From a virus (Duplodnaviria; Heunggongvirae; Uroviricota; Caudoviricetes): a DNA stretch of 64,000 bases. Shown in pieces: positions 1 to 64,000 of the stretch (positions are counted from its first letter, which is position 1; each line of letters opens with the position of its first letter). The stretch is taken from IMG/VR virus record IMGVR_UViG_3300028920_001945, positions 1 through 64,000 of that record; one strand, written 5' to 3'. Below the pieces are notes generated by a model. The model searched no databases. It saw only the letters and a list, made by a program, of their open reading frames with translations, and was not told where the DNA came from. Both the position numbers and the translations under genes were made by a program.

Positions 1-2
1 TA

Positions 3-167
3 GTTGCTATAAAAGATGATGAATATCATTTTAACTTTATAGCAAAGTATAGTAGTTATGAACATAATATAAATAAACAGTTTTATATGCATGAACATGA
101 AATAAATGGAGATAGGTTTAAGGTTAACCCTATAAATAAGGATAGAGTTATGGTGGCTACATTATGA
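3..167 (+). CDS. hypothetical protein, C-terminal fragment (gene begins upstream of window)
   Basis: Open frame from window edge to TGA at 165-167, overlapping the next ATG (ATGA). Ends ...VMVATL like several neighbours. Confidence 0.4.
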   Translation, partial: VAIKDDEYHFNFIAKYSSYEHNINKQFYMHEHEINGDRFKVNPINKDRVMVATL

Positions 168-565
168 AAAAGAAATTAGGAGAAATATCAATAATAGACC
201 ACAATACAGGAGATATATTGGATACCCTTACAGTTTGGGGAACATTATTCAAAGGAGAAAATTCAAAGTATGTTACAGGTGGAATTTATGTATCCTTTAA
301 ACCAGAAAATATAGATACTGAATTTCCTTTAATTAAAAAACTTATGGATAAACATAATGGATTAAGATTAAAATTTAATTCAGAATTCTGGGGAGAATAC
401 TACAATCTGGGAACATATGGTAATCCAAAATATACAGATTTTGAGCAGATTATAAGAGCAATAAAACAAGTTAATTGTTACTCCTTTGATAAATATGATG
501 TTCAGGTTAAGATACAACATAACTTTCAATATGTAGTAGATGCAAATATTGTGGAGAAGATATAA
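164..565 (+). CDS. hypothetical protein
   Basis: 133-aa ORF on the coding strand of the operon. No recognisable motifs. Confidence 0.5.
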   Translation: MKKKLGEISIIDHNTGDILDTLTVWGTLFKGENSKYVTGGIYVSFKPENIDTEFPLIKKLMDKHNGLRLKFNSEFWGEYYNLGTYGNPKYTDFEQIIRAIKQVNCYSFDKYDVQVKIQHNFQYVVDANIVEKI

Positions 566-850
566 ATGGATAGACATTTATGTGAGGAAATGGAAGATTT
601 AATAATGGAATATCATTCAGATAAATATTATGTTTTAAATTATGGATATTATCTTCATGTCTTTACTAATAGTGGGGATAATATGATTATGGTATTACAT
701 GGATATGAAACAGAATATGAGCCTTATGAATTAAAGTTAATAAAGGTAGATGATGATACAACAGTAATTAAACACTTCTATAGTAAAAGAGATTTAAAGA
801 ATTATATTAAAAATAAATTATCAGATGAATTAATGGTGTTGAAGCTATGA
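566..850 (+). CDS. hypothetical protein
   Basis: 94-aa ORF. Stop overlaps the next start (ATGA). C-terminal MVLKL tail. Confidence 0.5.
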   Translation: MDRHLCEEMEDLIMEYHSDKYYVLNYGYYLHVFTNSGDNMIMVLHGYETEYEPYELKLIKVDDDTTVIKHFYSKRDLKNYIKNKLSDELMVLKL

Positions 851-1092
851 CATCCATGAAGGAAGGTAAGTATTATAGATACTTTGATGATCAGAAGAAC
901 GAATTCACTATAATAAAGATAACCTGTAAGAAATATCAACCAGATGGTTGTATGTATGGGGTAAGTTTAAAATACAAATTATTCTGTAAACCTATTGTCG
1001 GTAATGTTGGATTAATTTATACAAGTAAATATTATTGGGATAAATATTCAAGAGAGTTAGATGAAGAACAAGCATTTGTGGAGTGTATCTAA
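847..1092 (+). CDS. hypothetical protein
   Basis: 81-aa ORF, translationally coupled to its neighbours. Confidence 0.5.
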   Translation: MTSMKEGKYYRYFDDQKNEFTIIKITCKKYQPDGCMYGVSLKYKLFCKPIVGNVGLIYTSKYYWDKYSRELDEEQAFVECI

Positions 1093-1511
1093 TGGGAATG
1101 TATAGTTATATTCAATATGAAGATTTATCAGTATATAATCCAGATGAATTAATAAAGTGGATAAAAATAAGAGAAGGAAAAGGAAGTTGCTATTGGGAAG
1201 CAGTAGATATTTCTAAAGAAGGATATATAAGTCTTGAAGGATTATCTGGATTTAAAATAATAAGTTATTGGTATCCAGAATTTATACAATTCTTAACAGA
1301 GATTGCTTTATTTGTAAGAGGAAGTATATGCTTTCTATATGAAACTGCAGAAGAAATGGCTACAATCCATTTTGAAAATGGAACATATTATATTGATATG
1401 GGAGAAATGCACTACACTAAATTCACTGCAACTGAAGTAGAAGATATACATGGAATAAAAACTAATTTATCACAGAAATTAATAGATTTAGTTATGGTAG
1501 GAAATTTATGA
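1083..1511 (+). CDS. hypothetical protein
   Basis: 142-aa ORF, coupled start and stop. Confidence 0.5.
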   Translation: MYLMGMYSYIQYEDLSVYNPDELIKWIKIREGKGSCYWEAVDISKEGYISLEGLSGFKIISYWYPEFIQFLTEIALFVRGSICFLYETAEEMATIHFENGTYYIDMGEMHYTKFTATEVEDIHGIKTNLSQKLIDLVMVGNL

Positions 1512-1729
1512 AGATAGATTTATCTAAATATAGAAAATTAAGATATGCTGTAGTCAATTTAGAAGATGGTTCATTTGCAGATGCAGGAACTGTATGTATA
1601 ATTTTAGGATTAGATGAGGATTATATGACAGTATTATCTCCCATTAATGATAAGGATACAATAATTCATTGTATGGAAGATGGATTAGACCCTGTAACAA
1701 AAGATGATATAATGGTGGAGATTTTATGA
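1508..1729 (+). CDS. hypothetical protein
   Basis: 73-aa ORF, coupled start and stop. Confidence 0.5.
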   Translation: MKIDLSKYRKLRYAVVNLEDGSFADAGTVCIILGLDEDYMTVLSPINDKDTIIHCMEDGLDPVTKDDIMVEIL

Positions 1730-2874
1730 GTTGTCCATTTGATTTAAGAAATAAGAAACAGATAATTAAGTTTGAAGAGATAGACCCTTATAATCCACAA
1801 AATACTGTAAGAGGATATATTAATAGAAGACAAGGTCAATTATATGGTGCATTATATATAACTCATGTTAATGGTAAAAGAAAATATCAACTAATATATT
1901 CAGCACCTAAACAACATTATCCATTTGATAAAAGTATAAAGGAAGAGAAGGTATTTAAATTTCCAGAATATGATAATATAGAACTCTATGAAAAGTTAGA
2001 TGGAACCTGTATCATAAGTTACCGATATACTGATGGAAAAGAATGGTTCTATACATATAAGACTAGATTAAGACCTTTTTTAGGAACTAGCAAATATGGA
2101 AACTTCTTTCAATTATGGAATGAAATATTAGATAAATATCCCATTATAGATAAAGAGCATAGAGAAACTGGAGATTATAACTATGTATATGAATTATATG
2201 GTAAGAGAAATAAAATACTAATAGATTATGATGTACCACTAGATACTAAACTCATATTTATAATAGATGGAAATGGAAATATAATTTCTCCAGATGATAC
2301 TGAAGGAGTTGAAGTTCCTAAATTAATAAGTTCACTCCAAAATATCCCATTAATTAATGATAGGTTAGATGAATGTTATAATGACTATCAAACCTTATTG
2401 GAAACCAATTTGCAAATAGATGAAGAAAACCATATAATGAAAGGTAAAGAGGGATTAGTATGGTATTTTATAAAAGATGGATATGCAGTTCAAATAAAAT
2501 GTAAACCTCCCAGTGTTCTTAAATATCATTGGAGTGGAGATGCAATACCATATGAATCTGTATATACTACTGTTATTAATGCATTTGAGAATTTTGATGA
2601 ACCAACTTATGATGATGTAGTGGAATTATTATTAGAAGAGTTTGAGCAAGGAAAAATAGATAAGTCAAGAACCAGAATAGAAAAATCGTTAGGTAAAATA
2701 TTATTTGATAAAAAGTTTTCATCTAAATTAGAAATAGATTATAGAGAACAAGGATTTGATATTAATAAGGATAAAGTAACTTGTATGAGATGGTTTGGAC
2801 AAAACTATCCAAGATCAGAAGCTAAAAGAATATATCAATTACTAATGAGATATGAAGAGAGGAAAAATATATGA
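1726..2874 (+). CDS. ATP-dependent RNA/DNA ligase-like covalent nucleotidyltransferase (Rnl2-like)
   Basis: Motif I KLDGT (EKLDGTCII), motif III-like YVYELYGK, motif IV EGLVWYF, motif V KCK, all in ligase order. 382 aa. Confidence 0.5.
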   Translation: MSCPFDLRNKKQIIKFEEIDPYNPQNTVRGYINRRQGQLYGALYITHVNGKRKYQLIYSAPKQHYPFDKSIKEEKVFKFPEYDNIELYEKLDGTCIISYRYTDGKEWFYTYKTRLRPFLGTSKYGNFFQLWNEILDKYPIIDKEHRETGDYNYVYELYGKRNKILIDYDVPLDTKLIFIIDGNGNIISPDDTEGVEVPKLISSLQNIPLINDRLDECYNDYQTLLETNLQIDEENHIMKGKEGLVWYFIKDGYAVQIKCKPPSVLKYHWSGDAIPYESVYTTVINAFENFDEPTYDDVVELLLEEFEQGKIDKSRTRIEKSLGKILFDKKFSSKLEIDYREQGFDINKDKVTCMRWFGQNYPRSEAKRIYQLLMRYEERKNI

Positions 2875-3026
2875 AAACCTATAGAGTAGTGATACCATAT
2901 TATTATGAATTTGAAGTAGAAGCAGAATATTATAATCATGCCATAGAAGTAGCCCATTCAGAAGGTAATGGTAAAATAATATCTTATGATGATGATGGAG
3001 CAATAGTTGAGGAAATAAATGAGTAA
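2871..3026 (+). CDS. small hypothetical protein (51 aa), absent from the ORF track
   Basis: ATG at 2871 overlaps the upstream stop (ATATGA). Uninterrupted frame to TAA at 3024-3026. Confidence 0.35.
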   Translation: MKTYRVVIPYYYEFEVEAEYYNHAIEVAHSEGNGKIISYDDDGAIVEEINE

Positions 3027-3183
3027 TGATTCTAAGTTGGGATTATTAATCTCGCTAAGTAGTATAGTTATTACATTAGGAATATTAATTGCCTTTTTTG
3101 TGTCAGATATAGTTGGTATTATAATGTTTATTAGTGGATTGGCATCATCATCATTATGTGTAGAATATTATTGAGGAATTAAT

Positions 3184-3801
3184 ATGAAAGTATTTTTTAC
3201 AGCAGATACTCATTTTAATCATGCAAATATAATTAAGTATTGTAATAGACCCTTTTATAAAGAAGAAGATTTTTTAGGAAGTGGAGAATTATCCAGAAAG
3301 CCATGGAAGTCGGAAAAAATAAAATCAGATAGATGTTATTATATGGATAGTATTTTAATAAAAAACTGGAATAACATTGTATCACCAGATGATATAGTAT
3401 ATCACTTGGGAGATTTTGGATTCTTAAATACAGAAGAATTTATTGAATATCTTAATAAATTAAATGGTCATATAGTATTAATTAAAGGCAATCATGATGA
3501 TAAGAATAAGGTGAAGACTTATCTTGATAAAGCTATGATGTCATTTGGTGGTAAAGAAGTGTTTGCACAACATCATCCTCCAGAGGAAATTCCAATCTGT
3601 GACTTTGTTATTTGTGGACATATACATAATAACTGGAAGTTTAAGATTCATAAGCAGAATCCCAGTATTCCTATCATTAATGTAGGAGTAGATGTTAATC
3701 AATATGCTCCTGTATCTACAAATTCTGTATTAAGACAGTATAGAGAAATTAAGGGAAAATATTGTAGATTAAATAAATATGGAGAGTTTAAGGAAATTTA
3801 A
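3184..3801 (+). CDS. calcineurin-like metallophosphoesterase
   Basis: Motifs DTHFNH (DxH), GDFG (GDxx) and GNHD (GNH[DE]) in canonical order. 205 aa. Confidence 0.8.
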   Translation: MKVFFTADTHFNHANIIKYCNRPFYKEEDFLGSGELSRKPWKSEKIKSDRCYYMDSILIKNWNNIVSPDDIVYHLGDFGFLNTEEFIEYLNKLNGHIVLIKGNHDDKNKVKTYLDKAMMSFGGKEVFAQHHPPEEIPICDFVICGHIHNNWKFKIHKQNPSIPIINVGVDVNQYAPVSTNSVLRQYREIKGKYCRLNKYGEFKEI

Positions 3802-4171
3802 AGGAGTTCACTAAATAGTGAAACATTCGGTAAATGGTGAAAGTTATGAAAGGATGTATAAAGGAATTAGAAAGACTAATAGAACATCACTCCAAAGAAG
3901 ACAATGAATATTGTATAGGAGTTATAGATGGTTTGGAAATGGCTCTAGAGATAATAAAGAATAAGGAATTCTATGGTGATTGAATGAGTTATAGTATAGG
4001 AATAAGATTCCATAAGAAAGATGAAATGGACTATTGTGACATATGTGGTTTAGTATCAGATGTTGTTGAATCAGATATATTTGATAATGGTAATTCTTCA
4101 AATACAAGAGTTAAATTTTGTAGGTCTTGTTTAAGGTCATTAGATATGTTATTTGATTAAGGAGATATAAA

Positions 4172-4408
4172 ATGACAGAATATTATGAGTGTGATTGTGG
4201 ATGTACAATCCTAAGAGTAGAGTATGATGATGAGATTGGAGAATTTTATTTCTCTACTTATAGAGGTAAGGGAGATAAACTTCCTTGGTTGTATAGAATA
4301 AAGGCAATCTTACATATAATTAAATACGGAGAACCTTATGGAGATGAGGTTGTTCTTAATAAAGATACTGCTAAAAGATTAGTTAAATATATAAAGGAGA
4401 GTATTTGA
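4172..4408 (+). CDS. hypothetical protein (CxxC near N-terminus)
   Basis: 78-aa ORF with an SD-like GGAG upstream. Confidence 0.45.
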   Translation: MTEYYECDCGCTILRVEYDDEIGEFYFSTYRGKGDKLPWLYRIKAILHIIKYGEPYGDEVVLNKDTAKRLVKYIKESI

Positions 4409-4717
4409 ATGGGAACAGAAATAATATCTTATGAGGACTTAGAAGATTTAACTTATGATGGTAATATAAATATTCTACTTAAAAGATTCTATGGTGGAAA
4501 GGATAGAGGAACTTGCTATAGTATAACCTTTAGGAACTCTGCAAAGGACTACATAGAAATAACAGAAGATGAATTTATGTATCTTATATATAAAAGATTA
4601 AGGCAAGATTATGATGAGATACAAAATAAGGATACATTATATGATGGTCACATTAGATATATAAAAGCCATTAAACCATTAATGGACTATTTAGAAAAGA
4701 AGAATAACTGGAAATAA
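4409..4717 (+). CDS. hypothetical protein
   Basis: 102-aa ORF, coupled to the upstream stop. Confidence 0.45.
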   Translation: MGTEIISYEDLEDLTYDGNINILLKRFYGGKDRGTCYSITFRNSAKDYIEITEDEFMYLIYKRLRQDYDEIQNKDTLYDGHIRYIKAIKPLMDYLEKKNNWK

Positions 4718-4773
4718 ATACATAGCAATAACTTATAGTATTTAAATGTTTGCTTAGTATATGAGGTAAGAGA

Positions 4774-5052
4774 ATGAAAAGTGATAGATTTTTATGGGAG
4801 ATAGTAATGGCTATCTATAGAGATATGTATAGTGAGGCTACTCCAAAAGCAGATATAGATTATTTAATAAAAAAGAAAGTAACTAAAAAAGATAATTGGT
4901 TTATGGATTATTATCTACCTCAAAAAAGACAACAAGAAATATTTAATTATTGGGTAGGTAAATTTAAATGTACCACAAGAGAGATAAGTAAAATAAGTAT
5001 GGAAGTGTGGTTAGGAGCAGCTCCAAGAGGCTGTAGGAGGAAAAAGATATGA
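4774..5052 (+). CDS. hypothetical protein
   Basis: 92-aa ORF. Confidence 0.45.
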   Translation: MKSDRFLWEIVMAIYRDMYSEATPKADIDYLIKKKVTKKDNWFMDYYLPQKRQQEIFNYWVGKFKCTTREISKISMEVWLGAAPRGCRRKKI

Positions 5053-5294
5053 GTATAAAATTAGGAGATAAAGTAAAGGATAAGGTAACTGGATTTACTG
5101 GAATAGCCATAAGTAGAATAGAATTTTTAAATGGTTGTACTCAGATACAAATCCAACCCCAAAAACTTAAAGATGGAAGACCGATTGAAAGTGAATACTT
5201 TGATATACAACAGATAGAAAAAATAGAAGAGCCAAAGCCAAAAGTTAAAAAAGAAAATACTGGCGGTGGATATAGGAAATACCCAAACAAGTAA
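5049..5294 (+). CDS. hypothetical protein
   Basis: 81-aa ORF with an ATGA overlap. Confidence 0.45.
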   Translation: MSIKLGDKVKDKVTGFTGIAISRIEFLNGCTQIQIQPQKLKDGRPIESEYFDIQQIEKIEEPKPKVKKENTGGGYRKYPNK

Positions 5295-5389
5295 GTGATA
5301 ATATGGAATGGCATTATGGTATAGATTGTTTAGGTAATCTCTTTAGATACAATGATGACTTTGAGTGGGAAATATTATAGGAGTATATC

Positions 5390-5575
5390 ATGCAGAAGGA
5401 ACATGCTATAATAGAAGCAAAGAAGGATAGAAAATGTTATCTCTGTAAAGAAAAAATTAAGAAAGGGGAGAGATGTTTAGGGATAAAAAGTTTAAGTTAT
5501 GGAAGATATGCTGGTTGTCACTTTAAACATTTTACCAGAGAATATTTAGATAACCTAATGGTGGAAAATATATGA
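5390..5575 (+). CDS. hypothetical Cys-rich small protein
   Basis: 61 aa with CYLC...C...C motifs. Ends LMVENI. Confidence 0.4.
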   Translation: MQKEHAIIEAKKDRKCYLCKEKIKKGERCLGIKSLSYGRYAGCHFKHFTREYLDNLMVENI

Positions 5576-5753
5576 GGGATAAAGATTATTGGAGAGAAGA
5601 AATTAGAAATATGAGAATGTTGGAATTCTCAGCATTACTAAGAGCAATAACTGAACATAATCAAGAGATGATAGATAATGCTATGGTAGATAATATATGA
5701 AAAAGAAAATACCAAAAATAATTGAAATAATATTTGTACAGGAGATGTGATAA

Positions 5754-5948
5754 ATGTATTATTGTCCAGAATGTAATAGTGATAATGTATTTCTAGATAG
5801 TGAATCAGAAGTAAAACAATTTGATGAATGGTCATGGCAAGATGTATCAATCTGGAAATGTGAAGATTGTGGTTGTGTATTTGAAAAGATAGAAAGAACT
5901 GACGTTGAATTAGAAGTAATAGAACATGGAGAAGAATATGGAGATTAG
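5754..5948 (+). CDS. zinc-ribbon mini-protein (CPECNSD...CEDCGC)
   Basis: Two CxxC pairs. The overlapping minus-strand ORF 5638-6069 is low-complexity and rejected. Confidence 0.45.
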   Translation: MYYCPECNSDNVFLDSESEVKQFDEWSWQDVSIWKCEDCGCVFEKIERTDVELEVIEHGEEYGD

Positions 5949-6131
5949 AATAATAATACCAAATAAAATATATGACTATCATGAAAAGGAAATAGAAAGA
6001 CTCCTTGATTATATGAATGAGGAATTTGGTCTTATACACAATAGTATATTTGTAATTCAGGGAGAACAACTATCAGAAGATGATATAGAAGAAGAAAAAA
6101 GATAAACTTAAAGAATTATGGAATGAGGTAA

Positions 6132-6569
6132 ATGGGAAAGATAAATAAAGGAGTAATGTCCAGTAACTCAAATGAATGGGAAACTCCAGATGACTTATTT
6201 AAGCATTATGATAAATTATTTAATTTTAAGTTGGATGTATGTGCTAGTGATAAGAATTATAAATGTTTAAATTATTATGATAAAGAAAAAGATGGACTTA
6301 AACAAGATTGGACTGAGAGAAATTGGATGAATCCTCCATATGGATCAGGTATATATAATTGGGTTAAGAAAGCATATGAGGAATCTTTAAAAGGAAATTT
6401 AACTGTTTGCTTACTACCAGCAAGAACAGATACGAAATGGTGGCAAGAATTTGTAATGAAAGCTGACCATATTCTATTTATAAAGGGAAGATTAAAATTT
6501 AGTCATCAGAAAGATTCTGCACCATTTCCATCTGCAATAGCAATATTTGGATTAGACTATAGGAGATAA
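6132..6569 (+). CDS. phage-type DNA N6-adenine methyltransferase (Dam family)
   Basis: EWETPDDLF...LDVCAS...NPPYG motif IV. 145 aa, typical of the short phage Dam family. Confidence 0.8.
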   Translation: MGKINKGVMSSNSNEWETPDDLFKHYDKLFNFKLDVCASDKNYKCLNYYDKEKDGLKQDWTERNWMNPPYGSGIYNWVKKAYEESLKGNLTVCLLPARTDTKWWQEFVMKADHILFIKGRLKFSHQKDSAPFPSAIAIFGLDYRR

Positions 6570-6570
6570 G

Positions 6571-6756
6571 ATGAGAATAGAAAAATATATATTCACTAAA
6601 GAAGAAATAAAAACTATGATGAAACATTATAAAAAGAATACACCAGAAGAGGCACTAGAGACATGGGCTTATATTAATTACCCATTGGCTAATGATTGTA
6701 GTTATTATATTAAAAGAATAGGAAAGACCTTTATAGAAATAGGAGAAATGGATTAA
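6571..6756 (+). CDS. hypothetical protein
   Basis: 61-aa ORF. Confidence 0.4.
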   Translation: MRIEKYIFTKEEIKTMMKHYKKNTPEEALETWAYINYPLANDCSYYIKRIGKTFIEIGEMD

Positions 6757-7016
6757 GATGGAAATAGATGAAGAAATGGAAGATGAACTATACAATTATA
6801 TTGTAGGAAGCAATCTGGAGTGGTCTTTGATAGACCAATGTCCTAATGAAGAATTAAAGAAAAAGTTTATGGTATGGTTTCAGTTGGATTGATTAAGATG
6901 GATATGGAAAGTAAGTTGTCATTAATAATTCAACTAAGAAAAAGATTTGAAGATTTAGAGAGAGATATAATAGCAGATATAGAAGCAATCTATGATATAG
7001 AAAAAGAGGAAAAATA

Positions 7017-7616
7017 ATGTATTTGAGTGATGGAAATCTTAGAATGAATATACCAACCTGGAGTATACCAGCAGAGATAACCTGTCCTAATGCTACTAGA
7101 GATTGTATGAATAATTGTTATGCCAAAAAGGCAGAAAGGATGTATAAGAATACAAGATTAAGTAGAACAAGAAATTTAAATGATAGTAAGAGAAAGGACT
7201 TTGTATCTAAAATGATAGGATTAATTAAAAAGAAAAAGTCTAAGTACATTAGGATACATGAATCTGGAGATTTCTATTCTCAAATATATTTAGATAAGTG
7301 GTTTGAGATATGTAAGAAGTTTCCTAAAAAGCAATTCTTAGCCTATACTCAGATGTATGATCTAGATTATTCTAAGAAACCAGAGAATCTCATTATATAT
7401 TGGAGTGTGTGGCCAGATAGCAAGAAAGTACCTAGAAAGGGTCTTAGAGCTACAGTAGTAGACGATGGTAGTGGAAGACTCAAGAGTAGAGATATGAGCT
7501 CTACGAGGCTAAAAACAGCCTTTAAATGCAAAAAAGGGCATGGTTCTAAACTAACCTGTGATAATTGTCTATATTGCTTTAAAGGAAAAGGAGATGTTAT
7601 ATTTAAGATACACTAA
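7017..7616 (+). CDS. hypothetical Cys-rich basic protein
   Basis: 199 aa with CPNATRDCMNNCYA near the N-terminus and CDNCLYC near the C-terminus. Possibly metal-binding. Confidence 0.5.
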   Translation: MYLSDGNLRMNIPTWSIPAEITCPNATRDCMNNCYAKKAERMYKNTRLSRTRNLNDSKRKDFVSKMIGLIKKKKSKYIRIHESGDFYSQIYLDKWFEICKKFPKKQFLAYTQMYDLDYSKKPENLIIYWSVWPDSKKVPRKGLRATVVDDGSGRLKSRDMSSTRLKTAFKCKKGHGSKLTCDNCLYCFKGKGDVIFKIH

Positions 7617-7619
7617 GCA

Positions 7620-7934
7620 GTGGTTGGTGTAATGAGAGGCATTGTAGTCTGTGGAGCTACAGGAGAAGGGTGCAAATCCCTCACCCTGCATTTAAGGAGT
7701 GAAATAAATATGGAAGCATATGATGTTATCGAATTGTCTCTCGGTGAGAAGACAGAAGGAGATAAAATTGTCTTCAAGAGTATAGAAGACATGGAGCAGG
7801 CGTATAAGGACATCGACAATGGCAAAAATATTTATGTCAGAAAAGATGGACTTGTAACTAAAATACTTAATCAGATGGTTACCAACAAAATATATGATGG
7901 TAGCATAAGATTAAGTGCAAAAACAGATGAATAA
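7620..7934 (+). CDS. hypothetical protein (true start possibly at ATG 7710)
   Basis: The 5' 90 nt form an anomalously GC-rich segment. An internal ATG at 7710 has an AAGGAG SD 9 nt upstream. Confidence 0.45.
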   Translation: MVGVMRGIVVCGATGEGCKSLTLHLRSEINMEAYDVIELSLGEKTEGDKIVFKSIEDMEQAYKDIDNGKNIYVRKDGLVTKILNQMVTNKIYDGSIRLSAKTDE

Positions 7935-7954
7935 ATAAAAAGGAGAAAGAAAAA

Positions 7955-9487
7955 ATGTTAGAAGGACTATTGTTACCACTAGCAATAATCTTGGGCATAG
8001 TAGCTTTTATAGTGATACTATTTAGTATCTACACTATATCACCAGCTAACTTTGCTCATGTAGTGGTACAAAGCAAAAAGACACGTGTGTTCTCCTCAGA
8101 TAAAAAACACAGTGGAGAAGGAGAATACTCAAGCGGTGGAAAAGCTGCATACTTTAAAATACCTGGATTTATTCCTGGAGTTGGTATGCACGTACATCCT
8201 ATGCCTCTGGAAATATTACCAATTAACGTTCCAGACTTTAAGGCATTCGATATAGATAGAGCAAGATTTCTATGTGACATTATGGCCTATGTAGCTATAA
8301 CTGATCCAGTAGTAGCTGCAAAAAGGTTTAATGGAGATATGAAAGAATTAGCTGAACAAGTATCTAAAGTAGTTCAAGCAACTACAAGGGATTCAACAAC
8401 CAAGAAAACTGTTCGTGAAATCATTAATGACAGAGAGGGAATAATAGCAGAAATTAAAAAGCCTCTACAAGATGCTATATCCAATTGGGGATTAGCTCTT
8501 AAAGATATTGAGTTAGTTGAATTTAAGGATGCTGATGGTACTCATGTAATTGCTGATATCTCTTCAATTATAGAAGAACAGATAAACTCTGAAGCAAGAC
8601 AAAAAAATGCAGAGCAAAGAAAAATGGCTCGATTAAAGGAAGCTATTGCTGATGAGTCAGCTCGTAAAAGAGAAATTGAGAGAGATGAAGAAGTTTCAAA
8701 AAGGGAACAACAGAGAGATAAACTTGTTGCAGAAAAAGAGAAGGAAGCAGTCAACCAAAAATTAGAGGTTGTTAAAGTAGAGAAAGTTAAGAACCAAGAA
8801 ATTGAAAAAGAGAAAGCAGCAGTTCTAGCAGAACAAGAAAAAGTAGTTGCAAGGATTGATGCAGAAAAGAGAAAGGATGTAGAAGAAATAAACAAAGAGC
8901 AAAAGAGATTAGAAGGAGAAGGAGATAAAATCAGAGAGTTTGAGAGAGCTAAAGGTAAAGCTGCACCCATAAGAGAAGTTGGTACAGCAGAAGCTGAGAT
9001 TATCTTAAAGAAACTTCAATCTGAAGCAAAGGGTAAAGATGACTTGCAGAAAGCTCTTAATCGATTTGGTGATGATGCAATAAGAGCATTGGTAGCTGAA
9101 TTGATAGTCAACAAGGACTTAGAAGTTGGTAAAGCATTAGCTAAAGCACTTGAATATGCAGACATGAAAGTGTTTGCTGGTAATGGTGCAAAGGATGGAT
9201 TTGATTTAGGTAAACTTATTGAGAGTATCAATGTAAGTTCACCAGATACATCAAGAGCTATTGTACATAAGATGGGCAAACCAAATGACCTTGGATTCGT
9301 AGAAGGTTTTGCAGTTGGTAAAGAGTTACCAAAGAAAACCAGAAAACCAAGCAATAACCAACCAAGTAAATCTCAAAATAAAACTAAGCCATCTATAACT
9401 AAGGGTGGATTAGAATCTTTAAGAGATTTAGAAACAACTAAAATGAAAATGGAACAGGCACAAAAGCAAATAAGGAAAGATAAGTAG
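7955..9487 (+). CDS. SPFH/band-7 (flotillin-like) membrane protein with long coiled-coil
   Basis: N-terminal TM helix, SPFH-like region, then an extended K/E-rich heptad coiled-coil and a flotillin-like EAEIILKK tail. 510 aa. Confidence 0.7.
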   Translation: MLEGLLLPLAIILGIVAFIVILFSIYTISPANFAHVVVQSKKTRVFSSDKKHSGEGEYSSGGKAAYFKIPGFIPGVGMHVHPMPLEILPINVPDFKAFDIDRARFLCDIMAYVAITDPVVAAKRFNGDMKELAEQVSKVVQATTRDSTTKKTVREIINDREGIIAEIKKPLQDAISNWGLALKDIELVEFKDADGTHVIADISSIIEEQINSEARQKNAEQRKMARLKEAIADESARKREIERDEEVSKREQQRDKLVAEKEKEAVNQKLEVVKVEKVKNQEIEKEKAAVLAEQEKVVARIDAEKRKDVEEINKEQKRLEGEGDKIREFERAKGKAAPIREVGTAEAEIILKKLQSEAKGKDDLQKALNRFGDDAIRALVAELIVNKDLEVGKALAKALEYADMKVFAGNGAKDGFDLGKLIESINVSSPDTSRAIVHKMGKPNDLGFVEGFAVGKELPKKTRKPSNNQPSKSQNKTKPSITKGGLESLRDLETTKMKMEQAQKQIRKDK

Positions 9488-9514
9488 AGGATTTACTCCT
9501 CTCCTTATTTTTTT
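9486..9514 (+). terminator. intrinsic terminator
   Basis: Stem AGAGGA/TCCTCT with loop TTTAC, followed by CCTTATTTTTTT, directly after the SPFH stop. Confidence 0.6.
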
Positions 9515-9528
9515 GGAGTGTGTAAAAT

Positions 9529-9849
9529 ATGAAGATAAGAAGATTCAGTGACTTTATAGATAAGTGGGTTGAATTTACATTACGGACTGGTGATACCTAT
9601 GAGAGTTATTTCATAGGGGAAGATAATGATTGTTATATTTTCTGTGATAATACAGAGGGTGTGGACTATGCTTATCTAGTTAGGAGAGACCATCTAGTTA
9701 TGATGGAAGCTACAAGTAAGGATAATGAAGAAGAAGAAACAACACCTCAAAGAATTCCTACTGTTGTAGTGGGAGCACAAGATTTAAATGGTATGCAAAT
9801 TTCAAGTAATGTAAATTCAGTCTATAAAAATAAGTATAGAGATATATAA
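9529..9849 (+). CDS. hypothetical protein
   Basis: 106-aa ORF. Confidence 0.45.
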   Translation: MKIRRFSDFIDKWVEFTLRTGDTYESYFIGEDNDCYIFCDNTEGVDYAYLVRRDHLVMMEATSKDNEEEETTPQRIPTVVVGAQDLNGMQISSNVNSVYKNKYRDI

Positions 9850-9924
9850 AAATATATATAATGATGGATATTTGATCACAAACTATATAAAGGTTTCTGT
9901 ACTATTAGAGTACATTGGAGGAAG

Positions 9925-10437
9925 GTGAATAAAATGAAAATTTGTGCAAGTTGTAACCAAAAACTTCCATTAAAAGAATTTTGGAAATCCAAATCAAATA
10001 AAGATGGATACCAATCTTATTGTAAATCTTGCATGTACAAATGGAAAGATAATAATAAAAGTAAAGTAAACCTCCATAAACATAAATATAATATATCAGA
10101 TAATAATAAAATAGTTCAGAAGAAATACTACTTGAATAATAAAGAATATATTTCTGATTATTGGAAAACTGAAAAAGGCAAATTTGTTTTAAAGATTAGT
10201 AAATTAAAAAGAAAAGGAATAAGACATTCTTTTACTTATAAAGAATGGATGAATAAAATTAAGGAAACTAATGGTGTTTGTCCAAATTGTGGAGAAAATG
10301 TTGGTATCTATAACTTAACTTTAGACCACATAATACCAATTAACTCAGTTCCAATAGGAACATATTACTCTTTAAAAGAAGTACAACCTCTCTGCAAGAG
10401 CTGTAATAGCTCAAAAGGAGATAAGATAATACTATGA
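9925..10437 (+). CDS. HNH endonuclease with N-terminal Cys-rich zinc-finger region
   Basis: C-terminal CPNCG...LDHIIPI...CKSCNSSKGDK HNH motif. N-terminal CASC...CKSC. Confidence 0.75.
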   Translation: MNKMKICASCNQKLPLKEFWKSKSNKDGYQSYCKSCMYKWKDNNKSKVNLHKHKYNISDNNKIVQKKYYLNNKEYISDYWKTEKGKFVLKISKLKRKGIRHSFTYKEWMNKIKETNGVCPNCGENVGIYNLTLDHIIPINSVPIGTYYSLKEVQPLCKSCNSSKGDKIIL

Positions 10438-10587
10438 CAACAAAAACCGAAGAATATTTTTTATATCAACGATGCAAAAATTGTGGTCAGATTTTAACAG
10501 AAGATGAAATTTGGGACAATGGAGGTCTCTGTGATTATTGCTTTAATGAGGTAAATACTTGGAGAGAAACACCATTCGGAGGATATA

Positions 10588-11091
10588 ATGAAAAACAAAT
10601 ATAGAGGAAAAGTTACAAGAACAAGTGGATGGAGTAGTCAACCAGAATTTGATAATGAATTAAAGGATTATCACATATCAGATTTAGTTTTTTTAAATCA
10701 TAAATATCATGCAGAAATAAGAGACTTTCCAAATCATTTTGATTTAAATGATGAAGATTCTCAACAGTTGTATAAAGAAATGCTTCAGAGAAAGTCAATG
10801 ATAGGAGAGGAATTAAAACATAGGATGATGGATATAAATGCATCTCCCTCTTTTCAGGAACAAGGTAGTTACTATGATCCAGAGACTGGATTAGTAATAG
10901 ATAAACATGGGGATGTAGAATATTCAATAAGCTATAATGAAGATGAGGATGATATTATCTGTAATGAAACTGGCAATTCAACAGAATTATTAGAATCATT
11001 AGAAGATGAAACTGATTATTATTATTACAAATATCACAATAGAAAAGAACTATATAAAGAATGGGATTACATTAAAGATATAAATGAGTAG
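10588..11091 (+). CDS. hypothetical acidic protein
   Basis: 167 aa, D/E-rich C-terminal half. Confidence 0.45.
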   Translation: MKNKYRGKVTRTSGWSSQPEFDNELKDYHISDLVFLNHKYHAEIRDFPNHFDLNDEDSQQLYKEMLQRKSMIGEELKHRMMDINASPSFQEQGSYYDPETGLVIDKHGDVEYSISYNEDEDDIICNETGNSTELLESLEDETDYYYYKYHNRKELYKEWDYIKDINE

Positions 11092-11362
11092 AAGGAAGGG
11101 AACTACTGGCTCTGGTAGAATTGTTTTTGGCAGAACTTATGAGGAAGAGCCCAAGTCAGCTCGAGCCAATAAAAGATATTATCAATTATGGAAATTTGCA
11201 TCCACACTAGAACTCAATGAGATAGAATTTCTTATAACTAAAAGGAAAAATGAATTAAGGTATGAACAAGATAAGGATGAGATAAGAACTCTCAGAACAG
11301 AAATACTTATCTTGGAAGATACCCATAAAATAAAAAGAAAGGAAAAGGAGGAAACAAAATGA
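11084..11362 (+). CDS. hypothetical protein
   Basis: 92 aa, basic. Confidence 0.45.
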   Translation: MSRRKGTTGSGRIVFGRTYEEEPKSARANKRYYQLWKFASTLELNEIEFLITKRKNELRYEQDKDEIRTLRTEILILEDTHKIKRKEKEETK

Positions 11363-11706
11363 GTGAATCACAAAGTAGATATTCAATCGTAGAAAGATTG
11401 ACAAGAACAAAACTAGATATAATGTCGGATAAATCTAATCTCAAGGAAGAAGTCACAACTAAAAGACAGAAGATAACTGACCTTGAAAAAGATTTAGCTA
11501 ATTATCTAGAGGACTACGAAGTAACTAAACAAAGAGAAGAAAGACAAAGAAAAATAAACATAGAGAAAGCACAGAGAGACTTAAAGAATGCAGAAGAACG
11601 ACTTTCAGCAAAAGAGAAAGTCTTGGATGAAAAAATAAAAACTATTGAAGAATCTCTAAAGTCAATCGAAGAAATAAGCAAAACAAGTCCAACAATTAAT
11701 AAATAA
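11359..11706 (+). CDS. hypothetical coiled-coil protein
   Basis: 115 aa with a K/E-rich heptad pattern. Confidence 0.45.
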   Translation: MSESQSRYSIVERLTRTKLDIMSDKSNLKEEVTTKRQKITDLEKDLANYLEDYEVTKQREERQRKINIEKAQRDLKNAEERLSAKEKVLDEKIKTIEESLKSIEEISKTSPTINK

Positions 11707-11913
11707 GAGTCCACGAACAATACTAAGAAGCCATGTGCTTGTGGATTGATTTGGTAGAAATTTTGCAATGCCATGTGCTGCAGACCCGCATGGGTTCAAT
11801 TCCCATGAATGATGGAGGTAAAATCTCCATCTAAAGGGTATTTAGGTTTAATAAATAAAAAATAAAGGAGAAAAAGAAATGAAAGAAAATATATATAAAG
11901 GAGGCAAGAGTTT

Positions 11914-12582
11914 ATGAAAGAGCTCGACGACAAAATGTTTGGTGACATACTAGCAAATAGTGGGTCACAATATTTCTTCCATAAGGAAGACACAGGAGAA
12001 GTAACATTAGTATTTAAGTCTGGGATTGTAAAGGTTGAACCTGGTGAAGAAGATTCAGCAGGTAGAATCTGGAGTCCTAAACTTACAGATGCTAATGGCA
12101 ATCCATTATTGGATTGGAATGGAAATCCCAAAGAACCTTGGTCTAAATTTGAAGCAGAGGTTCTTATAGAAGGAGCACCAAATATCTATAGTTTCTCTGG
12201 AGAGAAATCATCTGTCCTTAGAAACTTTATAATGGCCATGAAAAAAGAAGGTATTTCTAATGATGAATTACCGGGAACTATCTGGTCAATAGATAGAATT
12301 GGTAAATGGGATTGGAATATAAAGTATTTAGGAAGAGAGGAGCAAGACTCCTCTTCTTCTTCAGTTTCAGAACCTAAAGAAGAGAATCCAGAAATTAAAA
12401 AGATACAGGAAGCTCTACAGGTTAAAAAAGATCAGTCTTCAGATGGAATACCTGAGAATGACCTTATAGGTTATATATCATTTATTCTACATAAAAAGTC
12501 AGATGAAGTTAAGGATATGATGCCAGAGCTCATAGATAAAGGACTTTTAAAGAAAGAGAATAATTTGATCTATATACAATGA
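11914..12582 (+). CDS. hypothetical protein (first gene of replication module)
   Basis: Strong AAAGGAGG SD. 222 aa with a Ser-rich acidic linker. Confidence 0.5.
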   Translation: MKELDDKMFGDILANSGSQYFFHKEDTGEVTLVFKSGIVKVEPGEEDSAGRIWSPKLTDANGNPLLDWNGNPKEPWSKFEAEVLIEGAPNIYSFSGEKSSVLRNFIMAMKKEGISNDELPGTIWSIDRIGKWDWNIKYLGREEQDSSSSSVSEPKEENPEIKKIQEALQVKKDQSSDGIPENDLIGYISFILHKKSDEVKDMMPELIDKGLLKKENNLIYIQ

Positions 12583-12593
12583 GGTGATTCATA

Positions 12594-13496
12594 ATGGTTA
12601 CAATCAGATGTCATCATGACGCTGACGGTATAACTACTGGATACTTTACAGCATATGGAGTACCAGGAGCAAAATTAGAAATCTGGGATGGAAAGTTTGG
12701 TGATACTACAGGTCTCAAAGAAGGAGACTATATGGTGGACATGAGACCAATTCAGAATATGAAGGGTCTTAATGTAATAGATCATCATGGTCCTCATAGA
12801 GAGGATAGAAAATATAATCTTATTATAGATGAAGTTCCAGCTAGTCTAATTGCTTGGAGAGAATTCAAGGATGATATACCAAAAGCAGAGTGGTGGAAAT
12901 TAGCAATAGGTCTAATGGGAGATGGACAACCGGAACTTATACCAACAGAAGTATTTGACTCATGTCCTCAGCTCTTAACTAAAATAAAGACAAGTAGTTA
13001 TTCAAGTTATGGTAAGTGGAAGATAGGATATTATCCTGTCTATAAGTTGCTATCATCATACGTAAATTCTTTTTTAAGAATTGGAAAGCACGATGAAGCA
13101 ATCAATTTAATATCTTATAGTCAGAATCCTATAAACATATTACATTCTAGTAAGGCTATAGTAGCTAAAATAGAAGTAAAGAAAGATTTTGAAAATATTG
13201 TTAAAACTTGCGATAGCTATCAATTTGAAAATCTAGCTGTATTTATTTTTAATTCAGATTTTAGGATGACTGGTTATGTTGCTTCAGCATTGCAAGATTC
13301 TGTGGAGGGTAAACCCATTATAGCGATTAATAGAAAGGATGGGTCAGGTTCTCTAAGAGGAGACTTAGCATATTACTGGAGAGACAAACTTAAACATCTA
13401 GAATATATTACGGTAGATGGACATCCAGGATTCTGTGGATTAACCTGTACAGCAAATCCAGATACATTCATTGAGGACTTGATTAAGTTATTATGA
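12594..13496 (+). CDS. DHH-family phosphoesterase (RecJ/Cdc45-like nuclease)
   Basis: Motif I CHHDADGIT, DHH motif IDHHGPH and spacing typical of the RecJ/Cdc45/GAN core. Confidence 0.7.
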   Translation: MVTIRCHHDADGITTGYFTAYGVPGAKLEIWDGKFGDTTGLKEGDYMVDMRPIQNMKGLNVIDHHGPHREDRKYNLIIDEVPASLIAWREFKDDIPKAEWWKLAIGLMGDGQPELIPTEVFDSCPQLLTKIKTSSYSSYGKWKIGYYPVYKLLSSYVNSFLRIGKHDEAINLISYSQNPINILHSSKAIVAKIEVKKDFENIVKTCDSYQFENLAVFIFNSDFRMTGYVASALQDSVEGKPIIAINRKDGSGSLRGDLAYYWRDKLKHLEYITVDGHPGFCGLTCTANPDTFIEDLIKLL

Positions 13497-14536
13497 GGAT
13501 TAAGGAATTATTCTATGACAACATCGGAATCGCACGAGCTGTTATTGAAAGCGATAGCGGAGCTGAGTATTGCACGAGCGTGGACAGTGAACTGTTTCGT
13601 TCTTGGTGTAGCTGCCCCTACTATGTATTCAATAACTCAAATTGTAAACACATAATTCACTTAATGAATAATTTGGAATATGATAAAATGGCTAAGAAAG
13701 ATAATTTAAAATTTGTAGCAACTGGTAGTAAAACAATTGATGAATTACTGGGTGGAGGAATTCCATACGGTATAGTTACTGCTATATTTGGTGAACCAAC
13801 TTCTGGAAAGACCATGTTTGGTAAACAGATGGGATTAGTTAATATTGCTGAGACAGGTAAGAAAACTATCCTTATAGAAACAGAAGGTCTTAGAGATTAT
13901 GATACTAAGTTACTACTCTATAGATTTATGAATAGATGGAACTTAGATAAGAAAACTGTTGATGATAACTTTATCATTAAACATACTCTAGGAGATGTGC
14001 AGTTACAATCAATTCAAAAACTACTTCAGATGTTTGGATATATGGCTACCTTTGATATATCTAAAAATGGTAAGTATTCTGTTAAGTTTCAAAACTGTAC
14101 TCCCAGTATTAAGGATAAGGAATTAGAAGATACCGGTATGATTGTTCTGGATAGTCTCACTAAACCCATAAAGGATTCAGTAGGATCAGAAACCCAGAAT
14201 CTACCTGCAAGAGCTCAGTTAACTGAACGATTGTTCGGTAAATTATATCATACTGCCATGATACATAACATAGCTATCTTGGTAATTCATCATGCATCCA
14301 TTAATCCCATGATGCCCTTTGGTAGAGACTTAGGAAAACCCTATGGAGGTAATCCAGTCTTATATAATTCAAAGTATGCTATGGAATTTATAGATGCACC
14401 CAATAAAGTCAAGAATGAAACTGGATGGGGAGAGGAAGCTAGAAGAGTAAAGCTTCTACGTAGACCTGATGAACCCTATACAGGAGAACTCTTTCCAATA
14501 AGACTTAAAAAAGATTGGGGATATTGTGAAGAGTGA
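13493..14536 (+). CDS. RecA/RadA-superfamily ATPase with N-terminal SWIM-type zinc finger
   Basis: CSCPYYVFNNSNCKH (CxCx10CxH), Walker A GEPTSGKT and Walker B IVLDSLT. Confidence 0.65.
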   Translation: MRIKELFYDNIGIARAVIESDSGAEYCTSVDSELFRSWCSCPYYVFNNSNCKHIIHLMNNLEYDKMAKKDNLKFVATGSKTIDELLGGGIPYGIVTAIFGEPTSGKTMFGKQMGLVNIAETGKKTILIETEGLRDYDTKLLLYRFMNRWNLDKKTVDDNFIIKHTLGDVQLQSIQKLLQMFGYMATFDISKNGKYSVKFQNCTPSIKDKELEDTGMIVLDSLTKPIKDSVGSETQNLPARAQLTERLFGKLYHTAMIHNIAILVIHHASINPMMPFGRDLGKPYGGNPVLYNSKYAMEFIDAPNKVKNETGWGEEARRVKLLRRPDEPYTGELFPIRLKKDWGYCEE

Positions 14537-14783
14537 TGTGATGACTATAGAAAACATAGCTAGAGCACTTGCAACTCTAATTAGGTCAGGTTACTCACCA
14601 AATAATATAACATTAGATCCTAATATAGTTGCAGATTTATTTAGTAAAGAAGTTATCTTAAAGGATGGAAATAAGGTAATGATGTCCATGGAAGAATACC
14701 ATGAGTATGTATTAAATTTTAATCCTCCAGATAAAGACAATCTGGAGGAATTTAATAATAAGAAAATGGTGTTAGAGTTATGA
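14526..14783 (+). CDS. hypothetical protein
   Basis: 85 aa. Ends KKMVLEL with an ATGA overlap. Confidence 0.45.
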   Translation: MKSDVMTIENIARALATLIRSGYSPNNITLDPNIVADLFSKEVILKDGNKVMMSMEEYHEYVLNFNPPDKDNLEEFNNKKMVLEL

Positions 14784-15133
14784 ACTATACATATAGTAAT
14801 AATACATCTAATATTAGTTGGACATCCACTACATCAACTAGCGATGGTACATATTGGGAATATAAACCTAAGAAATATAAGGATTGGTCATACAATAGAT
14901 TTAAAGAATGGGAAATATATCCTTGGAGACCATCTAAAGAAGATAGAGGTCATGGAAAATCAGTAGATCCAAGAGAAATATTTAATGAAGTTACAGCTAT
15001 AAAGACTAAGGATGGAGAGAATCTAGATTTAACTTATGGGCAAATCTATGAGATAGAAAAGATGACTGGTAAATCCATAGAAGAATTAACTGAAGAAGAA
15101 ATCAAAGAACAACTTATGGTATTGGAATTATAA
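14780..15133 (+). CDS. hypothetical protein
   Basis: 117 aa. Ends LMVLEL. Confidence 0.45.
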   Translation: MNYTYSNNTSNISWTSTTSTSDGTYWEYKPKKYKDWSYNRFKEWEIYPWRPSKEDRGHGKSVDPREIFNEVTAIKTKDGENLDLTYGQIYEIEKMTGKSIEELTEEEIKEQLMVLEL

Positions 15134-15348
15134 TGTTAGGTGAATGTAAACCAAACGATTCTATAACAGCAGATGATTGCAATAGATTCAAGGCAGATAA
15201 ATTCAAGGTTAGTTTTAATTTAATGAATGGAATGGAAGTAGAATTATCCTTTGAAGAGTATATATTCTATGTACTCATGTATCAAAGATTACCTTCAGAA
15301 TGTAATATAGATGAATTCAAAGAATATAAATTGATGTGTGAAATATGA
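15133..15348 (+). CDS. hypothetical protein
   Basis: 71 aa. Confidence 0.4.
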   Translation: MLGECKPNDSITADDCNRFKADKFKVSFNLMNGMEVELSFEEYIFYVLMYQRLPSECNIDEFKEYKLMCEI

Positions 15349-15614
15349 AATTAAATAAAGGACCAGATGGATTTCTTTACGAAGCTACTTTACAAGATGG
15401 AGAAGAAATAGTAGTATTTCCGAGAGCAACAATACCATCCTGGTATCAATCAAATGATAGTAAGAAGGAAGAACAACGCACTTATGCATATTTATTATTT
15501 AGGAATAGTAAAAATGTATATAAAATTACTAATGAAGACTTTGAACAACTCAAAGATGATGAATTTGAATCTGAACAAGACTTAGTGGATAAACTATTGG
15601 TGGCTAAAATATGA
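15345..15614 (+). CDS. hypothetical protein
   Basis: 89 aa. Confidence 0.45.
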   Translation: MKLNKGPDGFLYEATLQDGEEIVVFPRATIPSWYQSNDSKKEEQRTYAYLLFRNSKNVYKITNEDFEQLKDDEFESEQDLVDKLLVAKI

Positions 15615-15746
15615 GAATCAGATGGATATTTGATAAACATAAAAAGACTATCAGTGATATATTGGTGAGATGGAAATGTTAATAGTATGTCATAATTGTG
15701 GTTGGAAAAGAGATACATCAGAACTGGATAAACATAATATAACTAA

Positions 15747-16076
15747 TTGCCCAAGATGTGGAGCACCATTATTTGGAGATGGAATTGGATTAGCATGGGT
15801 AAAGTAAGAGCAGATTATATTAAGAATAACTGTAAAGAAATATACCATTATTATTCAAATGAAGTAACAACTGATTTTGAATCCAACAAACAATTATTGA
15901 TGAAAGTAACTGATGTTAAGAATAAACGATTAAAAAACAGAATGGCTGGATATCTTGTTATTATAAAGAAAAAGGAAGGAAGAATAATTATACCTCCCAA
16001 GAAAGAGAAGAAGGCTAGAACTAAAAAGGAAAGAAAGAAAAATAGAAAAAGACAAGATAAAAAATGGATAGGATAA
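15747..16076 (+). CDS. hypothetical highly basic protein (K/R-rich tail)
   Basis: C-terminal KKKEGRIIIPPKKEKKARTKKERKKNRKRQDKK. The start may instead be the internal ATG near 15797. Confidence 0.4.
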   Translation: MPKMWSTIIWRWNWISMGKVRADYIKNNCKEIYHYYSNEVTTDFESNKQLLMKVTDVKNKRLKNRMAGYLVIIKKKEGRIIIPPKKEKKARTKKERKKNRKRQDKKWIG

Positions 16077-16077
16077 T

Positions 16078-16275
16078 ATGAGTTTATTTAAAAAAGAAAT
16101 GAGAGATGAAGAATACTTTTATAATATGATAAGTGAATTAACTCCTCTAGAGTTAATGGCTTTGACTAGAGCTTTCGTAAAATTTATGGGAGAATTTAAA
16201 AATATTTCTGCTGACCTATCTCAGTATAATAAAGTAGAAACTGATGATGGGAAGCCTAGAAAAGAGATATCCTAA
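16078..16275 (+). CDS. hypothetical protein
   Basis: 65 aa. Confidence 0.4.
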   Translation: MSLFKKEMRDEEYFYNMISELTPLELMALTRAFVKFMGEFKNISADLSQYNKVETDDGKPRKEIS

Positions 16276-16904
16276 TGATATTAGTAGATTCTAGAGAACC
16301 TAATAAGATTATAAAATCTCTTAAAGATAAAAAGTTAGAAGTAAAAGAAGATTTTCTTGAAGTAGGAGATTATCTCTTAGACAATGGATATGCTATTGAA
16401 AGAAAAGATAAAGATTTAATAGCATCAATACAATCGAATAGATTATATGAACAGTTGAATAATTTATGTAAGTTTGAACATCCAGTATTATGTATAACAT
16501 TACAAGACTTATGGAAGACATTCTACTTTAGTAGAAGTAGATATATACATAGAAGTTATCTGGGTACATTAACCACTTTAACGACTAAATACCCAAACTT
16601 GAAGATTATGTTTCTTCAGGACGAAGAGGAATTTATAAGTTATATAGTTAGTCTAGATAAAAAAATCCATGAGAGTGGAAATAAAGAACGTCCAGCTCCA
16701 ATAATGAGGAGAGCCAAATCTATTAAGACCAGAAAAGAAAATGCCCTGACGGCCATAGAAGGGGTCTCTGTGGGCAAATCTAAGAAGCTATTAGAAGAGT
16801 TTGGATCTATAAGAAATATAGCTAACGCTAAATTAGCTGACCTACAGAAAGTAGATGGAGTAGGAAAGAAATTAGCAGAAAAAATAATGGAGACACTGAA
16901 CTAA
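16275..16904 (+). CDS. XPF/Hef/Mus81-family ERCC4 nuclease with C-terminal (HhH)2 (short archaeal-type XPF architecture)
   Basis: ILVDSRE, GDYLL and ERKDKD catalytic motifs. C-terminal tandem helix-hairpin-helix (GVSVGKSKKLL...VDGVGKKLAEKI). Confidence 0.8.
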   Translation: MILVDSREPNKIIKSLKDKKLEVKEDFLEVGDYLLDNGYAIERKDKDLIASIQSNRLYEQLNNLCKFEHPVLCITLQDLWKTFYFSRSRYIHRSYLGTLTTLTTKYPNLKIMFLQDEEEFISYIVSLDKKIHESGNKERPAPIMRRAKSIKTRKENALTAIEGVSVGKSKKLLEEFGSIRNIANAKLADLQKVDGVGKKLAEKIMETLN

Positions 16905-17239
16905 TGAGTATATTTAAAATATATAAACTATCAGCAACTAAGTACTTAGATAAATATTATTGTCAGATAAACAAAAGCTATGAATTAGATTTTTATACTG
17001 ACAGTAAACATTTAGCTAAATATCAGAAGGATGTAGAAGAAGGTAAGTCTAAATATGTTACTTTCTTGAATAAGGAAGATAATTTAAGAGAACAGGGATT
17101 AACTGTTCTAAGAAGTGAAATAAATAGCTTCACTTGGAAACAAGATTATAATAGTTTCTATGAAGCTTATAGAACACCAGAACAAAAACTAGCAAAGGAA
17201 AAAGAATTGCTAGCTGATGGCTGGATAATAAAGGAATAA
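16904..17239 (+). CDS. hypothetical protein
   Basis: 111 aa. Confidence 0.45.
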   Translation: MSIFKIYKLSATKYLDKYYCQINKSYELDFYTDSKHLAKYQKDVEEGKSKYVTFLNKEDNLREQGLTVLRSEINSFTWKQDYNSFYEAYRTPEQKLAKEKELLADGWIIKE

Positions 17240-17256
17240 AAAAGGAGGAAAAACAT

Positions 17257-17790
17257 ATGACAAAATATAACATAAACGAACTACTCGAAAAGAAAAAAGA
17301 ACTCGAAGAACAAATTTTTGAAAAAGTAAGCTCCGTGAATGGAGAGGAACTTAAGTACAGAAAAGATGTAACTATTGATCATACAAGAGAAGATAGAACA
17401 TCTGAATATGTACCTAGACCAAAACAAAATATAGACCAATTCACTCAAGAGACATTCGGTCTTATAGATGAATTAGTTAAGGTCAAAACTGCTATTCAAA
17501 AATACAATGCTCAAAAAGTATTGGGTGAGCTACAGAAAAGAGAAGCAGTAAGAATCAAACATAAATATCTTGATTCTATAAAACACAATCTACCAGAAAA
17601 CAAAGAACACAAGAGACAAGTTACAAGGCAAGATAAAGATGGTGTTGCTTTAGAGACAACTGAAATTACAGTAGAACCTATGTTCGAGAAAAAAGACGTT
17701 GAGAAACGTATGAACGAATTTGCAGCTCAAGAGAGAAAAATAAATACTGATATTCAGAAACAAAACCTAAACGCTAAGATACAACTTTAG
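17257..17790 (+). CDS. hypothetical coiled-coil protein
   Basis: 177 aa with a strong AAAAGGAGG SD. Confidence 0.45.
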   Translation: MTKYNINELLEKKKELEEQIFEKVSSVNGEELKYRKDVTIDHTREDRTSEYVPRPKQNIDQFTQETFGLIDELVKVKTAIQKYNAQKVLGELQKREAVRIKHKYLDSIKHNLPENKEHKRQVTRQDKDGVALETTEITVEPMFEKKDVEKRMNEFAAQERKINTDIQKQNLNAKIQL

Positions 17791-17890
17791 ACTCACTTCG
17801 GTGAGAGATAGCAGGGGCAAAGGTGAGAGGTTTGAGAAGTTTAGCCTCTTTAAATAACTAAGCTTCATCCGTTGCATGGAATGCAACCAA

Positions 17891-17962
17891 ATAGATATAG
17901 GGTAATGGTTATCCCACAAGCCTCTGGAGCTTGATATCTCGGTTCGAATCCGAGTGTCTTTT
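17891..17962 (+). tRNA. tRNA-Gln(CUG)-like gene
   Basis: Hand-folded cloverleaf. Acceptor ATAGATA/TGTCTTT has one T-T mismatch. D-arm GGGT-AATGGTTA-TCCC (A14, G18G19, A21). Perfect anticodon stem CAAGC/GCTTG with loop CTCTGGA (U33, anticodon CTG). Variable loop ATAT. T-arm CTCGG-TTCGAAT-CCGAG. No encoded CCA. Confidence 0.55.
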
Positions 17963-18246
17963 GGATTGTATACCAACCTAGAGCTACTTAGACAACATAG
18001 AACTAAGTACCAAATTGACAATTCACTACAAAAACAATTTCACTAACTCACTACTAACAGATTTACTATTTACAGTTTATCCACCGACCTTTGACTGCTA
18101 TCTTAAACTTTATGCAATCGGGATGTAAAGAGCTAAAGGATAAGCCTCCAGGCTCATAAGATGCTATAATTGCCTATGTGTGGCCACCACAAAGTTAGGA
18201 TTCCCTACAAGGCCCTAATTGATGCATCTGAGAAACCTGGGTGTTT

Positions 18247-18271
18247 GCAGGTTCAATTCCTGTCATCCCCA
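18247..18271 (+). other. tRNA 3'-half-like element (T-arm plus acceptor 3' strand); 5' half not contiguous
   Basis: GCAGG-TTCAATT-CCTGT T-arm followed by CATCCCC-A. A complementary CGGGATG lies about 130 nt upstream at 18119-18125. Confidence 0.35.
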
Positions 18272-18346
18272 TTAAAACCCAGAAAAAATATCAAAAAGAA
18301 AAATGTAAAATGAATGTAATAAAAATATAAAGAAGGAGGAAAAAAT

Positions 18347-19015
18347 ATGACAAATATAAATATATTAGGTACTATAGCAATTGTTCTTGCTCTTATAGCA
18401 GTAGCTCTTGGAGGCTATGCAATATACGATAAGAAAGGAGAACAAGGAGAAGTAGGACCTATAGGATTAGAAGGTCCAATGGGACCAATGGGTCCACAAG
18501 GAGAGCAAGGTCCACCTGGAGAAGATGGCCTTGATGGAATTGATGGAGTCGATGGTGCAGTAGGACCACCTGGACCTAAAGGTAATAAAGGTAATCAGGG
18601 TAATCAAGGAAATCCTGGAGAGCAAGGCCCACAGGGAGAACCTGGAATTGATGGTGTAGATTTAGAACCTAATGATGCACCAGTAATAACTGTAGATGAT
18701 ACAGCTAGTTATGTAGAAGGCTGTGGAAAATATGATGATTATTGGTTCTCTATAGCTATAACTACAACTGATATAGAAGACGATTCCAGAAAAATCTGTT
18801 TATATTACAGATGGGATGAAATTGATCCATGGAATCTAGAGAAATCTTGGCCATTCTTAACTAATGCAGACATCATAACTGATTGGGAAGAGAATAAAGG
18901 TAATGAATATGGAGAAAATACAGAAACTCTTTATTGGTTAGTAGAAGTAATGGATGGAGAGAATCTAGTTTATCAGCAAGGTGAAACATCCTTAACAAAA
19001 CCTTTGTGTCCATAA
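18347..19015 (+). CDS. collagen-like triple-helix repeat protein with N-terminal membrane anchor
   Basis: About 35 uninterrupted G-X-Y triplets ([31 protein letters not shown]...). N-terminal hydrophobic helix. C-terminal about 110-aa globular domain. Confidence 0.85.
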
Positions 19016-19021
19016 AGAAAT

Positions 19022-19047
19022 AGGGAATAATCCCTTCTTTTTTCTTT
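19022..19047 (+). terminator. intrinsic terminator
   Basis: AGGGA-ATAA-TCCCT hairpin followed by TCTTTTTTCTTT, 7 nt after the collagen-like stop. Confidence 0.6.
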
Positions 19048-19091
19048 ACATGATTGTATGTTTAAATTAATTAAATAATATGGAATAATTT

Positions 19092-19400
19092 ATGACTGAA
19101 AAAAAATTAGAAACTCTAGAAGAAATTCAGGATGAAATGAAAACACTATCAAGAAAGAGAGACCTTGCTATCATTGAAGCAGATAAATATCAAAAATCAT
19201 TACAAGAATTATCAGTAAAATTCCTTGAAATACATCCGGACTTTATTAAGATTAAATGCTTAACCTGTGGTGGTAAGGGTTATATAGCTGCAGATGATGG
19301 CAAAAAGAAAATTTGTATGAATCCAAACTTCCCACTATTATCATGTGGTGGTAAGGGCTATATTATGCTAGAAAAATATAAGGAAGAAAAAAAGGAATAG
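19092..19400 (+). CDS. hypothetical protein with DnaJ-type CxxCxGxG zinc-finger-like repeats
   Basis: CLTCGGKGYI and LSCGGKGYI repeats. Confidence 0.45.
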   Translation: MTEKKLETLEEIQDEMKTLSRKRDLAIIEADKYQKSLQELSVKFLEIHPDFIKIKCLTCGGKGYIAADDGKKKICMNPNFPLLSCGGKGYIMLEKYKEEKKE

Positions 19401-19405
19401 ATATA

Positions 19406-20077
19406 ATGGCAAGAGAAACAGTAAACCCTTTTAATATGAAGAAGTCAGAACTTCTTGAATTATTTAAGGGTAGGTGTAAACATGGACATACATATGCTGA
19501 ACATCCAGCATGTTATGTTAAGGAAAAAGAAGAGCAGATAAAGATAGGTTATCTAGATATAGAGACCTCAAATCTGAAAGCTAACTTTGGTATAATGTTA
19601 AGTTATGCTATCAAGGTAAGAGGAAAAGATAAAATATATTATGATACCATAACCAAAAAAGAGATAGATAGTAAGACTCTAGATAAGAGATTAGTAAAGC
19701 AATGTATCGAAGACATGAAAAAATTTGATGTTGTAATGGGATATTACTCAACTAAATTTGATATACCATTCTTGAGAACTAGAGCTATGTATTGGGATTT
19801 AGAGTTTCCATTATATGGTGAATTACAACACAAAGATATCTGGTATATGGTAAGAGCTAAGATGTGTCTTCATAGTAATAGACTCGAATCAGCCTGTAAG
19901 CATCTTGGTATAGAAGGAAAAACACATCTAGATGGTTATTATTGGATAAAGGCTTTATCTGGAGATAAGAAAGCTTTAAGCTATATATTGGACCATAATA
20001 TAAAGGATGTAGAAATATTAGAAAAGTTACATGATAGAGTAAAGGACTTTGTCAGAGATACAACAAGATCTTTATAG
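19406..20077 (+). CDS. DEDD-type 3'-5' exonuclease (RNase H-like fold)
   Basis: Exo I YLDIETS, Exo II YYSTKFDIPFL, Exo III-like H-x4-D (HNIKDVE). Confidence 0.6.
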   Translation: MARETVNPFNMKKSELLELFKGRCKHGHTYAEHPACYVKEKEEQIKIGYLDIETSNLKANFGIMLSYAIKVRGKDKIYYDTITKKEIDSKTLDKRLVKQCIEDMKKFDVVMGYYSTKFDIPFLRTRAMYWDLEFPLYGELQHKDIWYMVRAKMCLHSNRLESACKHLGIEGKTHLDGYYWIKALSGDKKALSYILDHNIKDVEILEKLHDRVKDFVRDTTRSL

Positions 20078-20086
20078 GTAGATAAA

Positions 20087-20296
20087 ATGAAAAAATTTCC
20101 CAGAGAAAAATATACCTTACAAGCATATGAAAATGAGAGATACTCCCTAGTAATAACTAAAGATGAAAAAAACATAAAGACTAATAAAATTGAGTATAGT
20201 GATAACTGGGAAGAACTATATGCAAAAGCAAAAAAGGAATCTGAAAAGGGAAATGAATGTGAAATTTGGGAGTTGAAATTTGAATTCTTTCCATAA
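20087..20296 (+). CDS. hypothetical protein
   Basis: 69 aa. Confidence 0.4.
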   Translation: MKKFPREKYTLQAYENERYSLVITKDEKNIKTNKIEYSDNWEELYAKAKKESEKGNECEIWELKFEFFP

Positions 20297-20600
20297 AATA
20301 AAAAATAAACTTCCATTTTTGAATTCTATAATATCCTATATAATTAATATAAATAATAAAAAGATTCCGAAATGTAACTATGAAGGAAAATGTAGGGGTA
20401 AGGCCTTTGTAGAAGTATATCCTTATACTGATACAGCAATTGACGAGGATACTGGAGATATATATAAAACTCCCTATATATTTAGTGGCACTTGGTCTTA
20501 TCTGTGTTTTAAACACTTCATTAAATTTAAATTTGAGAGAGATAAATTTCTTTGGAGAGAAGCAAGAGAATTAAAGGAATTGGAGAAAGAAGATGAATAG
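20280..20600 (+). CDS. hypothetical protein
   Basis: 106 aa. Confidence 0.4.
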   Translation: MNSFHKIKNKLPFLNSIISYIININNKKIPKCNYEGKCRGKAFVEVYPYTDTAIDEDTGDIYKTPYIFSGTWSYLCFKHFIKFKFERDKFLWREARELKELEKEDE

Positions 20601-20898
20601 AGAAGAAAGACCTCCTTGGAATCATATAGTAATAGAAGGATTCTGTTTGAGAGGATTATCTGAAAAAAGACATAAATATAATTATAAGGTTATAGACTCT
20701 AAAGAATTTAAAACAGAAAGAATTGATAATCCACATTATGATCCAAATTATAAAATGCCTAGAAGACCATCTTACTGCAAAAGAAAAATATGTTATACTT
20801 GCTTAGTAAATAATTGTCCTCATTTTGGATATTCAGAATGTGAGAAAGATGAAGAAGAAGAAATAATGAGATTTATAGCTGATATGTATGATGATTGA
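20593..20898 (+). CDS. hypothetical Cys-rich protein
   Basis: CYTCLVNNCPHFGYSEC cluster. 101 aa. Confidence 0.4.
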   Translation: MNREERPPWNHIVIEGFCLRGLSEKRHKYNYKVIDSKEFKTERIDNPHYDPNYKMPRRPSYCKRKICYTCLVNNCPHFGYSECEKDEEEEIMRFIADMYDD

Positions 20899-21796
20899 TA
20901 TGAGAGATTTGTTAGATGTTCCATTTGGAACTAGATTTGTTGGTTACTATGGTAAAGGATATGGTAATCAAATACCAGTATCAAATGGAAAACAAATAAG
21001 AGAAATAGTTGAAGAACATCTTGGATTAGATAATATAGCTATATCTATAAGTACCTATAAAAATAGAAGACCTCATCTATTGTTTCTACCATTTGACTTT
21101 GATTCAGATAACTTAAAAGATGCATGGAAGGATGCTGTAAAATTATATAAGCATGTAATTAAGAGTGGTTATGGAGCTTATCTAGTTTTTTCAGGAAGAA
21201 AAGGATTTCATGTATTGATTACAACCAAACCTAATGTCTATACAAAAAGACAAGTAAGGTCAGCTCAAAAGATGTTTAAAGGAATGATGAACCTTAAGAC
21301 ATTAGATGAACAAATATTTGGGGATGTTAGAAGATTAATGAGGATACCTTGGACATATAATATATATGGTAGTTTATGTAAAGTGATAGCAAGTAATGAA
21401 GGGATAGAACTAGATTTAGATGAGATATATATAGATAACATAACGGATAAGGATATTGAGTTTGACTTTAAACCAGATAGAACTTATCACGATTATCCTT
21501 GTATAGAATCTCTTGTTAGGTCTGATCCTGAACCAAGACATTTAATTAGATTTACATTTGTAGTCCTTCGATTATCAGAAGGATACGATATTGAAGATAT
21601 ACTGGATGAAATAGAATCCTTCGATTGGGTCGATTTTGACGAAGATTATACGAGAAAACAAATAGAGCATATTATAGGTAGAGGATATGTACCTCCATCT
21701 TGCAATACTCTAAGAGACTTAGGGTATTGTAATGTAGAGGATTGTCCTTATACTAATGATATGAAAACTAATTTAGAGGAGTTAGGAATAAAATGA
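20888..21796 (+). CDS. archaeo-eukaryotic primase (AEP/PrimPol small-subunit-like)
   Basis: Motif I FDFDSD, motif II FSGRKGFHVLI (sGxxGxH) and motif III RLMRIPWTYN. Confidence 0.8.
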   Translation: MMIDMRDLLDVPFGTRFVGYYGKGYGNQIPVSNGKQIREIVEEHLGLDNIAISISTYKNRRPHLLFLPFDFDSDNLKDAWKDAVKLYKHVIKSGYGAYLVFSGRKGFHVLITTKPNVYTKRQVRSAQKMFKGMMNLKTLDEQIFGDVRRLMRIPWTYNIYGSLCKVIASNEGIELDLDEIYIDNITDKDIEFDFKPDRTYHDYPCIESLVRSDPEPRHLIRFTFVVLRLSEGYDIEDILDEIESFDWVDFDEDYTRKQIEHIIGRGYVPPSCNTLRDLGYCNVEDCPYTNDMKTNLEELGIK

Positions 21797-22053
21797 AAGA
21801 TGAAATAAGATTAGAAAGAACCTGTTTTGCATGTCCAGAACAATATGAGGCTTTTATAGGAAAAAAACAAGTAGGATATCTCAGATTAAGACATGGATAC
21901 TTCTATGTCTCTTATCCAGATTGTAATGATAATATAATATATGATTCATATACAAAGGGAGATGGGATATTTACTGAAGATGAAAGAGATTACTTTTTAA
22001 ACCAAGCCAAAAATGCAATTTATTTAAAATTAAAGGAGGAAAAGAATGAGTGA
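21793..22053 (+). CDS. hypothetical protein
   Basis: 86 aa, coupled to the primase stop. Confidence 0.45.
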   Translation: MKDEIRLERTCFACPEQYEAFIGKKQVGYLRLRHGYFYVSYPDCNDNIIYDSYTKGDGIFTEDERDYFLNQAKNAIYLKLKEEKNE

Positions 22054-22183
22054 ATATTGTGAGATATGCGGAGATGAATTACAAACAGAGGAAGAAATAT
22101 TATCTGGAGTTTGTGATAATTGCTCCTCTACACTAATGAATGATGAATATGAAGAAGAGCAACTATTTAATGAGGACCTATAG
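22046..22183 (+). CDS. zinc-ribbon mini-protein (45 aa), absent from the ORF track
   Basis: ATG 22046 overlaps the upstream stop. CEICG...CDNC. TAG at 22181-22183 abuts the next ATG. Confidence 0.35.
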   Translation: MSEYCEICGDELQTEEEILSGVCDNCSSTLMNDEYEEEQLFNEDL

Positions 22184-22432
22184 ATGAATATACCTTGGGA
22201 CGCAGTAATTATAATAGCAGTTGGAACACCACTAGGAATATGGTGGTATTTAGCACAAGTTAAGATACTTTGGAATTCAGTTCAAACCTTTAAAGCAGTT
22301 AAAAAATCTATGATGATGGGTCAATCCCCAGAAGAAATTAAAGAAGTTTTAGGGAGATTATTGGGGCATAGCCAACAAAGATCAAAGGAAAAGAAAGAGA
22401 AGAAAGAAGAAGATTGGAAAATGTATCAGTGA
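22184..22432 (+). CDS. hypothetical small membrane protein
   Basis: N-terminal TM helix and a basic KEKKEKKEE tail. Confidence 0.4.
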   Translation: MNIPWDAVIIIAVGTPLGIWWYLAQVKILWNSVQTFKAVKKSMMMGQSPEEIKEVLGRLLGHSQQRSKEKKEKKEEDWKMYQ

Positions 22433-22436
22433 TAAT

Positions 22437-24959
22437 ATGAAATTAGGATTTATACCTGATATGATGTCAGAAGATTTTGATGATGATGCTTTAGTATATA
22501 GTAATGATGAAGAATTCTATTATACTAAAAACTTTCCGAAAGATTTGCTTAAGGATATAGAAGAAAAACAGATTCAGATATATACTGGTTATTATGATCC
22601 TCCCACAAAAGGAACTAAGGACAGCCCAACTATATATTTATTAGGTAGAGGAAAGACTAGTGGAAAGTTTAAGCTTAAAATTCAAGGTTTCTATCCATAC
22701 TGTTATGTTAAATCTGATGAAGGAACATACAAGGATTACTTGGGAGAAACAGTAGAGAAATTAATCTTTAAAGGTATGCATCCAAGCAGAGTTGCCAACT
22801 TTAGAGACTTAAGAAGAAAGAAAGGATTTCCACTACCATATGAAGCCGATATATTATTTGTTAGACGATTCTTAATAGATATGTATGATAACTTTAAATC
22901 AAAGGAAATGATAGAACCTAAAATAGCTATCCTAGATATTGAGAATGACCATCCAGTATCCGATAGAATTATTGCTTATTCGATTAATGATCCAGATGAA
23001 GATATAGTATATGAAAGTAAATTTGATACAGAATATCCATCTGAGATGTCACTTAATATAATTGATATATTGGATAAATTTGATATTGTTACGGGATGGA
23101 ATATTAACTTTGATATAAAGGAAATAGAAAAAGACTTAGAAGAAATTAATAAATTTCTTGATTATGCAAGGTCAGGTTATGAATATAGTAAAGATAAATA
23201 TATAGAAGATTTCATTAAAACTAAAAGAAGATTTCCAGTAAATGAAATAAGATACATATTTGATATGCTTATAGATAAAAACTATCTTAAGATAGAGAAT
23301 GATGTTATTAAATTAGGATCAAGAAAGTTTTTACATGAAATAGAAAAACATATAGCGATATTGGATGCCCTTACAGTATCAAAAAAGATGTATGCTGTAG
23401 AGATAAGAGGTAAATGGAATCTAGGAAATGTAGGAACACAACTAGTAGGTTTAGATAAAATTCATCTAGGAGCTAAGAATATTAGAGATTTAGATGAAGA
23501 AGAATTAAAGGAATATAACATTAGAGATGTTATAATACCAGAATTAATTGATGAACTCTTAGGAGGAATTCAAGCTCATGTTATATTAAGTTGGGCTCTA
23601 CAAGCTATATTAAGAGATGTAGTTATTACGGCAGTAGTCAATGATATAGCATTACTGAGAGCCTATCATAAAGAAAGTATAGTATTACCCTCAAGACATT
23701 GGGATGAGACTGGAACAGAAGTTAAATATAAAGCAGCTGAACCTGATGCAAGACCTGGAGTATATGATGGATTAATTGTAACTGATTTAGTACATGCTTA
23801 TCCTTGGGCTGTTATATCCAAGAATGTATCTCCAGAAACTAAAGATGAAAGTGGAGAAAATATAGTTACCTATATAGGTAGAGAAGAAATTCCAAAGACA
23901 TTAAGATTTAATAATAATAGAAGTATATTTATAGAAACTCTCAAATCCATTATGGATGAGAGAAGTAAGATTAAAAAGAAATTGAAGAAGACCAATAAAG
24001 AGTCTGATGAATATAAAAGACTTAAGTCTATAGACTTTGCTCTAAAGACTCAAGCAGCTGCTTTCTCTCATGGGATATTTGGATGGGCTAATTCAAGAAT
24101 GAGAGATTATGAAGTAGCAGATGCAATTACAGGAATCGTAAGAGAATTAATTAATACCATTAAGGGAGCATGTGATAATATAGATAGACAATGGGTCTAT
24201 GTACATACAGATTCTTGTTTTGTTAATGCTCCTAAAGAAGAGATGGATAAAGTAATGGATTATCTTAATGATGTTATTACTAATTATAGTAAAGGTTCTA
24301 AGGTAATGCCTACCTTAGATGTTAAGGGTTATTATCCAATTGCCTATATACATTCTCCTGCAAGGAATGTATTAGTTCCAGAAGGAGTATCAGTTGATGA
24401 TGATGAACACTGGGAAGTAACTGGCTGTAATTTTATGAGGTCAGAAGTACCAGAAGAACTAGCTAATATAGAGATAGAATTAATAAAGAGGAAAATGAAA
24501 GGAGAACCATTAGATAATATTAAAAAGTATCTAAAGAAGAGAGTAAAGAAAATAGTAGAGATCGATAGTACTGAATTAGGATTAATAAAACCTCTGACAA
24601 AATCCATAAATGAATATGGAAGAGAATTAAAGGATGGCTCTTATGGAGGATATCCTGGTCATATAAATGCTCTCTTAAGAGCAAGAGATGAATTTGATTA
24701 TGATGTTGATGTCGGAGAAAAATTTATGGTATTACCCATATTAACAGATGAAACAACTGGAGTTAGAAAGATAAGAAGAAAGAAGGTTGATATTGCATTT
24801 CCAATAGAGACAGGATTACCAGAAAATTATATGATTGACTATGAATATTATCTAAGAAGTAATCTGTGGGGTAAAATCCATAATCTATTTGATCTTAAAC
24901 CAAGACAATTAGAAAAGGAAATAGTTGATGATGAGATTAAAACCTTATTTGAAATATAA
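22437..24959 (+). CDS. family-B DNA polymerase (divergent motifs)
   Basis: Exo I ILDIEND, Exo II GWNINFDIKE, Exo III YNIRD. Polymerase motif A-like DLVHAYPWA, motif B-like KTQAAAFSHGIFG, motif C VYVHTDSCF. 840 aa. Confidence 0.85.
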   Translation: MKLGFIPDMMSEDFDDDALVYSNDEEFYYTKNFPKDLLKDIEEKQIQIYTGYYDPPTKGTKDSPTIYLLGRGKTSGKFKLKIQGFYPYCYVKSDEGTYKDYLGETVEKLIFKGMHPSRVANFRDLRRKKGFPLPYEADILFVRRFLIDMYDNFKSKEMIEPKIAILDIENDHPVSDRIIAYSINDPDEDIVYESKFDTEYPSEMSLNIIDILDKFDIVTGWNINFDIKEIEKDLEEINKFLDYARSGYEYSKDKYIEDFIKTKRRFPVNEIRYIFDMLIDKNYLKIENDVIKLGSRKFLHEIEKHIAILDALTVSKKMYAVEIRGKWNLGNVGTQLVGLDKIHLGAKNIRDLDEEELKEYNIRDVIIPELIDELLGGIQAHVILSWALQAILRDVVITAVVNDIALLRAYHKESIVLPSRHWDETGTEVKYKAAEPDARPGVYDGLIVTDLVHAYPWAVISKNVSPETKDESGENIVTYIGREEIPKTLRFNNNRSIFIETLKSIMDERSKIKKKLKKTNKESDEYKRLKSIDFALKTQAAAFSHGIFGWANSRMRDYEVADAITGIVRELINTIKGACDNIDRQWVYVHTDSCFVNAPKEEMDKVMDYLNDVITNYSKGSKVMPTLDVKGYYPIAYIHSPARNVLVPEGVSVDDDEHWEVTGCNFMRSEVPEELANIEIELIKRKMKGEPLDNIKKYLKKRVKKIVEIDSTELGLIKPLTKSINEYGRELKDGSYGGYPGHINALLRARDEFDYDVDVGEKFMVLPILTDETTGVRKIRRKKVDIAFPIETGLPENYMIDYEYYLRSNLWGKIHNLFDLKPRQLEKEIVDDEIKTLFEI

Positions 24960-24976
24960 ATTAAAGGAGGAAATAT

Positions 24977-25504
24977 ATGTCTGATATAATGGAAAGTGAA
25001 AAGATTGGTGTTAGTGAAGTACTCACTATAGATGATGCCAAAAAGTTAAAGGGAGTAACAGGAGATAGAGCTAAAGAATTTGAGCAAGAAATATCAAGTA
25101 AACAAGACTTGTTATTCAAGGATATCTATTGTGTTACATTTGGATGGAAAGTCCAAGATGATGGCTCAAGAAAATTAGTATCCAAGATGCCTAATGGAAA
25201 AATATTATTTCCAGATAGGACAGAAGACATGCAAGAAATTGAACCTGGTACACCTTATATTTGTTTGATATACGAAAGAGAAAGAGAGGCATTTGCTAAA
25301 GTAGTATGTGAAGAATACCAACCTAAAATATTTGTGCCTTCATCCAAGATACCTCATATGGTATGGAGAGATGAAAAGGGAGTTATAAGAAGAAAAGCTC
25401 CATATGGAAATTCCTATGAAGACAGGATAGTATCCGCAGTAAAGGAAATGGAGAAGTTAGGTTTTCCATCCATAAAAATAATATTTAGAAAAAATCAAAG
25501 ATAA
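24977..25504 (+). CDS. hypothetical protein
   Basis: 175 aa with an AAAGGAGG SD. Confidence 0.45.
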   Translation: MSDIMESEKIGVSEVLTIDDAKKLKGVTGDRAKEFEQEISSKQDLLFKDIYCVTFGWKVQDDGSRKLVSKMPNGKILFPDRTEDMQEIEPGTPYICLIYEREREAFAKVVCEEYQPKIFVPSSKIPHMVWRDEKGVIRRKAPYGNSYEDRIVSAVKEMEKLGFPSIKIIFRKNQR

Positions 25505-25524
25505 ACTTAGGATAAAAGATAAAT

Positions 25525-25710
25525 ATGGCAAAAGATTGTTATTTATGCAAAAATAAGACAATATTCTATGTCTGGTCTACGTCAAGGAAATTCCCAATAA
25601 AGAAGCTAATAGAATATAAAAACCTAAAATCAAAATATGAATTAGCTGAGGTTTCAAAAGAAGGCCAACCGATATGTTTTAAATGTTTAGAAGAATTAAA
25701 AAAGATATAA
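25525..25710 (+). CDS. zinc-ribbon mini-protein
   Basis: CYLC...CFKC. Confidence 0.4.
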   Translation: MAKDCYLCKNKTIFYVWSTSRKFPIKKLIEYKNLKSKYELAEVSKEGQPICFKCLEELKKI

Positions 25711-25711
25711 A

Positions 25712-26677
25712 ATGACGCTGAGAATAGCAGTGCAATGTAGTTCCTTAGGAACTAGATGCGGTATAAATACCTATAGTAATAGACTCAATGAATATCTAAA
25801 TAAGATAGATGATGTTGAGTCTGTATGTTTCGTGAAAAGAGCAAGAAATTCACCACATGTAATTAGTGTTCAATATGAACCAGGCCTAATGCCTCCACAA
25901 TATTTACAAAAGTTAACCAATAAATATTCACAGCCTATTGTTGTAACAGCTCATCATATAGGTGTATTACCTCAATTCTATCCCTTATTGGATGGTATAG
26001 TATTACATTCAAAATCACAGGTAGAAGGATTAGAAGAGCCTTGGAGTTATAAAGTAATACCTCATCCAGCTATTGTATATCCAGAAAAGGGTATGTATAA
26101 GATGAGAGAAAAATACGGTTTACCTCAAGATAAAAAGATAATGGGAACAGCTGGTTTTATAGCTGGTACTGGTAAAAAATTACCAGGAATAGTTGAATAT
26201 CTATTGAAGGATCTTAATGATGATGAATTTCTATACTTAGCTACTTCTACCTGGAAGGGAGGAGATTTTGGTTTTGAAAAGGAAATTGAAAATATAGTTA
26301 AGGATAGTAGAAAGGAAGATCAATTTAGAATAGATACTGATTTTGTAACGGAAGAAACATTAAATGAAAAACTACAATGTTGTGACCTGTTATTTGCATG
26401 GAATAAATTTGATGCACCTGGATCAACATCTGGGATAGCTATGGATATGATAGGAGCTAGAAGAAAATTAATAGTAAAGGATTCTCCCCATTATTCATTT
26501 GCAGGATCAGTAGAAGGAGTTGAGAAAGGAAGTAGAAAACAAAAACAATTTGCAAAAGATGTCCTAAAAGTATTAAGAACTAAAGATTTAAAGAAAGTTC
26601 CTGACCCAGAACAATTTTCGTGGAAAAATCTTACTAAGGAATATGTAGATTACTTTAAGGAAGTAGTGGGATTATGA
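25712..26677 (+). CDS. putative divergent GT-B glycosyltransferase
   Basis: Weak GT4-like N-terminal (CGINTYSNRL) and C-terminal (STSGIAMDMIGARRKLIV) signatures. 321 aa. Confidence 0.45.
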   Translation: MTLRIAVQCSSLGTRCGINTYSNRLNEYLNKIDDVESVCFVKRARNSPHVISVQYEPGLMPPQYLQKLTNKYSQPIVVTAHHIGVLPQFYPLLDGIVLHSKSQVEGLEEPWSYKVIPHPAIVYPEKGMYKMREKYGLPQDKKIMGTAGFIAGTGKKLPGIVEYLLKDLNDDEFLYLATSTWKGGDFGFEKEIENIVKDSRKEDQFRIDTDFVTEETLNEKLQCCDLLFAWNKFDAPGSTSGIAMDMIGARRKLIVKDSPHYSFAGSVEGVEKGSRKQKQFAKDVLKVLRTKDLKKVPDPEQFSWKNLTKEYVDYFKEVVGL

Positions 26678-27966
26678 GTAAAGAAACAGTATTAATAGTA
26701 GGAGATTCCTTACAAGGCCCAACAGGTTTTGCTAATGATGGAATGGGTATATCATGGGGACTTGCTGAAGATTATGATGTTCATTATCTAGGCCTACAAT
26801 CCTTTAGGGATGAAAAAGTAAAAATAGGAATAGAAGGAAAACAAAGGACAGTTGTTCAGCATGCCAATATGCCTAGAGGAAAAGAGAGATGGGATTTTGG
26901 AAAAAGAAGTTTACCAAAGTTACTAGATAATCTAGAACCAGAAATATTATTAACAATAAATGATATACAGATGGTTCAACATGTACCTAGTGTTATGTGT
27001 GGAAATACAATTAAGGTTCAAGTTATGGATTTACCTTCTAAGAGGTTTATATCTAGAGATGCAATAATGATGCAAGTAGAAGGTGAATTACAAAAATTCA
27101 AAGAAAAATATCCTAGAGATACTAAATGGATCCAGTATGCACCTCAAGATGGTGTGCCTCCAATGGGTATATGGGAACAAATTTATAAAATGGCTGATCA
27201 ATGTGTGGCTATGTCAGATTTTGGAAAAGATGTATTCAAGAGATATTATAAAATGGATATCCCAAGAATATGGCATGGTGTTGATATAGATATATTTAAG
27301 AATGAAGAGAAACCAAAGGAATTAAAGGATAAATTTGTTGTTGGTAATATGAATAGAAACCAACCCAGAAAACAACCCGTTCGGACGATAGAAGCATTTG
27401 CTAAATTTGCTAAAGATAAAGATGATGTTTTATTACATATGCAGATGGATTGGAATGATGAGTTTGGATGGCCATTACAATATTTTATTCAGTTATATAA
27501 TGTAACTGGAAAAGTAATAGCACCCCAAAGAGTAGGAATGCCAAGAGAGCAAGTAGCTCAAGTATATAACATGTGGGATCTAAATCTCAATGCTACTGGT
27601 GGAGAAGGATTTGGATTAACTCATATTGAAGGTTTTGCATGTGGTTTACCATCCCTAGCTTGCGACTATACAACATCAAAGGAACTTATAATAGATGGAA
27701 AACCAGGGCCAAGAGGAAGTTTAATAAATACAGCTGATCTTCTATGGCAGAAAATGGATGTTGCAGCAGTACAACGTTCTCTAGTGGATACAGAAGACTT
27801 TGCAAAAATATTAAATAAATATTATTATAATAGAGATTTAGTAAGAGAACAAGGTAAACATGCTAGAGAATGGGTAGAGAAAAATTGTTCTTGGACCGTT
27901 ATAGGAAAACAATGGAATAAGCTAGTTAATAATGTATTAACTGGTGAAAATAATGCGTTACGCTGA
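26674..27966 (+). CDS. glycosyltransferase family 4 (GT-B, retaining)
   Basis: NATGGEGFGLTHIEGFACGLPSLACDY matches the GT4 EX7E region. Confidence 0.8.
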   Translation: MSKETVLIVGDSLQGPTGFANDGMGISWGLAEDYDVHYLGLQSFRDEKVKIGIEGKQRTVVQHANMPRGKERWDFGKRSLPKLLDNLEPEILLTINDIQMVQHVPSVMCGNTIKVQVMDLPSKRFISRDAIMMQVEGELQKFKEKYPRDTKWIQYAPQDGVPPMGIWEQIYKMADQCVAMSDFGKDVFKRYYKMDIPRIWHGVDIDIFKNEEKPKELKDKFVVGNMNRNQPRKQPVRTIEAFAKFAKDKDDVLLHMQMDWNDEFGWPLQYFIQLYNVTGKVIAPQRVGMPREQVAQVYNMWDLNLNATGGEGFGLTHIEGFACGLPSLACDYTTSKELIIDGKPGPRGSLINTADLLWQKMDVAAVQRSLVDTEDFAKILNKYYYNRDLVREQGKHAREWVEKNCSWTVIGKQWNKLVNNVLTGENNALR

Positions 27967-28096
27967 ATGTGAATGTAGAGAATGCGGTATGGAATTTAAG
28001 ATTGCATTCTCTGATAAAGTACCAAAAGTAATACATTGTCCAAGTTGTACAGGAATATTAATTAAATTTAATTGGATAGACAGAAATGGAATGTAG
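27953..28096 (+). CDS. zinc-ribbon mini-protein (47 aa), absent from the ORF track
   Basis: ATG 27953 overlaps the upstream stop. CECRECG...CPSC. Confidence 0.35.
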   Translation: MRYAECECRECGMEFKIAFSDKVPKVIHCPSCTGILIKFNWIDRNGM

Positions 28097-28283
28097 ATTT
28101 AAATGTAAGGATATAGTTTGTCCGAATTGTAATTCAGAATTAGAATTAGATGAAATAGACATACATTTTAATCTTAAAAATAAAATATCAAATAAGAATA
28201 AATGGTATGGAGCTGCAATGTTTAGATGTGTTAAATGCAATTCTGTTGTAGCTTTAAGAGGGACATGTGAGGTAAAGGAATGA
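28086..28283 (+). CDS. zinc-ribbon mini-protein
   Basis: CPNC...CVKC. Confidence 0.4.
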   Translation: MECRFKCKDIVCPNCNSELELDEIDIHFNLKNKISNKNKWYGAAMFRCVKCNSVVALRGTCEVKE

Positions 28284-28732
28284 ATATAATAGGAGCATTT
28301 GATAGAAGTAGAGCAAGTGAATTAGAACCAAGAGCAAATAGTGTTTTGATATGTATAACATCAGAAAGTTCTAAACATCCAAAGTTAAATAAGAAATGGT
28401 TAGAAATTCTATATTTAAAATTTGATGATGTTGAAGGAAGAGAGGCTGAAATAGGTTCAGCAGCAAACGTTATGCAAGATAAACATGCAGAGCAGATATT
28501 AGACTTTGCAGTTAAGCATATAGATAAAGATCTATTTATAAACTGCGATGCAGGATTATCTAGAAGTCCAGGAGTATTAGTAGCTCTAGAACAGATCTTC
28601 AACGGTCGAGACTTGTCTGAGGATTACAGATTCCATAACAAATTTGTAAAGAATAAGATAAGAGATATCTGGTTTAAGAGGATATGGTTTGGTAGGGAAA
28701 AGGATGATGAGGATGCCGGAGAAGAAGATTGA
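28280..28732 (+). CDS. dual-specificity/tyrosine protein phosphatase-like (CX5R)
   Basis: Active-site signature NCDAGLSRS (C-x5-R-S). Confidence 0.7.
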   Translation: MNIIGAFDRSRASELEPRANSVLICITSESSKHPKLNKKWLEILYLKFDDVEGREAEIGSAANVMQDKHAEQILDFAVKHIDKDLFINCDAGLSRSPGVLVALEQIFNGRDLSEDYRFHNKFVKNKIRDIWFKRIWFGREKDDEDAGEED

Positions 28733-28889
28733 AGTTGAAAATGGTCACATAGAGGATATATCAGAAGATACTGATGAGATACTAGAAGATACTTCTTCTA
28801 TTGATAAAAAGACTACATGGTTAATAGCTTTATGGATTATAGATAAAATAATAATGGCGTTACTTATAGTATTTTTAGGAAGATCATGA
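28689..28889 (+). CDS. hypothetical small membrane protein
   Basis: Acidic N-terminus and a C-terminal TM helix. Confidence 0.35.
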   Translation: MVGKRMMRMPEKKIEVENGHIEDISEDTDEILEDTSSIDKKTTWLIALWIIDKIIMALLIVFLGRS

Positions 28890-29080
28890 TTAGAAAAGAG
28901 CCTAAAAAGAAAAAGATAAATTGGAATGCTTTTAGAAAGAAATGCCCTGAATGTAAATCTACAGAATTAGAAAGAATAAATAAGTATAAAAAATCTTATG
29001 AGAAGATTAGAAATGAGTGGAAGGTTAAAGAACTTAGATTATATAAATGTAAAATTTGTGGTTATGAATTTTGGGAGTGA
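28886..29080 (+). CDS. zinc-ribbon mini-protein
   Basis: CPECKS...CKICGYEFWE. Confidence 0.4.
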   Translation: MIRKEPKKKKINWNAFRKKCPECKSTELERINKYKKSYEKIRNEWKVKELRLYKCKICGYEFWE

Positions 29081-29274
29081 ATAAAATGGATATAGATATA
29101 AAGAGTCATCTTATGAAAGCTTTAATAGAATTAGACCTAATTAAAGAAGAACTACAATTTAGAAAAGATTATAAGAATGCAATTGTAATAAATAATTGTA
29201 TGGAAGATATATTAAAATACGATGAGAAGATGCTTAAAGATTGGACACAAGAGAAAGAAAAATGGAGCTTATGA
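29071..29274 (+). CDS. hypothetical protein
   Basis: 67 aa. Confidence 0.4.
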   Translation: MGVNKMDIDIKSHLMKALIELDLIKEELQFRKDYKNAIVINNCMEDILKYDEKMLKDWTQEKEKWSL

Positions 29275-29570
29275 ATATAATGGAATTACAAGAATTAATA
29301 GATGAATCCCATAAAATAGCAAAAGAAAAGGGTTTTTGGGATGAGAAAAGACCAATCTCAGAAAAACTTATGCTTATAGTTACTGAAGTAGCAGAAGCAT
29401 GTGAAGCTGATAGAAATGGAGATGAAGAATCATTTAATAGAGAATTAGCTGATGTTTTTATAAGGTTAGCAGATCTTTGTGGAAAAAAGAATATCTTTAT
29501 AGAATATTATATAAGAAGAAAAATGGAGATAAATAAAGATAGACCTTATAAACATAGTAAACTCTATTAA
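29241..29570 (+). CDS. MazG-like nucleotide pyrophosphohydrolase
   Basis: EVAEACEA...ELADVFIRLADL matches the all-alpha NTP-PPase EExxE/D motifs. Confidence 0.7.
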   Translation: MDTRERKMELMNIMELQELIDESHKIAKEKGFWDEKRPISEKLMLIVTEVAEACEADRNGDEESFNRELADVFIRLADLCGKKNIFIEYYIRRKMEINKDRPYKHSKLY

Positions 29571-29765
29571 TTATGACATATGGACCTGACCTATTTATAT
29601 GCAGTAATCCAATATGCAAATTTAGTACAATAGATAATGATATATTAAAATGCCCTTTATGTGGCAATGAATTATTAAAAGAGATATTATGAAATATAAA
29701 TATTATTGTAAAAGATGTGAAGATTTCTTTGAAATACCCAATTATGGAGCAATGAGATGTCCTAG

Positions 29766-30401
29766 ATGCTTCTCAGGGAGAGAAATGTTATTAGGACCAT
29801 ATCCAGTAGAGGAATATACAATATGAACGAATATATAAATTATATAGTATCCGGTCTAGAAAGATCTGGAACATCTATGATAATGCAGATACTAGAGGCA
29901 GGTGGGGTACCAATAGAATATGATAAAACTCGTAAGGCAGACGAAAGTAATCCTAGAGGATACTATGAATTATATGATGGAAAGATAATAACCAAATTAA
30001 AAAGAGAAGAAGTTCCTTTTGAAGATTTCAAGGGAAAGTTTATTAAGATTACTGCTTATGGATTACAATACTTACCAGATAGGGAATATAAAATAATATT
30101 CTCAACTAGAAATATTAAGGAGATTGTTGAATCAGGATTTAAAATGCATCCATCAGACCAAAGAGCTGAATTTATGGAAGAAGTTTTACTTAAACTATTA
30201 AATAAGACTAAAAAGGAATTAAAGGAAAATGAAAAAATTAAAGTGTTGTATATAAATTACAATAGAATGTTAGATAGTCCCGATATAGAACTGAAGAGAA
30301 TCAAGACATTCCTAAAAGATTTTGATATAGAAAAAGCTAAAACTGTTATTGACAAAGATCTGTATAGGACTAGAGATGTAGATAATAAAAAAGAAGGTTG
30401 A
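29766..30401 (+). CDS. sulfotransferase-family protein (Stf0-like)
   Basis: PAPS 5'-phosphosulfate-binding loop YIVSGLERSGTSMI. Confidence 0.55.
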   Translation: MLLRERNVIRTISSRGIYNMNEYINYIVSGLERSGTSMIMQILEAGGVPIEYDKTRKADESNPRGYYELYDGKIITKLKREEVPFEDFKGKFIKITAYGLQYLPDREYKIIFSTRNIKEIVESGFKMHPSDQRAEFMEEVLLKLLNKTKKELKENEKIKVLYINYNRMLDSPDIELKRIKTFLKDFDIEKAKTVIDKDLYRTRDVDNKKEG

Positions 30402-31915
30402 TGTTTATGAATTTAACCGAATCAGCAAGAGATTTATTAAAAAAGAAATATTGCAGTCCAGATGAAAAACCAGAAGAAGTATTCAAAAGAGTTGGAAAGG
30501 CTATAGAGTCACAAATGAATGGAGATCCCGATGCACAACAATTTACAAAAATAATGGAAGATTTAGATTTCTTACCCAATAGTCCTTGTATAAGGAATGC
30601 TGGATATTCCAATCAAGTTAAAGCATGTTTTGTTTTACCAATAGAAGATTCTATGGAAAGTATATATCAGACACTCTATAGGAGTGCCATGATATTTAAG
30701 AGTGGAGGAGGTGTAGGATATAATTTCAGTGAACTTAGAGAGAAGGGAGCTGCACTAACACATGGAGGAACATCATCTGGAATAATGCCTTTTCTAAAGA
30801 TATACAATTCTTCTACGGATGCAGTAAAACAAGGCGGATTCAGAAGAGGAGCAAGTATGGGAGTACTAGATATAGATCATCCTCAAATATTAGATTTTAT
30901 AAAGGAGAAACTTACACCCGGTTCAATGAGTAACTTTAATCTATCGGTTATGGTAAATGATGATTTCATGAAGGGAGTAGAAGAAGATAGTAAGATATTT
31001 CTTAGAAGTAGACTCGATAAAAGAATTATAACTGGTAAATTTAATTGTAGAGATTTATTCAATATAATAACTTATTCTGCATGGTTAACAGGAGATCCAG
31101 GATTATTATTTTATGATAGAATAAATAAGGACAATCCAAATTTTCCAAAGTATCCTATAAGATCAACAAATCCATGTGGAGAAGTTCCATTATTACCATA
31201 TGAAAGTTGTTGTCTCGGTAGTATAAATTTAGCTAATTTTGTAACTAAGGATAAAAAATTTGATAAGAAGAGATTCTCTGAAATGGTCAGAATAACAACT
31301 AAATTCCTAATGGGAATGAATAAGATATGTGAATTTCCAAAAGGTGTACAGGGAGAATGCCAATTAGCTCAATCCAAATATTGGAGATTGGGATTGGGAG
31401 TAATGGGATTTGCAGACATGTTAATGAAGATGGAGATAATGTATGACTCAGAAGAAGCTTTAAAAATGATAGACACTATAGGAACTATCATGCAAGAATC
31501 TAAGAAATATGCACCCCATTCAGTTGCAACATTATCTATAGCACCAACTGGAAGTTTATCGATAATTGCTAATTGTTCATCTGGAATAGAACCATTCTTC
31601 AGTAAATCATATACAAGATACTTAAGACACGGAACAGTTAAAGAATCTAGAAAATCGACATATTTGAGAACTGCACATGATATATCTCCAGAGTGGCATC
31701 TTAAAATACAAGCTAGATGGCAATCATATATAGATAATGGAGTTAGTAAAACAATTAATTTACCTCATGATGCTACTATACATGATGTTCAAAAAATATA
31801 TATGAATGCATGGAAAATGGGCTGTAAGGGAATAACAATATTTAGAGATGGTTGTTTAGGAGATTCAGGTCAAGTTTTAAGGTCAACTTGTGAGGATGAT
31901 GATTGTTATCTTTAA
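30398..31915 (+). CDS. ribonucleotide reductase catalytic subunit (class II-like, short form)
   Basis: RNR N-terminal LTESARDLLKKKY. Active-site loop KACFVLP. Catalytic NPCGEVPL. C-terminal Cys pair. No glycyl-radical motif and no adjacent NrdB. Confidence 0.8.
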   Translation: MMFMNLTESARDLLKKKYCSPDEKPEEVFKRVGKAIESQMNGDPDAQQFTKIMEDLDFLPNSPCIRNAGYSNQVKACFVLPIEDSMESIYQTLYRSAMIFKSGGGVGYNFSELREKGAALTHGGTSSGIMPFLKIYNSSTDAVKQGGFRRGASMGVLDIDHPQILDFIKEKLTPGSMSNFNLSVMVNDDFMKGVEEDSKIFLRSRLDKRIITGKFNCRDLFNIITYSAWLTGDPGLLFYDRINKDNPNFPKYPIRSTNPCGEVPLLPYESCCLGSINLANFVTKDKKFDKKRFSEMVRITTKFLMGMNKICEFPKGVQGECQLAQSKYWRLGLGVMGFADMLMKMEIMYDSEEALKMIDTIGTIMQESKKYAPHSVATLSIAPTGSLSIIANCSSGIEPFFSKSYTRYLRHGTVKESRKSTYLRTAHDISPEWHLKIQARWQSYIDNGVSKTINLPHDATIHDVQKIYMNAWKMGCKGITIFRDGCLGDSGQVLRSTCEDDDCYL

Positions 31916-31955
31916 TTATGTGCCGAAAGGCTATGTAGAATAGGAAGTAATAAAA

Positions 31956-32147
31956 ATGAAAGGAAAAATAAAATGGTACAATGCAAGAAAGGGATATGGA
32001 TTTATATCTGGTGAAGATGACACAGATGTATTTATTCATAGTTCTGATGTACCAGAAGGCACTCAACTACAAGAAGATGATGAAGTTGAGTATGAAGTAG
32101 AAAAAACAGATAAAGGTTTAAAAGCAGTAAATTTAGAATTACTATAA
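31956..32147 (+). CDS. csp: cold-shock protein (CspA family)
   Basis: RNP1 KGYGFI and RNP2 VFIHS motifs. 63 aa. Confidence 0.9.
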   Translation: MKGKIKWYNARKGYGFISGEDDTDVFIHSSDVPEGTQLQEDDEVEYEVEKTDKGLKAVNLELL

Positions 32148-32175
32148 TTTAATTTTTATTTATTCAAGAAGACCT

Positions 32176-32382
32176 ATGATAGATTGGATTGGAATGGTAC
32201 TTACATTAGCAGGCTCATTCAGTGTGATTTATAAGATAAAATACGGATTCATACTTATGCTCCTTGGGTGTATAGCATGGATGATCTATGGTCTATATGT
32301 AGAGAGTATAGCTATTATAATAACAAATATAGTATTTTCAGGAACTAATTTATATGGTTTCTGGAAATGGAATAAAGATTAG
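32176..32382 (+). CDS. small membrane protein (2 TM)
   Basis: 68 aa, hydrophobic. Confidence 0.4.
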   Translation: MIDWIGMVLTLAGSFSVIYKIKYGFILMLLGCIAWMIYGLYVESIAIIITNIVFSGTNLYGFWKWNKD

Positions 32383-32436
32383 GTTTACCTTTAGAGTTAT
32401 GTATTTACATAATGTTTTTAAAAAAGGAGGTCAATT

Positions 32437-32757
32437 ATGCCAAATGGAAGAAAAAAAGATGATGAAGAGATATACAAAGTAGCAGAGAGAGAATCTTTAG
32501 AAAGACCCTGGGCATCCAATGATAAACTAGTTTTCGATGAACGTTCTGCACACAGTAATAGATGTGCTGTTATTGCAGAAGATTCACTACAAGAATCAGT
32601 AAATTTTACAAAACAGATACATCAACAGTACTTAAAACGAGAACAAGATGCTATGGAAAACAACAGATATACTCTGAACTATCTATATGGTCTATACCCA
32701 GAAGAATGGATAGCTCTTCGAGAAATGATCAAACAGTGGAAAAACGATAACGACTAA
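32437..32757 (+). CDS. hypothetical protein
   Basis: 106 aa with an AAAAGGAGG SD. Confidence 0.45.
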   Translation: MPNGRKKDDEEIYKVAERESLERPWASNDKLVFDERSAHSNRCAVIAEDSLQESVNFTKQIHQQYLKREQDAMENNRYTLNYLYGLYPEEWIALREMIKQWKNDND

Positions 32758-32931
32758 ATACTTTTTTTATTGTTGAGGAGAGTGGAGGGACTTTCCTCTA
32801 TGTATTTTTATTATGTAATATAAATGTGATAATATGACAAAACTTCCTAATATAGAGAAAGATTATGAATTTCAAAAGAAGAAACCAGGAGATTGGTCAA
32901 TGACTATTAAATCTAAAAGAGGTAAGAAGAA

Positions 32932-33120
32932 ATGAAGGTAAGTATATCTAAAGTAGAATGTCCTAAGTGTAGACATGAATTTGATTATGAATACGAAACA
33001 TTACCATTTCCTTTTGATGCAGAAGAGTGGTTGGATAATCTGGATGAACAAACTAAAGAACAACATCTTAATTATATGAAATATGGAAAATTAATTCCAT
33101 CTGGAGGTAAGAAAGAATGA
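32932..33120 (+). CDS. zinc-ribbon mini-protein
   Basis: CPKCRHE... Confidence 0.4.
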   Translation: MKVSISKVECPKCRHEFDYEYETLPFPFDAEEWLDNLDEQTKEQHLNYMKYGKLIPSGGKKE

Positions 33121-33614
33121 GTAGAGAGATTAAATTTAGAGTATGGGACAAAAAACAGAAACTAATGTTGAGTATCAGGGCATTACAATTCAATAAAGGA
33201 AGTTTTGAAGCTATTGGTGCTTTAGCTGATAGAGATTTAGATAATGAACCAACATTTGCTTATACCACATATGAACACGAGAATATGTATAAGCATAAGG
33301 ATATAGATTCTGGACATCCATTTAGTGATATAATTCTAATGCAATATACAGGATTAAAAGATAAGGATGGAAAGGAAATCTACGAAGGGGATATACTAAA
33401 GTTCAAACCCGTTGGAGAAAAAGAAAATATAGGAAAAGTAAATTTCCTAGCAGGAATGTTTATGGTGACTGATAAAGACGATTACGATTATGAAATTGGA
33501 TTAGTATTAGCAGATTCCTTAAAGGTAATAGGTAATATATATGAGAATGACTTAGATATAATATCTATGGCTAAAGAGCATTCTAAGACTATGGAAGGGT
33601 TGGCGAGGAAATGA
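33117..33614 (+). CDS. YopX-family phage protein
   Basis: N-terminal MSREIKFRVWDKKQKLM is diagnostic of YopX. Confidence 0.7.
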   Translation: MSREIKFRVWDKKQKLMLSIRALQFNKGSFEAIGALADRDLDNEPTFAYTTYEHENMYKHKDIDSGHPFSDIILMQYTGLKDKDGKEIYEGDILKFKPVGEKENIGKVNFLAGMFMVTDKDDYDYEIGLVLADSLKVIGNIYENDLDIISMAKEHSKTMEGLARK

Positions 33615-33952
33615 CTGAACAAATACTTGGACCAGGTAGTGAGACAGACCAACTGATTAGAAGGTTAAAGAAACAGAATAAAAATATGAAAGGTAAATGG
33701 ATTGGTGAAGATATAGATAGAGTCGAACAAGAGATTAAATCTGAAGATAAAGAAATACCTAAAATAGTGTATGATGCAATATTAGAAGTAAATAAAATAG
33801 ATAATATTAGATTGGTATATGATGATGATAACAAAACATTTAAACTCTATTTATCTAAAGAGATGATAGATAGTCTATGTAGAGATAGGATTATATCTAT
33901 TGGTGATATGAAAAGTAAAGTTAATATGATGGTGAGAGAAAGTGTCTACTGA
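33611..33952 (+). CDS. hypothetical protein
   Basis: 113 aa. Confidence 0.45.
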   Translation: MTEQILGPGSETDQLIRRLKKQNKNMKGKWIGEDIDRVEQEIKSEDKEIPKIVYDAILEVNKIDNIRLVYDDDNKTFKLYLSKEMIDSLCRDRIISIGDMKSKVNMMVRESVY

Positions 33953-34202
33953 AGATAAAGAGTGGAGTTTGAAGAAGAAAGAGAATTTCATTCCAGATAG
34001 TGGAGCACATAACAGAGAATACTTTGATAAGAACTGTTATTACTATAATAAGAAGGACATAGAGACTCTACGAGAGAAATTGATTGAAGATATAAGAGAT
34101 ATTCAAAAAGAAGATTCAGATTTTGTAGGTTATGATGATGGAACCATAGAATGTGATATAGTAATTAAGATTATTAATAGAAGATTTGGATATGAAGATT
34201 AA
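33942..34202 (+). CDS. hypothetical protein
   Basis: 86 aa. Confidence 0.4.
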   Translation: MSTEDKEWSLKKKENFIPDSGAHNREYFDKNCYYYNKKDIETLREKLIEDIRDIQKEDSDFVGYDDGTIECDIVIKIINRRFGYED

Positions 34203-34386
34203 ACTTATAGATAAAAAGTACACTACAACAAAGATAGATAAGTATTGTTGTAGAGATATGAAAAGAATGTTAAAACATTCATGGGAATTGAATAATGATG
34301 GAATTCTATTTGATGATAGATTTACTGGTTATGAGCCTATAAATTATTGTCCATTTTGTGGTGAGAAAATAGATATTAATTGGTAG
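34186..34386 (+). CDS. zinc-ribbon mini-protein
   Basis: CC...CPFCGEK. Confidence 0.4.
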   Translation: MDMKIKLIDKKYTTTKIDKYCCRDMKRMLKHSWELNNDGILFDDRFTGYEPINYCPFCGEKIDINW

Positions 34387-34401
34387 GAGATTTGGAAGAT
34401 A

Positions 34402-34632
34402 ATGATATGTCCTAAATGTGGAGAACCTATGATGGAATGCGGAGTAGGTGGTGTTTTTACTGACCAATTAATATTCTACAATTGCTCTAATTGTGATTAC
34501 ATGTGTCATCCATTCTTAGATACAAAAGAGCAGATACTTAAAAGGATAGAAGAAATTGATAAAGAAGTTGAAGAATATGAAACTGAATGGGAAAGAAAAC
34601 TTAATAAGAAATGGTGGGAGTTCTGGAAATGA
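34402..34632 (+). CDS. zinc-ribbon mini-protein
   Basis: CPKCGEP...CSNCDYMC. Confidence 0.4.
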   Translation: MICPKCGEPMMECGVGGVFTDQLIFYNCSNCDYMCHPFLDTKEQILKRIEEIDKEVEEYETEWERKLNKKWWEFWK

Positions 34633-34806
34633 GGAGAAATAGAATATGAAATGTAAATTTTGCAAAGAACAATTAGTAGCAAATTATGAAAGATTTTATA
34701 AATGAATATGGAGAAGATATGGAAAAATTAAGTAAATACGAGAAATTTATTTCATTAAAATATGGAATAACATTATGTACAGATTGTCATAGAGAATTAC
34801 ATTGGG

Positions 34807-35706
34807 GTGATTAAAATAATAATTTGTTGTTGGGATTCACTCAGATTAGACGCAGTAGAACCATTCAAAGGAATCTTAGGTGAAGAGTCATGGGGGGATG
34901 TACCATCCATAGATGGTTTCACCGCACCTGTATTACCATCAATAGTATGTGGTAAAACACCAGAAGAGCTAGGAGTACCTAGAGACGAAAGTGCATTCTT
35001 TTCTAGTATAGACCCAAATAAAATAGATGACACTTTATTTGATCACTTTGATTCACATGTTACAATATCTAGATTAATAGGACCTCAAACTATGCCTCAT
35101 ACTACAATGGTTCCATCTAGAAGAGGTAAGATGAAATTCATGCCTCCCATTAAATGGAATGCTAAGTCTAATTGGGCTATAGATATATGGAGAGAAGTAG
35201 GCAATAAGTGGTCTATGACAAATCCATATTGGGTAGATGTTATATTCTTCTGGACATTTATAACACATGGTAACTTTTCTTGTTATGATAGTTTAGGAGC
35301 TGTAGAATCACCCGAAATAAAGAATGGTGGTTTAGTAATGAAGAGATTACAGAAACAAGACCCAGAGGCTCTAAGAAAATTGTATATGATGGGAGTTTAT
35401 AATGGAGTAGAAACTCTAAAGGGACTTAATGAAATATCAGGTGGAAAGGAATTAATAATATGTTTTAGTGACCATCAAGAATGTCTTAATGAGACAATGA
35501 ATGGACAATTGATGCCTCCAGGACATTATAAAGATATGCATAAGATTCCTGGTTTAGAGAGAGTTCCAATTTGGATCAACAAACCCAATGAAGAACTTCC
35601 AAAGGAGCAGACTGACATTAAGGATTGGATAGTCAAAATGTATAATAAGTATGAGAAAAATAATCCAGAGTATCAAAAATGGAAAAAGGAAAAAAGTACA
35701 AAGTAG
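34807..35706 (+). CDS. alkaline-phosphatase-superfamily metalloenzyme (phosphodiesterase/sulfatase-like core)
   Basis: N-terminal IIICCWDSLRLD metal-site motif and C-terminal ICFSDHQE (SDHG-like). Confidence 0.5.
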   Translation: MIKIIICCWDSLRLDAVEPFKGILGEESWGDVPSIDGFTAPVLPSIVCGKTPEELGVPRDESAFFSSIDPNKIDDTLFDHFDSHVTISRLIGPQTMPHTTMVPSRRGKMKFMPPIKWNAKSNWAIDIWREVGNKWSMTNPYWVDVIFFWTFITHGNFSCYDSLGAVESPEIKNGGLVMKRLQKQDPEALRKLYMMGVYNGVETLKGLNEISGGKELIICFSDHQECLNETMNGQLMPPGHYKDMHKIPGLERVPIWINKPNEELPKEQTDIKDWIVKMYNKYEKNNPEYQKWKKEKSTK

Positions 35707-35888
35707 TTGGATGTAATTGTGGAAGAACTGCCACAAATAGATTATTGACTATGGGTATAATCAAAGATTCTATATTAGAGATTATTGCTATACAACCAAT
35801 AGGTCCAGTTACATTTAAAGTAGGAAAATCAGAATATACCTTAGGAAGAGGATTATTTGATAAGTTAATCTTGGAGGAAATAAAATGA
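35679..35888 (+). CDS. FeoA-like SH3 domain protein
   Basis: GRTATNRLLTMGI...G..I.V...G.P..F.VG FeoA pattern. 69 aa. Confidence 0.55.
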   Translation: MEKGKKYKVVGCNCGRTATNRLLTMGIIKDSILEIIAIQPIGPVTFKVGKSEYTLGRGLFDKLILEEIK

Positions 35889-36076
35889 TGAGAGGAAGAC
35901 GAACTAGGAGATATCAACGTCCTGGAAGAGGAATACCACAAGGAGATAAACCAGGTAGTGGACCAGGTGGAAATTGTATATGCCCAGCTTGTGGGTATAA
36001 GATTGAACACACATGGGCAGAACCTTGTAATACAAAAACTTGCCCTAAATGTGGAGCTAAGTTAACTAGAGAATGA
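35885..36076 (+). CDS. zinc-ribbon protein with basic N-terminus
   Basis: CICPACG...CPKCGAK. Confidence 0.4.
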   Translation: MMRGRRTRRYQRPGRGIPQGDKPGSGPGGNCICPACGYKIEHTWAEPCNTKTCPKCGAKLTRE

Positions 36077-36831
36077 TCGAGGTAAGTTTATTAATAGGAA
36101 TCTTAATATTTGCATTTTTATGTGAATTTATAGATTCTTCTTTGGGTATGGGATATGGCACTGCAGCCACTCCCTTACTTATGTTAATAGGAATACCAGC
36201 TTTAGAGATAATTCCAGCAGTATTATTATCAGAATTAATAACAGGGTTAATGTCTGGAATAGCTCATCATAAATTTGGTAATGTAGATTTTAATGTGAGG
36301 TCTAAGCATACTAAAGTTACTGCAGTTCTAGCATTATGTAGTATTTTAGGAGCTATAATTGCGGTTAATATAGTAGTAAACATACCAAAGTTCTATCTTA
36401 ACCTTTATATAGGATTATTGGTTTTAAGTATGGGAATAATTGTATTCCTAACAAGAAATAAACAATTTGGTTTTTCTTGGAAGAAGATAGTTGGATTAGG
36501 TTCAATAGCAGCCTTTAATAAAGGTATGTCAGGTGGAGGATATGGTCCAATCGTAATGAGTGGACAGATACTATCTGGAGTTGAAGATAAAAGTGCTGTA
36601 GGAATAACTTCAGTATCAGAAGCAATAACATCCTTTGTTGGATTAGTTGTATTCATATTACTTGGAAGTTATATCAATTTTGAACTTGCAATACCTATGA
36701 TAATAGGAGCTTCATGTGCAGTACCTATAGCAGCCTATACAACTAAAAGAATGAATTCCATTATTCTTAAAAGAAGTATAGCTTTATTGACTGTTGTACT
36801 AGGCTTAGTAACATTAGTAAAGTTGTTATAA
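36073..36831 (+). CDS. TauE/SafE-family (DUF81) permease
   Basis: Eight predicted TM helices arranged 4+4 with internal repeat symmetry. Gly-rich GYGTAATPLL motif. Confidence 0.6.
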   Translation: MIEVSLLIGILIFAFLCEFIDSSLGMGYGTAATPLLMLIGIPALEIIPAVLLSELITGLMSGIAHHKFGNVDFNVRSKHTKVTAVLALCSILGAIIAVNIVVNIPKFYLNLYIGLLVLSMGIIVFLTRNKQFGFSWKKIVGLGSIAAFNKGMSGGGYGPIVMSGQILSGVEDKSAVGITSVSEAITSFVGLVVFILLGSYINFELAIPMIIGASCAVPIAAYTTKRMNSIILKRSIALLTVVLGLVTLVKLL

Positions 36832-36851
36832 TATAAGAAAAGAGAAATAAT

Positions 36852-37904
36852 ATGACAGAAAGGAAAAAGTATAAAATAGCAGTAATGCCAGGAGATGGTA
36901 TAGGAAAAGATGTGATGGACTGTGCCATGGTTATATTGAAACACATTGACCTAGATGCAAAATACTTTCATGAAGATATAGGATTAGATGCAAAAAAAAG
37001 AAACGGTACAGCATTATCAGATCATACTCTTAGAATATTAAAAGCATGCGATTGTTGCCTATTTGGAGCTGTATCAACAACAGATGAATCCACTATCTTA
37101 AGATTAAGACAAGAATTTGCTTTAAGTACTAACTTTAGACCTTGTAAAGGTAATGGAATAGATATTGCTATATTTAGAGAAAATACTGAAGATTTATATG
37201 CTCAAGTAGAATATAATCCAATCCCAAGAAGGTTAAGGAACTTCATTAATAAACACGAACGAATGAAAAAATTTAAATATACCCCAAATGAAGAAATGGC
37301 AATAGCTTTAAGGATTATTACTGTAAAAGCATGTACAAATATAGTAGCCAGGGCGTTTAGATTTGCAGCAAGAAATAATAAAAAGAAGATCACAGTAGTA
37401 GAAAAAGCTAACGTATTGAAAGAAACTGGAAGTATAATAATTAAAGCTGTTAAAGAAATATCTAAGAAGTATCCTAATATAGAAGTAGAGATAGTTAATA
37501 TAGATAATATGTGTATGCAATTAGTAAAGAACCCTAAAAATTATGAAGTTATAGTTACTACTAATTTATTTGGTGATATATTATCAGACTTATGTAGTCA
37601 ACTAGTTGGAGGAATTGGATATGTTGGTAGTGCAAATATTGGAAAAGATTTTGCATTGTTTGAACCCATTCATGGTAGTGCTCCAAAATATGCAGGGCAG
37701 TATAAAGTCAATCCCATAGGTATGATTAGGAGTATTGTACTCATGTTGGAATGGCTAGGCGAAACAAAAAAAGCTAAAGCATTAGATTTAGCTATAAATG
37801 AAGTTATAGAAGAAGGCAAAGCGAGAACATTTGATATGGGGGGAATTAATAATAGTTTAGAGGTAGCTGAAGAAATTGCAAAGAAATATGATAACTATAT
37901 ATGA
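36852..37904 (+). CDS. isocitrate/isopropylmalate/homoisocitrate dehydrogenase-family enzyme
   Basis: NLFGDILSDLCSQLVGGIGYVGSANIG signature and an IPGDGIG N-terminal motif. Confidence 0.85.
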   Translation: MTERKKYKIAVMPGDGIGKDVMDCAMVILKHIDLDAKYFHEDIGLDAKKRNGTALSDHTLRILKACDCCLFGAVSTTDESTILRLRQEFALSTNFRPCKGNGIDIAIFRENTEDLYAQVEYNPIPRRLRNFINKHERMKKFKYTPNEEMAIALRIITVKACTNIVARAFRFAARNNKKKITVVEKANVLKETGSIIIKAVKEISKKYPNIEVEIVNIDNMCMQLVKNPKNYEVIVTTNLFGDILSDLCSQLVGGIGYVGSANIGKDFALFEPIHGSAPKYAGQYKVNPIGMIRSIVLMLEWLGETKKAKALDLAINEVIEEGKARTFDMGGINNSLEVAEEIAKKYDNYI

Positions 37905-39003
37905 TACTACTTTAAGAGATGGAGAACAGATGCCTGGTGTATTCTTCACAAAACCTCAAAAGTTAGATATTGCAAGAAAATTAGATGAAGTGGGGATAGA
38001 TGAGATAGAAGCTGGATTTCCAGCTATATCCAATAGAGAAGCCGATATAGTGAAGTCAATAGTTAATGAAGGATTAGATGCTAATATATTAGGATTATCT
38101 AGATTAAATAAAAAGGATATAGATATAGCAGCATCATCAGATGTTGATAAGATTATATTATTTGTAGGAACTTCAGATTACCATTTGAAATATAAGCTCC
38201 ATACAACATTAAATGATTTAAAAGAAAAAATGAAAGATTGTATAGATTATGCAAAACAATATGGAGATGTAACATTTGGATTTGAAGATTCTACTAGGAC
38301 AGATATAAGTATATTAAGAGATCTATCTAAAATAGTAACTGAATGTGGTGCTAAGAGAATAGGAATTGCAGATACAGTTGGTTGTGCAACTCCAATTATG
38401 ATTAAAAAATATGTAACTTCTTTAAAAGAGATAACTAATATACCAATATCATTACATCTACATAACGATTTGGGTTTAGTTACAGCAAATGCTTTTGCAG
38501 GTTTAGAAGCAGGCTCTAATGTCTATGCAACAACTGTAAATGGTATAGGAGAAAGAGCAGGTAATCTTCCCCTAGAACAATTTGCTATGATACTTAAGTT
38601 ATTTTATAAAACACATATAGACACTACAAAATTATATGAATTATCCCAATTAGTATCACTATATTCCAAAGTGCCTATATATATGAATCAACCTCTAGTC
38701 GGTAAAAATGCATTTGCTCATGAGTCGGGAATACATGTAGCAGCAATTCAAGAGAATCCAATAACATATGAATTCATACCTCCAGAAATGGTTGGTAATA
38801 AGAGAAGATTTATATTAGGTAAACATAGTGGTAAGAAGTCTATAGAGATGAAACTTAAAGAATATGGATTAAAGACTAGTATCGATAATATATGTAAAAT
38901 ATTAGATAGAGTAAAGAGATTAGGAGAGATTCAGGGAGAGGTTAGTGATATAGAGTTTCTTAATATAACTAAGGAGATTATTAATGAGGGTATGGAGATA
39001 TAA
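37876..39003 (+). CDS. short LeuA/homocitrate-synthase/citramalate-synthase-family enzyme (DRE-TIM aldolase)
   Basis: IYDTTLRDGEQ motif and HxH metal site (LHLHND). 375 aa, with no LeuA regulatory domain. Confidence 0.85.
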   Translation: MQRNMITIYDTTLRDGEQMPGVFFTKPQKLDIARKLDEVGIDEIEAGFPAISNREADIVKSIVNEGLDANILGLSRLNKKDIDIAASSDVDKIILFVGTSDYHLKYKLHTTLNDLKEKMKDCIDYAKQYGDVTFGFEDSTRTDISILRDLSKIVTECGAKRIGIADTVGCATPIMIKKYVTSLKEITNIPISLHLHNDLGLVTANAFAGLEAGSNVYATTVNGIGERAGNLPLEQFAMILKLFYKTHIDTTKLYELSQLVSLYSKVPIYMNQPLVGKNAFAHESGIHVAAIQENPITYEFIPPEMVGNKRRFILGKHSGKKSIEMKLKEYGLKTSIDNICKILDRVKRLGEIQGEVSDIEFLNITKEIINEGMEI

Positions 39004-39487
39004 ACAAGACAACATAAATACAGATTTATTATTTCCTGGAAAGAGATGCTTTCTGGGTAGTGATGAAAAAACTCTAAAGAAATATATATTAGAAGATTTA
39101 GATGAGACATTTGCTAAAGAAGTGCAACCTGGGGATATTATAATAGCAAATAAGAACTTTGGATGTGGAAGCTCAAGAGAACATCCAGTATTAGGCTTAA
39201 AGGCAGTTGGAATTGTAGCCGTTATTGCAGAAAGTTTTGCTAGAATATTTTTTAGATGTTCTATTAATAATGGATTAACCATAATAGAATCTCCAGAAAT
39301 GGTAAGAAGATACAAAAATGGAGATAAAGTTAGTGTATATGAGAGAATTGGAATAGTAAGAATTGGTGATAATGTTTATCATATTCCAAAAATGAATAAT
39401 GAAATATTGGAAATAAAGAAAAATGGCGGACTACTTGAATACACAAGAAAAAAACTCAGAGAAAAAAACATTCAAAATAAAGCCTGA
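38984..39487 (+). CDS. LeuD-like aconitase-family small subunit (no large subunit in window)
   Basis: ANKNFGCGSSREHP swivel-domain signature. 167 aa. Confidence 0.85.
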   Translation: MRVWRYKQDNINTDLLFPGKRCFLGSDEKTLKKYILEDLDETFAKEVQPGDIIIANKNFGCGSSREHPVLGLKAVGIVAVIAESFARIFFRCSINNGLTIIESPEMVRRYKNGDKVSVYERIGIVRIGDNVYHIPKMNNEILEIKKNGGLLEYTRKKLREKNIQNKA

Positions 39488-40055
39488 AACATACGTAGTA
39501 TTATTTAGTGGTGGGTTAGATAGTACTTATGCTCTATGGTACTGTGTGGCAAAGACAGATAATCCTGTTCATACACACCATGTTATTATAAGAAATGATG
39601 TATCAAAGAGATGGAAAGAAGAAAGAGAAGCTTGTAGGGATATTGTAGATTATTTACAAAAGAATTATAGAGATTTTGATTATTCAGAGTCTGGATTTGA
39701 TTTCTTTAATTTTAGAAATGTAAATTGGGATGTTGATATAGCTTTAATAGCTGGAATTATGGTAGCAAGAAATATAATGGGACTTAAGAGAATAGTATCT
39801 GGACCCACAAAAAGTGATTTAGATAGAAATCCCCATATTCCATCAGATATATTGAAGAGTGCAATTATGCCTAAAGACTGTATATATGAAGAAGGTTTTC
39901 GTCCCGGTATAACTAAAACTAAAAAAGAGATATATGATGAAATGCCTAAAGAATTATCCAAATTAGCATGGTCATGTAGACATCCAAATAATGGTAAGCC
40001 ATGTGGTGAATGTAAGGCATGTAGGCTTAGAATAGAAGAAGGAATCCCTTTATAA
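39423..40055 (+). CDS. queC: QueC-like PP-loop ATPase (7-cyano-7-deazaguanine synthase family), paralog 1
   Basis: PP-loop VVLFSGGLDST. C-terminal zinc motif WSCRHPNNGKPCGECKACRLR. 5' 65 nt overlap the LeuD-like gene. Confidence 0.75.
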   Translation: MADYLNTQEKNSEKKTFKIKPETYVVLFSGGLDSTYALWYCVAKTDNPVHTHHVIIRNDVSKRWKEEREACRDIVDYLQKNYRDFDYSESGFDFFNFRNVNWDVDIALIAGIMVARNIMGLKRIVSGPTKSDLDRNPHIPSDILKSAIMPKDCIYEEGFRPGITKTKKEIYDEMPKELSKLAWSCRHPNNGKPCGECKACRLRIEEGIPL

Positions 40056-40700
40056 ATGACTAAAGAAAAGAAAAAAATTGTAATTAAACCTCTTAAAATA
40101 GTTATGTTTAGTGGTGGACTTGATAGTACATTTATTCTTTGGTTTTATCTTACAAAAACAAAGTTTGATGTACATGTGCATCATATAAGAATTAGAAACT
40201 CTATCTCAAAAAGATGGGAAAAGGAAGATGAAGCAGTAAAAAATATAATAGAATATTGTAAAGAAAATTATAGGAAATTTACATATTCAGAATCTGCATT
40301 CGACTTCTTTGGTTTTCCTAATGTAAACTGGGATGTAGATGTAGCAGGTTTTGTAGGAACTATGGTTGCTAGAAGTCTTATTATATATAGAAATGAAGAA
40401 CCTCTTAATAGACCCATGACTATATGTGTAGGAGCCTGTAAGGACGATGGAATCAATGAACATAGACAATTAGGAATATTGGATGGTATCATAAGAAACT
40501 CTTCATTACTAGAACCAACCACTACACCTAGAGCTGAAAGAATAGCCTCTAATATGACTAAAAAACAAATGCTAGAAAAGATGCCCAAAGAATTATCAGA
40601 TTTAACTTGGTCTTGCAGAATTCCAAAGGCAGGTAAACCCTGTGGTAAATGTAAATCATGTAAAATTATAAATAAAGCAAAGGAAGAATTGGGATGGTAA
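40056..40700 (+). CDS. queC: QueC-like PP-loop ATPase, paralog 2
   Basis: PP-loop IVMFSGGLDST. C-terminal zinc motif WSCRIPKAGKPCGKCKSCKII. Confidence 0.75.
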   Translation: MTKEKKKIVIKPLKIVMFSGGLDSTFILWFYLTKTKFDVHVHHIRIRNSISKRWEKEDEAVKNIIEYCKENYRKFTYSESAFDFFGFPNVNWDVDVAGFVGTMVARSLIIYRNEEPLNRPMTICVGACKDDGINEHRQLGILDGIIRNSSLLEPTTTPRAERIASNMTKKQMLEKMPKELSDLTWSCRIPKAGKPCGKCKSCKIINKAKEELGW

Positions 40701-40736
40701 TGTGAATATGTTTAATAAAATAAAAGGAGAGATATT

Positions 40737-41057
40737 ATGGTAGACCATATAACAGATACATATACATTTACTGTGGAAGTAGTTCAACATGGAGATTTAG
40801 CTATATCAAATGTAGAATTCCCATCTCCAGTAGAACCAGGAGAAGAATATATTGTTGGTTACGATGTAATTAATAATGGTGGTAATGACACCTGTTTTGG
40901 TTTTATAGGCGATGTGGATAATGATAATATGGAAATAGCTGAAACTAGATGGCAACAAACTATTCCATCTGGAGAAGAACAGCATTTCGAAGCTACCCTT
41001 ACCGGTAGATCTAATGACCTCCATGCAAAAATTAATGTAGGTTATTATACGGAGTGA
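40737..41057 (+). CDS. hypothetical protein
   Basis: 106 aa. Confidence 0.45.
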   Translation: MVDHITDTYTFTVEVVQHGDLAISNVEFPSPVEPGEEYIVGYDVINNGGNDTCFGFIGDVDNDNMEIAETRWQQTIPSGEEQHFEATLTGRSNDLHAKINVGYYTE

Positions 41058-41061
41058 TATT

Positions 41062-41343
41062 ATGCCTAAAGTTAGTGTTTATGATGTAGATACTCCAGAG
41101 GAGGTATCCCCTGGAGATAGCCTTAATATAAAGGTTAAAGTGCTTCACACATCCTTACCATGGTGGTTAGGTGGACGATTAATAGGAGTGGTATCATTTC
41201 TAAATGAAGATGGAGAAGAATTATTTAGAAAAAGACATTTATTTAAACCTTGGTGGTTTTGGGGATATAAAACATTCTCATTTAATATCGATGAATTACC
41301 AGAGACCACAATGTTTAGTTTAGATGTAGGATGGACTGAATAG
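41062..41343 (+). CDS. hypothetical protein
   Basis: 93 aa. Confidence 0.45.
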   Translation: MPKVSVYDVDTPEEVSPGDSLNIKVKVLHTSLPWWLGGRLIGVVSFLNEDGEELFRKRHLFKPWWFWGYKTFSFNIDELPETTMFSLDVGWTE

Positions 41344-41351
41344 GTGATTAA

Positions 41352-41684
41352 ATGAAAAAGAAACAATTTGAACATTATAAGAAATTAAATGAAGATAAGA
41401 TACCTATAACAAGAGATGAGAATGGAGAAACAATGGATGCAGACTTTATATACAAAAAGAAAAAGAGGATAGTACCTCAAATGTCATCGCAACCAGATTG
41501 GGATCTATTAGAATTAAGACTTGAAAAGAAACTTGAACTAGGAATGATTAAACCCATATATAATATGAATGGGGTCCTTTCTCCAGAAGTACAAATTCAA
41601 GAGGTAAGAAATAGAACCGATCTTGGATATAAACTTATGTTAGCTGAGAAAGGTTTATTGGATTATATGTTGGCTTATGAATAA
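41352..41684 (+). CDS. hypothetical protein
   Basis: 110 aa. Confidence 0.45.
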   Translation: MKKKQFEHYKKLNEDKIPITRDENGETMDADFIYKKKKRIVPQMSSQPDWDLLELRLEKKLELGMIKPIYNMNGVLSPEVQIQEVRNRTDLGYKLMLAEKGLLDYMLAYE

Positions 41685-41865
41685 AATAGAAGCAACAATC
41701 AACAAAGGTAAATACAAGGGTAAGTATCTTGAAGTGATTATAGGAGAATCTAATACAGATACAAAGATAATCTTAGACGGAAAAGAATTAACCAATGTAA
41801 TGAATCTAGATATTCATATTGATTGTGATATGAGAACAATAAAGATGGAGTTGTTTGATAGATGA
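41677..41865 (+). CDS. hypothetical protein
   Basis: 62 aa. Confidence 0.4.
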   Translation: MNKIEATINKGKYKGKYLEVIIGESNTDTKIILDGKELTNVMNLDIHIDCDMRTIKMELFDR

Positions 41866-42551
41866 ATAAAAGAGATGTAATGTTCATCCGGCCATCTGAC
41901 TGTAGATATTGTTGGAATGGTTATTTCGGATTAGGACATGTTGTAGATTATGCTGCAGATAAATCCTTTAATATAGAGGATCTAAAATCAGAACAAGCTG
42001 ATAATCCATACATTGATGATACCGTTAATAGCTTTAATCCATTTATGATTTATGGATTTGGACACGGTAACGTTAATGTTTATACAGCTAATTCTGAGAC
42101 TCCAGTATGGGTAGTAGGAGAAAATCTAACTCATCTATCAGGTAGGATAATATATTTATTATCTTGTTTGACCGCTAATCAATTGGGTCCATATCTTATA
42201 GATCAGGGAGTTTTATCATATGGTGGATTCCTAGTATCGTGGACTTGGTTAACAGAAGATTTAAATGGAGATCCCTATAATGATTTTTATGCAGAAGGAT
42301 TCTATAAGAGTGTAAATAGATTCTTTGAATCTTTATTGGATGATAATGTTATGTCAAGAGCTATGCAGGATTCCATAGAGGAATATAATAATTGGATAGC
42401 TTACTGGGAAACATCGAATGATGAATCTGCCAGTGAAATTATTAAATGGTTAATCCATGATAGAGATGGTTTAATAATATATGGAGATCCAAATGCATCC
42501 ATGCTTGATATAATAGCTACTTATGATTTCACAGTTGAGGTTTCAACATGA
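41862..42551 (+). CDS. hypothetical protein (possible Cys/His peptidase-like)
   Basis: CRYCWNGYFG and YGFGHGN resemble papain-like Cys and His sites only weakly. Confidence 0.45.
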   Translation: MNKRDVMFIRPSDCRYCWNGYFGLGHVVDYAADKSFNIEDLKSEQADNPYIDDTVNSFNPFMIYGFGHGNVNVYTANSETPVWVVGENLTHLSGRIIYLLSCLTANQLGPYLIDQGVLSYGGFLVSWTWLTEDLNGDPYNDFYAEGFYKSVNRFFESLLDDNVMSRAMQDSIEEYNNWIAYWETSNDESASEIIKWLIHDRDGLIIYGDPNASMLDIIATYDFTVEVST

Positions 42552-42793
42552 TAAAAATATATTCCGTACCAGATTGCAAATTATGTAAAAAAGCAAAGGA
42601 ATTACTAACAAAAATGAATATAGAATTTGAAGAATATAATCTCAAAAAACCAGAAAATAGAGATGCCAGAAAATTCTATAGGAATTTAGGAGTAAAAACG
42701 GCTCCCATTATAGTTGGAGTAGACAAAAAAGGAGAAGAATGGATTCTAACAGAATTCAATGAAGAATCCCTATTAGAATTACTAGGAGTTTAA
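42548..42793 (+). CDS. glutaredoxin/NrdH-like redoxin
   Basis: IYSVPDCKLCKKAK CxxC active site in a thioredoxin-fold-sized 81-aa protein. Confidence 0.65.
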   Translation: MIKIYSVPDCKLCKKAKELLTKMNIEFEEYNLKKPENRDARKFYRNLGVKTAPIIVGVDKKGEEWILTEFNEESLLELLGV

Positions 42794-42797
42794 TATA

Positions 42798-43049
42798 ATG
42801 AAAAATAAAGAAGAGGAATCAGGAAATATACCAGAGTTTGATGAAGAGGATATAGAAGATATAGATGAGGATGAAGAAGATGAAGAGGAAGAAGAAGAAA
42901 AGAAGTCAGATAATCCAACTAGAAGAATACAGGTTTGTACCTTAAATACTCAAGTAGAAATAACTTCTAGTGATCCAGAAGATAGACTTGAAAAACTAAA
43001 GGGAATGGCTGAAGACCTAATAAATAAATATGGTAGGTTAAAGGAATGA
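42798..43049 (+). CDS. hypothetical acidic protein
   Basis: EDIEDIDEDEEDEEEEEE tract. Confidence 0.4.
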   Translation: MKNKEEESGNIPEFDEEDIEDIDEDEEDEEEEEEKKSDNPTRRIQVCTLNTQVEITSSDPEDRLEKLKGMAEDLINKYGRLKE

Positions 43050-43064
43050 TTAAGGAGTTTACAA

Positions 43065-43259
43065 ATGAACTGTCCAAAGTGCAATGCAAAGAGTATGGTA
43101 AAGAATACCATATACAAGACAGGATTTACATTGAGATATAGACAATGCTTAAATAAGAACTGCAGATGGAGATTTAAAACAAAAGAAATGCTGGCAGATG
43201 AATGGAATTATAAAGGCATCGTATTAAAGATTAAAAAAATAATAAATGAAGTAAACTGA
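43065..43259 (+). CDS. TFIIS/TFS-type zinc-ribbon protein
   Basis: CPKC-x17-RYRQCLNKNCRWRF matches the TFIIS C-terminal ribbon pattern CxxC...RxxxCxxCxxxW. Confidence 0.45.
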   Translation: MNCPKCNAKSMVKNTIYKTGFTLRYRQCLNKNCRWRFKTKEMLADEWNYKGIVLKIKKIINEVN

Positions 43260-43379
43260 TATCCCAGAAAATATATATGTCTTTTTTATAGTATATATAG
43301 CAATCCATTTTGCTACATATACTAAAAAAATGAGATATTTTAGTAACATGCACGTGAAGTGTAGGGGTTTGATGAACAA

Positions 43380-43679
43380 ATGGAAAATAACTCTCAAATA
43401 GATGGAACTACCAAGGAATATATGGATAACCATCCAAGTTATAAGATAGTATGGGATGATTATAAGAGAGGAAAGATAAATATAAAAAGATACATTTCTG
43501 ATATCCTTAGGAAGAAGGATATTTCCATATCCAAGGATGGAATGGCAGAAGTGACATCTCGTGTATATGATATGATATATGATGATATAACTAATATAAG
43601 TGAGATGATTGTAGAAGATGGTAGAAAGAGAATTAGAGAAGAAGATATAATAAATTATTATAGTAAGTTGATTATATGA
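43380..43679 (+). CDS. hypothetical protein
   Basis: 99 aa. Confidence 0.45.
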   Translation: MENNSQIDGTTKEYMDNHPSYKIVWDDYKRGKINIKRYISDILRKKDISISKDGMAEVTSRVYDMIYDDITNISEMIVEDGRKRIREEDIINYYSKLII

Positions 43680-44116
43680 ACATTAAAGTAGAGACACTAC
43701 ATATAGAAAAACCAACAAAAGATTTATATTCCATACTTGGATATAAACATACAATAGATCTCCCAACAGAAATAAATGGAACTGCTAGATTGATTCACGA
43801 TCCTCAGTTAGATTTTGATAAGTTAACAAATAATGAAGAACCCTTAACACTCTATGCTGACCTTAAGGGAGATAGTTATTTATTAAAGAATTGTAGAATA
43901 ACTGGTTATGATGTCACTATGACTAGTGGAGGACCAATAGAATCTACATTTGATTTTGTAGCTGAAGATGCAGTGAGTCCTGCATATGTTAAAGTTAAGT
44001 TTAGAGATGTAGAAGTCGAGGTGGACTATAAACACTATTCAAAGTTGGAAGGAGAAGACTTTGAGAGTATGACCTATTCAGATTTTAAGGATAAGGTCAT
44101 GGTAGAGGAATTATAA
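43676..44116 (+). CDS. hypothetical protein
   Basis: 146 aa. Ends VMVEEL. Confidence 0.45.
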   Translation: MNIKVETLHIEKPTKDLYSILGYKHTIDLPTEINGTARLIHDPQLDFDKLTNNEEPLTLYADLKGDSYLLKNCRITGYDVTMTSGGPIESTFDFVAEDAVSPAYVKVKFRDVEVEVDYKHYSKLEGEDFESMTYSDFKDKVMVEEL

Positions 44117-44117
44117 T

Positions 44118-44606
44118 ATGGAAGAAGAAATATCAAGAATAGAAGATCTTATTGAAAGACGAGCAAATAGAAAGTTTGAAGAAAGCACAAAAATTGTTAA
44201 AGTAGATAGAAAGAAAATGTTAGAAAATCTTAAGGCAGCCAAACAGGATATAAAGGATGAACAGAAGAAAGCTGAAGACCTTTGGAAACAAGCTATTGAA
44301 GCTTATTATGAATATATGAAGAAACATATGGCATCAAAACAAATAGGCAATCCTCCCGATAAGCCTAGATTACCAGAAGAATATGATACTATTGATGGAT
44401 ATACTCATCTATTTGAAAGCCTAACGGATGATAAACTAAATTTAGAAATAGATTTTCTAGAAAAGATTTATCTAAAAACAGCCAAAGGAATAACAGAAGC
44501 TAAACAAAGTACTGCATATATGGCAGCATTTTGTAGTGGAAGTGCTTTTGGTGTAAGTGATTTTAGTCTAAATACAACTGGAGTTTACAACTACAAAGAG
44601 GAATAA
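44118..44606 (+). CDS. hypothetical protein
   Basis: 162 aa. Confidence 0.45.
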   Translation: MEEEISRIEDLIERRANRKFEESTKIVKVDRKKMLENLKAAKQDIKDEQKKAEDLWKQAIEAYYEYMKKHMASKQIGNPPDKPRLPEEYDTIDGYTHLFESLTDDKLNLEIDFLEKIYLKTAKGITEAKQSTAYMAAFCSGSAFGVSDFSLNTTGVYNYKEE

Positions 44607-44608
44607 AT

Positions 44609-44884
44609 GTGATTCCATATCCCTATGGAAAACCCGCTATACAGCCAAAACAATATGTAATCAAAAGAAAGGATAGATATATTCTAGAATTATCAGATGG
44701 TACACCAACATTTGATTTAGGAAGCAATTTAGAAAGGGTAGCAGAATATTTATATTCATTCAAATTTAGTATAGGACATGGAGATTTTTTTGAAGGTCTA
44801 GAAGAACTTTGTGACATAGAATATAATTTATCTAATAGAGATTTAAAAATATTAAAAAATTTAAAAATGGTGGAAAAATTATAA
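44609..44884 (+). CDS. hypothetical protein
   Basis: 91 aa. Ends KMVEKL. Confidence 0.45.
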   Translation: MIPYPYGKPAIQPKQYVIKRKDRYILELSDGTPTFDLGSNLERVAEYLYSFKFSIGHGDFFEGLEELCDIEYNLSNRDLKILKNLKMVEKL

Positions 44885-45079
44885 TATAAGTAAGGAGGAA
44901 TAAAGTTTGGAATTTGATGAATTGAAGAAAATAATAGAAGCATTAGAAGGAGCATCAGAACAATATATAGTAAAGTCTTTCAAACCATGGACTAGTAATG
45001 GTAACAAAGAATACATTACCATTCAGTTAATTAAGAAAGATTAAAGTATGTTTAATGTTATAAGAATGGAGAACTAATT

Positions 45080-45307
45080 ATGACAGAAGAATTTACAGGT
45101 TTTGATATTAAGGAAGAGAAACCTATAGAAGAACCAAAACCTAAGCCTAAGCCAAAAAAGACTTTATCTGAAAAAGATATATCAGAAATAGAAACAAAGA
45201 TTAGAGAGGCAAGAGAACTCTTAAATATAAGTCTAAAGAATAGAAATTCAGATGGTATAGATGAGGCTATAAATATATTAACAGATGTAATTAAGAAAGT
45301 TAAATAA
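45080..45307 (+). CDS. hypothetical protein
   Basis: 75 aa. Confidence 0.4.
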   Translation: MTEEFTGFDIKEEKPIEEPKPKPKPKKTLSEKDISEIETKIREARELLNISLKNRNSDGIDEAINILTDVIKKVK

Positions 45308-45318
45308 GGAGACTATAC

Positions 45319-45840
45319 ATGCCAAGAAAAAAGGGAAGCAAAAATAAAAAGAAATTTACCACAAAAAAAGAAGACCCTCTTAAAGATTACAAAGAGGAAG
45401 ATAAAGAAAAAGGAGATTCTATATTTGATGAAGGAGAAACAGTAAAAGCAACTACATCAGAAGAACTAAAAGACAAAAAGGAAGTAGAAGAGATAGAGCC
45501 CATAGAAGAAGTCAAGGAGATAAAATTCGATGAGAATGCTCTGATAAGAAATTCTAGAAGAATAGTCAATTATACAGAAGGAATAAAGAATATGGTAGAT
45601 AGATCTAAGGGAGCAGGACGTTCACACGATATCCCAAAGATGTTGCATCACCTCAGAAGGTTAGCGGATTTATCAGCTGGTCACTCAACCATCAATGGAT
45701 ATATAAAAACAATGGAAGAAAAAGTTAATGTATGCAAAGCTATTCATGTAAAAAAAGAAAGAATACCAGTTATCCTAGAAATAGGAAAAATAGCCGATGA
45801 TCTATTAGATGAGATAAAGCCTTATGCGAGACGCAGATGA
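45319..45840 (+). CDS. hypothetical protein with basic N-terminus
   Basis: MPRKKGSKNKKKFTTKK... Confidence 0.45.
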   Translation: MPRKKGSKNKKKFTTKKEDPLKDYKEEDKEKGDSIFDEGETVKATTSEELKDKKEVEEIEPIEEVKEIKFDENALIRNSRRIVNYTEGIKNMVDRSKGAGRSHDIPKMLHHLRRLADLSAGHSTINGYIKTMEEKVNVCKAIHVKKERIPVILEIGKIADDLLDEIKPYARRR

Positions 45841-46186
45841 TTGGATTAATAGTATAATTAGAGACTTCTTTGGAGATGGACCTATTGGAGGAGCTATAAA
45901 GAGAGGGCATACCTCCAGTAGAAGATATTATGACAATTCTGATGATATTATGGAGGATGAAGATAATGTCTATATTTCATTTGAATTGAAATACAATAAG
46001 GATGATTATCAGGTAATCCCCAGAGAAGAAGTAGTTATAATTTATCTAATAACGACCAATGATCAAATTGTATATAGACTTCCATGTAAAGTAGAGCCAG
46101 ACTCTATAAAGTATACCCATGAAAATTATGTTATGGATATAACATTAAAAAAGAAAAAAGAGGAGAAGATTGATGACGATGAGTGA
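45824..46186 (+). CDS. hypothetical protein
   Basis: 120 aa. Confidence 0.45.
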   Translation: MRDADDWINSIIRDFFGDGPIGGAIKRGHTSSRRYYDNSDDIMEDEDNVYISFELKYNKDDYQVIPREEVVIIYLITTNDQIVYRLPCKVEPDSIKYTHENYVMDITLKKKKEEKIDDDE

Positions 46187-46376
46187 ATTTGAGGAAGTTT
46201 GCAAAATCCTTAAAGATAGAGGTTATAGAGCAGTTAGTATGGAAGGTCCAACAAAAAGAATATTTATAGATGATGAACATAACATAAATATAACTATAGA
46301 AATAGATAATGACACTCTAACTGCTGAAGATGAGAAAATTATAGAAGAACGTTTAATAGAATTAGGTTATCTATAA
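46170..46376 (+). CDS. hypothetical protein
   Basis: 68 aa. Confidence 0.4.
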   Translation: MMTMSEFEEVCKILKDRGYRAVSMEGPTKRIFIDDEHNINITIEIDNDTLTAEDEKIIEERLIELGYL

Positions 46377-47299
46377 TGAAAAAGAAAAAAGTGGTAATTA
46401 CCGGAATAAGTGGCTTCATTGGAAGTAACTTAGCAGAATATCTTGATACAGATTATGATATAGTTGGTTTTGATAGAGAACCATGGAAGGATCAGAATAA
46501 TAGACCGTTTTTTAAACAGGATATAAATGATCCCCTAACAGATTTGCATGATGTATATGCAGTCATTCATCTGGCAGCCAAAGCTGGAGTTAGAGAATCT
46601 CAAGATAATTTTGAACAATATGTTCATGATAATATTCTTGGAACAAAATCTATTCTAGATAAATGTATAGACTGGAAACCTTCCATTATATTAATTGCAT
46701 CTTCTTCCAGTATATCAGGGGATAAGGAGAGAGGACACTTTCCAAAATCATTATATGCAGTCAGTAAAGTTACAACAGAAGAGATTTTAAATTCCTATAT
46801 AAGAAATGGGTTATTGGATAGTGATACAACTACTTCAATATTAATACCCTATACTGTATATGGACCCAATCAGAGAAAAGGTCTAGCTATAAGAAATTTT
46901 ATAGATGCAATTATTAGAGAGCAACCCATAACTATATATGGAGATGGAACTCAATCTAGAGATTTCACATACATAGAAGATCTTTGTATAAAGATAAAAC
47001 AAATGCTAGATGAACCTCATAGTATAGGACAAATAACTCATTTAGGTTCAAGAAAACAATACACCATAAATCAGATTATATCTATGATAGCGAGAATTAC
47101 GGAAAAACCCATAACGGTTAATTACGTACCAAGAAATAGATTTGATGTTGATTCTACTCTAGCTCCATATCCATGCTTAGATAAAATAACACCCATAGAG
47201 AGAGGATTAGAAAAACAAATTAAGTGGGCAAAGAATATCTATAATATAGAAAGATTAAGAAAGAATGCCCAAAATTTAAATAAGGAAAAGAAAAAATGA
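46376..47299 (+). CDS. NAD-dependent sugar epimerase/dehydratase (extended SDR)
   Basis: VVITGISGFIGSNL Rossmann motif and YAVSK catalytic YxxxK. Confidence 0.85.
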   Translation: MKKKKVVITGISGFIGSNLAEYLDTDYDIVGFDREPWKDQNNRPFFKQDINDPLTDLHDVYAVIHLAAKAGVRESQDNFEQYVHDNILGTKSILDKCIDWKPSIILIASSSSISGDKERGHFPKSLYAVSKVTTEEILNSYIRNGLLDSDTTTSILIPYTVYGPNQRKGLAIRNFIDAIIREQPITIYGDGTQSRDFTYIEDLCIKIKQMLDEPHSIGQITHLGSRKQYTINQIISMIARITEKPITVNYVPRNRFDVDSTLAPYPCLDKITPIERGLEKQIKWAKNIYNIERLRKNAQNLNKEKKK

Positions 47300-48189
47300 G
47301 CTTTGATTTAGCTATGGCCTTTGATAAGGCAGAATATCTAAATCCTCAAATATATATGCTCATAGATACCTTAAAGGATAATATTCCTAAGGATACAATA
47401 CTTCATATTAATACAAATCGTTCCGATGACAATGAACTACTACAATATATCCATAAGTGTTTAGGGACGATAGTATATAAAAAACCTCCATTTGAGGATT
47501 TAAAGTCAAGGTGTCAATATATGTTTCATGCATTTGAAATTGAAACAGATAAAGAATGGATAATGAAAATAGAAGGGGATCTGCTGGTACTTAAGAATCT
47601 TAACGAATTTGATAAGTTATTGAAGCCAGAGTATGATCTGGTTATAGAACCTGAGAATAGAAAAATACATTCAGATATTATCGCCACAAAACTTTGGAGA
47701 TTAATATATAATCGTCTTGATATAAAACAACCTAAGGATAAAATTGTTTTTAGGGAGAACAATGAAGAAGGTTTACCATTGTATGGAACTGGATTAGTTT
47801 GTGTAAAGAACAAGCATCTAGAAACTATTAATAATAGATGGATTCCATTAACTAAAATTTGTGAGGACTGGATTCAATTTAATATTCATCCAAATGAATT
47901 TGCCTTTACTGCTATGACATATGATGAAGGATGGAACACTTACTTATATCCTCCAAAATATAAATTCAATCCAATAGGACATTTCAGAAAGGGGGATTAT
48001 CCTTCAACTGAATTGATAGAGAACTGTAAATTACCAGAAGATACAATTATCTTTGATTATCATAGACCTGAATGGTTGATGCATGTTGCTAAATATAATG
48101 AGAATATTCGTAATATTATAAAACGAAATAAGAAATATATACCAGAAGACTGGTGGAATCTAACTACAGGAGATTTTCAGGAAGGATGA
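47296..48189 (+). CDS. hypothetical protein in glycan cluster
   Basis: 297 aa with no clear motif. Possibly a glycosyltransferase-like fold. Confidence 0.45.
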   Translation: MSFDLAMAFDKAEYLNPQIYMLIDTLKDNIPKDTILHINTNRSDDNELLQYIHKCLGTIVYKKPPFEDLKSRCQYMFHAFEIETDKEWIMKIEGDLLVLKNLNEFDKLLKPEYDLVIEPENRKIHSDIIATKLWRLIYNRLDIKQPKDKIVFRENNEEGLPLYGTGLVCVKNKHLETINNRWIPLTKICEDWIQFNIHPNEFAFTAMTYDEGWNTYLYPPKYKFNPIGHFRKGDYPSTELIENCKLPEDTIIFDYHRPEWLMHVAKYNENIRNIIKRNKKYIPEDWWNLTTGDFQEG

Positions 48190-48731
48190 AAAATCATAAG
48201 CCTACAACACAATTCATAAAACGTATTTATAAAAAACAGAACTTAATTGGAGTAGAAGTAGGTGTATGGAAAGGTAGTAATGCTAAAGATATGTTAGAGT
48301 TTCTACCCATAAAGAAATTATATTTAGTAGATCCATATCTACATTATAATAATTATAATGATTATAAAGAAGACGATATGGATGAGATGTATCTGAAAGT
48401 TAAAAAGAAATTTGAACCATTTGGAGATAAGGTTGAATTAATTAGAAAAATGTCCTTTGATGCATTAGATAATATTCCAGATGAATGTGATTTTATTTAT
48501 ATAGATGCAAACCATGCATATGAATTTGTTAAGAAGGATTTAGAATTATTTTATCCAAAAGTAAAAAAAGGTGGAATATTGGGAGGTCATGATTATCATT
48601 ATCTAAGACATCCAGGAGTAACCAAAGCAGTAGATGAATTTTGTAATAATATTAATAGTAAGATTTATAGTATGATTGAAAGTATAGATAGTAGAGGATT
48701 AGAAGTATCAGATTGGTGGATGATTAAATAA
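48153..48731 (+). CDS. class I SAM-dependent O-methyltransferase (TylF/MycF-like)
   Basis: LIGVEVGVWKGSNA SAM motif I and DANHAYEFV motif. Confidence 0.7.
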   Translation: MESNYRRFSGRMKNHKPTTQFIKRIYKKQNLIGVEVGVWKGSNAKDMLEFLPIKKLYLVDPYLHYNNYNDYKEDDMDEMYLKVKKKFEPFGDKVELIRKMSFDALDNIPDECDFIYIDANHAYEFVKKDLELFYPKVKKGGILGGHDYHYLRHPGVTKAVDEFCNNINSKIYSMIESIDSRGLEVSDWWMIK

Positions 48732-49924
48732 TGAGAGTATTCAAGAAAATATCAACTCCTTTTGTAGATTCAAGACCTGATAAAGCTATTATAGTAGTGA
48801 ATGGAATAGACCCACAAGTAAATACTATAAAGGCTTTTATACAGGCGTGTGACGATTATAAGATCAGTTATACAGTTTTTGTTAATAAGACAGATTGTTT
48901 AGAGGATGAAAAGTATACAGTTGGTTATATTAAGCAATCTCTAAATTTAAAAGATATTCAGTTTGGCTCTGCTAAAACTGGAAAGGGATTCAAAAAATTA
49001 GCAACATATCTAGACCTGTGGTTTGGTAAGAGAATTATAGTTTTGGGTGTATTTAATTCTGGAAAGACATCTTTAATAAATAGATTAACAGGAGAAAACC
49101 TTAAGGTAGGAACAATACCTGGAACTACTCTAGAATTTACAGAAATACCTGTTAATGGAACAGTTAAGAATATAGGAAAAGAAAATGAGGAAAAGATAGA
49201 AACAGTCTTAATAGATTCTGTAGGTCAATTAATAGATATACATAAACCCATGATGGTATCTATAGATTTTAGTGGTTGTATAACCGGATATGAAAAAATA
49301 AATAAAGTATTTGAAGAAGAAATATTGGGATTAGTTGAAACTCAAGAAAGAGTTAAGAATGATATATTTACAGTAGTTAAGGTTATTAAGCAAGCTTTAT
49401 CAGAAGGTAATAAAATTATAATTACAGGAGCTGGAGCATCAGCTTTAGTAGCTAAAGAGATGGCTGGGCAAGGAACAGAATGTGGTTTACCAATTTTGGT
49501 ATTTACTAATGATGGAGCTGAATTACAACCTGTAACATTCTCAAAGGGTCTAGGAGAACAAGAAGGTGGTTTATCTAAATATATAGCTAATGCAATTAAT
49601 CCAGGAGATATAGTTATAGGAATTAGTGCATCAGGTGGTACTGGATTTGTATTTGATACCTTAAGAAGAGGTAGAGAAAAGAAAGCAATTCCCATAGCTA
49701 TAACAGAGAATTCTGATACACCTTTAGGACATGCAGCTCTATATATAATAAAAAGTGAAGCTAAACCAGAAGGACCCAGTAGTTCCAAAATACAAACAGC
49801 CCATTTGGTTATAGGCCATGCCTTAATATTAACACTAGCAGATGAACTAGGAGTATCAGCTGATGAATCAGTTGGATATATGTTACCAGAAATATTAGAA
49901 AATAAAAAAATGGGAATTAAATAA
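48731..49924 (+). CDS. circularly permuted GTPase fused to SIS (sugar isomerase) domain
   Basis: The order G4 VNKTD, then G5 SAKTG, then G1 GVFNSGKTSLINRL, then G2 GTT, then G3 DSVG is the cpGTPase topology (YlqF/YqeH-like). The C-terminal half has SIS motifs IIITGAGAS...VIGISASGGTG. Confidence 0.6.
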   Translation: MRVFKKISTPFVDSRPDKAIIVVNGIDPQVNTIKAFIQACDDYKISYTVFVNKTDCLEDEKYTVGYIKQSLNLKDIQFGSAKTGKGFKKLATYLDLWFGKRIIVLGVFNSGKTSLINRLTGENLKVGTIPGTTLEFTEIPVNGTVKNIGKENEEKIETVLIDSVGQLIDIHKPMMVSIDFSGCITGYEKINKVFEEEILGLVETQERVKNDIFTVVKVIKQALSEGNKIIITGAGASALVAKEMAGQGTECGLPILVFTNDGAELQPVTFSKGLGEQEGGLSKYIANAINPGDIVIGISASGGTGFVFDTLRRGREKKAIPIAITENSDTPLGHAALYIIKSEAKPEGPSSSKIQTAHLVIGHALILTLADELGVSADESVGYMLPEILENKKMGIK

Positions 49925-50283
49925 TGACAGAATATTCTATAGAAGAACATAAATGGGAAATAAAGGGAATACCAGATGAAGATGGTATATTATTTAAGAT
50001 GTACCTTTCAGATATAGGAGAAATTGGAAGAGCACGAGTAGTTAAAATATTTAATGATACTCGACAACAATATTATGCTCTCTTAGAGGATTTAATATTA
50101 GAAGAAGAATATAGAGGTATAGGATTTGGATATATGTTTGTAAAACAGATTATTCAAGAAGTGGAAAAAGAAGGATGCTATAAGTTTATAGCTACATCCA
50201 GATTCGGTAGAGATATGATACATAAATTTTATATGGATTTAGGTTTTAAAGAGTGGGGCTACGAATTTAGAATTGATTTATGA
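49924..50283 (+). CDS. GNAT-family N-acetyltransferase
   Basis: EEYRGIGFGYMFVKQ acetyl-CoA motif A. 119 aa. Confidence 0.55.
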   Translation: MTEYSIEEHKWEIKGIPDEDGILFKMYLSDIGEIGRARVVKIFNDTRQQYYALLEDLILEEEYRGIGFGYMFVKQIIQEVEKEGCYKFIATSRFGRDMIHKFYMDLGFKEWGYEFRIDL

Positions 50284-51179
50284 ATATAGGATATTTTAAT
50301 GCTAGAGGCATAAATGATGTTGAACATTGGTTTGCTTTAGAAATAGAAGAATTACTTAGAAGAAAACATAATGTTGTAAATTTTTCATTTAGAGGACAAC
50401 AACCAAATAGAGAGCATATCCAGTGGATGGATTTTGCTCATTTTCATTTTGCTCAAGTAGCAGACCACTATAAGAGAATTGGAGTTCCATTTGCTATAAG
50501 TCCTCACGCTAATGATATATTTGTGGATAATGGAGCTACTCTTATAAAGGCTAGCAAACATCCCAAATGTAAATTTGTAACATACCAATCATTTTATCAT
50601 AAGAGAAAATTTGAGGAATGGGGAATAACTAAACCTCTAGTATATTTACCAATGTGTTGTAGAGTAAATTTATTCAAGAGAGAACATCCCACATTACATT
50701 TAACAGGAGATAAAATAATAGCGGGTGGAAGATTAATACCTAAAAAGGGATTAGATAGATTATCTTCAGTAGATAATTTAGTTATATTTGGTACTGGTCC
50801 ATTAGAGGATGAATTAAAGGAGAAATTACCTAAGGCTGAATTTGTTGGATGGCAGAGTGGTGATGTATTAAAATATACATATTCAAGAGGATGGATATTT
50901 TTAAATCCTAGTATAGTTACTGGAGATGGAGATTCAGATGGTATTCCTAACACCATTAAAGAAGCTATGCTTATGGAGATGCAAGTAATATCAAGTCCAG
51001 TAGCTGGTATACCTGAATTAGAACAGGTAACATTATTTGATGATTGGGATAATATAAATGAATGTATAGAGACTATACCTAGAATTCCTAACAAGAAGGG
51101 AAGGAAGGAGATATTAAATACCTATAGTCCTAGATCATGTGTAGATAGATTATTAAAGGCAATAGAGGAATATAATTGA
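50280..51179 (+). CDS. glycosyltransferase (GT-B, group 1-like)
   Basis: GGRLIPKKGLDRL and an EAMLMEMQVISSPVAGIPE region. Confidence 0.6.
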   Translation: MNIGYFNARGINDVEHWFALEIEELLRRKHNVVNFSFRGQQPNREHIQWMDFAHFHFAQVADHYKRIGVPFAISPHANDIFVDNGATLIKASKHPKCKFVTYQSFYHKRKFEEWGITKPLVYLPMCCRVNLFKREHPTLHLTGDKIIAGGRLIPKKGLDRLSSVDNLVIFGTGPLEDELKEKLPKAEFVGWQSGDVLKYTYSRGWIFLNPSIVTGDGDSDGIPNTIKEAMLMEMQVISSPVAGIPELEQVTLFDDWDNINECIETIPRIPNKKGRKEILNTYSPRSCVDRLLKAIEEYN

Positions 51180-51883
51180 TAGATGCTATAATTTTAGCTG
51201 CAGGAAAAGGCACAAGATTAATGCCCATAACTCAAGATAAACCAAAAGCTATGGTGGAAGTTAAAGGTAAACCTATAATAAGTTGGATCCTAGATGTATT
51301 AAAACAAATACAAATAAAGAAAGTATTTATAATAACAGGATATAGAGAAGGAACTCTAAAATCGTATATAAAATATAATTATAAGGATATGGATATAAAT
51401 TTCCTTCATCAAAAAGAATTAACTGGTACTGCAGATGCAATAGCATTAGCAGAAGGTTATATTGGAAATAACTTTTTAGTATTATCCGGAGATACTATAT
51501 ATAAACCAGAAGAACTCATGAAATTAATGGAATGGGAAAATTCTCTTTTATATACAGAACAAAATACTAGATTATATGAATATGGGACCATAGATCTAAA
51601 TACCAATAAATTACCAGAAGAAGGATTTTATTTGAAATTCATAAATGAAAAAACAACTAGACCAACAACTAATAATATTAATTGTGGAGTATATCACTTT
51701 AATAGAGAAGTTTTTAGATATATAAGAGATACAGAATATGATGGGAGATTCAGTGAAAAGATTATAACTAATACAATAAATATGATGATAGATGATGGTA
51801 TTGACTTTAGAGGTTTTTATGTTAAGGAATTAAATGAAATATCCAGACCAGAGGATATAGAGAATATAGAGAATAGATTATGA
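51176..51883 (+). CDS. sugar-phosphate nucleotidyltransferase (HddC/GlmU-like)
   Basis: AIILAAGKGTRLMPIT signature. Confidence 0.8.
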   Translation: MIDAIILAAGKGTRLMPITQDKPKAMVEVKGKPIISWILDVLKQIQIKKVFIITGYREGTLKSYIKYNYKDMDINFLHQKELTGTADAIALAEGYIGNNFLVLSGDTIYKPEELMKLMEWENSLLYTEQNTRLYEYGTIDLNTNKLPEEGFYLKFINEKTTRPTTNNINCGVYHFNREVFRYIRDTEYDGRFSEKIITNTINMMIDDGIDFRGFYVKELNEISRPEDIENIENRL

Positions 51884-53124
51884 AAATACTATTGTCTACC
51901 TTACCAAATGAAGGACAATATATAAGTTGGTTAACTAACCCAACATTTAGAGTGGAAGTTAATAAATATATGCCTCTAGGTATATTATCATTAGCAACAA
52001 ACCTCCCACAAGAACACGATATTAAAGTTATAGATCCAGCTAGTGAGGATTGGTCTATAGATAAAACAATTTCGATTATAGAAAATGAAGAGCCTGATAT
52101 ATTAGGAATATCTGCAGTAACAAGACGTGTATATGCATTAAAGGAGATTCTTTCTAGGATAAATGTTCCATATATTACAGTAGGAGGACCACATGCAACT
52201 CATTATTCAGAGCAAATATTAGAATATGGTGCTGATGCAGTATTTGTTGGACCATTAGCTGATAATGAATTTAGATACAATTTGAATAAAAAAGCTAGAG
52301 GTATAATATATTGTAAGACTGGTATAAATGAAATTAAATTCCCAAATAGAGAATTTTTAGAAGTAAATAAATATTTTCCAAAGGCACATAAACTATTTGT
52401 AGCTGATAATCGTCTTCCTATGTTTTCTAGTATAGGATGTCCAAATAAATGTCTTTTTTGTAATGTACAAACTAAGAAAATACAGTTAAAAAATTCAAAT
52501 ATAATACTAGATGAAATGGAATATTTAAAATCATTAAATTGTAATAGTGTTCATATGTTGGATGATAATTTCAATGTAAGTAAAAAACATTTAAATAGCA
52601 TCATTAAGGAATTTAAAGAAAGAGACTTTAATATAGAATGGAGTGGTAGAGGTCAAGTTAAAATGGATCTATCTATGTTATCTAAATTAAAGGAAGTTGG
52701 TTTTAAAAGAATGCATGTTGGTATAGAAGCCCTAGATGATAATATATTAAAATACTTTAATAAAAATCAAACAGTTAATGATATAGAAAATTTTTGTAGA
52801 GAGATGACAAATTTAGATTTGGATATTATAGGATACTTTATATTTGGAAGTCCAGTAGAAACAAAAGAATATAGAAAGAATGTTATCAAGAAAATAAGAG
52901 ATTTAAATATAAATAAAGTTCTTTGTCATGTATTATTTCCTCAACCAAATACTGGATATTATTTTGAATTATTAAATAAGGGTACATTCAAGGAAGATTA
53001 TTGGAAAAAATATATGGAAGGTCCCACTCCAAATTATGAGTTGCCATACCCGTTTGGGGAAGAATATAAAAATGAGATATGGAATTTTATGGAAGATTTG
53101 AAAAAGGAATTTAAATATATATAA
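51880..53124 (+). CDS. B12-binding radical SAM enzyme (class B, methyltransferase-like)
   Basis: N-terminal cobalamin-binding-like domain, then CPNKCLFC (Cx3Cx2C). 414 aa. Confidence 0.75.
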   Translation: MKILLSTLPNEGQYISWLTNPTFRVEVNKYMPLGILSLATNLPQEHDIKVIDPASEDWSIDKTISIIENEEPDILGISAVTRRVYALKEILSRINVPYITVGGPHATHYSEQILEYGADAVFVGPLADNEFRYNLNKKARGIIYCKTGINEIKFPNREFLEVNKYFPKAHKLFVADNRLPMFSSIGCPNKCLFCNVQTKKIQLKNSNIILDEMEYLKSLNCNSVHMLDDNFNVSKKHLNSIIKEFKERDFNIEWSGRGQVKMDLSMLSKLKEVGFKRMHVGIEALDDNILKYFNKNQTVNDIENFCREMTNLDLDIIGYFIFGSPVETKEYRKNVIKKIRDLNINKVLCHVLFPQPNTGYYFELLNKGTFKEDYWKKYMEGPTPNYELPYPFGEEYKNEIWNFMEDLKKEFKYI

Positions 53125-53136
53125 GAGGTAATTAAT

Positions 53137-54126
53137 ATGAAATGTGTAGTAACTGGTTGTTGTGGTTTTATTGGTAGTAACTTAGTTCAGACCTTATTAG
53201 ATGAAGGCCATGAAGTTGTAGGTATAGATAAGAACTATAGTCCATTAAGATTGCCTTATAATGAAAAAGCTTACAAGATACATGAAGGAGATTATAATAA
53301 GATAACAAAAAAATTTACTTTTATATGGGCTCCCTTACATGAGATACGAGTATTTAGTTATTTAATGGATAATACAGACATTGTATATCATTTAGCTGCC
53401 TATGTAACTATAAGAAATGAAGATATCCATGATAATATAAAGAATACTGTAGAAGGAACATTTGAATTACTAGACCTTATTGTAAGTAGAGAAATTCCCA
53501 GACTTGTATTTGCATCAACTTCTTCAATATATGGAGAAGATGCAGTTGGTTTTATAGATGAAGATTCTATAACCTTAAAACCAATTTCCCATTATGCATC
53601 AGGAAAAATAGCTAATGAAGCTTACATTAATAGTTATGCTTATCATAATAACTTTAGAGCTTGGATCTTTAGATTTGCAAATGTAACGGGTAAGAATCAG
53701 AACAGAGGAGCAATCTGGGATTTTATACATCAATTAAAGGAAAATCCAGAAAAACTGACAGTATTAGGAAATGGTAAACAAAGAAAATCATTTTTTGATG
53801 TAGATGATTGTGTAAGAGGACTAATAGATATACCTAAGAAAGATAAGAATTTAAATGTAGAAGTATACAATCTAGGTAACGATCAGATAATAACCGTTGG
53901 AGAAATAGCTAAATTAGTTTGTGAAGAAGTTGGAGTAGATGCAAAAATAAAGTATTCAGGTGGAGATAGAGGTTGGGTGGGAGATACACCTAATACTGAG
54001 ATATCCATAACTAAAGCATTAAATACAGGATGGTGTCCTAAATATACTTGTGAAGAATCTGTTAGGAGGACCGCAAAATGGATGCTTACAAATTGGAATG
54101 CCCTGAGTGTGGAAGAGAACTCTTAG
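53137..54126 (+). CDS. NAD-dependent sugar epimerase/dehydratase
   Basis: VVTGCCGFIGSNL and YASGK catalytic motif. Confidence 0.85.
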   Translation: MKCVVTGCCGFIGSNLVQTLLDEGHEVVGIDKNYSPLRLPYNEKAYKIHEGDYNKITKKFTFIWAPLHEIRVFSYLMDNTDIVYHLAAYVTIRNEDIHDNIKNTVEGTFELLDLIVSREIPRLVFASTSSIYGEDAVGFIDEDSITLKPISHYASGKIANEAYINSYAYHNNFRAWIFRFANVTGKNQNRGAIWDFIHQLKENPEKLTVLGNGKQRKSFFDVDDCVRGLIDIPKKDKNLNVEVYNLGNDQIITVGEIAKLVCEEVGVDAKIKYSGGDRGWVGDTPNTEISITKALNTGWCPKYTCEESVRRTAKWMLTNWNALSVEENS

Positions 54127-54221
54127 GTGATTATGTGGAATTTCACCGAATTGGTTGGTATTGTAGTAACTGTAATATAAATATATATAAAGATATATAT
54201 GGAGATATTAGGGGATAAGAA

Positions 54222-55235
54222 ATGATAATAAGTAGAGCTCCTGTAAGAATCACTTTAGGTGGTGGAGGAACTGATTTACCATCCTTCTATGAAAAAGAGG
54301 AAGGATTCTTACTAGCAGGAACAATAAATAAATATGTTTTTATAAGTATAAATAAACAATTTAATAAGACTTATAAAATTAATTATTCTCATCAAGAAGA
54401 AGTAGAAAATGTTGAAGATATTAAACATAATCTGTTTAGAGAAGCATTAAAATTATATAATATAGAACCCGGTATAGAAATACATTCTATGGCTGATATT
54501 CCAAGTGGTAAAGGATTAGGTTCATCGGGAGCATTCTTGGTAGCATTATTAAACTCATTACATTTCTACAAATATGGTCATGAAGCTCATCCAAGACAAT
54601 TAGCTGAAGAAGCATCTAAAATTGAAATCGAAGTCCTTAAAGAACATGAGGGTAAACAAGACAAATACATATGTGCTTTTGGTGGAGTTAAGGGATTGAC
54701 ATTCCATAAGAATGGGGATGTATCGGTAGCTCCATTGATTAATGAAGATCGTATATTACATGAACTAGAAGATCATCTTATAATGTTCTCATTAGATAGA
54801 TCTAGAAAGGGTAAAGCATCCGATACTCTAAAAAATTTAGATGATAAATTAATAGAGAGAGACGTGGATTATATAGAAAATATGAAGAAAATAAAAGAAA
54901 TTGGTCTAGAGTCTAAAAAAGCATTAGAAGATTATGATTTTGATAGATTTGGTCTATTAATGGACCATCATTGGGCTTGGAAAAAATTGTGGCATCAAGA
55001 TACAACAAATTCTAAAATAGATGAGATGTATGAATATGCTAAAGAATTAGGAGCATTTGGAGGTAAAACAATAGGAGCTCCAGGTGGAGGCTTTATGATA
55101 TTCTATCATCCAAGTATAGATAAGGGAAGATGGGAATTCATAAGAAAAATGAAAGAAAAATATAATATTAAACAAACTGAATTTAGATTTGTAGATGAGG
55201 GAGTTACTTTAGTTTGGGGAGAAAATGAAATCTGA
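54222..55235 (+). CDS. GHMP sugar kinase (D-glycero-D-manno-heptose 7-phosphate kinase HddA-like)
   Basis: GGGTDLPSFY N-terminal motif and PSGKGLGSSGA GHMP ATP motif. Confidence 0.75.
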   Translation: MIISRAPVRITLGGGGTDLPSFYEKEEGFLLAGTINKYVFISINKQFNKTYKINYSHQEEVENVEDIKHNLFREALKLYNIEPGIEIHSMADIPSGKGLGSSGAFLVALLNSLHFYKYGHEAHPRQLAEEASKIEIEVLKEHEGKQDKYICAFGGVKGLTFHKNGDVSVAPLINEDRILHELEDHLIMFSLDRSRKGKASDTLKNLDDKLIERDVDYIENMKKIKEIGLESKKALEDYDFDRFGLLMDHHWAWKKLWHQDTTNSKIDEMYEYAKELGAFGGKTIGAPGGGFMIFYHPSIDKGRWEFIRKMKEKYNIKQTEFRFVDEGVTLVWGENEI

Positions 55236-55791
55236 ATTTGAGAAGTTTCACGATGCATTAGACTTAGTGCAATATGAGCAATTTGGAGAGTTAATGAATA
55301 TTATTGATGCTCTAGATGAGCTCAGAGAAAACAATGGAACTATCTATATATGTGGTAATGGAGGCTCAGCTAGCATAGCTACCCACATAGCTTGTGATTT
55401 AGCTAAGATAGCTGGAATAAATGCTATCAGCCTTTGTACAAACATACCCTTAATAACTGCTATAACTAATGATGAGGGGTTTGATTACATATTTGAAGAT
55501 CAACTAAGGGGTATGGAATATGGAGATTTACTTATGGTTATAAGTGTACATGGAACTATACCTAGAGATGATTATGAAGTATGGTCACAAAATCTAGTTA
55601 GAGCTGTGGATTATACAAGAAATTATGGAAATAAAGCTATATCCCTAACAGGATTTGATGGTGGTATGTTAAAGGATATAACAGATTATAATATTAATAT
55701 CAATATAGAATCTACACCAATAGTGGAATCGATGCATTCAATTATAGGACATATTATAGCATTTAACTTAAAGGAGGTTGATAGAGAATGA
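55225..55791 (+). CDS. gmhA: sedoheptulose-7-phosphate isomerase (GmhA, SIS domain)
   Basis: ICGNGGSASIATHIACDL signature. 188 aa. Confidence 0.85.
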   Translation: MKSEFEKFHDALDLVQYEQFGELMNIIDALDELRENNGTIYICGNGGSASIATHIACDLAKIAGINAISLCTNIPLITAITNDEGFDYIFEDQLRGMEYGDLLMVISVHGTIPRDDYEVWSQNLVRAVDYTRNYGNKAISLTGFDGGMLKDITDYNININIESTPIVESMHSIIGHIIAFNLKEVDRE

Positions 55792-56456
55792 CTGAATTAT
55801 ATATAGACTCAGCTAATTTAGATGAGATAAAGATAGTAAATGATTTAGAAATCATAACTGGAGTGACAACAAATCAAAAGATATTCTCCAGAGAAAAAGG
55901 AATAGACTTTGAGGCTCATTGTAAACAAATATTAGAAATGGTAGATCCCTATCCAGTTAGTTTAGAGGGTCCTAATGATGCTAGTGATTTACTTATAAAA
56001 GCAGAAGAATATAATGATTGGGGAGACAATGTTGTAATTAAGGTACCAATGTTACCTAGATTTGATAGTATATGGGTATTAAAGGAATTGGATAATAAAG
56101 GAATATATACCAATGCAACTACATGTATGGACCTCAATCAAGTGTTTTTAGCAAGTGAGGCTAGAGCAAATTTTGTCAGTTTATTCTATTGTAGAATGAA
56201 GGATGCTTGGGGTGGTGAATATGCTAGAAGTACAATAGAGAAGGCAATGGAATTATTGGATGGTAGTGACACCCAATTAATAATTGGAAGTATAAGACAT
56301 CCAGATGATGTTCATGAATTATTAGGATTACAACCCGATATAATAACAGTACCATATCAGATTATGAGTAATATGTGTACTAATAAAGTAACTGAGGAAG
56401 TATTAAGAGACTTTGATAAAGCCTGGGGAGAATTTAAGAAACATGAAAGGATGTAA
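55788..56456 (+). CDS. transaldolase/fructose-6-phosphate aldolase (TalC/FSA-type, about 220 aa)
   Basis: MTELYIDSANLDEIK, GVTTNQ and VVIKVP Schiff-base Lys region. Confidence 0.85.
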   Translation: MTELYIDSANLDEIKIVNDLEIITGVTTNQKIFSREKGIDFEAHCKQILEMVDPYPVSLEGPNDASDLLIKAEEYNDWGDNVVIKVPMLPRFDSIWVLKELDNKGIYTNATTCMDLNQVFLASEARANFVSLFYCRMKDAWGGEYARSTIEKAMELLDGSDTQLIIGSIRHPDDVHELLGLQPDIITVPYQIMSNMCTNKVTEEVLRDFDKAWGEFKKHERM

Positions 56457-56817
56457 GATGTGTGAAATATTAAGAAAAGAAAAGGATGAGTTCTTATATG
56501 ATGATAGTGAAATAGCCATAGTTAGAACTAAATTAATGAAGGGTCACCATAAAAGAGTTATGGTTATATCTAAAGAGCACATAAAGGAATTAAATCCCCA
56601 TACAGAAAGGGACTATCTACATATATTCATAAAATTCTGTCAAGAATATTTTAATGAAGAGCCAACTTTTTGTTTAAATGATCCGACATATGCAACCTAT
56701 CCAGAACATTGGCATAGAGTAGCATGTGACTGGATAACTGATGATCCAAGAGAAATGAGACAATTACATTATACACCACATAAATCAATAAGGACAAAAG
56801 TAACATGGAGCCCATAA
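56413..56817 (+). CDS. HIT-like protein
   Basis: CKMCEI...FLYDDSEIAIVRTKL...VMVISKEHI matches the HIT N-terminal fold pattern. The histidine triad is degenerate (EHWHRV). Confidence 0.5.
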   Translation: MIKPGENLRNMKGCKMCEILRKEKDEFLYDDSEIAIVRTKLMKGHHKRVMVISKEHIKELNPHTERDYLHIFIKFCQEYFNEEPTFCLNDPTYATYPEHWHRVACDWITDDPREMRQLHYTPHKSIRTKVTWSP

Positions 56818-57134
56818 AATTAGATAGAAGTAGAAAATATTGGGTATTTGATATAGATGGTACCCTATGTAGTACAAATGGAAGTAGTTATGAAGAGTGT
56901 GAACCAGATATAGCTATGATCACTCTAGTTAATATGTTATATGATAAAGGAGATTACATTACTCTTTATACAGCTAGAGGTTCAACTAGTGGTATAGATT
57001 GGTACGATTTTACTGAAAATCAATTAAAGGGTTGGGGAGTCAAATATCATAGATTAATGTTAGGAAAGCCATTCGGAGATGTATTTGTTGATGATATGGC
57101 TATAAGACCAGATGAATTTCTAGATACAATATGA
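56805..57134 (+). CDS. HAD-superfamily phosphatase (GmhB-like, short)
   Basis: VFDIDGTLC motif I. 109 aa. Confidence 0.6.
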   Translation: MEPIKLDRSRKYWVFDIDGTLCSTNGSSYEECEPDIAMITLVNMLYDKGDYITLYTARGSTSGIDWYDFTENQLKGWGVKYHRLMLGKPFGDVFVDDMAIRPDEFLDTI

Positions 57135-58159
57135 ATAAGAGAGAAACTAAAATTATAGAAGAATCCTTAGATAAACTTAAGGATCTTAATGTTCTAGTCG
57201 TAGGGGAATTAATAGTAGATAAATACTGCTATGGTAAATATCTAGGAAAAATGAGAAGAAAATCCATAATGGAATTTATGGAATATGAAGATAAATATTT
57301 CTTGGGTGGAGCTGGAATAGTTGCTAATCATATAGTAGATTTTGTTAATAGTGTTAGTCTTCTTAGTTTAATAGGAGATAATAATAACTATATGGAAATT
57401 ATAGAAGAATATTTAGATGAGAGAATAAATCCCTTATTATTACATAAAGATGATTCAGATACTCCTATCAAAAAACGATTTATAGATAAAGAAGAATTTA
57501 TAACTTTATTTAAGAGTTCTAATATTAATGATAAACCCATAAATAAAAAATTATCAAAAAATATATCGGATTTTATAAATGGTGTTGCAGATAAGTATGA
57601 TCTAATAATAGTTATGGATTATGGACTAGGAATGATGAGTCCAGAAATAATTAATAGTCTAGAAGAGAAATCTAAATTCTTAGCTGTTAATACTCAAATT
57701 AATGTTGAGAATAGAGGATACAATACAATAGATAAATATAATAAAATGGATTATGCCTGTATTAATGAGGATGAATTAAGATTAGTTTGTAAGGAGAAAT
57801 ATGGAGATGTTAAGGTATTAGTTAATAAGCTAATAACCTTAATAGATACTAATTATATTTCTGTAACTAGAGGACCATACGGTTCTGTGGTCTCTTCTAA
57901 TGGAGATTATGAAGAGATAGAGGCATATGCTAATGATAGAAGATATGTAGTGGATACCATGGGATCAGGAGATTGTTATTTTGCAATATCAGCTTTATTT
58001 GCATGCATAGGATGTTATAGTAGGATAGTGGGATTAACAGGAAATATTGCTGGAGCGATACATTCCAATGTAGAGGGAAATACTCCATCAGTTAATCTAA
58101 AAACATTTAAAGAAAAAATAGGAGAAATTACAGATGATCGATTCATATTCTTTAGATAA
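57131..58159 (+). CDS. PfkB-family carbohydrate kinase (RfaE domain-I-like)
   Basis: N-terminal VLVVGELIVDKY and DTMGSGDCYF anion-hole motif. Confidence 0.75.
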   Translation: MNKRETKIIEESLDKLKDLNVLVVGELIVDKYCYGKYLGKMRRKSIMEFMEYEDKYFLGGAGIVANHIVDFVNSVSLLSLIGDNNNYMEIIEEYLDERINPLLLHKDDSDTPIKKRFIDKEEFITLFKSSNINDKPINKKLSKNISDFINGVADKYDLIIVMDYGLGMMSPEIINSLEEKSKFLAVNTQINVENRGYNTIDKYNKMDYACINEDELRLVCKEKYGDVKVLVNKLITLIDTNYISVTRGPYGSVVSSNGDYEEIEAYANDRRYVVDTMGSGDCYFAISALFACIGCYSRIVGLTGNIAGAIHSNVEGNTPSVNLKTFKEKIGEITDDRFIFFR

Positions 58160-59177
58160 TCATAAGTTAATGTATCATCCAGAACGAGTACATAAATGGA
58201 TGAATGGAGACACAATCTATCCCATATTTGCAGAGATCTCTCTTACAAGTAGATGTAATAATAGATGTCTTTTCTGTGCATATAACTTTTTCTTAAAATA
58301 CAAATCCATAGATATAAATACGGAAACAGTAAAGAAGACCCTAGATAGTATGGCAAATTGTGGAGTTAAATCAGTTATGTTTGGTGGAGAAGGAGAACCT
58401 CTCTTACATAAAGATGTAGCTGATTTAATTATATATGCAAAAAATCTAGGATTAGATGTAAGTTTAACTACAAATGGAGTATTATTAGATAGTATAACGG
58501 CTAAGAGGATATTACCTTACTTATCTTGGGTTAAGTTTAGTATAGATGCAGGAAGATCAGATGAATATGCTTATCTACATGGAACCATTAAAGAGAACTA
58601 TAAGAAAGTTTTAGATAATGTATCCAGGTCAAGCTTCTTAAATAGATTAAAGGAATATGATTGTACTATAGGAACTCAAGCTCTGTTATTTAAGGAGAAT
58701 ATAGATAATCTAGAAGAGCTTATTAAGTTTTTGGTATATGCTAAGCCAAATTATTTAGTAATAAAACCTTATTCAGAAAATGAGAATCAAAGTATAAAGA
58801 CTTTACATCAACCCACTAAAAGACAACTAAAGGACTTTAAGAAGATGTTAAAAAAATATGAAGATAAATTAAATATTATATTCAGAGAAAAAGCCTTTGG
58901 GAATATAGTAGATGACAAACCATATAATATCTGTTATGCCAATGAATTTATGGCATATATAAATACCCTGGGAGATGTTTATAGTTGTACTAACTTTCTA
59001 GGATTTGAAGAATATAGCTATGGAAATATATATAAAGATAGCTTTGAAAATATATGGAAGAACAAAAAGGAAATTAATATTGATATAAGTAAATGTAGAA
59101 AAGCATGTAGATTAGATCCAATAAATAGATATTTATGGCGACTAAAAAACCCACAAAACCACGACAATTTTATTTAA
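58134..59177 (+). CDS. radical SAM enzyme with SPASM/twitch C-terminal domain
   Basis: CNNRCLFC Cx3Cx2C motif, GGEGEPLL, and C-terminal Cys cluster. Confidence 0.8.
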   Translation: MIDSYSLDNHKLMYHPERVHKWMNGDTIYPIFAEISLTSRCNNRCLFCAYNFFLKYKSIDINTETVKKTLDSMANCGVKSVMFGGEGEPLLHKDVADLIIYAKNLGLDVSLTTNGVLLDSITAKRILPYLSWVKFSIDAGRSDEYAYLHGTIKENYKKVLDNVSRSSFLNRLKEYDCTIGTQALLFKENIDNLEELIKFLVYAKPNYLVIKPYSENENQSIKTLHQPTKRQLKDFKKMLKKYEDKLNIIFREKAFGNIVDDKPYNICYANEFMAYINTLGDVYSCTNFLGFEEYSYGNIYKDSFENIWKNKKEINIDISKCRKACRLDPINRYLWRLKNPQNHDNFI

Positions 59178-59890
59178 GAAAAAAAATATTAGAATTGGCT
59201 ATGGAGACTAAGAATGGTCACATAGGAGGATCTCTATCCTGTATAGATGCAATAGATACAATATACAGCATAAAGAAGGATGAAGATAAATTTCTTTTAA
59301 GTAAGGGACATGCAACGTTAGCATTCTATACTATATTAAGAGAGCAAGGATTTAAACCCGATATTACAAAATTACATCCCGATATAGATATTAAGAATGG
59401 AATAGAAATAAGTTCAGGCTCATTAGGTCATGGACTTCCAATAGCAGTAGGTATGGCTCTATCAAAAAAGATTAAGAATGAGAATGGAATAATTTATGTA
59501 TTATTAGGAGATGGAGAATGTCAAGAAGGTACAACTTGGGAATCTCTATTATTTGCTGCTCAGCATAATTTATATAATCTCTGTATAATAATAGACTATA
59601 ATAAGTTACAGGCCATAGATTATGTTGAAGATGTTCTAGATATTGATAGTTTAATTAATAAAATTACTGCATTTAATTGTACTGCAATGCCAGTATTAGA
59701 TGGTCATAATACTGATAGTATAAAGAATGCCCTACAAAATACATCTAACTTCACCGTTAGAGAACCAAAAGTAATTATTCTACATACAATAAAGGGAAGT
59801 GGAGTTAATTATATGGAAAATGGTCTAGAATGGCATAATAAGTTGCCAGATAAAAAACAATTAAAAAAAGCTATGGAGGAGTTATCATGA
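59135..59890 (+). CDS. transketolase N-terminal (ThDP pyrophosphate-binding) subunit
   Basis: GHATLAFY, GSLGHGLPIAVGMAL and LGDGECQEG motifs. Confidence 0.85.
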   Translation: MATKKPTKPRQFYLRKKILELAMETKNGHIGGSLSCIDAIDTIYSIKKDEDKFLLSKGHATLAFYTILREQGFKPDITKLHPDIDIKNGIEISSGSLGHGLPIAVGMALSKKIKNENGIIYVLLGDGECQEGTTWESLLFAAQHNLYNLCIIIDYNKLQAIDYVEDVLDIDSLINKITAFNCTAMPVLDGHNTDSIKNALQNTSNFTVREPKVIILHTIKGSGVNYMENGLEWHNKLPDKKQLKKAMEELS

Positions 59891-60366
59891 GAAGGAGATT
59901 TGGAGAATGGATAGCCAAACAATCTTTAGATGATGATAGTATTTATCTTCTAGTTGGAGATATAGGATATGGAATATTTGATAAATTTAGAGAACAATCA
60001 CCCGATAGATTCATAAATGTTGGTTGTTGTGAACAGACCATGATAGGAATTGCAGCTGGTATGGCTTTAAGTGAATTGAAGCCTTATGTCTATACAATAA
60101 CTCCATTCTTAATAGAAAGAACCTTTGAGCAGATTAAAATAGATATAGACCTTAATAATGTAGATGTTAAACTTATAGGTTATGATGATTATGCCTCTCA
60201 AGGTCCTACCCATGAATTAGTTAAGAATGGAAACTATATGAAGATGTTTGAGAATATAGAAAGCTTTTGGCCAGTAGACTCTGATGAAGTTGAAGATTTT
60301 TTAAGATATTCTTATAAAAATAAAAAACCCACTTTTATGAGATTAAGAAAGGATAGGGGATGTTAA
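59887..60366 (+). CDS. transketolase pyrimidine-binding domain subunit (truncated, 159 aa)
   Basis: FINVGCCEQTMIGIAAGMAL...PFLIERTFEQIKIDI. The usual C-terminal domain is absent. Confidence 0.7.
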   Translation: MRRRFGEWIAKQSLDDDSIYLLVGDIGYGIFDKFREQSPDRFINVGCCEQTMIGIAAGMALSELKPYVYTITPFLIERTFEQIKIDIDLNNVDVKLIGYDDYASQGPTHELVKNGNYMKMFENIESFWPVDSDEVEDFLRYSYKNKKPTFMRLRKDRGC

Positions 60367-60486
60367 ACAATTATTCATAAATATAAAAATCGTAATTTAA
60401 TAGTTCCTGATTTTATTATAGCAGGAAACGAAAGATCTGGTACTAGTTATTTAAATATATGGTTAAATACACATGAGAATATATAT

Positions 60487-61137
60487 TTGCCAAAAAGACA
60501 TATATATTTTTATACAAAATATTGGAACAACGGAATAGATTGGTATGCAAATCAATTTAAAAATAAAAAAGTAAATATGAGAGCAAAATCAATTATAGGA
60601 GATCATACTCCAAATGAACTCTCATTTTATAAAAAACACGATACTCTCAAAAGAATGAAGGATACATTTCCAGATCTAAAAATTATAGTTTCCCTTAGAA
60701 ATCCAGTTGATAGAGCAGTATCGGCAGCAGTTCATCATAAGTTAGTAGATGGGACTGGTGGAAATAAACCTAATATTAATGAATACTTTGTTAAGGATGG
60801 AAAATATCTAGAACCTTCAGATGGCATATCCATTATTACAGAACGATGTATATACTGGAAATCAATTAAGGAACTGTATAATACATTTGATGAAGAACAA
60901 TTTAAGATAGTTATATTAGAAGACATTGCCAAAGATCCAAAAAAGGTATTGGATGATATATGTGAATTTCTTGGTGCAAGTAAAACAATTAAACCTGACA
61001 AAAGAAAATTCAATCAAAGAAAAAAGAATATTGATATTAAACCAGAAACTAGAAAAATTATGCTAGAATACTTTAAACCTCATAATGATAAATTGTTTAA
61101 GATAATAAATAGAAATATAGAGGAATGGGATTATTAG
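60487..61137 (+). CDS. sulfotransferase-family protein (annotated start doubtful)
   Basis: The track uses TTG at 60487. The in-frame upstream codons 60367-60486 encode the PAPS-binding loop IIAGNERSGTSYL but contain no ATG, GTG or TTG. The 3'-phosphate-binding region lies downstream. Confidence 0.6.
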   Translation: MPKRHIYFYTKYWNNGIDWYANQFKNKKVNMRAKSIIGDHTPNELSFYKKHDTLKRMKDTFPDLKIIVSLRNPVDRAVSAAVHHKLVDGTGGNKPNINEYFVKDGKYLEPSDGISIITERCIYWKSIKELYNTFDEEQFKIVILEDIAKDPKKVLDDICEFLGASKTIKPDKRKFNQRKKNIDIKPETRKIMLEYFKPHNDKLFKIINRNIEEWDY

Positions 61138-61140
61138 ATA

Positions 61141-61677
61141 ATGAAACAGATAAAGTTACATTTGGGATGCGGTAAGAAATACATACCAGGATTTATACAT
61201 ATAGATATAGAAAAATATGATCACATAGACTATAATACAGATGCATCAGATCTACACATGTTTAAAGACAATTCAGTTGATTTAATATATTCAGCACACC
61301 TTCTTGAACATTATAAGAGAAGAGATATAGATACTGTATTAAAGGAATGGTATAGAGTCCTAAAACCAGACGGTACCCTTAGATTAGCAGTACCTGATTT
61401 TGAAGCATTAATAAAGATATATAATAAATATAAAGATTTAGAGATGATAATGGGACCTCTTTATGGTAATAATGGAAAGTTAGATTCTCACTATATAACA
61501 TTTGACTTTAGATATTTATGTAAGAGATTAAGATTAATAGGCTTTAAGAATATACAAAGATATAACTGGAGAGAAACAATACATAAAAATTATGACGATT
61601 ATTCTCAGAGTTATATACCCCACTTAGATAAAGAGAATGGAATACTAATAAGTTTAAATGTTGAGGCAACTAAATGA
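61141..61677 (+). CDS. class I SAM-dependent methyltransferase
   Basis: LHLGCGKKYIPGFIHIDI motif I. Confidence 0.65.
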   Translation: MKQIKLHLGCGKKYIPGFIHIDIEKYDHIDYNTDASDLHMFKDNSVDLIYSAHLLEHYKRRDIDTVLKEWYRVLKPDGTLRLAVPDFEALIKIYNKYKDLEMIMGPLYGNNGKLDSHYITFDFRYLCKRLRLIGFKNIQRYNWRETIHKNYDDYSQSYIPHLDKENGILISLNVEATK

Positions 61678-62810
61678 GATCCGAATGGTCACCTGGAAAG
61701 AAGTGGAATCCATTCAATAGCTATAAATTATTAGCACAAGTATATAAATGGAGAGATATAGAAAGAGGAAAGAGAATACCATCTCCAACATTAGTTACAA
61801 TTGATCCAACTAATAACTGTAACTTTAATTGCATATGGTGTAATAGTGACTATATATTAAAGAGAAGAGATCAATATATATCTAAGAAATCTCTATTGAA
61901 TATTGCAGACTTCTTACCAAAATGGAGAAACGGTGTAGAGGCCGTTTGTATAGCAGGAGGAGGGGAATCCCTATTAAATCCAGCAACTTCAGATCTTATA
62001 GATAGATTAGTTGATAATGGAATAGAGGTAGGTGTAGTTACAAATGGAACTAATCTTAATAAGTATAAAGAATCATTATCAAAATGTACTTGGGTTGGAG
62101 TATCAGTAGATGCAGGAACACCAGAAACATTTCAGAAAATAAAGAAAGTAGATTACTTTGATAAAGTGATATCAAATATAAAAGAACTTATAGATTATTC
62201 TAATAAAAAAGATACAAGATTAGGAACGGACAGATCTGGATATGGAGTTAGTTATAAATATCTTTTACATCCATATAATTGTCAAGAAATATTAAAATCA
62301 GTTAAAATTGCTAGAGATATAGGATGTAAGAATTTTCACTTAAGACCTATGGGTATACCATGGGATAAATTAAATGAAGGTTCAGAAGTATTCGATTTAC
62401 CTTCTATAAGTACATTTCAAGATCAATTGGAGCAATCAAGAAAATATGAAACTGAAAAATTTGGGGTATATGGAGTTACTCATAAATTTGATTCTAAATT
62501 AAATATAGCTAATAAATTCAAAGAATGTTATGCAATCTTCATGACATGTGCCTTTATGCCAGGAACAGATGGCAACAAGAATAACTTTACTGTTGGTTTA
62601 TGTTGTGATAGAAGAGGAGACGAAAGATTAGAATTAGCTAGGAATATTTCCTCTATGAGCCAATTAGATGACCTCTGGGGCTCAGAAAAACATTGGGACA
62701 TATTTGATAACATTAACATGAAAGATTGTCCTAGATGTACGTATCAGCCTCATAATCAAATATATGAACATGTTATAAAGAATGATAGTATGACTTACAG
62801 ATTTATATGA
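61674..62810 (+). CDS. radical SAM enzyme
   Basis: CNFNCIWC Cx3Cx2C and AGGGESLLNP SAM-binding motif. Confidence 0.8.
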   Translation: MRSEWSPGKKWNPFNSYKLLAQVYKWRDIERGKRIPSPTLVTIDPTNNCNFNCIWCNSDYILKRRDQYISKKSLLNIADFLPKWRNGVEAVCIAGGGESLLNPATSDLIDRLVDNGIEVGVVTNGTNLNKYKESLSKCTWVGVSVDAGTPETFQKIKKVDYFDKVISNIKELIDYSNKKDTRLGTDRSGYGVSYKYLLHPYNCQEILKSVKIARDIGCKNFHLRPMGIPWDKLNEGSEVFDLPSISTFQDQLEQSRKYETEKFGVYGVTHKFDSKLNIANKFKECYAIFMTCAFMPGTDGNKNNFTVGLCCDRRGDERLELARNISSMSQLDDLWGSEKHWDIFDNINMKDCPRCTYQPHNQIYEHVIKNDSMTYRFI

Positions 62811-63382
62811 TTAAATTACACTTAGGTTGTGGACCAGTATATCTAGATGGATATATTAATATAGATATTAAGATAGATGATTACACGTGGTTAAAGGAAG
62901 AGAGACCAGATATACTAGATTATAATAGAACTACTCTAGATAAATATTATAAGTATGATTATTATAAGAGAAAACACAATCTAGCAGTTGTAGATGAATT
63001 TATGGATATTACTGAGATACCTTATAATTATAATAATGTAGATGAGATATTAATAATAAATACCTTTGAACATTTCAATAGATACGAATCAGTAAAACTT
63101 TTAGAAGAGTGGTATAGATTACTAAAGAAAGGTGGAAAGTTAATCATAGGAGGTATTCCAGATTTAGAGGGGACTATAGATCTTTTAAAAAGAGAAGAAA
63201 ATGAAGAATGGGTTATTAGTCTTATATATGGTAGTCAAAAGAATAACTTTGCATATCATAAGTGGGGGTATACATTTGAGTATTTAAAGGATATATGTTT
63301 AGAAATAGGGTTTAGGAATATAAAACAAATATCCATTATAGAACACGCTTATCCAACATTTAACATAGAGATGACCAAATGA
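62807..63382 (+). CDS. class I SAM-dependent methyltransferase (paralog of 61141-61677)
   Basis: MIKLHLGCGPVYLDGYINIDI motif I. Confidence 0.65.
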   Translation: MIKLHLGCGPVYLDGYINIDIKIDDYTWLKEERPDILDYNRTTLDKYYKYDYYKRKHNLAVVDEFMDITEIPYNYNNVDEILIINTFEHFNRYESVKLLEEWYRLLKKGGKLIIGGIPDLEGTIDLLKREENEEWVISLIYGSQKNNFAYHKWGYTFEYLKDICLEIGFRNIKQISIIEHAYPTFNIEMTK

Positions 63383-64000
63383 AGGGAATAATATTAAAAC
63401 AAAAATATAATGCATATACAGCAGGTAAGATATTTATAGATAATCTAATAAAGCACACTGATTCCAATGTGGTTGAATTTGATAATAAAAACTACTGTAG
63501 TAACAACTGGAAAGATATATATAATCAAATATCTAAATATAAGGATGCAAAATATATATTCTCAGGTATAGACTATTTTCTATATGAGAATGTAGAACCC
63601 CTACATAAATTTAATATTCCTCTTATAATGTCAGCTGGTAATTCATGGGAGAGATTAAAGGATAATAGATGGAGAAAATACGTTAAAAAACATCGGCCTT
63701 CTATAATAAGCTTAGATGATTGGTGCTCTAAGTGTGTTTATGAGGATATTCTAGATGTAGATGATTTACAATATATATGGAAACCATTTGATACCGATAT
63801 ATCTACAATAAAAGATTATCAGGAAAAAAAGATTTGGGATGTTTCATTATCAGGAAAACCATCTTATAAAGATAGACGATACTACGAAACTTTTATACCC
63901 ACTTTATCAGAAAAATTAAAATTTAAATTTAAAAGATTAGGAAGAAATTTTTCATTTGAAGATTATGCTAGGAACCTAAATAAAAGTTGGATGTCAATGA
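63379..64000 (+). CDS. hypothetical protein, N-terminal fragment (continues beyond window)
   Basis: ATG at 63379 overlaps the upstream stop. Open to the window end. Confidence 0.4.
   Translation, partial: MKGIILKQKYNAYTAGKIFIDNLIKHTDSNVVEFDNKNYCSNNWKDIYNQISKYKDAKYIFSGIDYFLYENVEPLHKFNIPLIMSAGNSWERLKDNRWRKYVKKHRPSIISLDDWCSKCVYEDILDVDDLQYIWKPFDTDISTIKDYQEKKIWDVSLSGKPSYKDRRYYETFIPTLSEKLKFKFKRLGRNFSFEDYARNLNKSWMSM

Follow-up and report, generated by a model that had tools for sequence, protein, structure and literature searches.

A tandem pair of QueC-like proteins in a probable archaeal virus is part of a separate branch of the QueC fold carried mostly by viruses

Introduction

What might a virus make with two neighbouring QueC-like genes when the other genes of the preQ0 pathway do not lie beside them? 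The question is raised by par1 and par2 in the first 64,000 nucleotides of IMG/VR record IMGVR_UViG_3300028920_001945; this whole 64-kb stretch is the window of our analysis. In QueC, the substrate motifs YxQxHxxE, VPxRN and YPDC, together with Y189, are essential by mutagenesis, and within the motifs Y35, R99 and the aromatic residue at 131 are essential (PMC13329287). The fold also occurs outside queuosine synthesis, namely in Cap9 and QatC, which serve anti-phage defence through protein deazaguanylation. In addition, the "singleton QueC-like" protein of phage Muddy has already been separated as another N-type ATP pyrophosphatase subfamily (Hutinet 2019, PMC6884629). We found no assigned function in the literature for such a stand-alone QueC-like clade. 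Automatic annotation names many of its members "QueC, queuosine biosynthesis", a label that would falsely predict 7-deazaguanine DNA modification.

Results

par1 and par2 are intact, conserved neighbours

par1 (39423-40055, + strand) encodes a QueC-fold PP-loop ATP pyrophosphatase of 210 aa, here subtype 1; public gene calls start it at the alternative TTG at 39435, giving 206 aa. par2 (40056-40700, + strand) encodes a 214-aa protein of the same fold, subtype 2, and its ATG directly abuts the par1 stop codon TAA. Both are intact ORFs, share 46% identity over 202 residues (E 3e-61) and are under purifying selection when compared with their orthologues (dN/dS 0.16-0.32). Both contain FSGGLDST, an SGGxDS pyrophosphate-binding loop, and SCRxPxxGKPCGxCKxC, that is, the zinc motif C(x)8CxxCxxC; the zinc cysteines of par1 are C185, C194, C197 and C200, and equivalents are present in par2. 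The original prediction of two adjacent proteins of about 210 aa with SGGLDS and the QueC zinc motif was therefore confirmed. The Pfam QueC family PF06508 matched par1 at 39.8 bits and par2 at 35.1 bits (gathering score 22), and in both cases the match covered no more than the PP-loop at the N-terminus and the zinc region at the C-terminus. PHROG 1550 matched par1 at E 4e-21 and par2 at 1.4e-18.

The window encodes homologues of PolB, PriS, ERCC4 and ribosomal protein S17e, and the closest relative contig was binned with a Thermoplasmatales MAG. An archaeal host is therefore probable, rather than the bacterial one implied when the virus was first framed as a phage. The genes of the virus are tightly packed throughout, and tRNA-His and tRNA-Gln genes are among them.

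The window holds no 7-deazaguanine system and the pair has lost the QueC substrate motifs

All non-overlapping ORFs of 50 aa or longer across the 64 kb were compared with Pfam, through direct or precomputed matches. None of these ORFs matched GTP_cyclohydroI (FolE), PTPS/QueD or a TGT/DpdA transglycosylase. Of the radical-SAM family there were three proteins, distinguished by B12-binding or SPASM domains or by a length of 378 aa; no match linked any of them to the QueE-like genes that canonical viral preQ0 clusters contain. A comparison of the window ORFs with the QueE and FolE genes of canonical viral clusters L030-L032 also gave no match. The window holds no 7-deazaguanine system, and the original claim that DpdA and the rest of the preQ0 pathway are missing near the pair extends to all 64 kb. 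PreQ0 genes could lie elsewhere in a probably larger genome, beyond the window; a par2 variant of 90% identity is carried on a contig of 115,760 bp.

We then aligned both paralogues with canonical QueCs, a check suggested with the original prediction, and observed that the substrate motifs and the Tyr189 equivalent are gone from both. The YxQxHxxE position reads V-S-K-R-W-K-E-E in par1 and I-S-K-R-W-E-K-E in par2, with the last Glu alone retained. VPxRN corresponds to VARN in par1 and VARS in par2; elsewhere in their clade the position is ICxx without the Arg, and the site is not conserved. YPDC aligned to NPH(I) in par1 and NEH(R) in par2, and the zinc-region SCY of QueC is SCR in both, which removes the Tyr189 equivalent. 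The QueC equivalog model TIGR00364 scored par1 and par2 at 30.3 and 23.1 bits, against a cut-off of 150.3. Since the residues that QueC needs for preQ0 are all missing, we predict from the alignment that par1 and par2 are not preQ0 synthases and do not convert CDG to preQ0. Counterparts of Y115 and D117, which hold the base in Cap9, were also absent from both proteins. The alternative first offered for this locus, that the pair specifies a non-standard deazaguanine derivative for use in DNA or tRNA, is thus unsupported, because both the QueC substrate motifs and the Cap9 base-binding residues are lacking.

We consider it highly improbable that the pair belongs to a standard or variant 7-deazaguanine system, in which working QueCs, or enzymes for CDG- or ADG-type bases, would draw FolE, QueD, QueE and DpdA from the host or from outside the window. 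Both proteins do pass the PF06508 gathering score and have the QueC fold and zinc motif, but their TIGR00364 scores fall well under the cut-off, and three substrate motifs are lost along with the Y189 equivalent. Archaeal hosts produce preQ0 for archaeosine (PMC13329287), and the visible genome is a 64-kb part; within that part, however, there is neither a pathway gene nor a transglycosylase. Furthermore, preQ0 genes are linked to canonical viral QueCs but not to the clade of par1 and par2: its closest viral relatives lack them, whereas the more distant canonical QueCs adjoin QueE and FolE. QatC, in which the same motifs are remodelled, does not complement a queC deletion. With the pathway genes absent from 64 kb and the substrate motifs lost, the locus is not a standard 7-deazaguanine cassette, as had been proposed. 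The retained PP-loop and the missing motifs also make probable the different ATP-dependent reaction that had been suggested.

par1 and par2 belong to a widespread clade with its own conserved pocket

par1 and par2 are members of a distinct, widespread and mostly virus-borne clade of the QueC fold. Our family profile gathered 273, 1,325 and 3,074 clusters (50% identity) at E<=1e-30, 1e-10 and 1e-3, respectively. Solved QueCs scored only ~22 bits against the clade profile, versus 83 bits (E 3e-27) for Muddy gp16. The clade has invariants of its own (HxHH, RxxxE, Y[ST]ES, DxD, GxTKxD, K167 and WSCRxP), and both par1 and par2 contain 22 of the 22 clade-invariant residues. In the predicted structure, these lie beside the PP-loop at the C-terminal ends of parallel strands. 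His52/His53, Glu67, Glu89, Asp103/Asp105 and Asp132 are among the residues that never vary in the clade. The clade retains the PP-loop SGGLDS, a conserved Lys and a structural Cys4 zinc knuckle, while the entire substrate pocket is different. It is almost entirely uncultured: a T4-type member used as a protein query found two cultured phages only. A nucleotide search with the 5-kb region gave no match among 50,697 phage records.

Among 94 neighbours at 20 viral loci, no consistent Pfam partner emerged. Two families without annotation were the only neighbours to recur: one is a class I methyltransferase-like protein of 238 aa, the other a domain of 147 aa. The 64-kb window contains no homologue of either, and we found no PDB relative of the 147-aa domain. 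The methyltransferase that neighbours clade genes is closest to small-molecule methyltransferases. Some clade members are fusion proteins: one partner is an ANL acid-activating enzyme, another a small domain that in phages is also found next to the gene. In Burkholderiales MAGs, where the high-GC genes were identified by profiles, a QueC-like gene is the first of an operon that also encodes four glycosyltransferases and a histidine phosphatase. None of the sugar genes of the window adjoins the pair; glycosyltransferase genes lie no closer than 11 kb upstream, and a sugar island starts 5.7 kb downstream.

The tandem joins two subtypes across a mosaic breakpoint

Orthologues of par2 are single genes in the related viruses L121 (72% identity) and L064 (65%), and the orthologue in the virus variant L122 is 98.6% identical. 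In another relative, L057, a par1-type orthologue lies next to EamA transporters, and Leu-like genes are absent. Sliding 100-base identity to L122 was 0.65-0.88 upstream of ~40100 and 0.93-1.00 downstream, placing a mosaic (recombination) breakpoint at 40050-40100, the par1/par2 junction. par1 and the Leu-like genes upstream of it share 65-77% amino-acid identity with L122, versus ~99% for par2 and the downstream genes; dS to L122 was 0.79 for par1 and 0.76 for the LeuD-like gene. par1 shares one mosaic segment with the Leu-like genes, and par2 is the viral backbone copy.

The local pair therefore consists of sister subtypes and is not a recent in-place duplication. Of the "duplicated" QueC in the original prediction, the paralogy stands at 46% identity; the local duplication does not, as each gene is single in relatives and the breakpoint falls between them. 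Given the synteny in related viruses and the position of the breakpoint, the tandem probably arose by juxtaposition: par2 would be the backbone gene already present in a variable cargo island, and par1 would have arrived on, or would recombine with, the LeuB/LeuA/LeuD-like segment.

At least five lineages acquired paired paralogues independently. Fused double domains account for 7 of the 150 top clusters, several with a dead PP-loop (SGGRNS, SGGYAS or SGGAHS). This recurrent, independent pairing or fusion suggests that the clade enzyme works as a dimer; the Cap9 core is homodimeric. par1 and par2 may form a heterodimer, or two homodimers of different specificity. A heterodimer is not required, since either type of gene can be found without the other in related viruses.

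Leu-like and other genes in the variable island

The pair follows a Leu-like trio, as originally described, in the order LeuB-like, LeuA-like, LeuD-like, par1 (all on the + strand). The LeuB/AksF-like beta-decarboxylating dehydrogenase (36852-37904) matched Iso_dh at E 3.5e-82, and its best NCBIfam model was AksF2_Meth (320 bits, cut-off 540). The LeuA/homocitrate-synthase-like condensing enzyme (37876-39003; HMGL-like E 4e-76, HCS_D2 E 9e-24) has no C-terminal regulatory domain. Its best NCBIfam models were archaeal IPMS, citramalate and homocitrate synthases, all under their equivalog cut-offs. The LeuD/HacB-like small subunit of an aconitase-type dehydratase (38984-39487; Aconitase_C E 1e-17; TIGR02087 LEUD_arch 153 bits, above the cut-off of 109) is 77% identical to its L122 orthologue, overlaps the par1 start and belongs to the mosaic segment of par1. 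No ORF of 50 aa or longer in the window matched an aconitase-family large subunit (LeuC/HacA); the trio alone is therefore not a complete pathway.

The original prediction proposed, as its main idea, that par1 or both proteins amidate a carboxylate produced by 2-oxoacid elongation through these enzymes, or convert it to a nitrile; in that case the block would form a small cassette for a new amide or nitrile metabolite. The mosaic structure favours this weakly, and for par1 alone, which shares the segment; par2 lies beyond the breakpoint. Between the variants, par1 and the Leu-like genes have diverged to a similar degree, and the breakpoint separates par1 from par2 exactly; however, breakpoints at gene boundaries are common in mosaic viral genomes. 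par1 also overlaps the end of the LeuD-like gene, which carries little weight because genes are tightly packed everywhere in this virus. Chemically, the di- and tricarboxylates made by Leu-like enzymes are fit for adenylation, and the fusions with ANL enzymes show that the clade can couple to carboxylic-acid activation. Nevertheless, LeuA, LeuB and LeuD homologues were near relatives at 0 of 53 viral and 0 of 55 genomic loci, the par1-type orthologue in L057 is without Leu-like genes, and the window has no LeuC large subunit. We also found no report in the literature of Leu-type genes in archaeal viruses. Overall, we regard coupling to the Leu-like enzymes as unlikely.

Further upstream, the island contains a TauE/SafE-family anion permease (36073-36831, + strand; PF01925 E 2.6e-32); L057 has two EamA half-transporters at the equivalent position. 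Next to it is a 63-aa zinc-ribbon protein with an Arg/Gly-rich N-terminal tail (35885-36076, + strand), for which only generic zinc-ribbon matches were obtained. It has orthologues in L121, L064 and L057, at 56-66% identity, that share the invariant GDKPGSGPxGNCxCPxCG...CPKCG. A FeoA-domain protein (35679-35888, + strand; PF04023 E 2e-10) has an orthologue in L121 that immediately follows the one QueC-like gene there.

The island is bounded upstream by an alkaline-phosphatase/sulfatase-fold gene (34807-35706, + strand; 299 aa) with no Pfam match. Of its 98 homologues, 2 are annotated as Pfam Sulfatase; its AF2 model (pLDDT 89.6) matched sulfatases and the MCR-1 catalytic domain in Foldseek at E 3e-7. 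We considered it as a functional partner, given its position ahead of the QueC-like gene in the related contigs L064, L057 and L121, and rejected it as a backbone gene because it is also present in L124 and L127, which lack the QueC-like gene. "Saccharibacteria"-binned contigs carry a sulfatase-like gene between paired QueC-like genes; what it shares with the 34807-35706 gene does not extend beyond the DHGE metal motif (hhalign probability 36%).

Discussion

We give roughly even chances to the following explanation: par1 and par2 are QueC-fold enzymes with a remodelled pocket that, rather than making preQ0, catalyse ATP-dependent carboxylate adenylation and amide formation, likely as dimers. 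Each enzyme would bind ATP, adenylate the carboxylate of its substrate and release pyrophosphate; the acyl-adenylate would then pass to an amine or ammonia, yielding an amide. By analogy with the characterised enzymes of the fold (QueC, Cap9 and QatC), and judged from the fold alone, this chemistry on a carboxylate other than CDG is the most likely. As for the substrate class, a small-molecule or glycoconjugate carboxylate is our leading guess, which we hold weakly. The Burkholderiales glycosyltransferase operon makes the WbpG-type N-acetyl sugar amidotransferases (PF06508 cluster 5; PDB 8WEX), which perform PP-loop amide or amidine chemistry on sugars, a precedent for the glycoconjugate reading.

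Three observations count in the other direction: the gene neighbourhoods at the viral loci are heterogeneous, no sugar gene of the window adjoins the pair, and PP-loop relatives such as TilS, ThiI and GMP synthase adenylate a nucleobase carbonyl instead of a carboxylate.

The N-terminal third of the clade resembles TilS, including HVHH after strand 2: the segment SGGLDS...HVHH aligns with TilS (1NI5, E 0.002), and PF01171 and TilS_N matched par1 and par2 weakly. A TilS/ThiI/TtuA-like reaction, in which the enzymes would adenylate a base carbonyl of tRNA or DNA before amination or another substitution, would also fit the tRNA-His and tRNA-Gln genes of the virus and the methyltransferases that adjoin the QueC-like gene in many phages. 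In an archaeal cellular contig, the relative P0006 adjoins a tRNA-intron endonuclease and a pseudouridine synthase. We nonetheless think base modification improbable.

Because several fused forms carry a dead PP-loop, the clade might instead perform an undescribed conjugation with one catalytic and one regulatory or specificity subunit. In that event par1 could have been recruited to a cassette of 2-oxoacid elongation and anion permease, either for production and export of a new amide or nitrile metabolite or for attachment of the acid to a partner such as the 63-aa zinc-ribbon protein. This is a speculative proposal, with little probability in our estimate. If true, it would extend QueC-fold reuse for protein-nucleobase conjugation from bacterial immunity to the viral side.

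Setting aside these alternatives and returning to adenylation and amide formation by a remodelled QueC fold, the comparison with known systems is instructive. Canonical QueC (PDB 3BL5 and 2PG3; TIGR00364) has in common with par1 and par2 the SGGxDS PP-loop and the zinc motif, but has YxQxHxxE, VPxRN, YPDC and the zinc-region Tyr, which the pair lacks, and its gene has queD, queE or folE neighbours, which are missing from the window.

Cap9 of type IV CBASS (PDB 9NTO) is the best structural match and of similar minimal size. It keeps the CDG-binding signature (Y/FxQ(x)5E, RN and H(x)4YxDC) that par1 and par2 lack, and its gene lies beside those for a CD-NTase and Cap10, whereas the neighbours of the pair are the LeuD-like gene and small unknown ORFs. 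QatC (PDB 9Y01 and 9VLK), like the pair, keeps the PP-loop and zinc site with remodelled substrate motifs. However, it is ~400 aa long, with N- and C-terminal extensions and a motif set of its own, and it is encoded with qatA, qatB and qatD; there are no ATPase or TatD genes near the pair. The QatC model NF041925 scored par1 and par2 at 18.3 and 15.4 bits (cut-off 280), and Foldseek matched QatC at E ~0.02.

The match to Cap9 raises the question of whether the pair conjugates something to a partner N-terminus, perhaps that of the 63-aa zinc-ribbon protein, or whether the two are viral mimics that disrupt type IV CBASS or Qat defence. Modification of protein N-termini is by now an established activity of QueC-family enzymes, type IV CBASS occurs in archaea too, and the zinc-ribbon protein is conserved near the QueC-like gene in 4 of 4 related virus contigs. 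Yet the zinc-ribbon gene has no fixed order next to the QueC-like gene, and the co-occurrence is confined to one virus group. With the deazaguanine-binding motifs kept by Cap9 but lost in the clade, QatC model scores this far under the cut-off, and no CD-NTase, Cap10, QatA, QatB or QatD near the pair, we find either role quite improbable.

Our analyses thus describe a further large branch of the QueC fold, ~1,300 clusters (50% identity) at E<=1e-10, found mainly in phages and archaeal viruses and distinguished by a pocket conserved within the branch and by repeated occurrence as two subunits or as a fusion. Finding its substrate would reveal a new chemistry of viral auxiliary function or counter-defence. 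The closest known systems are the singleton QueC-like phage proteins (PHROG 1550; Mycobacterium phage Muddy gp16 and Escherichia phage ECML-4), which belong to the same clade and, like par1 and par2, have no preQ0 genes alongside. Muddy gp16 shares THHV, RxxxE and WWCRRPxxxxPCxKCRTC with the clade. In contrast to these singletons, par1 and par2 are two tandem subtypes whose virus is probably archaeal and whose neighbours include Leu-like metabolic genes, and this tandem, with one copy tied to the Leu-like cassette, offers a concrete test system for the clade.

QueC-like proteins without the preQ0 signature

The par1 gene (39423-40055; 210 aa, or 206 aa from the TTG at 39435, the start in public gene callers) and the par2 gene (40056-40700; 214 aa) meet at a TAAATG junction, where the par2 ATG abuts the par1 stop codon. 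As the original prediction held, the products are paralogs of about 210 aa: they share 46% identity (E 3e-61), and each contains FSGGLDST together with a C(x)8CxxCxxC motif of the QueC type. Purifying selection acts on both genes (dN/dS 0.16-0.32 against orthologs in related contigs). Upstream of par1 lie, in order, LeuB/AksF-like (36852-37904), LeuA/homocitrate-synthase-like (37876-39003), and LeuD-like (38984-39487) genes, the trio behind which the pair had been placed, and ahead of them a TauE permease, a small zinc-ribbon protein, and a FeoA-domain protein. Pfam annotation, run directly or taken from precomputed hits, of all non-overlapping ORFs in the 64-kb window that were 50 aa or longer revealed no GTP cyclohydrolase I, PTPS/QueD, QueE-type radical-SAM enzyme, or TGT/DpdA, confirming that the preQ0 pathway and DpdA are missing nearby.

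Both proteins match Pfam QueC (PF06508) through the PP-loop and zinc region only (par1 39.8 and par2 35.1 bits against 22), and they reach 30 and 23 bits on the curated QueC equivalog, whose cut-off is 150. A 2026 mutagenesis study of PF06508 defined the canonical signature as SGGxDS, YxQxHxxE (Y35), VPxRN (R99), YPDC (Y131), Y189, and the zinc motif (PMC13329287). When aligned with canonical QueCs, par1 has VSKRW and par2 ISKRW at the YxQxH position, and the window proteins have NPH or NEH for YPDC and SCR for SCY; par1 does contain VARN, but its Arg is not conserved across the clade. In the Cap9 structure, the residues that hold the deazaguanine base are the Tyr and Asp of YxDC, which have no counterpart in par1 or par2, and the Arg of RN. 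QatC, in which the same motifs are remodeled, does not complement a queC deletion (PMC13329287). The loss of the CDG motifs agrees with the suggestion that the pair may carry out a step different from that of QueC, and we consider it very probable that par1 and par2 are not preQ0 synthases and belong to a stand-alone, mostly viral clade.

A large clade with its own motifs

A single-sequence search of 5.8 billion proteins returned 15 matches, and a profile built from close relatives returned thousands; an exhaustive HMMER search across 1.84 billion cluster representatives yielded 273 clusters at E ≤ 1e-30, 1,325 at E ≤ 1e-10, and 3,074 at E ≤ 1e-3. PHROG 1550 ("QueC-like") was matched at E 4e-21. 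With the clade profile, solved QueCs scored only ~22 bits and Mycobacterium phage Muddy gp16 scored 83 bits. The clade invariants are HxHH after strand 2, RxxxE, Y[ST]ES, DxD, GxTKxD, a Lys, and WSCRxP ahead of the zinc knuckle, and all are found in both par1 and par2. An AlphaFold model (pLDDT 86.8, pTM 0.84) places them at the C-terminal ends of the parallel strands, beside the PP-loop; judging from topology, PP-loop enzymes would bind their substrates here.

The closest viral relatives (30-36% identity, ~25 loci) never occur with preQ0 genes; in the same scan, more distant canonical QueCs were beside QueE, FolE, and a phosphoribosyltransferase. In ten marine or freshwater phage loci, the QueC-like gene is directly followed by one for a 238-aa class I methyltransferase-like protein, whose best likeness, a weak one, is to small-molecule methyltransferases. 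Six loci encode a 147-aa domain that is also fused to the QueC-like domain in the cluster representative P0129. In many Burkholderiales MAGs (L110:8001-15093 and ~20-30 other loci among L067-L120), the QueC-like gene comes first in a conserved operon with overlapping start and stop codons, followed by an MJ1255-type glycosyltransferase, two GT4 glycosyltransferases, a histidine phosphatase, a MurG-like glycosyltransferase, and a 274-aa unknown gene; the operon is divergent from an adenylate/guanylate cyclase gene and adjoins COQ7. On bacterial chromosomes, the QueC-like domain also stands behind a complete ANL acid-adenylating (AMP-binding) enzyme in one chain (P0249, P0227, L074:6516-8636, L129:8001-10106), with an overlapping 190-aa unknown gene before the fusion gene and a metallophosphoesterase after it. 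One archaeal cellular relative adjoins a tRNA-intron endonuclease. A Pfam census of 94 viral neighbors revealed no other recurrent partner.

Mosaic origin of the pair

We compared the window with related contigs from the same and similar samples, in which a conserved backbone gene (34807-35706; 299 aa, no Pfam match) borders a variable cargo island. In L121, the backbone gene is followed by a single par2-type gene (72%), FeoA, the zinc-ribbon gene, and the window's three downstream genes; in L064 (backbone gene 88%), by the zinc-ribbon gene and a single par2-type gene (65%); and in L057 (55%), by two EamA half-transporters and a single par1-type gene (54%). L122 has LeuA (70%), LeuD (77%), par1 (65%), par2 (98.6%), and the downstream genes (91-98%). 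When DNA identity to L122 was computed in a sliding window, a sharp breakpoint appeared at ~40,050-40,100, the par1/par2 junction, with values of 0.65-0.88 upstream and 0.93-1.00 downstream; dS against L122 was nearly equal for par1 (0.79) and LeuD (0.76). Given these arrangements, the breakpoint, and the dS values, the tandem is not a recent in-place duplication. The "duplicated QueC" of the original prediction thus stands as paralogy (46% identity) but not as a recent local event: par2 is the resident of the cargo island, and par1 travels with the Leu-like segment.

Each of the four related virus contigs (L121, L064, L057, and the window) encodes, near a QueC-like gene, the zinc-ribbon protein (35885-36076; 63 aa, with an Arg/Gly-rich N-terminal tail and the invariant GDKPGSGPxGNCxCPxCG...CPKCG). 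The backbone gene product has an alkaline-phosphatase/sulfatase fold (AF2 pLDDT 89.6; Foldseek matches to chondroitin sulfatase and the MCR-1 catalytic domain, E ~3e-7), and its ~98 homologs lie on contigs that reach ~140 kb (57-140 kb for the longer ones) and seem to represent a family of related archaeal viruses. Because the backbone gene also occurs in relatives without a QueC-like gene, we ruled it out as a partner and regard it as the island edge.

Co-segregation of par1 with the Leu-like genes on one mosaic segment lends some support to the proposal that a QueC-like step acts on an acid made by these enzymes. However, LeuA/LeuB/LeuD homologs were near clade members at none of 53 viral and 55 genomic loci, the par1-type gene of L057 is without Leu-like neighbors, and the trio lacks its aconitase-type large subunit (LeuC/HacA), which Pfam did not detect in window ORFs of at least 50 aa. 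A functional tie between par1 and the trio is therefore quite unlikely. The LeuA-like protein is without the C-terminal regulatory domain; neither it nor the LeuB-like protein reaches any NCBIfam equivalog cut-off, and PHROG has no match for the LeuA- or LeuD-like protein. The small subunit encoded by the virus might redirect the large subunit of its host.

The virus and its host

The replicon looks like an archaeal virus, since it encodes a ribosomal protein S17e homolog (15795-16076), an ERCC4 nuclease (16275-16904), a PriS-like primase (20888-21796), and a family-B DNA polymerase (22437-24959), all of which point to an archaeal host; a ribosomal-protein gene is unusual in a virus. The most closely related contig was binned with a Thermoplasmatales MAG. 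The window also carries tRNA-His(GUG) and tRNA-Gln(CUG) genes (7617-7690 and 17890-17963). In bacteria tRNA-His is a queuosine target; nothing ties it to the QueC-like genes here.

Sugar and modification genes form a 17-kb island at 46376-63382. It encodes two NAD epimerases/dehydratases, an NTP transferase, a GHMP kinase, and SIS domains (one fused to a GTPase); a transaldolase, a split transketolase, and a PfkB kinase; and three radical-SAM enzymes (one B12-binding, one SPASM), a sulfotransferase, four methyltransferases, and a glycosyltransferase. This content suggests viral synthesis of an unusual glycan carrying sulfate and methyl groups. The sulfotransferases (29766-30401 and 60487-61137), an APS kinase in L064 (L064:12949-13476), the TauE permease, and the sulfatase-fold gene form a sulfur/sulfation theme in the virus group.

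A probable dimer and its possible chemistry

Paired paralogs recur: side by side in the IMG/VR locus L018, flanking one gene in a 481-kb T4-like phage (L065), and, in Saccharibacteria-binned contigs, 3 kb apart. Among the best 150 cluster representatives, seven combine two QueC-like domains in one chain, and in four of these (P0163, P0167, P0187, P0209) the Asp is gone from the N-terminal PP-loop (SGGRNS, SGGYAS, SGGLAS, SGGAHS) and the C-terminal loop is intact, suggesting a built-in pair of catalytic and pseudo-enzyme domains. A neighbor-joining tree indicated that the duplications are independent of one another. These pairs, fusions, and independent duplications, together with the homodimeric core of Cap9, point to a probably dimeric enzyme that would have repeatedly evolved into a heterodimer.

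Drawing on sequence, fold, and context for all functional statements on par1 and par2, we propose that ATP would bind at SGGLDS of each protein, a carboxylate on a non-CDG substrate would be adenylated, and the acyl-adenylate would be passed to ammonia or an amine to give an amide, with the Cys4 zinc knuckle playing a structural role and the enzyme acting as a dimer. We give carboxylate-adenylating amide chemistry an even chance; for the window pair, a heterodimer and two homodimers are about equally probable. Gene context weakly favors a small molecule or glycoconjugate as the substrate, an assignment that we make tentatively, at less than an even chance.

As a practical warning, a "QueC" annotation in viromes does not imply DNA modification. 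The clade represents a known fold in a functionally distinct form and is of moderate interest to specialists in 7-deazaguanine biology and virus-host conflict. Earlier work had noticed it without characterizing it: the "singleton QueC-like" proteins of Muddy and ECML-4 were considered to be probably another N-type ATP pyrophosphatase subfamily (Hutinet et al., 2019; PMC6884629). What is new is how large and broad the clade is, with members in archaeal viruses and in a bacterial glycosyltransferase operon, along with its distinctive set of motifs, its recurrent paired or fused architecture with degenerate PP-loops, and the mosaic origin of the par1/par2 pair.

What the first reader, a model, noticed from the sequence alone, without database searches (positions are those of the whole stretch)
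46376..64000. Self-sufficient heptose glycan factory, from pentose-phosphate intermediates to decorated sugar, in a viral genome
Nineteen consecutive co-directional genes encode a complete route to an NDP-heptose and extensive tailoring. A TalC/FSA-type transaldolase plus a split minimal transketolase (ThDP subunit plus a pyrimidine-domain-only 159-aa subunit) can make sedoheptulose-7-P. GmhA isomerises it. Two alternative kinases follow (GHMP HddA-like and PfkB RfaE-like), then a HAD GmhB-like phosphatase and an HddC-like nucleotidyltransferase. Tailoring comprises two SDR epimerases or dehydratases, three radical SAM enzymes (one B12-binding, one SPASM), four SAM methyltransferases, a GNAT, a HIT protein, a sulfotransferase and glycosyltransferases. 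Viruses usually borrow the host sugar-nucleotide pool, so encoding both the supply from central metabolism and the tailoring is unusual. It suggests a heavily modified (C-methylated, acetylated, sulfated?) heptose used for virion or DNA glycosylation, or for surface conversion of the host.
Basis: partly seen in the sequence, partly recalled or inferred. Interest (0 to 1): 0.7.

Follow-up and report, generated by a model that had tools for sequence, protein, structure and literature searches.

The report
Viral heptose-type sugar-nucleotide gene island
A large uncultured virus, probably of archaea, carries an island of at least 29 genes that most likely makes a nucleotide-activated seven-carbon (or larger) sugar, decorates it heavily and attaches it to an unknown target; the theme is known from phages, but this gene combination is not.

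Summary
The island runs at least 6 kb past the window end.

The core is a conserved operon: NT, SDR, HddA-like kinase, GmhA-like isomerase, transaldolase, HIT-like protein, small HAD phosphatase, HldA-like kinase. The nearest characterised relatives of both kinases and the isomerase are heptose-pathway enzymes. None reaches NCBIfam's curated cutoff.

The "minimal split transketolase" is real, but it was not borrowed from the pentose-phosphate pathway. It belongs to a widespread mobile cassette found in glycan islands of SAR11, Chlorobiaceae, DPANN archaea and Patescibacteria. There it sits with HldA-like kinases, GmhA-like isomerases, SDRs and radical SAM/SPASM enzymes, and almost never with a transaldolase. 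It may make the ketose phosphate, or it may add a C2 branch to a keto-sugar. This is unresolved.

A viral origin is well supported (strong PHROG hits, dense ORFans, a clade of 50-155 kb contigs), but no capsid or terminase gene was seen. Heptose genes and talC are already known in phages. I rate this a new variant of a known kind, of moderate interest.

The parts
46376..47299 (+). SDR family epimerase/oxidoreductase (SDR1); has SSS...YAVSK, not the TDE motif of 4,6-dehydratases
   Evidence: Pfam Epimerase 5e-36; NCBIfam hits all far below cutoffs; sequence read
47296..48189 (+). Unknown 297-aa protein, conserved in related viral islands
   Evidence: No Pfam/NCBIfam/PDB hit; 56% identical in L009 and 45% in L098; AF2 model unusable
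48153..48731 (+). Class I SAM methyltransferase (Methyltransf_24/TylF-like O-methyltransferase); likely start is the ATG at 48186
   Evidence: Pfam 2.3e-15, TylF 1.4e-5
48731..49924 (+). Fusion of an RsgA/YqeH-like GTPase with a SIS sugar-phosphate isomerase/etherase-like domain
   Evidence: Pfam SIS, MMR_HSR1, RsgA_GTPase; NCBIfam MurQ-like 7e-13, GmhA 1e-7
49924..50283 (+). GNAT acetyltransferase
   Evidence: Pfam Acetyltransf_1 1.7e-6
50280..51179 (+). GT4-type glycosyltransferase, soluble
   Evidence: Pfam Glyco_trans_1_4 1.9e-11; 90% identical in L100, 58% in L009; no TM segment
51176..51883 (+). Sugar-1-phosphate nucleotidyltransferase
   Evidence: Pfam NTP_transferase 2.6e-31; NCBIfam Arch_glmU N-domain 2.9e-49, HddC 1.5e-27, both below cutoff
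51880..53124 (+). B12-binding radical SAM enzyme (methyltransferase or rearrangement type)
   Evidence: Pfam B12-binding + Radical_SAM; best NCBIfam hit HpnJ 2.3e-28; absent at this position in relative L100
53137..54126 (+). SDR family epimerase/oxidoreductase (SDR2); STSS...YASGK, not a 4,6-dehydratase
   Evidence: Pfam Epimerase 9.6e-41; 80% identical in L100 next to NT and GHMP
54222..55235 (+). HddA-like GHMP kinase (heptose-7-phosphate 1-kinase, alpha route)
   Evidence: NCBIfam HddA 1.9e-42, 146 bits against a cutoff of 600; top 4 PDB hits are all heptose-7-P kinases at about 1e-33; 35% identical to the Cr30 'D,D-heptose 7-phosphate kinase'
55225..55791 (+). GmhA-like SIS isomerase
   Evidence: NCBIfam gmhA 3.1e-24, 86 bits against 209; PDB top hits are phosphoheptose isomerases; GNGGSA and catalytic His kept, catalytic Glu replaced by Asp
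55788..56456 (+). Short (TalC/MipB-type) transaldolase
   Evidence: Pfam TAL_FSA 7e-27; Asp, Schiff-base Lys (IKVP), Glu (PVSLE) and Phe (SLF) present, which is the transaldolase pattern and not the FSA pattern; about 50% identical to many cellular short transaldolases
56443..56817 (+). Divergent HIT-like protein (CxxC, KGH, K-E-H, EHWHR motifs); always follows the transaldolase in relatives
   Evidence: No Pfam hit; family profile against PDB gives HIT proteins as top 3, E 0.002-0.008; invariant H46/H89/H91; TAL-HIT adjacency in L100 and L101
56805..57134 (+). Minimal 109-aa HAD phosphatase (DIDGT motif), functional analogue of GmhB
   Evidence: NCBIfam EcbF-BcbF capsule phosphatase 9e-7; 40% identical to a cyanophage ORF directly after the phosphoheptose isomerase
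57131..58159 (+). HldA/RfaE-domain-I-like PfkB kinase
   Evidence: NCBIfam rfaE_dom_I 8.5e-29, 101 bits against 345; the only PDB hit is the heptose-7-P kinase HldA, 5.7e-9; PfkB homologues lie next to the transketolase pair in 49 of 80 cellular loci
58134..59177 (+). Radical SAM/SPASM enzyme, part of the conserved transketolase module
   Evidence: Pfam; 39% identical to the rSAM-SPASM next to the transketolase pair in Nanoarchaeia L012; homologues in 39 of 80 loci
59135..59890 (+). Transketolase ThDP-binding (PP) subunit, 251 aa
   Evidence: Pfam Transketolase_N 3e-24; PDB 6YAK split transketolase 2e-47; GH, KGH, HPD, GDGE..EG, DYN and WH motifs kept
59887..60366 (+). Transketolase pyrimidine-binding subunit, 159 aa, with no C-terminal domain
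   Evidence: Pfam Transket_pyr 2e-19; PDB 6YAJ 1.5e-11 over residues 36-193 of 341; 49-59% identical Pyr-only ORFs in 80 cellular genomes
60400..61137 (+). Sulfotransferase; the canonical-start ORF begins at 60487, but the PAPS-binding loop is encoded in frame upstream
   Evidence: Pfam Sulfotransfer_1 8.5e-13; in-frame 'IIAGNERSGTS' upstream without ATG/GTG/TTG
61141..61677 (+). Class I SAM methyltransferase
   Evidence: Pfam Methyltransf_11 1.6e-11
61674..62810 (+). Radical SAM enzyme (third in the window)
   Evidence: Pfam Radical_SAM 2.1e-20
62807..63382 (+). Class I SAM methyltransferase
   Evidence: Pfam Methyltransf_11 1.3e-7
63379..64000 (+). Glycosyltransferase, cut by the window end (315 aa on the longer contig)
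   Evidence: Glyco_trans_1_2 on L008 gene 8193-9140; no Pfam hit for the truncated part

Best explanation
This is a glycan-biosynthesis island of a large uncultured tailed-virus-like element. The source contig is 115,760 bp and the host is probably archaeal. The island has two joined modules plus tailoring and transfer genes.

Module A is the conserved operon NT, SDR, HddA-like kinase, GmhA-like isomerase, transaldolase, HIT-like protein, mini-HAD phosphatase and HldA-like kinase. It most likely works in these steps:
1. The transaldolase makes sedoheptulose-7-P from fructose-6-P and erythrose-4-P.
2. The GmhA-like protein isomerises it to glycero-manno-heptose-7-P.
3. A kinase phosphorylates C1.
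4. The HAD removes the 7-phosphate.
5. The nucleotidyltransferase forms an NDP-heptose.

Module B is the radical SAM/SPASM enzyme, TK_N and the Pyr-only transketolase subunit, together with the PfkB kinase and RmlD-like SDRs. It is a widespread mobile cassette. Its ThDP enzyme either makes the ketose phosphate that enters the pathway or adds a two-carbon branch to an oxidised NDP-sugar.

The SDRs, three to four radical SAM enzymes, O- and C-methyltransferases, the GNAT and the sulfotransferase then modify the sugar. Soluble glycosyltransferases transfer it to an unknown acceptor.

Shown: domain content, gene order, its conservation and catalytic motifs. Inferred: every substrate, the product and the acceptor.
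For: - Domain and family hits.
- Kinases: the top four PDB hits of the GHMP kinase are heptose-7-P kinases, and the only PDB hit of the PfkB protein is HldA.
- Isomerase: GmhA motifs and the catalytic His are kept.
- Transaldolase: the Asp/Lys/Glu/Phe catalytic set is kept.
- Operon conservation: the order GT4-NT-SDR-GHMP-GmhA-TAL-HIT-HAD-PfkB is kept at 60-90% identity in L100, and the TAL-HIT pair is kept in L101.
- Phosphatase: the mini-HAD is 40% identical to a cyanophage ORF directly downstream of the phosphoheptose isomerase. HAD-GmhA-[NT+PfkB]-TK_N-TK_pyr is contiguous in SAR11 locus L022.
- Transketolase cassette: the pair occurs in 80 of 80 retrieved loci. Within 10 kb there is a PfkB homologue in 49, a rSAM-SPASM in 39 and a GmhA-like protein in 24. 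Module B is shared at 52-58% identity by three members of the viral PolB clade.
- Viral nature: phrog_1297 1.6e-64, phrog_1314 4.5e-87, phrog_98 2e-33, phrog_1392 3.5e-30, phrog_403 3e-25; dense small ORFans upstream; about 75 related PolB contigs of up to 155 kb.
- Archaeal hints: S17e, Rad51-like protein, XPF-HhH.
Against: - No protein reaches its NCBIfam equivalog cutoff, so substrates could differ from the heptose paradigm.
- The catalytic Glu of GmhA is Asp here.
- The nucleotidyltransferase resembles the archaeal GlmU N-domain more than HddC.
- There is no HldC-type adenylyltransferase for the beta route.
- Two kinases and two SIS domains are unexplained redundancy.
- The transketolase pair almost never co-occurs with a transaldolase in cells (2 of 80). 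It also occurs in organisms such as SAR11 that I expect, from general knowledge, to have a normal transketolase, which argues for a specialised reaction.
- No capsid, portal or terminase gene was seen between about -9 kb and +6 kb of the window.
- No flippase, polymerase, oligosaccharyltransferase or initiating transferase is present, so the acceptor is unknown.
Confidence: 0.65

Rival explanations
1. The minimal transketolase pair is a tailoring enzyme, not a supplier. After an SDR oxidises the NDP-sugar to a keto-sugar, the ThDP enzyme transfers a two-carbon (hydroxyacetyl or glycolaldehyde) unit to the carbonyl. This gives a C-branched sugar that radical SAM enzymes, reductases and methyltransferases process further.
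For: - Split-gene transketolases in sugar gene clusters have been proposed to do exactly this in miharamycin and amipurimycin biosynthesis and in 13 further Streptomyces clusters (PMC12247030, section 2.3).
- In Nanoarchaeia L012 and archaeon L014 the pair sits among NTP_transferase, several SDRs, a hexose 2,3-dehydratase, a TylCIII-type C-methyltransferase and a sugar 3,5-epimerase/isomerase, with no SIS domain or transaldolase.
- SDR homologues flank the pair in 50-56 of 80 loci.
- Two of the four canonical sugar-phosphate-binding residues are replaced, invariantly within the family: the E. coli S385 and H461 equivalents become Gly/Tyr and Tyr99.
Against: - The proposed branching activity has never been shown in vitro.
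- The pair is contiguous with HAD-GmhA-[NT+PfkB] in SAR11, which fits an entry-step role equally well.
- The transketolase histidines, and the Arg and Lys/Arg at the two remaining phosphate-binding positions, are kept.
Confidence: 0.35
2. The pathway makes a sugar larger than heptose, following the lincomycin logic. The transaldolase (or the transketolase) builds an octulose phosphate from a pentose or hexose phosphate. A GmhA-like isomerase, GHMP kinase, HAD phosphatase and nucleotidyltransferase then convert it to an NDP-octose.
For: - The gene set TAL + GmhA-like + GHMP kinase + phosphatase + NT is the same enzyme set as the transaldolase LmbR, phosphatase LmbK and nucleotidyltransferase LmbO of the lincomycin cluster, which makes GDP-octose (PMC12945683). 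That LmbN is the isomerase and LmbP the kinase is from my own knowledge.
- The tight TAL-GmhA-GHMP adjacency is conserved in relatives.
- All pathway proteins are far below the heptose equivalog cutoffs, and the catalytic Glu of GmhA is Asp. Both leave room for a different substrate.
Against: - The transaldolase is about 50% identical to a broad plateau of ordinary short transaldolases and keeps all canonical residues.
- The kinases' nearest characterised relatives are heptose kinases.
- No LmbR sequence was available for direct comparison.
Confidence: 0.15
3. The segment is not viral. It is a cellular chromosome, or a plasmid-like element of a small-genome archaeon or bacterium, that carries an ordinary surface-glycan locus.
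For: - No capsid, portal or terminase gene was found in the about 80 kb examined.
- The same cassette genes occur in cellular glycan islands.
- An S17e ribosomal protein gene and amino-acid-type metabolic genes are present.
- Some clade members are binned in MAGs.
Against: - Multiple strong matches to phage protein families.
- Runs of dozens of 40-100-aa ORFans, all on one strand.
- Its own PolB, primase, recombinase, RNR, RNA ligase and two tRNAs, with no other housekeeping genes.
- PolB relatives form a discrete clade on contigs of 50-155 kb.
- GC is uniform at about 30% with a constant skew.
Confidence: 0.1

Closest known systems
[quoted passage not shown]
   Same: The same four enzyme types are present and clustered. 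The GHMP kinase's best family and structure hits are HddA/WcbL-type heptose kinases. SDR enzymes and methyltransferases follow, as in C. jejuni.
   Different: - All scores are far below equivalog cutoffs.
- The phosphatase is a 109-aa capless HAD, not GmhB.
- The NT is closer to archaeal GlmU.
- The SDRs lack the 4,6-dehydratase TDE motif.
- The island adds a transaldolase, a transketolase pair, a HIT-like protein, a second (PfkB) kinase, three to four radical SAM enzymes and a sulfotransferase.
- It has no export or polymerisation genes.
Heptose gene sets of cultured phages: Caulobacter phage Cr30 and Synechococcus phage SynMITS9220M01 (Kyanoviridae); gmhA as a marine phage AMG (PMC9238414)
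   Same: These are virus-encoded kinase + phosphoheptose isomerase clusters with epimerases, NTs and glycosyltransferases. The mini-HAD has a 40% identical homologue directly after the cyanophage isomerase.
   Different: The phage clusters lack an adjacent transaldolase, the transketolase pair and the radical SAM enzymes. Identities are only 26-35%. The replication genes here (PolB clade, S17e, XPF) point to a different, probably archaeal, virus lineage.
Cyanophage talC (transaldolase auxiliary metabolic gene)
   Same: A short TalC-type transaldolase in a viral genome. 455 phage records match, 422 of them from cyanophages.
   Different: In cyanophages, talC is thought to redirect the pentose-phosphate pathway (general knowledge). 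Here it is embedded between the GmhA-like gene and a HIT-like gene inside a sugar-nucleotide operon.
Split-gene transketolases: the Carboxydothermus hydrogenoformans enzyme (PDB 6YAK/6YAJ) and the split transketolases proposed for C2 branching in miharamycin/amipurimycin
   Same: Two-subunit ThDP enzyme. The N subunit matches 6YAK at 2e-47 with the transketolase histidines kept. It lies in a sugar-modification cluster, like the Streptomyces examples.
   Different: - The second subunit is only the Pyr domain (159 aa against 341 aa). The C-terminal domain is missing.
- Two substrate-phosphate ligands are replaced.
- The family is spread across SAR11, Chlorobiaceae, DPANN and Patescibacteria, not Streptomyces.
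Lincomycin GDP-octose pathway (LmbR transaldolase, LmbN, LmbP, LmbK, LmbO)
   Same: The same five-enzyme logic: a C-C bond-forming transaldolase, then isomerase, anomeric kinase, phosphatase and nucleotidyltransferase (plus my own knowledge).
   Different: No sequence comparison with Lmb proteins was possible. The product here is unknown. The context is viral rather than an actinomycete antibiotic cluster.
Virus-encoded glycosylation machineries of giant viruses (chloroviruses, mimivirus) and glycosylated mycobacteriophage virions (general knowledge, not checked here)
   Same: The viral genome encodes both sugar-nucleotide synthesis and soluble glycosyltransferases, with no host-type lipid-carrier machinery.
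   Different: Different sugars (rhamnose, viosamine, bacillosamine and others) and different hosts. No evidence here that virion proteins are the acceptors.

Membership tests
Phosphoheptose isomerase GmhA (TIGR00441) | Score at or above NCBIfam's curated cutoff (209.45 bits) | tested here: not met
   85.8 bits, E 3.1e-24; it is the best-scoring family
Phosphoheptose isomerase GmhA (TIGR00441) | Catalytic Glu and His, and the GNGGSA phosphate-binding loop | tested here: inconclusive
   GNGGSA and the C-terminal His are kept. The Glu of 'AAEL' is Asp ('ACDL') in the alignment to 1TK9
D-glycero-D-manno-heptose 7-phosphate kinase HddA (NF049969) | Equivalog cutoff of 600 bits | tested here: not met
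   145.9 bits, E 1.9e-42, full length 2-329
D-glycero-D-manno-heptose 7-phosphate kinase HddA (NF049969) | Nearest characterised relatives are heptose kinases rather than other GHMP kinases | tested here: met
   The top four PDB hits (4N3O, 3K85, 4USM, 4USK/WcbL) score 1.9e-33 to 3.9e-32. The next hit, fucokinase, scores 3.7e-9
GmhB heptose bisphosphate phosphatase | Membership of the GmhB/HisB-type HAD subfamily (about 180-190 aa) | tested here: not met
   109 aa. The only hits are TIGR01689 capsule phosphatase (9e-7) and HAD_PNKP. The HAD DxDGT motif is present. It works like GmhB by context only
HddC heptose-1-P guanylyltransferase (NF049965) | Equivalog cutoff of 300 bits and best match among NT families | tested here: not met
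   96.7 bits. Arch_glmU (168 bits) and AglF (129 bits) score higher
ADP-L-glycero-beta-D-manno-heptose pathway (HldA/HldE, GmhB, HldC, HldD) | HldA-type PfkB kinase | tested here: inconclusive
   rfaE_dom_I 100.7 bits against a cutoff of 345. The only PDB hit is HldA 4E84, 5.7e-9
ADP-L-glycero-beta-D-manno-heptose pathway (HldA/HldE, GmhB, HldC, HldD) | HldC cytidylyltransferase-like adenylyltransferase | tested here: not met
   No CTP_transf_like domain in any island ORF. It is fused to PfkB in SAR11 loci
Transketolase (EC 2.2.1.1) | ThDP/metal motif GDG...N, active-site histidines, cofactor-activating Glu in the Pyr domain | tested here: met
   GH, KGH, HPD, GDGECQEG, DYN and WH in the N subunit. 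CEQ Glu and GPTH in the Pyr subunit, invariant in the family
Transketolase (EC 2.2.1.1) | Three-domain architecture (PP, Pyr, C-terminal) and the four sugar-phosphate ligands (E. coli R358, S385, H461, R520) | tested here: not met
   No C-terminal domain: 159 aa, aligned to residues 36-193 of the 341-aa 6YAJ chain. The S385 and H461 equivalents are replaced; the R358 and R520 (Arg/Lys) equivalents are kept
Transketolase (EC 2.2.1.1) | Catalyses ketol transfer between sugar phosphates | not testable with these tools
   Needs an enzyme assay
Short transaldolase (TalC/MipB subfamily, TIGR00875) | Schiff-base Lys, Asp, and the Glu/Phe pair that separates transaldolases from fructose-6-P aldolases (Gln/Tyr) | tested here: met
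   IDSAN Asp, IKVP Lys, PVSLE Glu, SLF Phe and SIRHP, aligned to 1VPX, 3R8R and 6YS0. The NCBIfam score of 122 bits is below the cutoff of 245.95
HIT superfamily | Histidine triad motif HxHxHxx on the HIT fold | tested here: inconclusive
   Only HxH (EHWHR) is invariant. The profile against PDB gives HIT proteins as top 3 at E 0.002-0.008. hhalign against HINT1 gives E 0.057. No Pfam hit; the AF2 model has pLDDT 37.7
Tailed virus (Caudoviricetes-like) genome | Major capsid protein, portal, large terminase | not tested
   None found in the window or in the about 15 kb of flanks that could be fetched. The rest of the 115,760-bp contig was not retrievable
Tailed virus (Caudoviricetes-like) genome | Gene content dominated by phage protein families and ORFans, with its own replication module | tested here: met
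   PHROG hits from 3e-25 to 4.5e-87; PolB, primase, recombinase and exonuclease; ORFan runs

The most novel reading that the evidence does not exclude
The Pyr-only minimal transketolase, with its partner radical SAM/SPASM enzyme, HldA-like kinase and SDR, may define an undescribed route to a higher-carbon (C8-C9) or C2-branched nucleotide sugar. This route would be common in the glycan islands of abundant uncultured microbes (SAR11, Chlorobiaceae, DPANN archaea, Patescibacteria). A clade of 50-155 kb probable archaeal viruses would have captured it and fused it to a transaldolase-fed heptose operon. The product would be a methylated, sulfated, branched sugar not yet seen in any glycan.
Probability: 0.3. 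Interest if true: 0.8.

Novelty: new variant of a known kind. Interest (0 to 1): 0.5.

Why it matters
Viral sugar-nucleotide and glycosyltransferase genes are increasingly seen as determinants of host-surface remodelling and virion glycosylation. For viruses of small-genome archaea and bacteria they have so far been reported only as generic 'glycosyltransferase and nucleotide-sugar AMGs' (PMC11310336, PMC12647753).

This island is an unusually complete and elaborate example: two carbon-carbon bond-forming enzymes, a full activation pathway and more than fifteen tailoring enzymes.

The more general pay-off is the minimal transketolase cassette. The same highly conserved pair sits in the surface-glycan islands of some of the most abundant microbes on Earth, and it has no assigned reaction. 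Working out its chemistry would assign a function to a widespread gene pair. It could also reveal a new class of branched or extended sugars.

Tried and rejected
- Borg-like element: rejected. There are no long perfect tandem repeats.
- Close DNA or protein relatives in IMG/VR and in the INPHARED phage set: none by megablast, by exact pattern, or by PolB/HddA peptide patterns.
- Retrieving the rest of the 115,760-bp contig: failed. An exact 40-mer gave no match in metagenome contigs, one look-up found no record and another returned only a 2.2-kb contig.
- AlphaFold2 single-sequence models of the HIT-like protein and the 297-aa unknown: pLDDT 37.7 and 36.9, unusable, so no fold search was run.
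- PDB search of the 297-aa unknown: only chance-level hits.
- Transketolase hits in the 'phages' collection are 26-40% identical. They lie in unannotated faecal contigs, Listeria 'phage' fragments, Acinetobacter 'phage' assembly contigs annotated tktA/tktB, or a Salmonella genome record. I do not count them as evidence that known phages carry this pair.
- ComDE-type sulfopyruvate decarboxylase as the identity of the split ThDP enzyme, considered because of the sulfur-related genes nearby: rejected. Both subunits match transketolase strongly.
- 4,6-dehydratase role for the two SDRs: rejected from the sequence. They have SSS/STSS instead of the TDE motif.
- Literature search for transketolase in O-antigen or branched-sugar loci: the first query returned nothing relevant.

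Full report
**What is in the sequence.**
The whole 64-kb window has about 30% GC, a constant positive GC skew and essentially all real ORFs on the + strand. From 46376 to the window end there are 22 complete ORFs and one truncated ORF, often overlapping by a few bases.
- In gene order: SDR, unknown, TylF-like methyltransferase, GTPase+SIS fusion, GNAT, GT4, sugar-1-P nucleotidyltransferase, B12-radical SAM, SDR, GHMP kinase, SIS_2 (GmhA-like), TAL_FSA, a small protein without Pfam hit, a 109-aa HAD, PfkB kinase, radical SAM/SPASM, Transketolase_N, a 159-aa Transket_pyr-only protein, sulfotransferase, methyltransferase, radical SAM, methyltransferase, and a truncated glycosyltransferase.
- I find three class-I methyltransferases, not four, and 22+1 genes, not 19.
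- A longer contig carrying identical genes (L008) shows that the island continues past the window. The extra genes are the rest of the GT, an unknown, a fourth radical SAM/SPASM, an RmlD-like SDR, an unknown and a TylCIII-type C-methyltransferase (Methyltransf_13). The island therefore has at least 29 genes.

**The activation core.**
For every core protein the best curated family is the heptose-pathway one, but none reaches the curated cutoff:
- HddA: 146 bits against a cutoff of 600
- gmhA: 86 against 209
- rfaE domain I: 101 against 345
- fsa/talC: 122 against 246
- HddC: 97 against 300, and the NT is closer to the archaeal GlmU N-domain at 168 bits

Searches of solved structures sharpen this.
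- The GHMP kinase's top four hits are all heptose-7-phosphate kinases at about 1e-33, and the next family is 24 orders of magnitude weaker.
- The PfkB protein's only hit is the beta-heptose-7-P kinase HldA.
- The SIS protein's top eleven hits are phosphoheptose isomerases. It keeps the GNGGSA loop and the catalytic His, with Asp in place of the catalytic Glu.
- The transaldolase keeps the Asp, the Schiff-base Lys, and the Glu/Phe pair that marks transaldolases as opposed to fructose-6-P aldolases.
- The small HAD has the DxDGT motif. It is 40% identical to an ORF that directly follows the phosphoheptose isomerase in cyanophage SynMITS9220M01.
- The protein without a Pfam hit (56443-56817) belongs to a family of about 100 representatives with invariant H46, H89 and H91 and a near-invariant CxxC. 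A profile of that family hits only HIT proteins at the top of the PDB list, with E 0.002-0.008. 'HIT-like' is therefore plausible but weakly supported.

**Conservation of the operon.**
- A diverged relative (L100) carries GT4-NT-SDR-GHMP-GmhA-TAL-HIT-HAD-PfkB in the same order at 60-90% identity. It lacks the B12-radical SAM that is inserted between NT and SDR in the window.
- A second relative (L101) keeps TAL-HIT and NT-SDR.
- The core is therefore a selected unit, and the transaldolase is an integral part of it.
- Beyond three close relatives at 64-75%, the transaldolase is about 50% identical to a broad plateau of ordinary short transaldolases from archaea and bacteria. That is what one expects for a captured housekeeping enzyme, as with cyanophage talC (455 phage records).

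**The transketolase pair.**
- The N subunit is a good transketolase: 2e-47 to the split transketolase of Carboxydothermus, with all active-site histidines and the ThDP motif.
- The second subunit really is only the Pyr domain. It aligns to residues 36-193 of the 341-aa partner chain. It keeps the cofactor-activating Glu and the GPTH histidine.
- Within the family, two of the four canonical sugar-phosphate ligands are invariantly replaced.
- The pair is not a one-off reduction of a host pentose-phosphate enzyme. Homologues at about 50-58% identity sit in a related viral contig, in a Nanoarchaeia genome and in another archaeal MAG, always inside nucleotide-sugar tailoring clusters.
- A scan of one genome per species found 151 confirmed loci. 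The best 80 all have a TK_N gene followed by a 156-159-aa Pyr-only gene. They come from Pelagibacteraceae, Chlorobiaceae, Nano-/Pace-/Woesearchaeota, Patescibacteria, Anaerolineales, Planctomycetes and Methanosarcinales.
- Within 10 kb of the pair, tblastn finds an HldA-like PfkB in 49 of 80 loci, SDRs in 50-56, the radical SAM/SPASM in 39, a GmhA-like SIS protein in 24 and a TylCIII-like methyltransferase in 22. It finds a transaldolase in only 2, a GHMP kinase in 3 and the mini-HAD in 4.
- In SAR11 locus L022 the order is initiating transferases, a Polysacc_synt_2 dehydratase, HAD, GmhA, a cytidylyltransferase+PfkB fusion, TK_N, TK_pyr.
- The pair is therefore a component of a horizontally mobile glycan-island cassette that is linked to a beta-heptose-type activation set.

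**Two readings of the transketolase remain.**
- It makes the ketose phosphate that enters the cassette. This could be sedoheptulose-7-P. Alternatively, since organisms like SAR11 should already have a normal transketolase (my general knowledge), it could be a different C(n+2) ketose.
- It acts late, transferring a C2 unit to an oxidised NDP-sugar. This has been proposed but never demonstrated for split-gene transketolases of miharamycin, amipurimycin and other Streptomyces clusters (PMC12247030).
- Genomic context cannot separate the two. I give supply about 0.4, branching about 0.35 and something else the remainder.

**A third reading.**
The set transaldolase + GmhA-like isomerase + GHMP kinase + phosphatase + nucleotidyltransferase is also exactly the logic of the lincomycin GDP-octose pathway (and my own knowledge). 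Because every protein is well below the heptose equivalog cutoffs, an octose or other higher sugar cannot be excluded. I rate it at about 0.15.

**Tailoring and transfer.**
- Both window SDRs have Ser-rich motifs and YxxxK, not the TDE of 4,6-dehydratases. They are therefore oxidoreductases or epimerases.
- The B12-radical SAM is nearest to HpnJ-type and methyltransferase-type enzymes.
- Together with two or three further radical SAM enzymes, O- and C-methyltransferases, a GNAT and a sulfotransferase, this predicts a heavily modified sugar.
- None of the island proteins has transmembrane segments. There is no flippase, polymerase, oligosaccharyltransferase or initiating phosphoglycosyltransferase. 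In SAR11 such genes sit right next to the cassette.
- The virus therefore either feeds host machinery or uses its soluble glycosyltransferases on cytoplasmic acceptors such as virion proteins. This is inference.
- Nothing supports DNA glycosylation. The QueC-like genes upstream hint at a separate 7-deazaguanine-type modification (QueF in relative L098).

**Virus or host.**
Evidence for a virus:
- The window and its flanks carry PolB, a separate exonuclease, a primase, a Rad51/UvsX-like recombinase, an XPF-HhH nuclease, class II RNR, a T4-type RNA ligase and two tRNAs.
- They also carry long runs of 40-100-aa ORFans.
- Several proteins match phage families strongly: phrog_1297 1.6e-64, phrog_1314 4.5e-87, phrog_98 2e-33, phrog_1392 3.5e-30, phrog_403 3e-25.
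- The PolB defines a discrete clade of about 75 uncultured sequences on contigs of up to 155 kb. The source contig is 115,760 bp.
- Three clade members share module B at 52-58% identity.

Reservations:
- No capsid, portal or terminase gene was seen in the about 80 kb I could inspect, and the rest of the contig could not be fetched.
- I therefore put viral origin at about 0.85-0.9.
- An S17e ribosomal protein above Pfam's cutoff, the XPF-HhH and Rad51-like proteins and the archaeal-GlmU-like NT suggest an archaeal host. The host is not established.

**Comparison with what is known.**
- gmhA is treated as a well-characterised phage AMG (PMC9238414).
- Caulobacter phage Cr30 and cyanophage SynMITS9220M01 carry annotated kinase/isomerase/epimerase/NT/GT clusters.
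- talC is a classic cyanophage gene.
- CPR/DPANN viruses are reported to carry glycosyltransferase and nucleotide-sugar genes.
- What I did not find elsewhere is the combination of a transaldolase embedded in the heptose operon, the minimal transketolase cassette, four radical SAM enzymes and sulfation in one viral island.
- In the curated phage collection the transketolase subunit has only 26-40% matches, in dubious or unannotated records.

**Verdict.**
I classify the finding as a new variant of a known kind, with interest of about 0.5. The most valuable lead is the unassigned, widely distributed minimal transketolase cassette.

Noticed in passing
window 60367-60487: The sulfotransferase's PAPS-binding loop ('VPDFIIAGNERSGTSYL') is encoded in frame upstream of the first canonical start (TTG 60487). 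There is no stop back to 60367 and no ATG/GTG/TTG. Only ATT (60370, 60373) or ATA (60400) could initiate, so the gene either uses a non-canonical start or would be mis-called as truncated.
   Followed up: partly
window 15747-16076: An ORF matches ribosomal protein S17e (Pfam 40.9 bits against a cutoff of 22.8). This is an archaeal/eukaryotic-type ribosomal protein in a virus-like genome.
   Followed up: partly
window 36073-39487: A TauE/SafE-family membrane protein is followed by an isocitrate/isopropylmalate dehydrogenase, a homocitrate-synthase-like HMGL protein and an aconitase small-subunit-like protein. This is a 2-oxoacid chain-elongation-type trio that is unexpected in a virus.
   Followed up: no
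window 39423-40700: Two tandem QueC-like PP-loop proteins. A clade relative carries QueF (L098 657-1007). Together they suggest a 7-deazaguanine-type nucleic-acid modification module.
   Followed up: no
window 48731-49924: An RsgA/YqeH-like GTPase is fused to a SIS (MurQ/GmhA-like) domain inside the glycan island. No homologue exists in the related islands L009, L098 or L100, and the function is unexplained.
   Followed up: partly
window 25712-27966 and 29766-30401: A second, separate set of glycan genes lies upstream: a GT4-type glycosyltransferase (26674-27966, Pfam-confirmed), an adjacent 321-aa ORF (25712-26677) with no Pfam hit, and a second sulfotransferase that has an intact PAPS loop.
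   Followed up: partly
window 51880-53124 versus L100 774-2467: The B12-binding radical SAM gene sits between NT and SDR2 in the window but is absent at that junction in the close relative L100. This indicates a recent insertion or deletion within the operon.
   Followed up: partly
L022 7714-9234 and L049 5898-7418 (SAR11 genomes): Next to the minimal transketolase pair, SAR11 encodes a 506-aa fusion with the cytidylyltransferase domain N-terminal and the PfkB kinase C-terminal. This is the reverse of the domain order I recall for E. coli HldE.
   Followed up: partly
L096 2919-6170 (about 3.8-7.1 kb upstream of the window start): An ATPase (phrog_1297) and a DUF2201/VWA protein (phrog_1314) form a pair, as seen in large phages. 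A Dam methylase (window 6132-6569) and a GP88-family protein (window 7017-7616), with many tiny ORFans, follow inside the window.
   Followed up: partly
window 18347-19015: A membrane-anchored collagen-like (Gly-X-Y repeat) protein lies in the replication region.
   Followed up: no

Follow-up and report, generated by a model that had tools for sequence, protein, structure and literature searches.

The fusion gene and its authenticity

What is a circularly permuted GTPase doing in the same polypeptide as a sugar isomerase (SIS) domain, and which pathway does the combined protein serve? The question is raised by the window analysed here (the whole stretch of 64,000 nucleotides, positions 1 to 64,000 of the Caudoviricetes record IMGVR_UViG_3300028920_001945), a virus-like genome that carries such a fusion within an extensive cluster of sugar-nucleotide genes.

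48731..49924, + strand: GTPase-SIS fusion gene, complete, ATG start, 397 aa

The reading frame overlaps both of its neighbours in the sugar cluster by 1 nt (TAATG at 48729-48733 and 49922-49926). A protein search returned 493 matches, and the best 120 of these 493 are all full-length, show 52-90% identity and have the same domain pair. The identical fusion protein, with identical neighbouring genes, is found on two independent metagenome contigs, and conservation within the family continues unbroken across the domain junction in the alignment. The initial annotation, made from sequence, took the fusion to be genuine while naming a frameshift between two separate genes as the event that would undo it. 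Such a frameshift is excluded by the many full-length homologues, by the 55 loci in GTDB species-representative genomes at which the fusion recurs and by the independent contigs. More broadly, an artefact, whether a frameshift from sequencing or assembly that fused two genes or a chance likeness of motifs, found no supporting evidence; it is countered by hundreds of independent full-length homologues, including those in complete genomes of cultured methanotrophs, and its probability is negligible.

The permuted G domain

48731..49279, + strand: circularly permuted G domain, residues 1-183 (profiles and fold), ordered b4-a3-b5(G4)-a4-b6(G5)-a5-b1(G1)-a1-b2-b3(G3)
48734..48760, + strand: basic N-terminal motif RVxKKISTPF, conserved; R2, K5 and K6 invariant
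48884..48895, + strand: G4 motif NKTD, residues 52-55, guanine specificity; K53 invariant, N52 and D55 99% conserved
48968..48976, + strand: G5 motif SAK, residues 80-82; S80 93% conserved
49046..49069, + strand: G1 P-loop GVFNSGKT, residues 106-113; G106, N109, G111, K112 and T113 invariant
49118..49129, + strand: G2/switch I motif PGTT, residues 130-133; invariant
49160..49201, + strand: 14-residue insertion in the b2-b3 loop, residues 144-157; a gap in at least 95% of 86 family sequences
49214..49270, + strand: G3 motif DSVGQ, residues 162-166, then the switch II-to-SIS connector QLIDIxKPxMVSIDF; D162, G165 and Q166 invariant

All motifs for GTP binding and hydrolysis are intact and lie in one G domain in the order G4-G5-G1-G2-G3; no second set of G motifs is present in the sequence or in the family alignment. 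Pfam RsgA_GTPase matches residues 17-129 collinearly from G4 to G1 (40 bits, cutoff 30) and MMR_HSR1 matches residues 101-219 (41.4 bits, cutoff 21.9), while the YqeH model TIGR03597 aligns with residues 49-142 and the sequence of the YjeQ structure 2yv5 with residues 17-129. A fold search with the predicted structure recovered the permuted topology in three dimensions. Motif order, collinear profiles and fold thus agree with the proposal that the N-terminal half is a permuted GTPase akin to RsgA, YlqF and YqeH, and the profiles matched are those of GTPases, not of the non-GTPase P-loop family that would have refuted it. The domain reaches no equivalog cutoff among the profiles of permuted GTPases, YqeH included, and the fusion protein therefore belongs to none of the named subfamilies.

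Two positions deserve mention. The P-loop fits GxxNxGK[ST], with N109 invariant in 86 sequences. Asparagine at this position is typical of K+-activated GTPases and, judged from the alignment, the family possesses this feature of cation-dependent enzymes. The glutamine directly after DxxG, Q166, is likewise invariant in the 86 sequences. In the ribosomal permuted GTPases a hydrophobic residue replaces the catalytic glutamine at this point, a feature of HAS-GTPases. Switch II continues directly into the SIS domain. In the predicted model (pTM 0.60) both folds are recognizable by fold search, as anticipated. The switch regions have pLDDT <50 and the inter-domain geometry is uncertain; confidence is also low over the 144-157 insertion.

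The structural neighbours that the fold search gave for the G domain are all ribosome-assembly factors. This speaks for the alternative, advanced earlier, of a ribosome-directed factor, here taken as one that acts in ribosome assembly and whose SIS domain would report sugar-phosphate status to ribosome biogenesis. The basic conserved tails (R2, K5 and K6 at the N-terminus, K392, K393 and K397 at the C-terminus) would suit this role, as would the Chloroflexota loci, where scpB, cmk, plsC and a DUF512 radical SAM gene give the gene a housekeeping setting. However, Q166 departs from the hydrophobic residue usual in ribosomal permuted GTPases, and Pfam and NCBIfam profiles detect no RNA-binding accessory domain, the SIS domain being the sole other one; OB, zinc-finger, KH and helical RNA-binding domains are absent by Pfam. 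The gene also resides within sugar operons of viruses, Patescibacteria and archaea and behind a ribozyme that responds to glucosamine 6-phosphate (GlcN6P). Neither genomic context nor domain content supports a ribosome-directed factor, and we consider it improbable.

The SIS domain and the register of its first helix

49286..49885, + strand: single SIS domain, residues ~186-385 (profiles and fold), sugar isomerase/sugar-phosphate-binding
49457..49480, + strand: first SIS helix with E243, Q247 and E250 at i, i+4 and i+7; 99%, 100% and 100% conserved
49625..49642, + strand: phosphate-binding loop SASGGT, residues 299-304; S299, S301, G302 and G303 invariant; aligns with STSGKS of GmhA
49766..49819, + strand: loop PEGPSSSK, residues 346-353, and helix with H358 and H363; invariant
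49904..49921, + strand: C-terminal tail KKMGIK; K392, M394, G395 and K397 invariant

The C-terminal half is a SIS domain, as had been proposed: Pfam SIS_2 (residues 204-325, 40.7 bits, cutoff 27) and SIS (residues 279-366, 43.5 bits, cutoff 25) exceed their cutoffs, like the two GTPase families above, and the fold is that of SIS proteins. Its further assignment to the GmhA/KpsF type did not hold. The GmhA equivalog TIGR00441 gives 31.7 bits against a cutoff of 209, NF010546 gives 34.9 against 276, and the KpsF/KdsD models give 23 bits against cutoffs of 204-505. The best NCBIfam match is the MurQ subfamily NF003915 (48.2 bits), also far under its cutoff of 168, and MurQ TIGR00274 scores 36.6 bits against 302. 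By fold the half is equally near GmhA, MurQ, KdsD and the RpiR/MurR/NanR sensors, with 4s12 as the best Foldseek match (E 3e-12). No amidotransferase match was obtained with Pfam or NCBIfam profiles, and there is only one SIS domain.

Is this domain catalytic? The first SIS helix aligns with the region of the catalytic Glu of GmhA and MurQ, in an ambiguous register on which HMMER and hhalign differ. The catalytic Glu of GmhA is Glu65 in E. coli numbering (PMC4697000). In an ungapped HMMER register against Burkholderia pseudomallei GmhA, Q247 occupies the catalytic Glu position, E243 and Q247 standing opposite His64 and Glu68; hhalign and a HMMER alignment to 1tk9 place E243 on the catalytic Glu instead. 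Counting without gaps from the GxGxS motif puts the MurQ catalytic Glu on Q247, while hhalign pairs the invariant E250-C251 with the E-C of a homologue that was checked as MurQ-like. MurQ has its catalytic Glu in the E-C motif and, in addition, a second Glu, close to whose position E276 and E278 are located. H363 falls on the GmhA catalytic His, His180 in E. coli numbering, in all alignments.

An alternative to an enzyme is a sensor whose SIS domain only binds an amino-sugar phosphate such as GlcN6P, on the model of MurR, NanR, RpiR, GKRP or DiaA, and whose G domain is the output switch acting on GlmS and/or GlmM, a function like that of RapZ, a P-loop NTPase that senses GlcN6P, or of GlmR/YvcK. 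Non-catalytic DiaA-type proteins have Gln or Ser at the GmhA catalytic Glu position (PMC4697000), which Q247 would match in one register, although the other registers offer E243 or E250; the fold, moreover, is as near the RpiR/MurR/NanR sensor domains as the enzymes. Against a sensor, the 86 distinct sequences, which come from bacteria, archaea and virus-like contigs, agree without exception at ~35 positions of the SIS half; five of these are acidic and two are His, and binding alone usually needs fewer. An intein in the PEGP|SSSK loop, the ease with which a self-contained enzyme, rather than a partner-specific regulator, would be carried by virus-like genomes and spread across domains of life, and an Aenigmatarchaeote locus at which the fusion occupies the glmS slot and glmS is lacking all weigh in the same direction. 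We therefore rank an enzyme as the most likely function and a sensor as a less likely one, although the latter stays a realistic possibility.

Spread and conservation of the family

The fusion has hundreds of full-length relatives at 44-90% identity. Their hosts comprise Patescibacteria, Chloroflexota, Bipolaricaulota, Thermotogae-labelled MAGs, DPANN archaea and virus-like contigs, and among cultured organisms Methylobacter and Methylomicrobium. The search for the same fusion in other genomes, suggested at the outset, was thus answered by 493 matches and 55 GTDB loci. Virus-like members are known from metagenome contigs only; no relatives were found in IMG/VR, and a tblastn search of GenBank phages gave none either. 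Far from being rare, the architecture defines a widespread family filed under generic database names. Clustering at 50% identity reduces it to one full-length representative, and scores drop from more than 120 bits within the family to ~70 bits where the generic SIS or GTPase proteins begin. In the clustered search, stand-alone copies of either half appeared as fragments only.

The residues of motifs G1-G4 (N52 and D55 at 99%) are invariant in the 86 sequences, as are S299, S301, Q247, E250, E276, E326, E347, S350, S351, H358, H363, K392 and K397 and, as read from the alignment, purifying selection acts on both halves. Inteins typically home into functionally critical sites. In one relative (P0123) an intein splits the P-loop between N109 and S110, and in another (P0122) the PEGP|SSSK loop is split between P349 and S350. 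The literature search found no description of a GTPase-SIS architecture, in keeping with the initial impression that it was undescribed. The fusion protein represents a real, widely conserved and unstudied two-domain family. A role in defence was considered and dropped, PADLOC giving only a match to LeoA over 28 residues at the P-loop (E 1.8e-4).

A glmS ribozyme and hexosamine genes accompany the fusion

Of the 43 loci scanned, 22 have a glmS ribozyme (RF00234; 37-68 bits, gathering score 37) on the same strand, 96-177 nt ahead of the fusion gene. Twelve of these ribozyme loci have glmS 20-48 bp downstream of the fusion (817 bits, cutoff 381). At least six others have no glmS and their next genes are on the opposite strand, so that the ribozyme, whose core is intact in these loci, can control the fusion gene only. 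A glmS ribozyme before the gene in many bacteria links the protein with the supply of amino sugars, and not with heptose or ribosomes. The searchable literature treats this ribozyme as a regulator of glmS, and no report of one before a non-glmS gene was found, although the survey of McCown et al. 2011 may include such cases. A recurrent neighbour cluster with no Pfam match proved to be a spurious antisense ORF over the ribozyme region.

Hexosamine genes recur beside the fusion as well. GlmM or an archaeal GlmM-like gene adjoins it in seven loci, in three arrangements and in several separate clades or phyla (565 and 541 bits, cutoff 447). The Aenigmatarchaeote operon reads GlmU-type, fusion, GlmM-type and the locus contains no glmS; with this order the fusion stands where glmS would be expected. 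In Chloroflexota a complete GlmS is encoded beside the fusion gene, so that there the fusion is no simple GlmS replacement. In the Patescibacteria loci the neighbours of the gene are glycosyltransferases and flippases, and the closest relatives of the window's protein lie inside nonulosonic-acid clusters of the NeuB/NeuC/NeuA type. Nonulosonic-acid routes begin at UDP- or GDP-GlcNAc, and the Campylobacter legionaminic-acid pathway uses GDP-GlcNAc and PgmL, which is GlmM-type. Campylobacter PtmF was considered as a stand-alone SIS isomerase analogue from that pathway and dropped, as it is listed as an oxidoreductase. Across the family the conserved link is hexosamine phosphate, by way of the glmS ribozyme, glmS, glmM and nonulosonic-acid clusters.

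The window and the heptose pathway

48153..48731, + strand: Methyltransf_24/TylF-like methyltransferase, upstream neighbour; recurs near the fusion in virus-like relatives
49924..53124, + strand: downstream genes for a GNAT acetyltransferase, a GT1 glycosyltransferase, a sugar-1-P nucleotidyltransferase and a B12-binding radical SAM enzyme
54222..56456, + strand: HddA-like heptose-7-P kinase, separate GmhA-like SIS gene (55225-55791) and transaldolase, the window's own heptose route

Position in a heptose cluster had been the ground for linking the protein to heptose. That position is real in the window, where GmhA-like, HddA-like, NTP-transferase, transaldolase and transketolase genes are grouped, but it is specific to it: among the loci examined the heptose association is seen only here, no HddA-like kinase occurs at other family loci examined gene by gene, and the contexts there are hexosamine, nonulosonic acid or glycosyltransferases. 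At another locus of the family a separate SIS_2 gene lies 9 kb from the fusion gene. A GTP-gated isomerase of the GmhA/KpsF type, dedicated to the heptose pathway and acting on sedoheptulose 7-phosphate (S7P) or arabinose-5-P, has further to contend with the low GmhA and KpsF/KdsD scores given above, with the stand-alone GmhA-like gene that the window already holds (85.8 bits on GmhA, above the score of the fusion protein) and with a ribozyme that senses GlcN6P and not a heptose phosphate. We judge this specific reading very unlikely.

A model for the function of the family

Based on these observations, we propose, tentatively, that the best explanation is a GTP-gated sugar-6-phosphate enzyme of the GlcN6P (hexosamine-phosphate) branch that feeds glycan synthesis. 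The broad class suggested earlier, a GTP-gated sugar-phosphate isomerase or sensor, is retained, while the link to heptose gives way to the GlcN6P branch. According to the model, the family would work at the GlcN6P entry branch of nucleotide-sugar synthesis. A sugar 6-phosphate of the Fru-6-P/GlcN-6-P node would be bound by the SIS domain and probably converted there, in an aldose-ketose or an aminating reaction, and the GTP or GDP state of the G domain may gate this activity through switch II. Architecture, conservation, gene associations and ribozyme are direct observations, whereas the substrate, catalysis as against sensing, and control by GTP are inferred. With a glmS ribozyme ahead of the gene, a shortage of GlcN6P would allow the protein to be made; in the window, a virus-like genome, it might supply more precursor for the virus's own glycan cluster. 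Two further points count against the model. TRAFAC-class GTPases are switches, and none is known to have a direct role in sugar chemistry. Furthermore, many family loci have no ribozyme, namely those of methanotrophs, Patescibacteria and a second Bipolaricaulota clade as well as the window, in which no glmS ribozyme was found.

A bolder version would make the protein a GTP-dependent GlcN6P-forming enzyme, a GlmS analogue in which the permuted GTPase takes the place of the glutaminase domain and ammonia or another nitrogen donor is used. We hold this to be doubtful. If true, the fusion would serve some bacteria under direct glmS-ribozyme control with no glmS next to it, and DPANN archaea and Patescibacteria as part of glmU/glmM operons; large viruses would have acquired it as a source of precursors for their glycans. 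No permuted GTPase outside ribosome assembly, and no gene other than glmS behind a glmS ribozyme, would have been known before it.

What are the implications? The GlcN6P pathway is a cell-wall and antibiotic target. A ribozyme before another gene, at six or more loci with no nearby glmS, points to a new component of GlcN6P homeostasis, and the association opens a direct and testable way to the function of a protein that Patescibacteria, DPANN archaea, Chloroflexota, Bipolaricaulota, methanotrophs and large viruses all encode. As cultured Methylobacter and Methylomicrobium carry the gene, genetics and biochemistry are feasible.

Comparison with known systems

The G domain shares its motif order, collinear profiles and topology with RsgA/YjeQ, RbgA/YlqF, YqeH and the eukaryotic Lsg1, Nog2 and Nug1 and, as in the RsgA/RbgA/YqeH class, a C-terminal domain is joined directly after switch II. 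The P-loop Asn is also that of the K+-activated permuted GTPases. To our knowledge, all characterised circularly permuted GTPases are ribosome-assembly factors. They bear RNA-binding accessory domains, whereas the fusion has a metabolite-binding SIS domain instead and a context of sugar metabolism; a conserved permuted GTPase wired to such a domain would carry the class into metabolism.

Among SIS proteins, the fusion differs from GmhA and DiaA in scoring far below the family cutoff, in the residues of its first helix and in a family context that is not heptose. With MurQ, GKRP and RpiR/MurR/NanR it shares the motifs GAGxS, E-C, ISASG, ITxNxDTPL and GPE, and their ligands, amino-sugar 6-phosphates, agree with the hexosamine context. 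MurQ, however, runs ~100 residues past its SIS domain and the fusion ends ~12 residues after it; in contrast to the RpiR/MurR/NanR sensors, the fusion has no HTH, is below all cutoffs and has a GTPase attached. GlmS consists of a glutaminase domain and two SIS domains, whereas the fusion has no glutaminase and one SIS domain and is not specifically GlmS-like by sequence. Nevertheless, its GTPase stands where GlmS has the amidotransferase domain, and the upstream glmS ribozyme (22 of 43 loci) is a GlmS-like trait. RapZ and GlmR/YvcK combine a P-loop nucleotide module with a sugar-phosphate module and steer GlmS output by amino-sugar status. RapZ acts through small RNAs and RNase E, and nothing in the fusion protein suggests RNA binding of this kind. 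The resemblance to RapZ and GlmR/YvcK is one of function only, with no relationship in sequence or fold.

Architecture and predicted fold

The gene that the initial annotation described as a circularly permuted GTPase fused to a SIS domain is present exactly as claimed, and both of its ends are embedded in its neighbours. Its ATG shares one base with the stop of the upstream methyltransferase gene and its stop shares one base with the ATG of the downstream GNAT gene (TAATG in both cases); the fusion is therefore an integral member of a tightly packed operon-like array.

Coding sequence and GTPase motifs of the fusion
48731..49924, + strand: fusion ORF, 397 aa
Residues 52-55: G4, NKTD
Residues 80-82: G5, SAK
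Residues 106-113: G1, GVFNSGKT
Residues 130-133: G2, PGTT
Residues 162-166: G3, DSVGQ

Read in the sequence, the GTPase motifs run in the permuted order that had been reported, and Pfam matches above the gathering scores agree. RsgA_GTPase covers residues 17-129 in a single collinear match from G4 through G1, which is possible only if the domain is permuted; MMR_HSR1 covers residues 101-219, SIS_2 residues 204-325 and SIS residues 279-366. In NCBIfam and PDB sequence searches the N-terminal half matches YqeH, RsgA and YjeQ, and the C-terminal half GmhA and MurQ. The whole-protein AlphaFold2 model (pLDDT 78.7) is confident for the cores of the two domains; the switch regions I and II, the insertion at 144-154 and the N- and C-terminal ends have low confidence. 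Its G domain is ordered b4-a3-b5(G4)-a4-b6(G5)-a5-b1(G1)-a1-b2-b3(G3), after which a long helix (186-224) starts the SIS domain. Modelled separately, residues 1-185 (pTM 0.75) bear out the permuted fold: the 34 best PDB matches are circularly permuted GTPases only (RsgA/YjeQ, Lsg1, Nog2, RbgA/YlqF, Nug1 and Mtg1), over 150-190 aligned columns. The b2-b3 loop holds a 14-residue Lys/Glu-rich insertion (49160-49201, residues 144-157), modelled with low confidence and a gap in at least 95% of 86 family sequences.

The window and its sugar cluster

What kind of genome carries this gene? The window encodes a family-B DNA polymerase, ribonucleotide reductase, UvsX-like recombinase, primase and RNA ligase. 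It also has two tRNAs and a collagen-like tail-fibre protein; its genes are nearly all on one strand and most ORFs are without family. The window probably comes from the genome of a large virus or phage, an assignment held at this strength because no capsid or terminase gene was identified in it. The collagen-like protein, through its matches to many phage tail-fibre families, supports a putative tailed-virus origin. The tRNA-His overlaps the beginning of a mechanical ORF (7620-7934).

Features of the window
7617-7690: tRNA-His(GTG), ARAGORN; absent from Rfam output at gathering score
17890-17963: tRNA-Gln(CTG), ARAGORN and Rfam at gathering score
18347-19015: collagen-like-repeat protein, 222 aa
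51176-51883: nucleotidyltransferase of the putative heptose route
54222-56456 and 59135-60366: transaldolase, split transketolase, GmhA-like isomerase and HddA-like kinase of the putative heptose route
51880-53124, 58134-59177 and 61674-62810: B12-binding or other radical SAM enzymes and Methyltransf_24

Within a long sugar cluster, the fusion is preceded by an epimerase, an unknown gene and Methyltransf_24, and followed by GNAT, GT1, NTP-transferase, B12-radical SAM, epimerase and HddA-like kinase genes; then come a separate GmhA-like SIS protein, transaldolase, PfkB kinase, split transketolase (N and pyrimidine-binding parts in separate ORFs), sulfotransferase and methyltransferases. These genes give the appearance of a self-contained nucleotide-heptose route in a virus-like genome. 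The heptose cluster in which the fusion had been placed is real, but a separate GmhA-like gene is already there, matching GmhA at 85.8 bits against 31.7 bits for the fusion. A heptose-specific GmhA role for the fusion is on this evidence very improbable.

Distribution and conservation of the family

The same fusion was sought, and found, in other genomes. A word-indexed search returned 493 matches, the best 120 of which are all full-length (~385 aa), 52-90% identical and carry the same Pfam pair. The species-representative genomes of GTDB that carry relatives belong to Patescibacteria, Chloroflexota/Anaerolineae, Bipolaricaulota, Thermotogae-labelled MAGs and the DPANN archaea Parvarchaeota and Aenigmatarchaeota; at ~44% identity, cultured strains have one too (Methylobacter luteus, Methylobacter sp. 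and Methylomicrobium lacus). Database names of the members are generic ('50S ribosome-binding GTPase', 'SIS domain-containing protein', 'GutQ/EngB'). As judged from its sequences, the family is tight and isolated. When 1.84 billion cluster representatives were searched exhaustively with an HMM, the whole family proved to be reduced, at 50% identity, to a single full-length representative. Fragments rank next, and scores then drop from >120 bits to ~70 bits, the level of generic SIS or GTPase proteins; this search returned neither intermediates nor either half as a stand-alone protein.

Every G1-G4 residue is invariant among 86 distinct sequences; so are the C-terminal K392xMGxK397 and many SIS residues, which include S299, S301, Q247, E250, E276, E326, E347, S350, S351, H358 and H363. 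Inteins typically home into functionally critical sites. In one relative (P0123) an intein interrupts the GTPase P-loop (GVFN/C...HN/SGKT), and in another (P0122) the invariant SIS loop (KPEGP/C...HN/SSSK), so that both loops are independently marked as important.

A glmS ribozyme upstream of the fusion

Of 43 family loci scanned with Rfam, 22 have a same-strand RF00234 match that reaches the gathering score (37-68 bits) and lies 96-177 nt ahead of the fusion gene. Fifteen of these loci belong to Chloroflexota and five to Bipolaricaulota, and two are Thermotogae-labelled. In 12 of the 22 the order is ribozyme, fusion, glmS; in four the contig ends too early to show whether glmS is present. In the remaining six, the next genes are convergent and no glmS lies within the locus sequence, so that the fusion is the only gene the ribozyme could control. 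The cleavage-site and core motifs are intact in all six, L033 lacking only a peripheral hairpin. The loci of methanotrophs, Patescibacteria, archaea and a second Bipolaricaulota clade that were scanned, and the window itself, hold no glmS ribozyme.

Ribozymes in loci without glmS
L010: 9596-9824
L018: 6213-6436
L019: 5861-6088
L021: 3922-4140
L030: 5711-5923
L033: 9641-9813

L033, a Thermotogae-labelled MAG, also has a c-di-GMP-I-GGC riboswitch ~8 kb from the fusion (18833-18912, - strand; 67 bits, gathering score 59), which is probably unrelated to it.

Genomic context across the family

A complete glmS (817 bits, cutoff 381) follows the fusion by 20-48 bp on the same strand in 12 Chloroflexota loci. 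In several of that phylum (L011, L023, L031 and others) the ~5-10 kb upstream have a conserved housekeeping gene order.

Conserved gene order in Chloroflexota
scpB, M23 peptidase, cmk, plsC-like acyltransferase, DUF512 radical SAM, glmS ribozyme, fusion, glmS, M32 carboxypeptidase, GT4

Phosphoglucosamine mutase (glmM) lies 0-1.9 kb from the fusion in seven loci; the GlmM scores in Methylobacter luteus (L045) and L008, 565 and 541 bits, exceed the cutoff of 447, and L003 and L052 have an archaeal-GlmM-like mutase. Three arrangements of the two genes occur, spread over several distinct clades: the methanotrophs, the metagenome contig L003, which bears a sigma-70 gene, a MAG labelled Pseudomonadota and an Aenigmatarchaeote. 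In the last, the fusion occupies the usual glmS slot, since it is flanked by a GlmU-type gene (NTP_transferase + LbH) before and a GlmM-type gene after it.

In Patescibacteria the neighbours of the fusion are a flippase and PMT_2, GT2 and GT4 transferases. The closest relatives of the window are virus-like contigs with small ORFs on one strand, where the fusion lies within NeuB / Epimerase_2 / CTP_transf_3 / DegT / Hexapep nonulosonic-acid clusters. Nonulosonic acids derive from UDP-GlcNAc, and legionaminic acid from GDP-GlcNAc via a GlmM-type mutase. As in the window, B12-radical SAM and Methyltransf_24 genes are often nearby (L005 11149-12495, L068 825-2252, L071 12226-13638); their recurrence suggests unusual C-methylated or otherwise modified sugars. 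One such contig (L005, 200 kb) also encodes a replication factor C-like AAA+ protein with an intein (14227-15648). Another (L067) has a 1018-aa STT3/AglB-type oligosaccharyltransferase beside its nonulosonic-acid cluster (553-3609), a hint that part of this clade may come from archaea or their viruses.

A probable role at the hexosamine-phosphate node

The ribozyme, the adjacency to glmS, glmM and glmU-type genes and the GlcNAc-derived glycan clusters together make a function of the family at the hexosamine-phosphate node probable. The glmS ribozyme switches expression off in response to glucosamine-6-phosphate (GlcN6P), and a gene placed behind it is therefore needed when GlcN6P is scarce. 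This placement argues for a protein that makes or promotes GlcN6P, and against one that consumes it.

How might the two halves cooperate? In permuted GTPases the domain after G3 is attached directly to switch II. Here an invariant connector (QLIDIxKPxMVSIDF) runs straight into the first SIS helix, and the nucleotide state of the G domain would thus be well placed to control the SIS pocket or the oligomeric state. The invariant P-loop Asn109 is a hallmark of K+-activated GTPases, and the invariant Gln166 after DxxG is like the Ras-type catalytic Gln and unlike the residue of ribosomal permuted GTPases. A role at the ribosome itself is very improbable.

The SIS half may be catalytic, a proposal to which we give somewhat less than an even chance. 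In its favour are the very many invariant polar residues, five of them acidic and two of them His, the intein within the PEGP/SSSK loop, the invariant Lys-rich tail, the distribution over viruses, bacteria and archaea, and the filling of the glmS slot in the archaeal operon. Alternatively, it could be a non-catalytic regulator or sensor, which we consider rather unlikely. It is supported by the fold, in which this half is as near to the sensor SIS domains of NanR, RpiR and MurR as to the enzymes, and by the full GlmS that Chloroflexota retain beside the fusion. HMMER's ungapped register also speaks for it, since it puts the invariant Gln247 where GmhA has its catalytic Glu, and DiaA-type non-enzymes are reported to have Gln or Ser at this position (PMC4697000). 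In hhalign the position falls instead to E243 when GmhA is the partner, or to E250-C251 when the MurQ E-C motif is; as E243, Q247 and E250 occupy i, i+4 and i+7 of one helix in the model, a carboxylate is near the canonical catalytic position in any register. Other functions take the remaining probability. The cultured methanotrophs carry the gene, which makes the hypothesis directly testable.

Comparison with known families

The permuted GTPase-SIS fusion of the initial annotation stands, and its emphasis shifts from heptose to the GlcN6P and glmS ribozyme context of the family. The link of the family to GlcN6P homeostasis and this ribozyme, which comes from comparative genomics, gives it an interest beyond the heptose-cluster reading. 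In the literature searched, with incomplete coverage, we found no description of a glmS ribozyme without a downstream glmS, no mention of one together with a SIS or GTPase gene and none of the GTPase-SIS architecture, of which the initial annotation was likewise aware of no description. The G domain shares motif order, profile match and fold with circularly permuted GTPases, but falls below every equivalog cutoff and has neither their RNA-binding domains nor their hydrophobic post-G3 residue. The C-terminal half belongs to the SIS superfamily and falls outside GmhA, KdsD/KpsF, MurQ and GlmS, so that the GmhA/KpsF type first assigned to it is not upheld. The fusion defines a new family that joins two known folds and whose regulatory association was unexpected; it is not categorically new.
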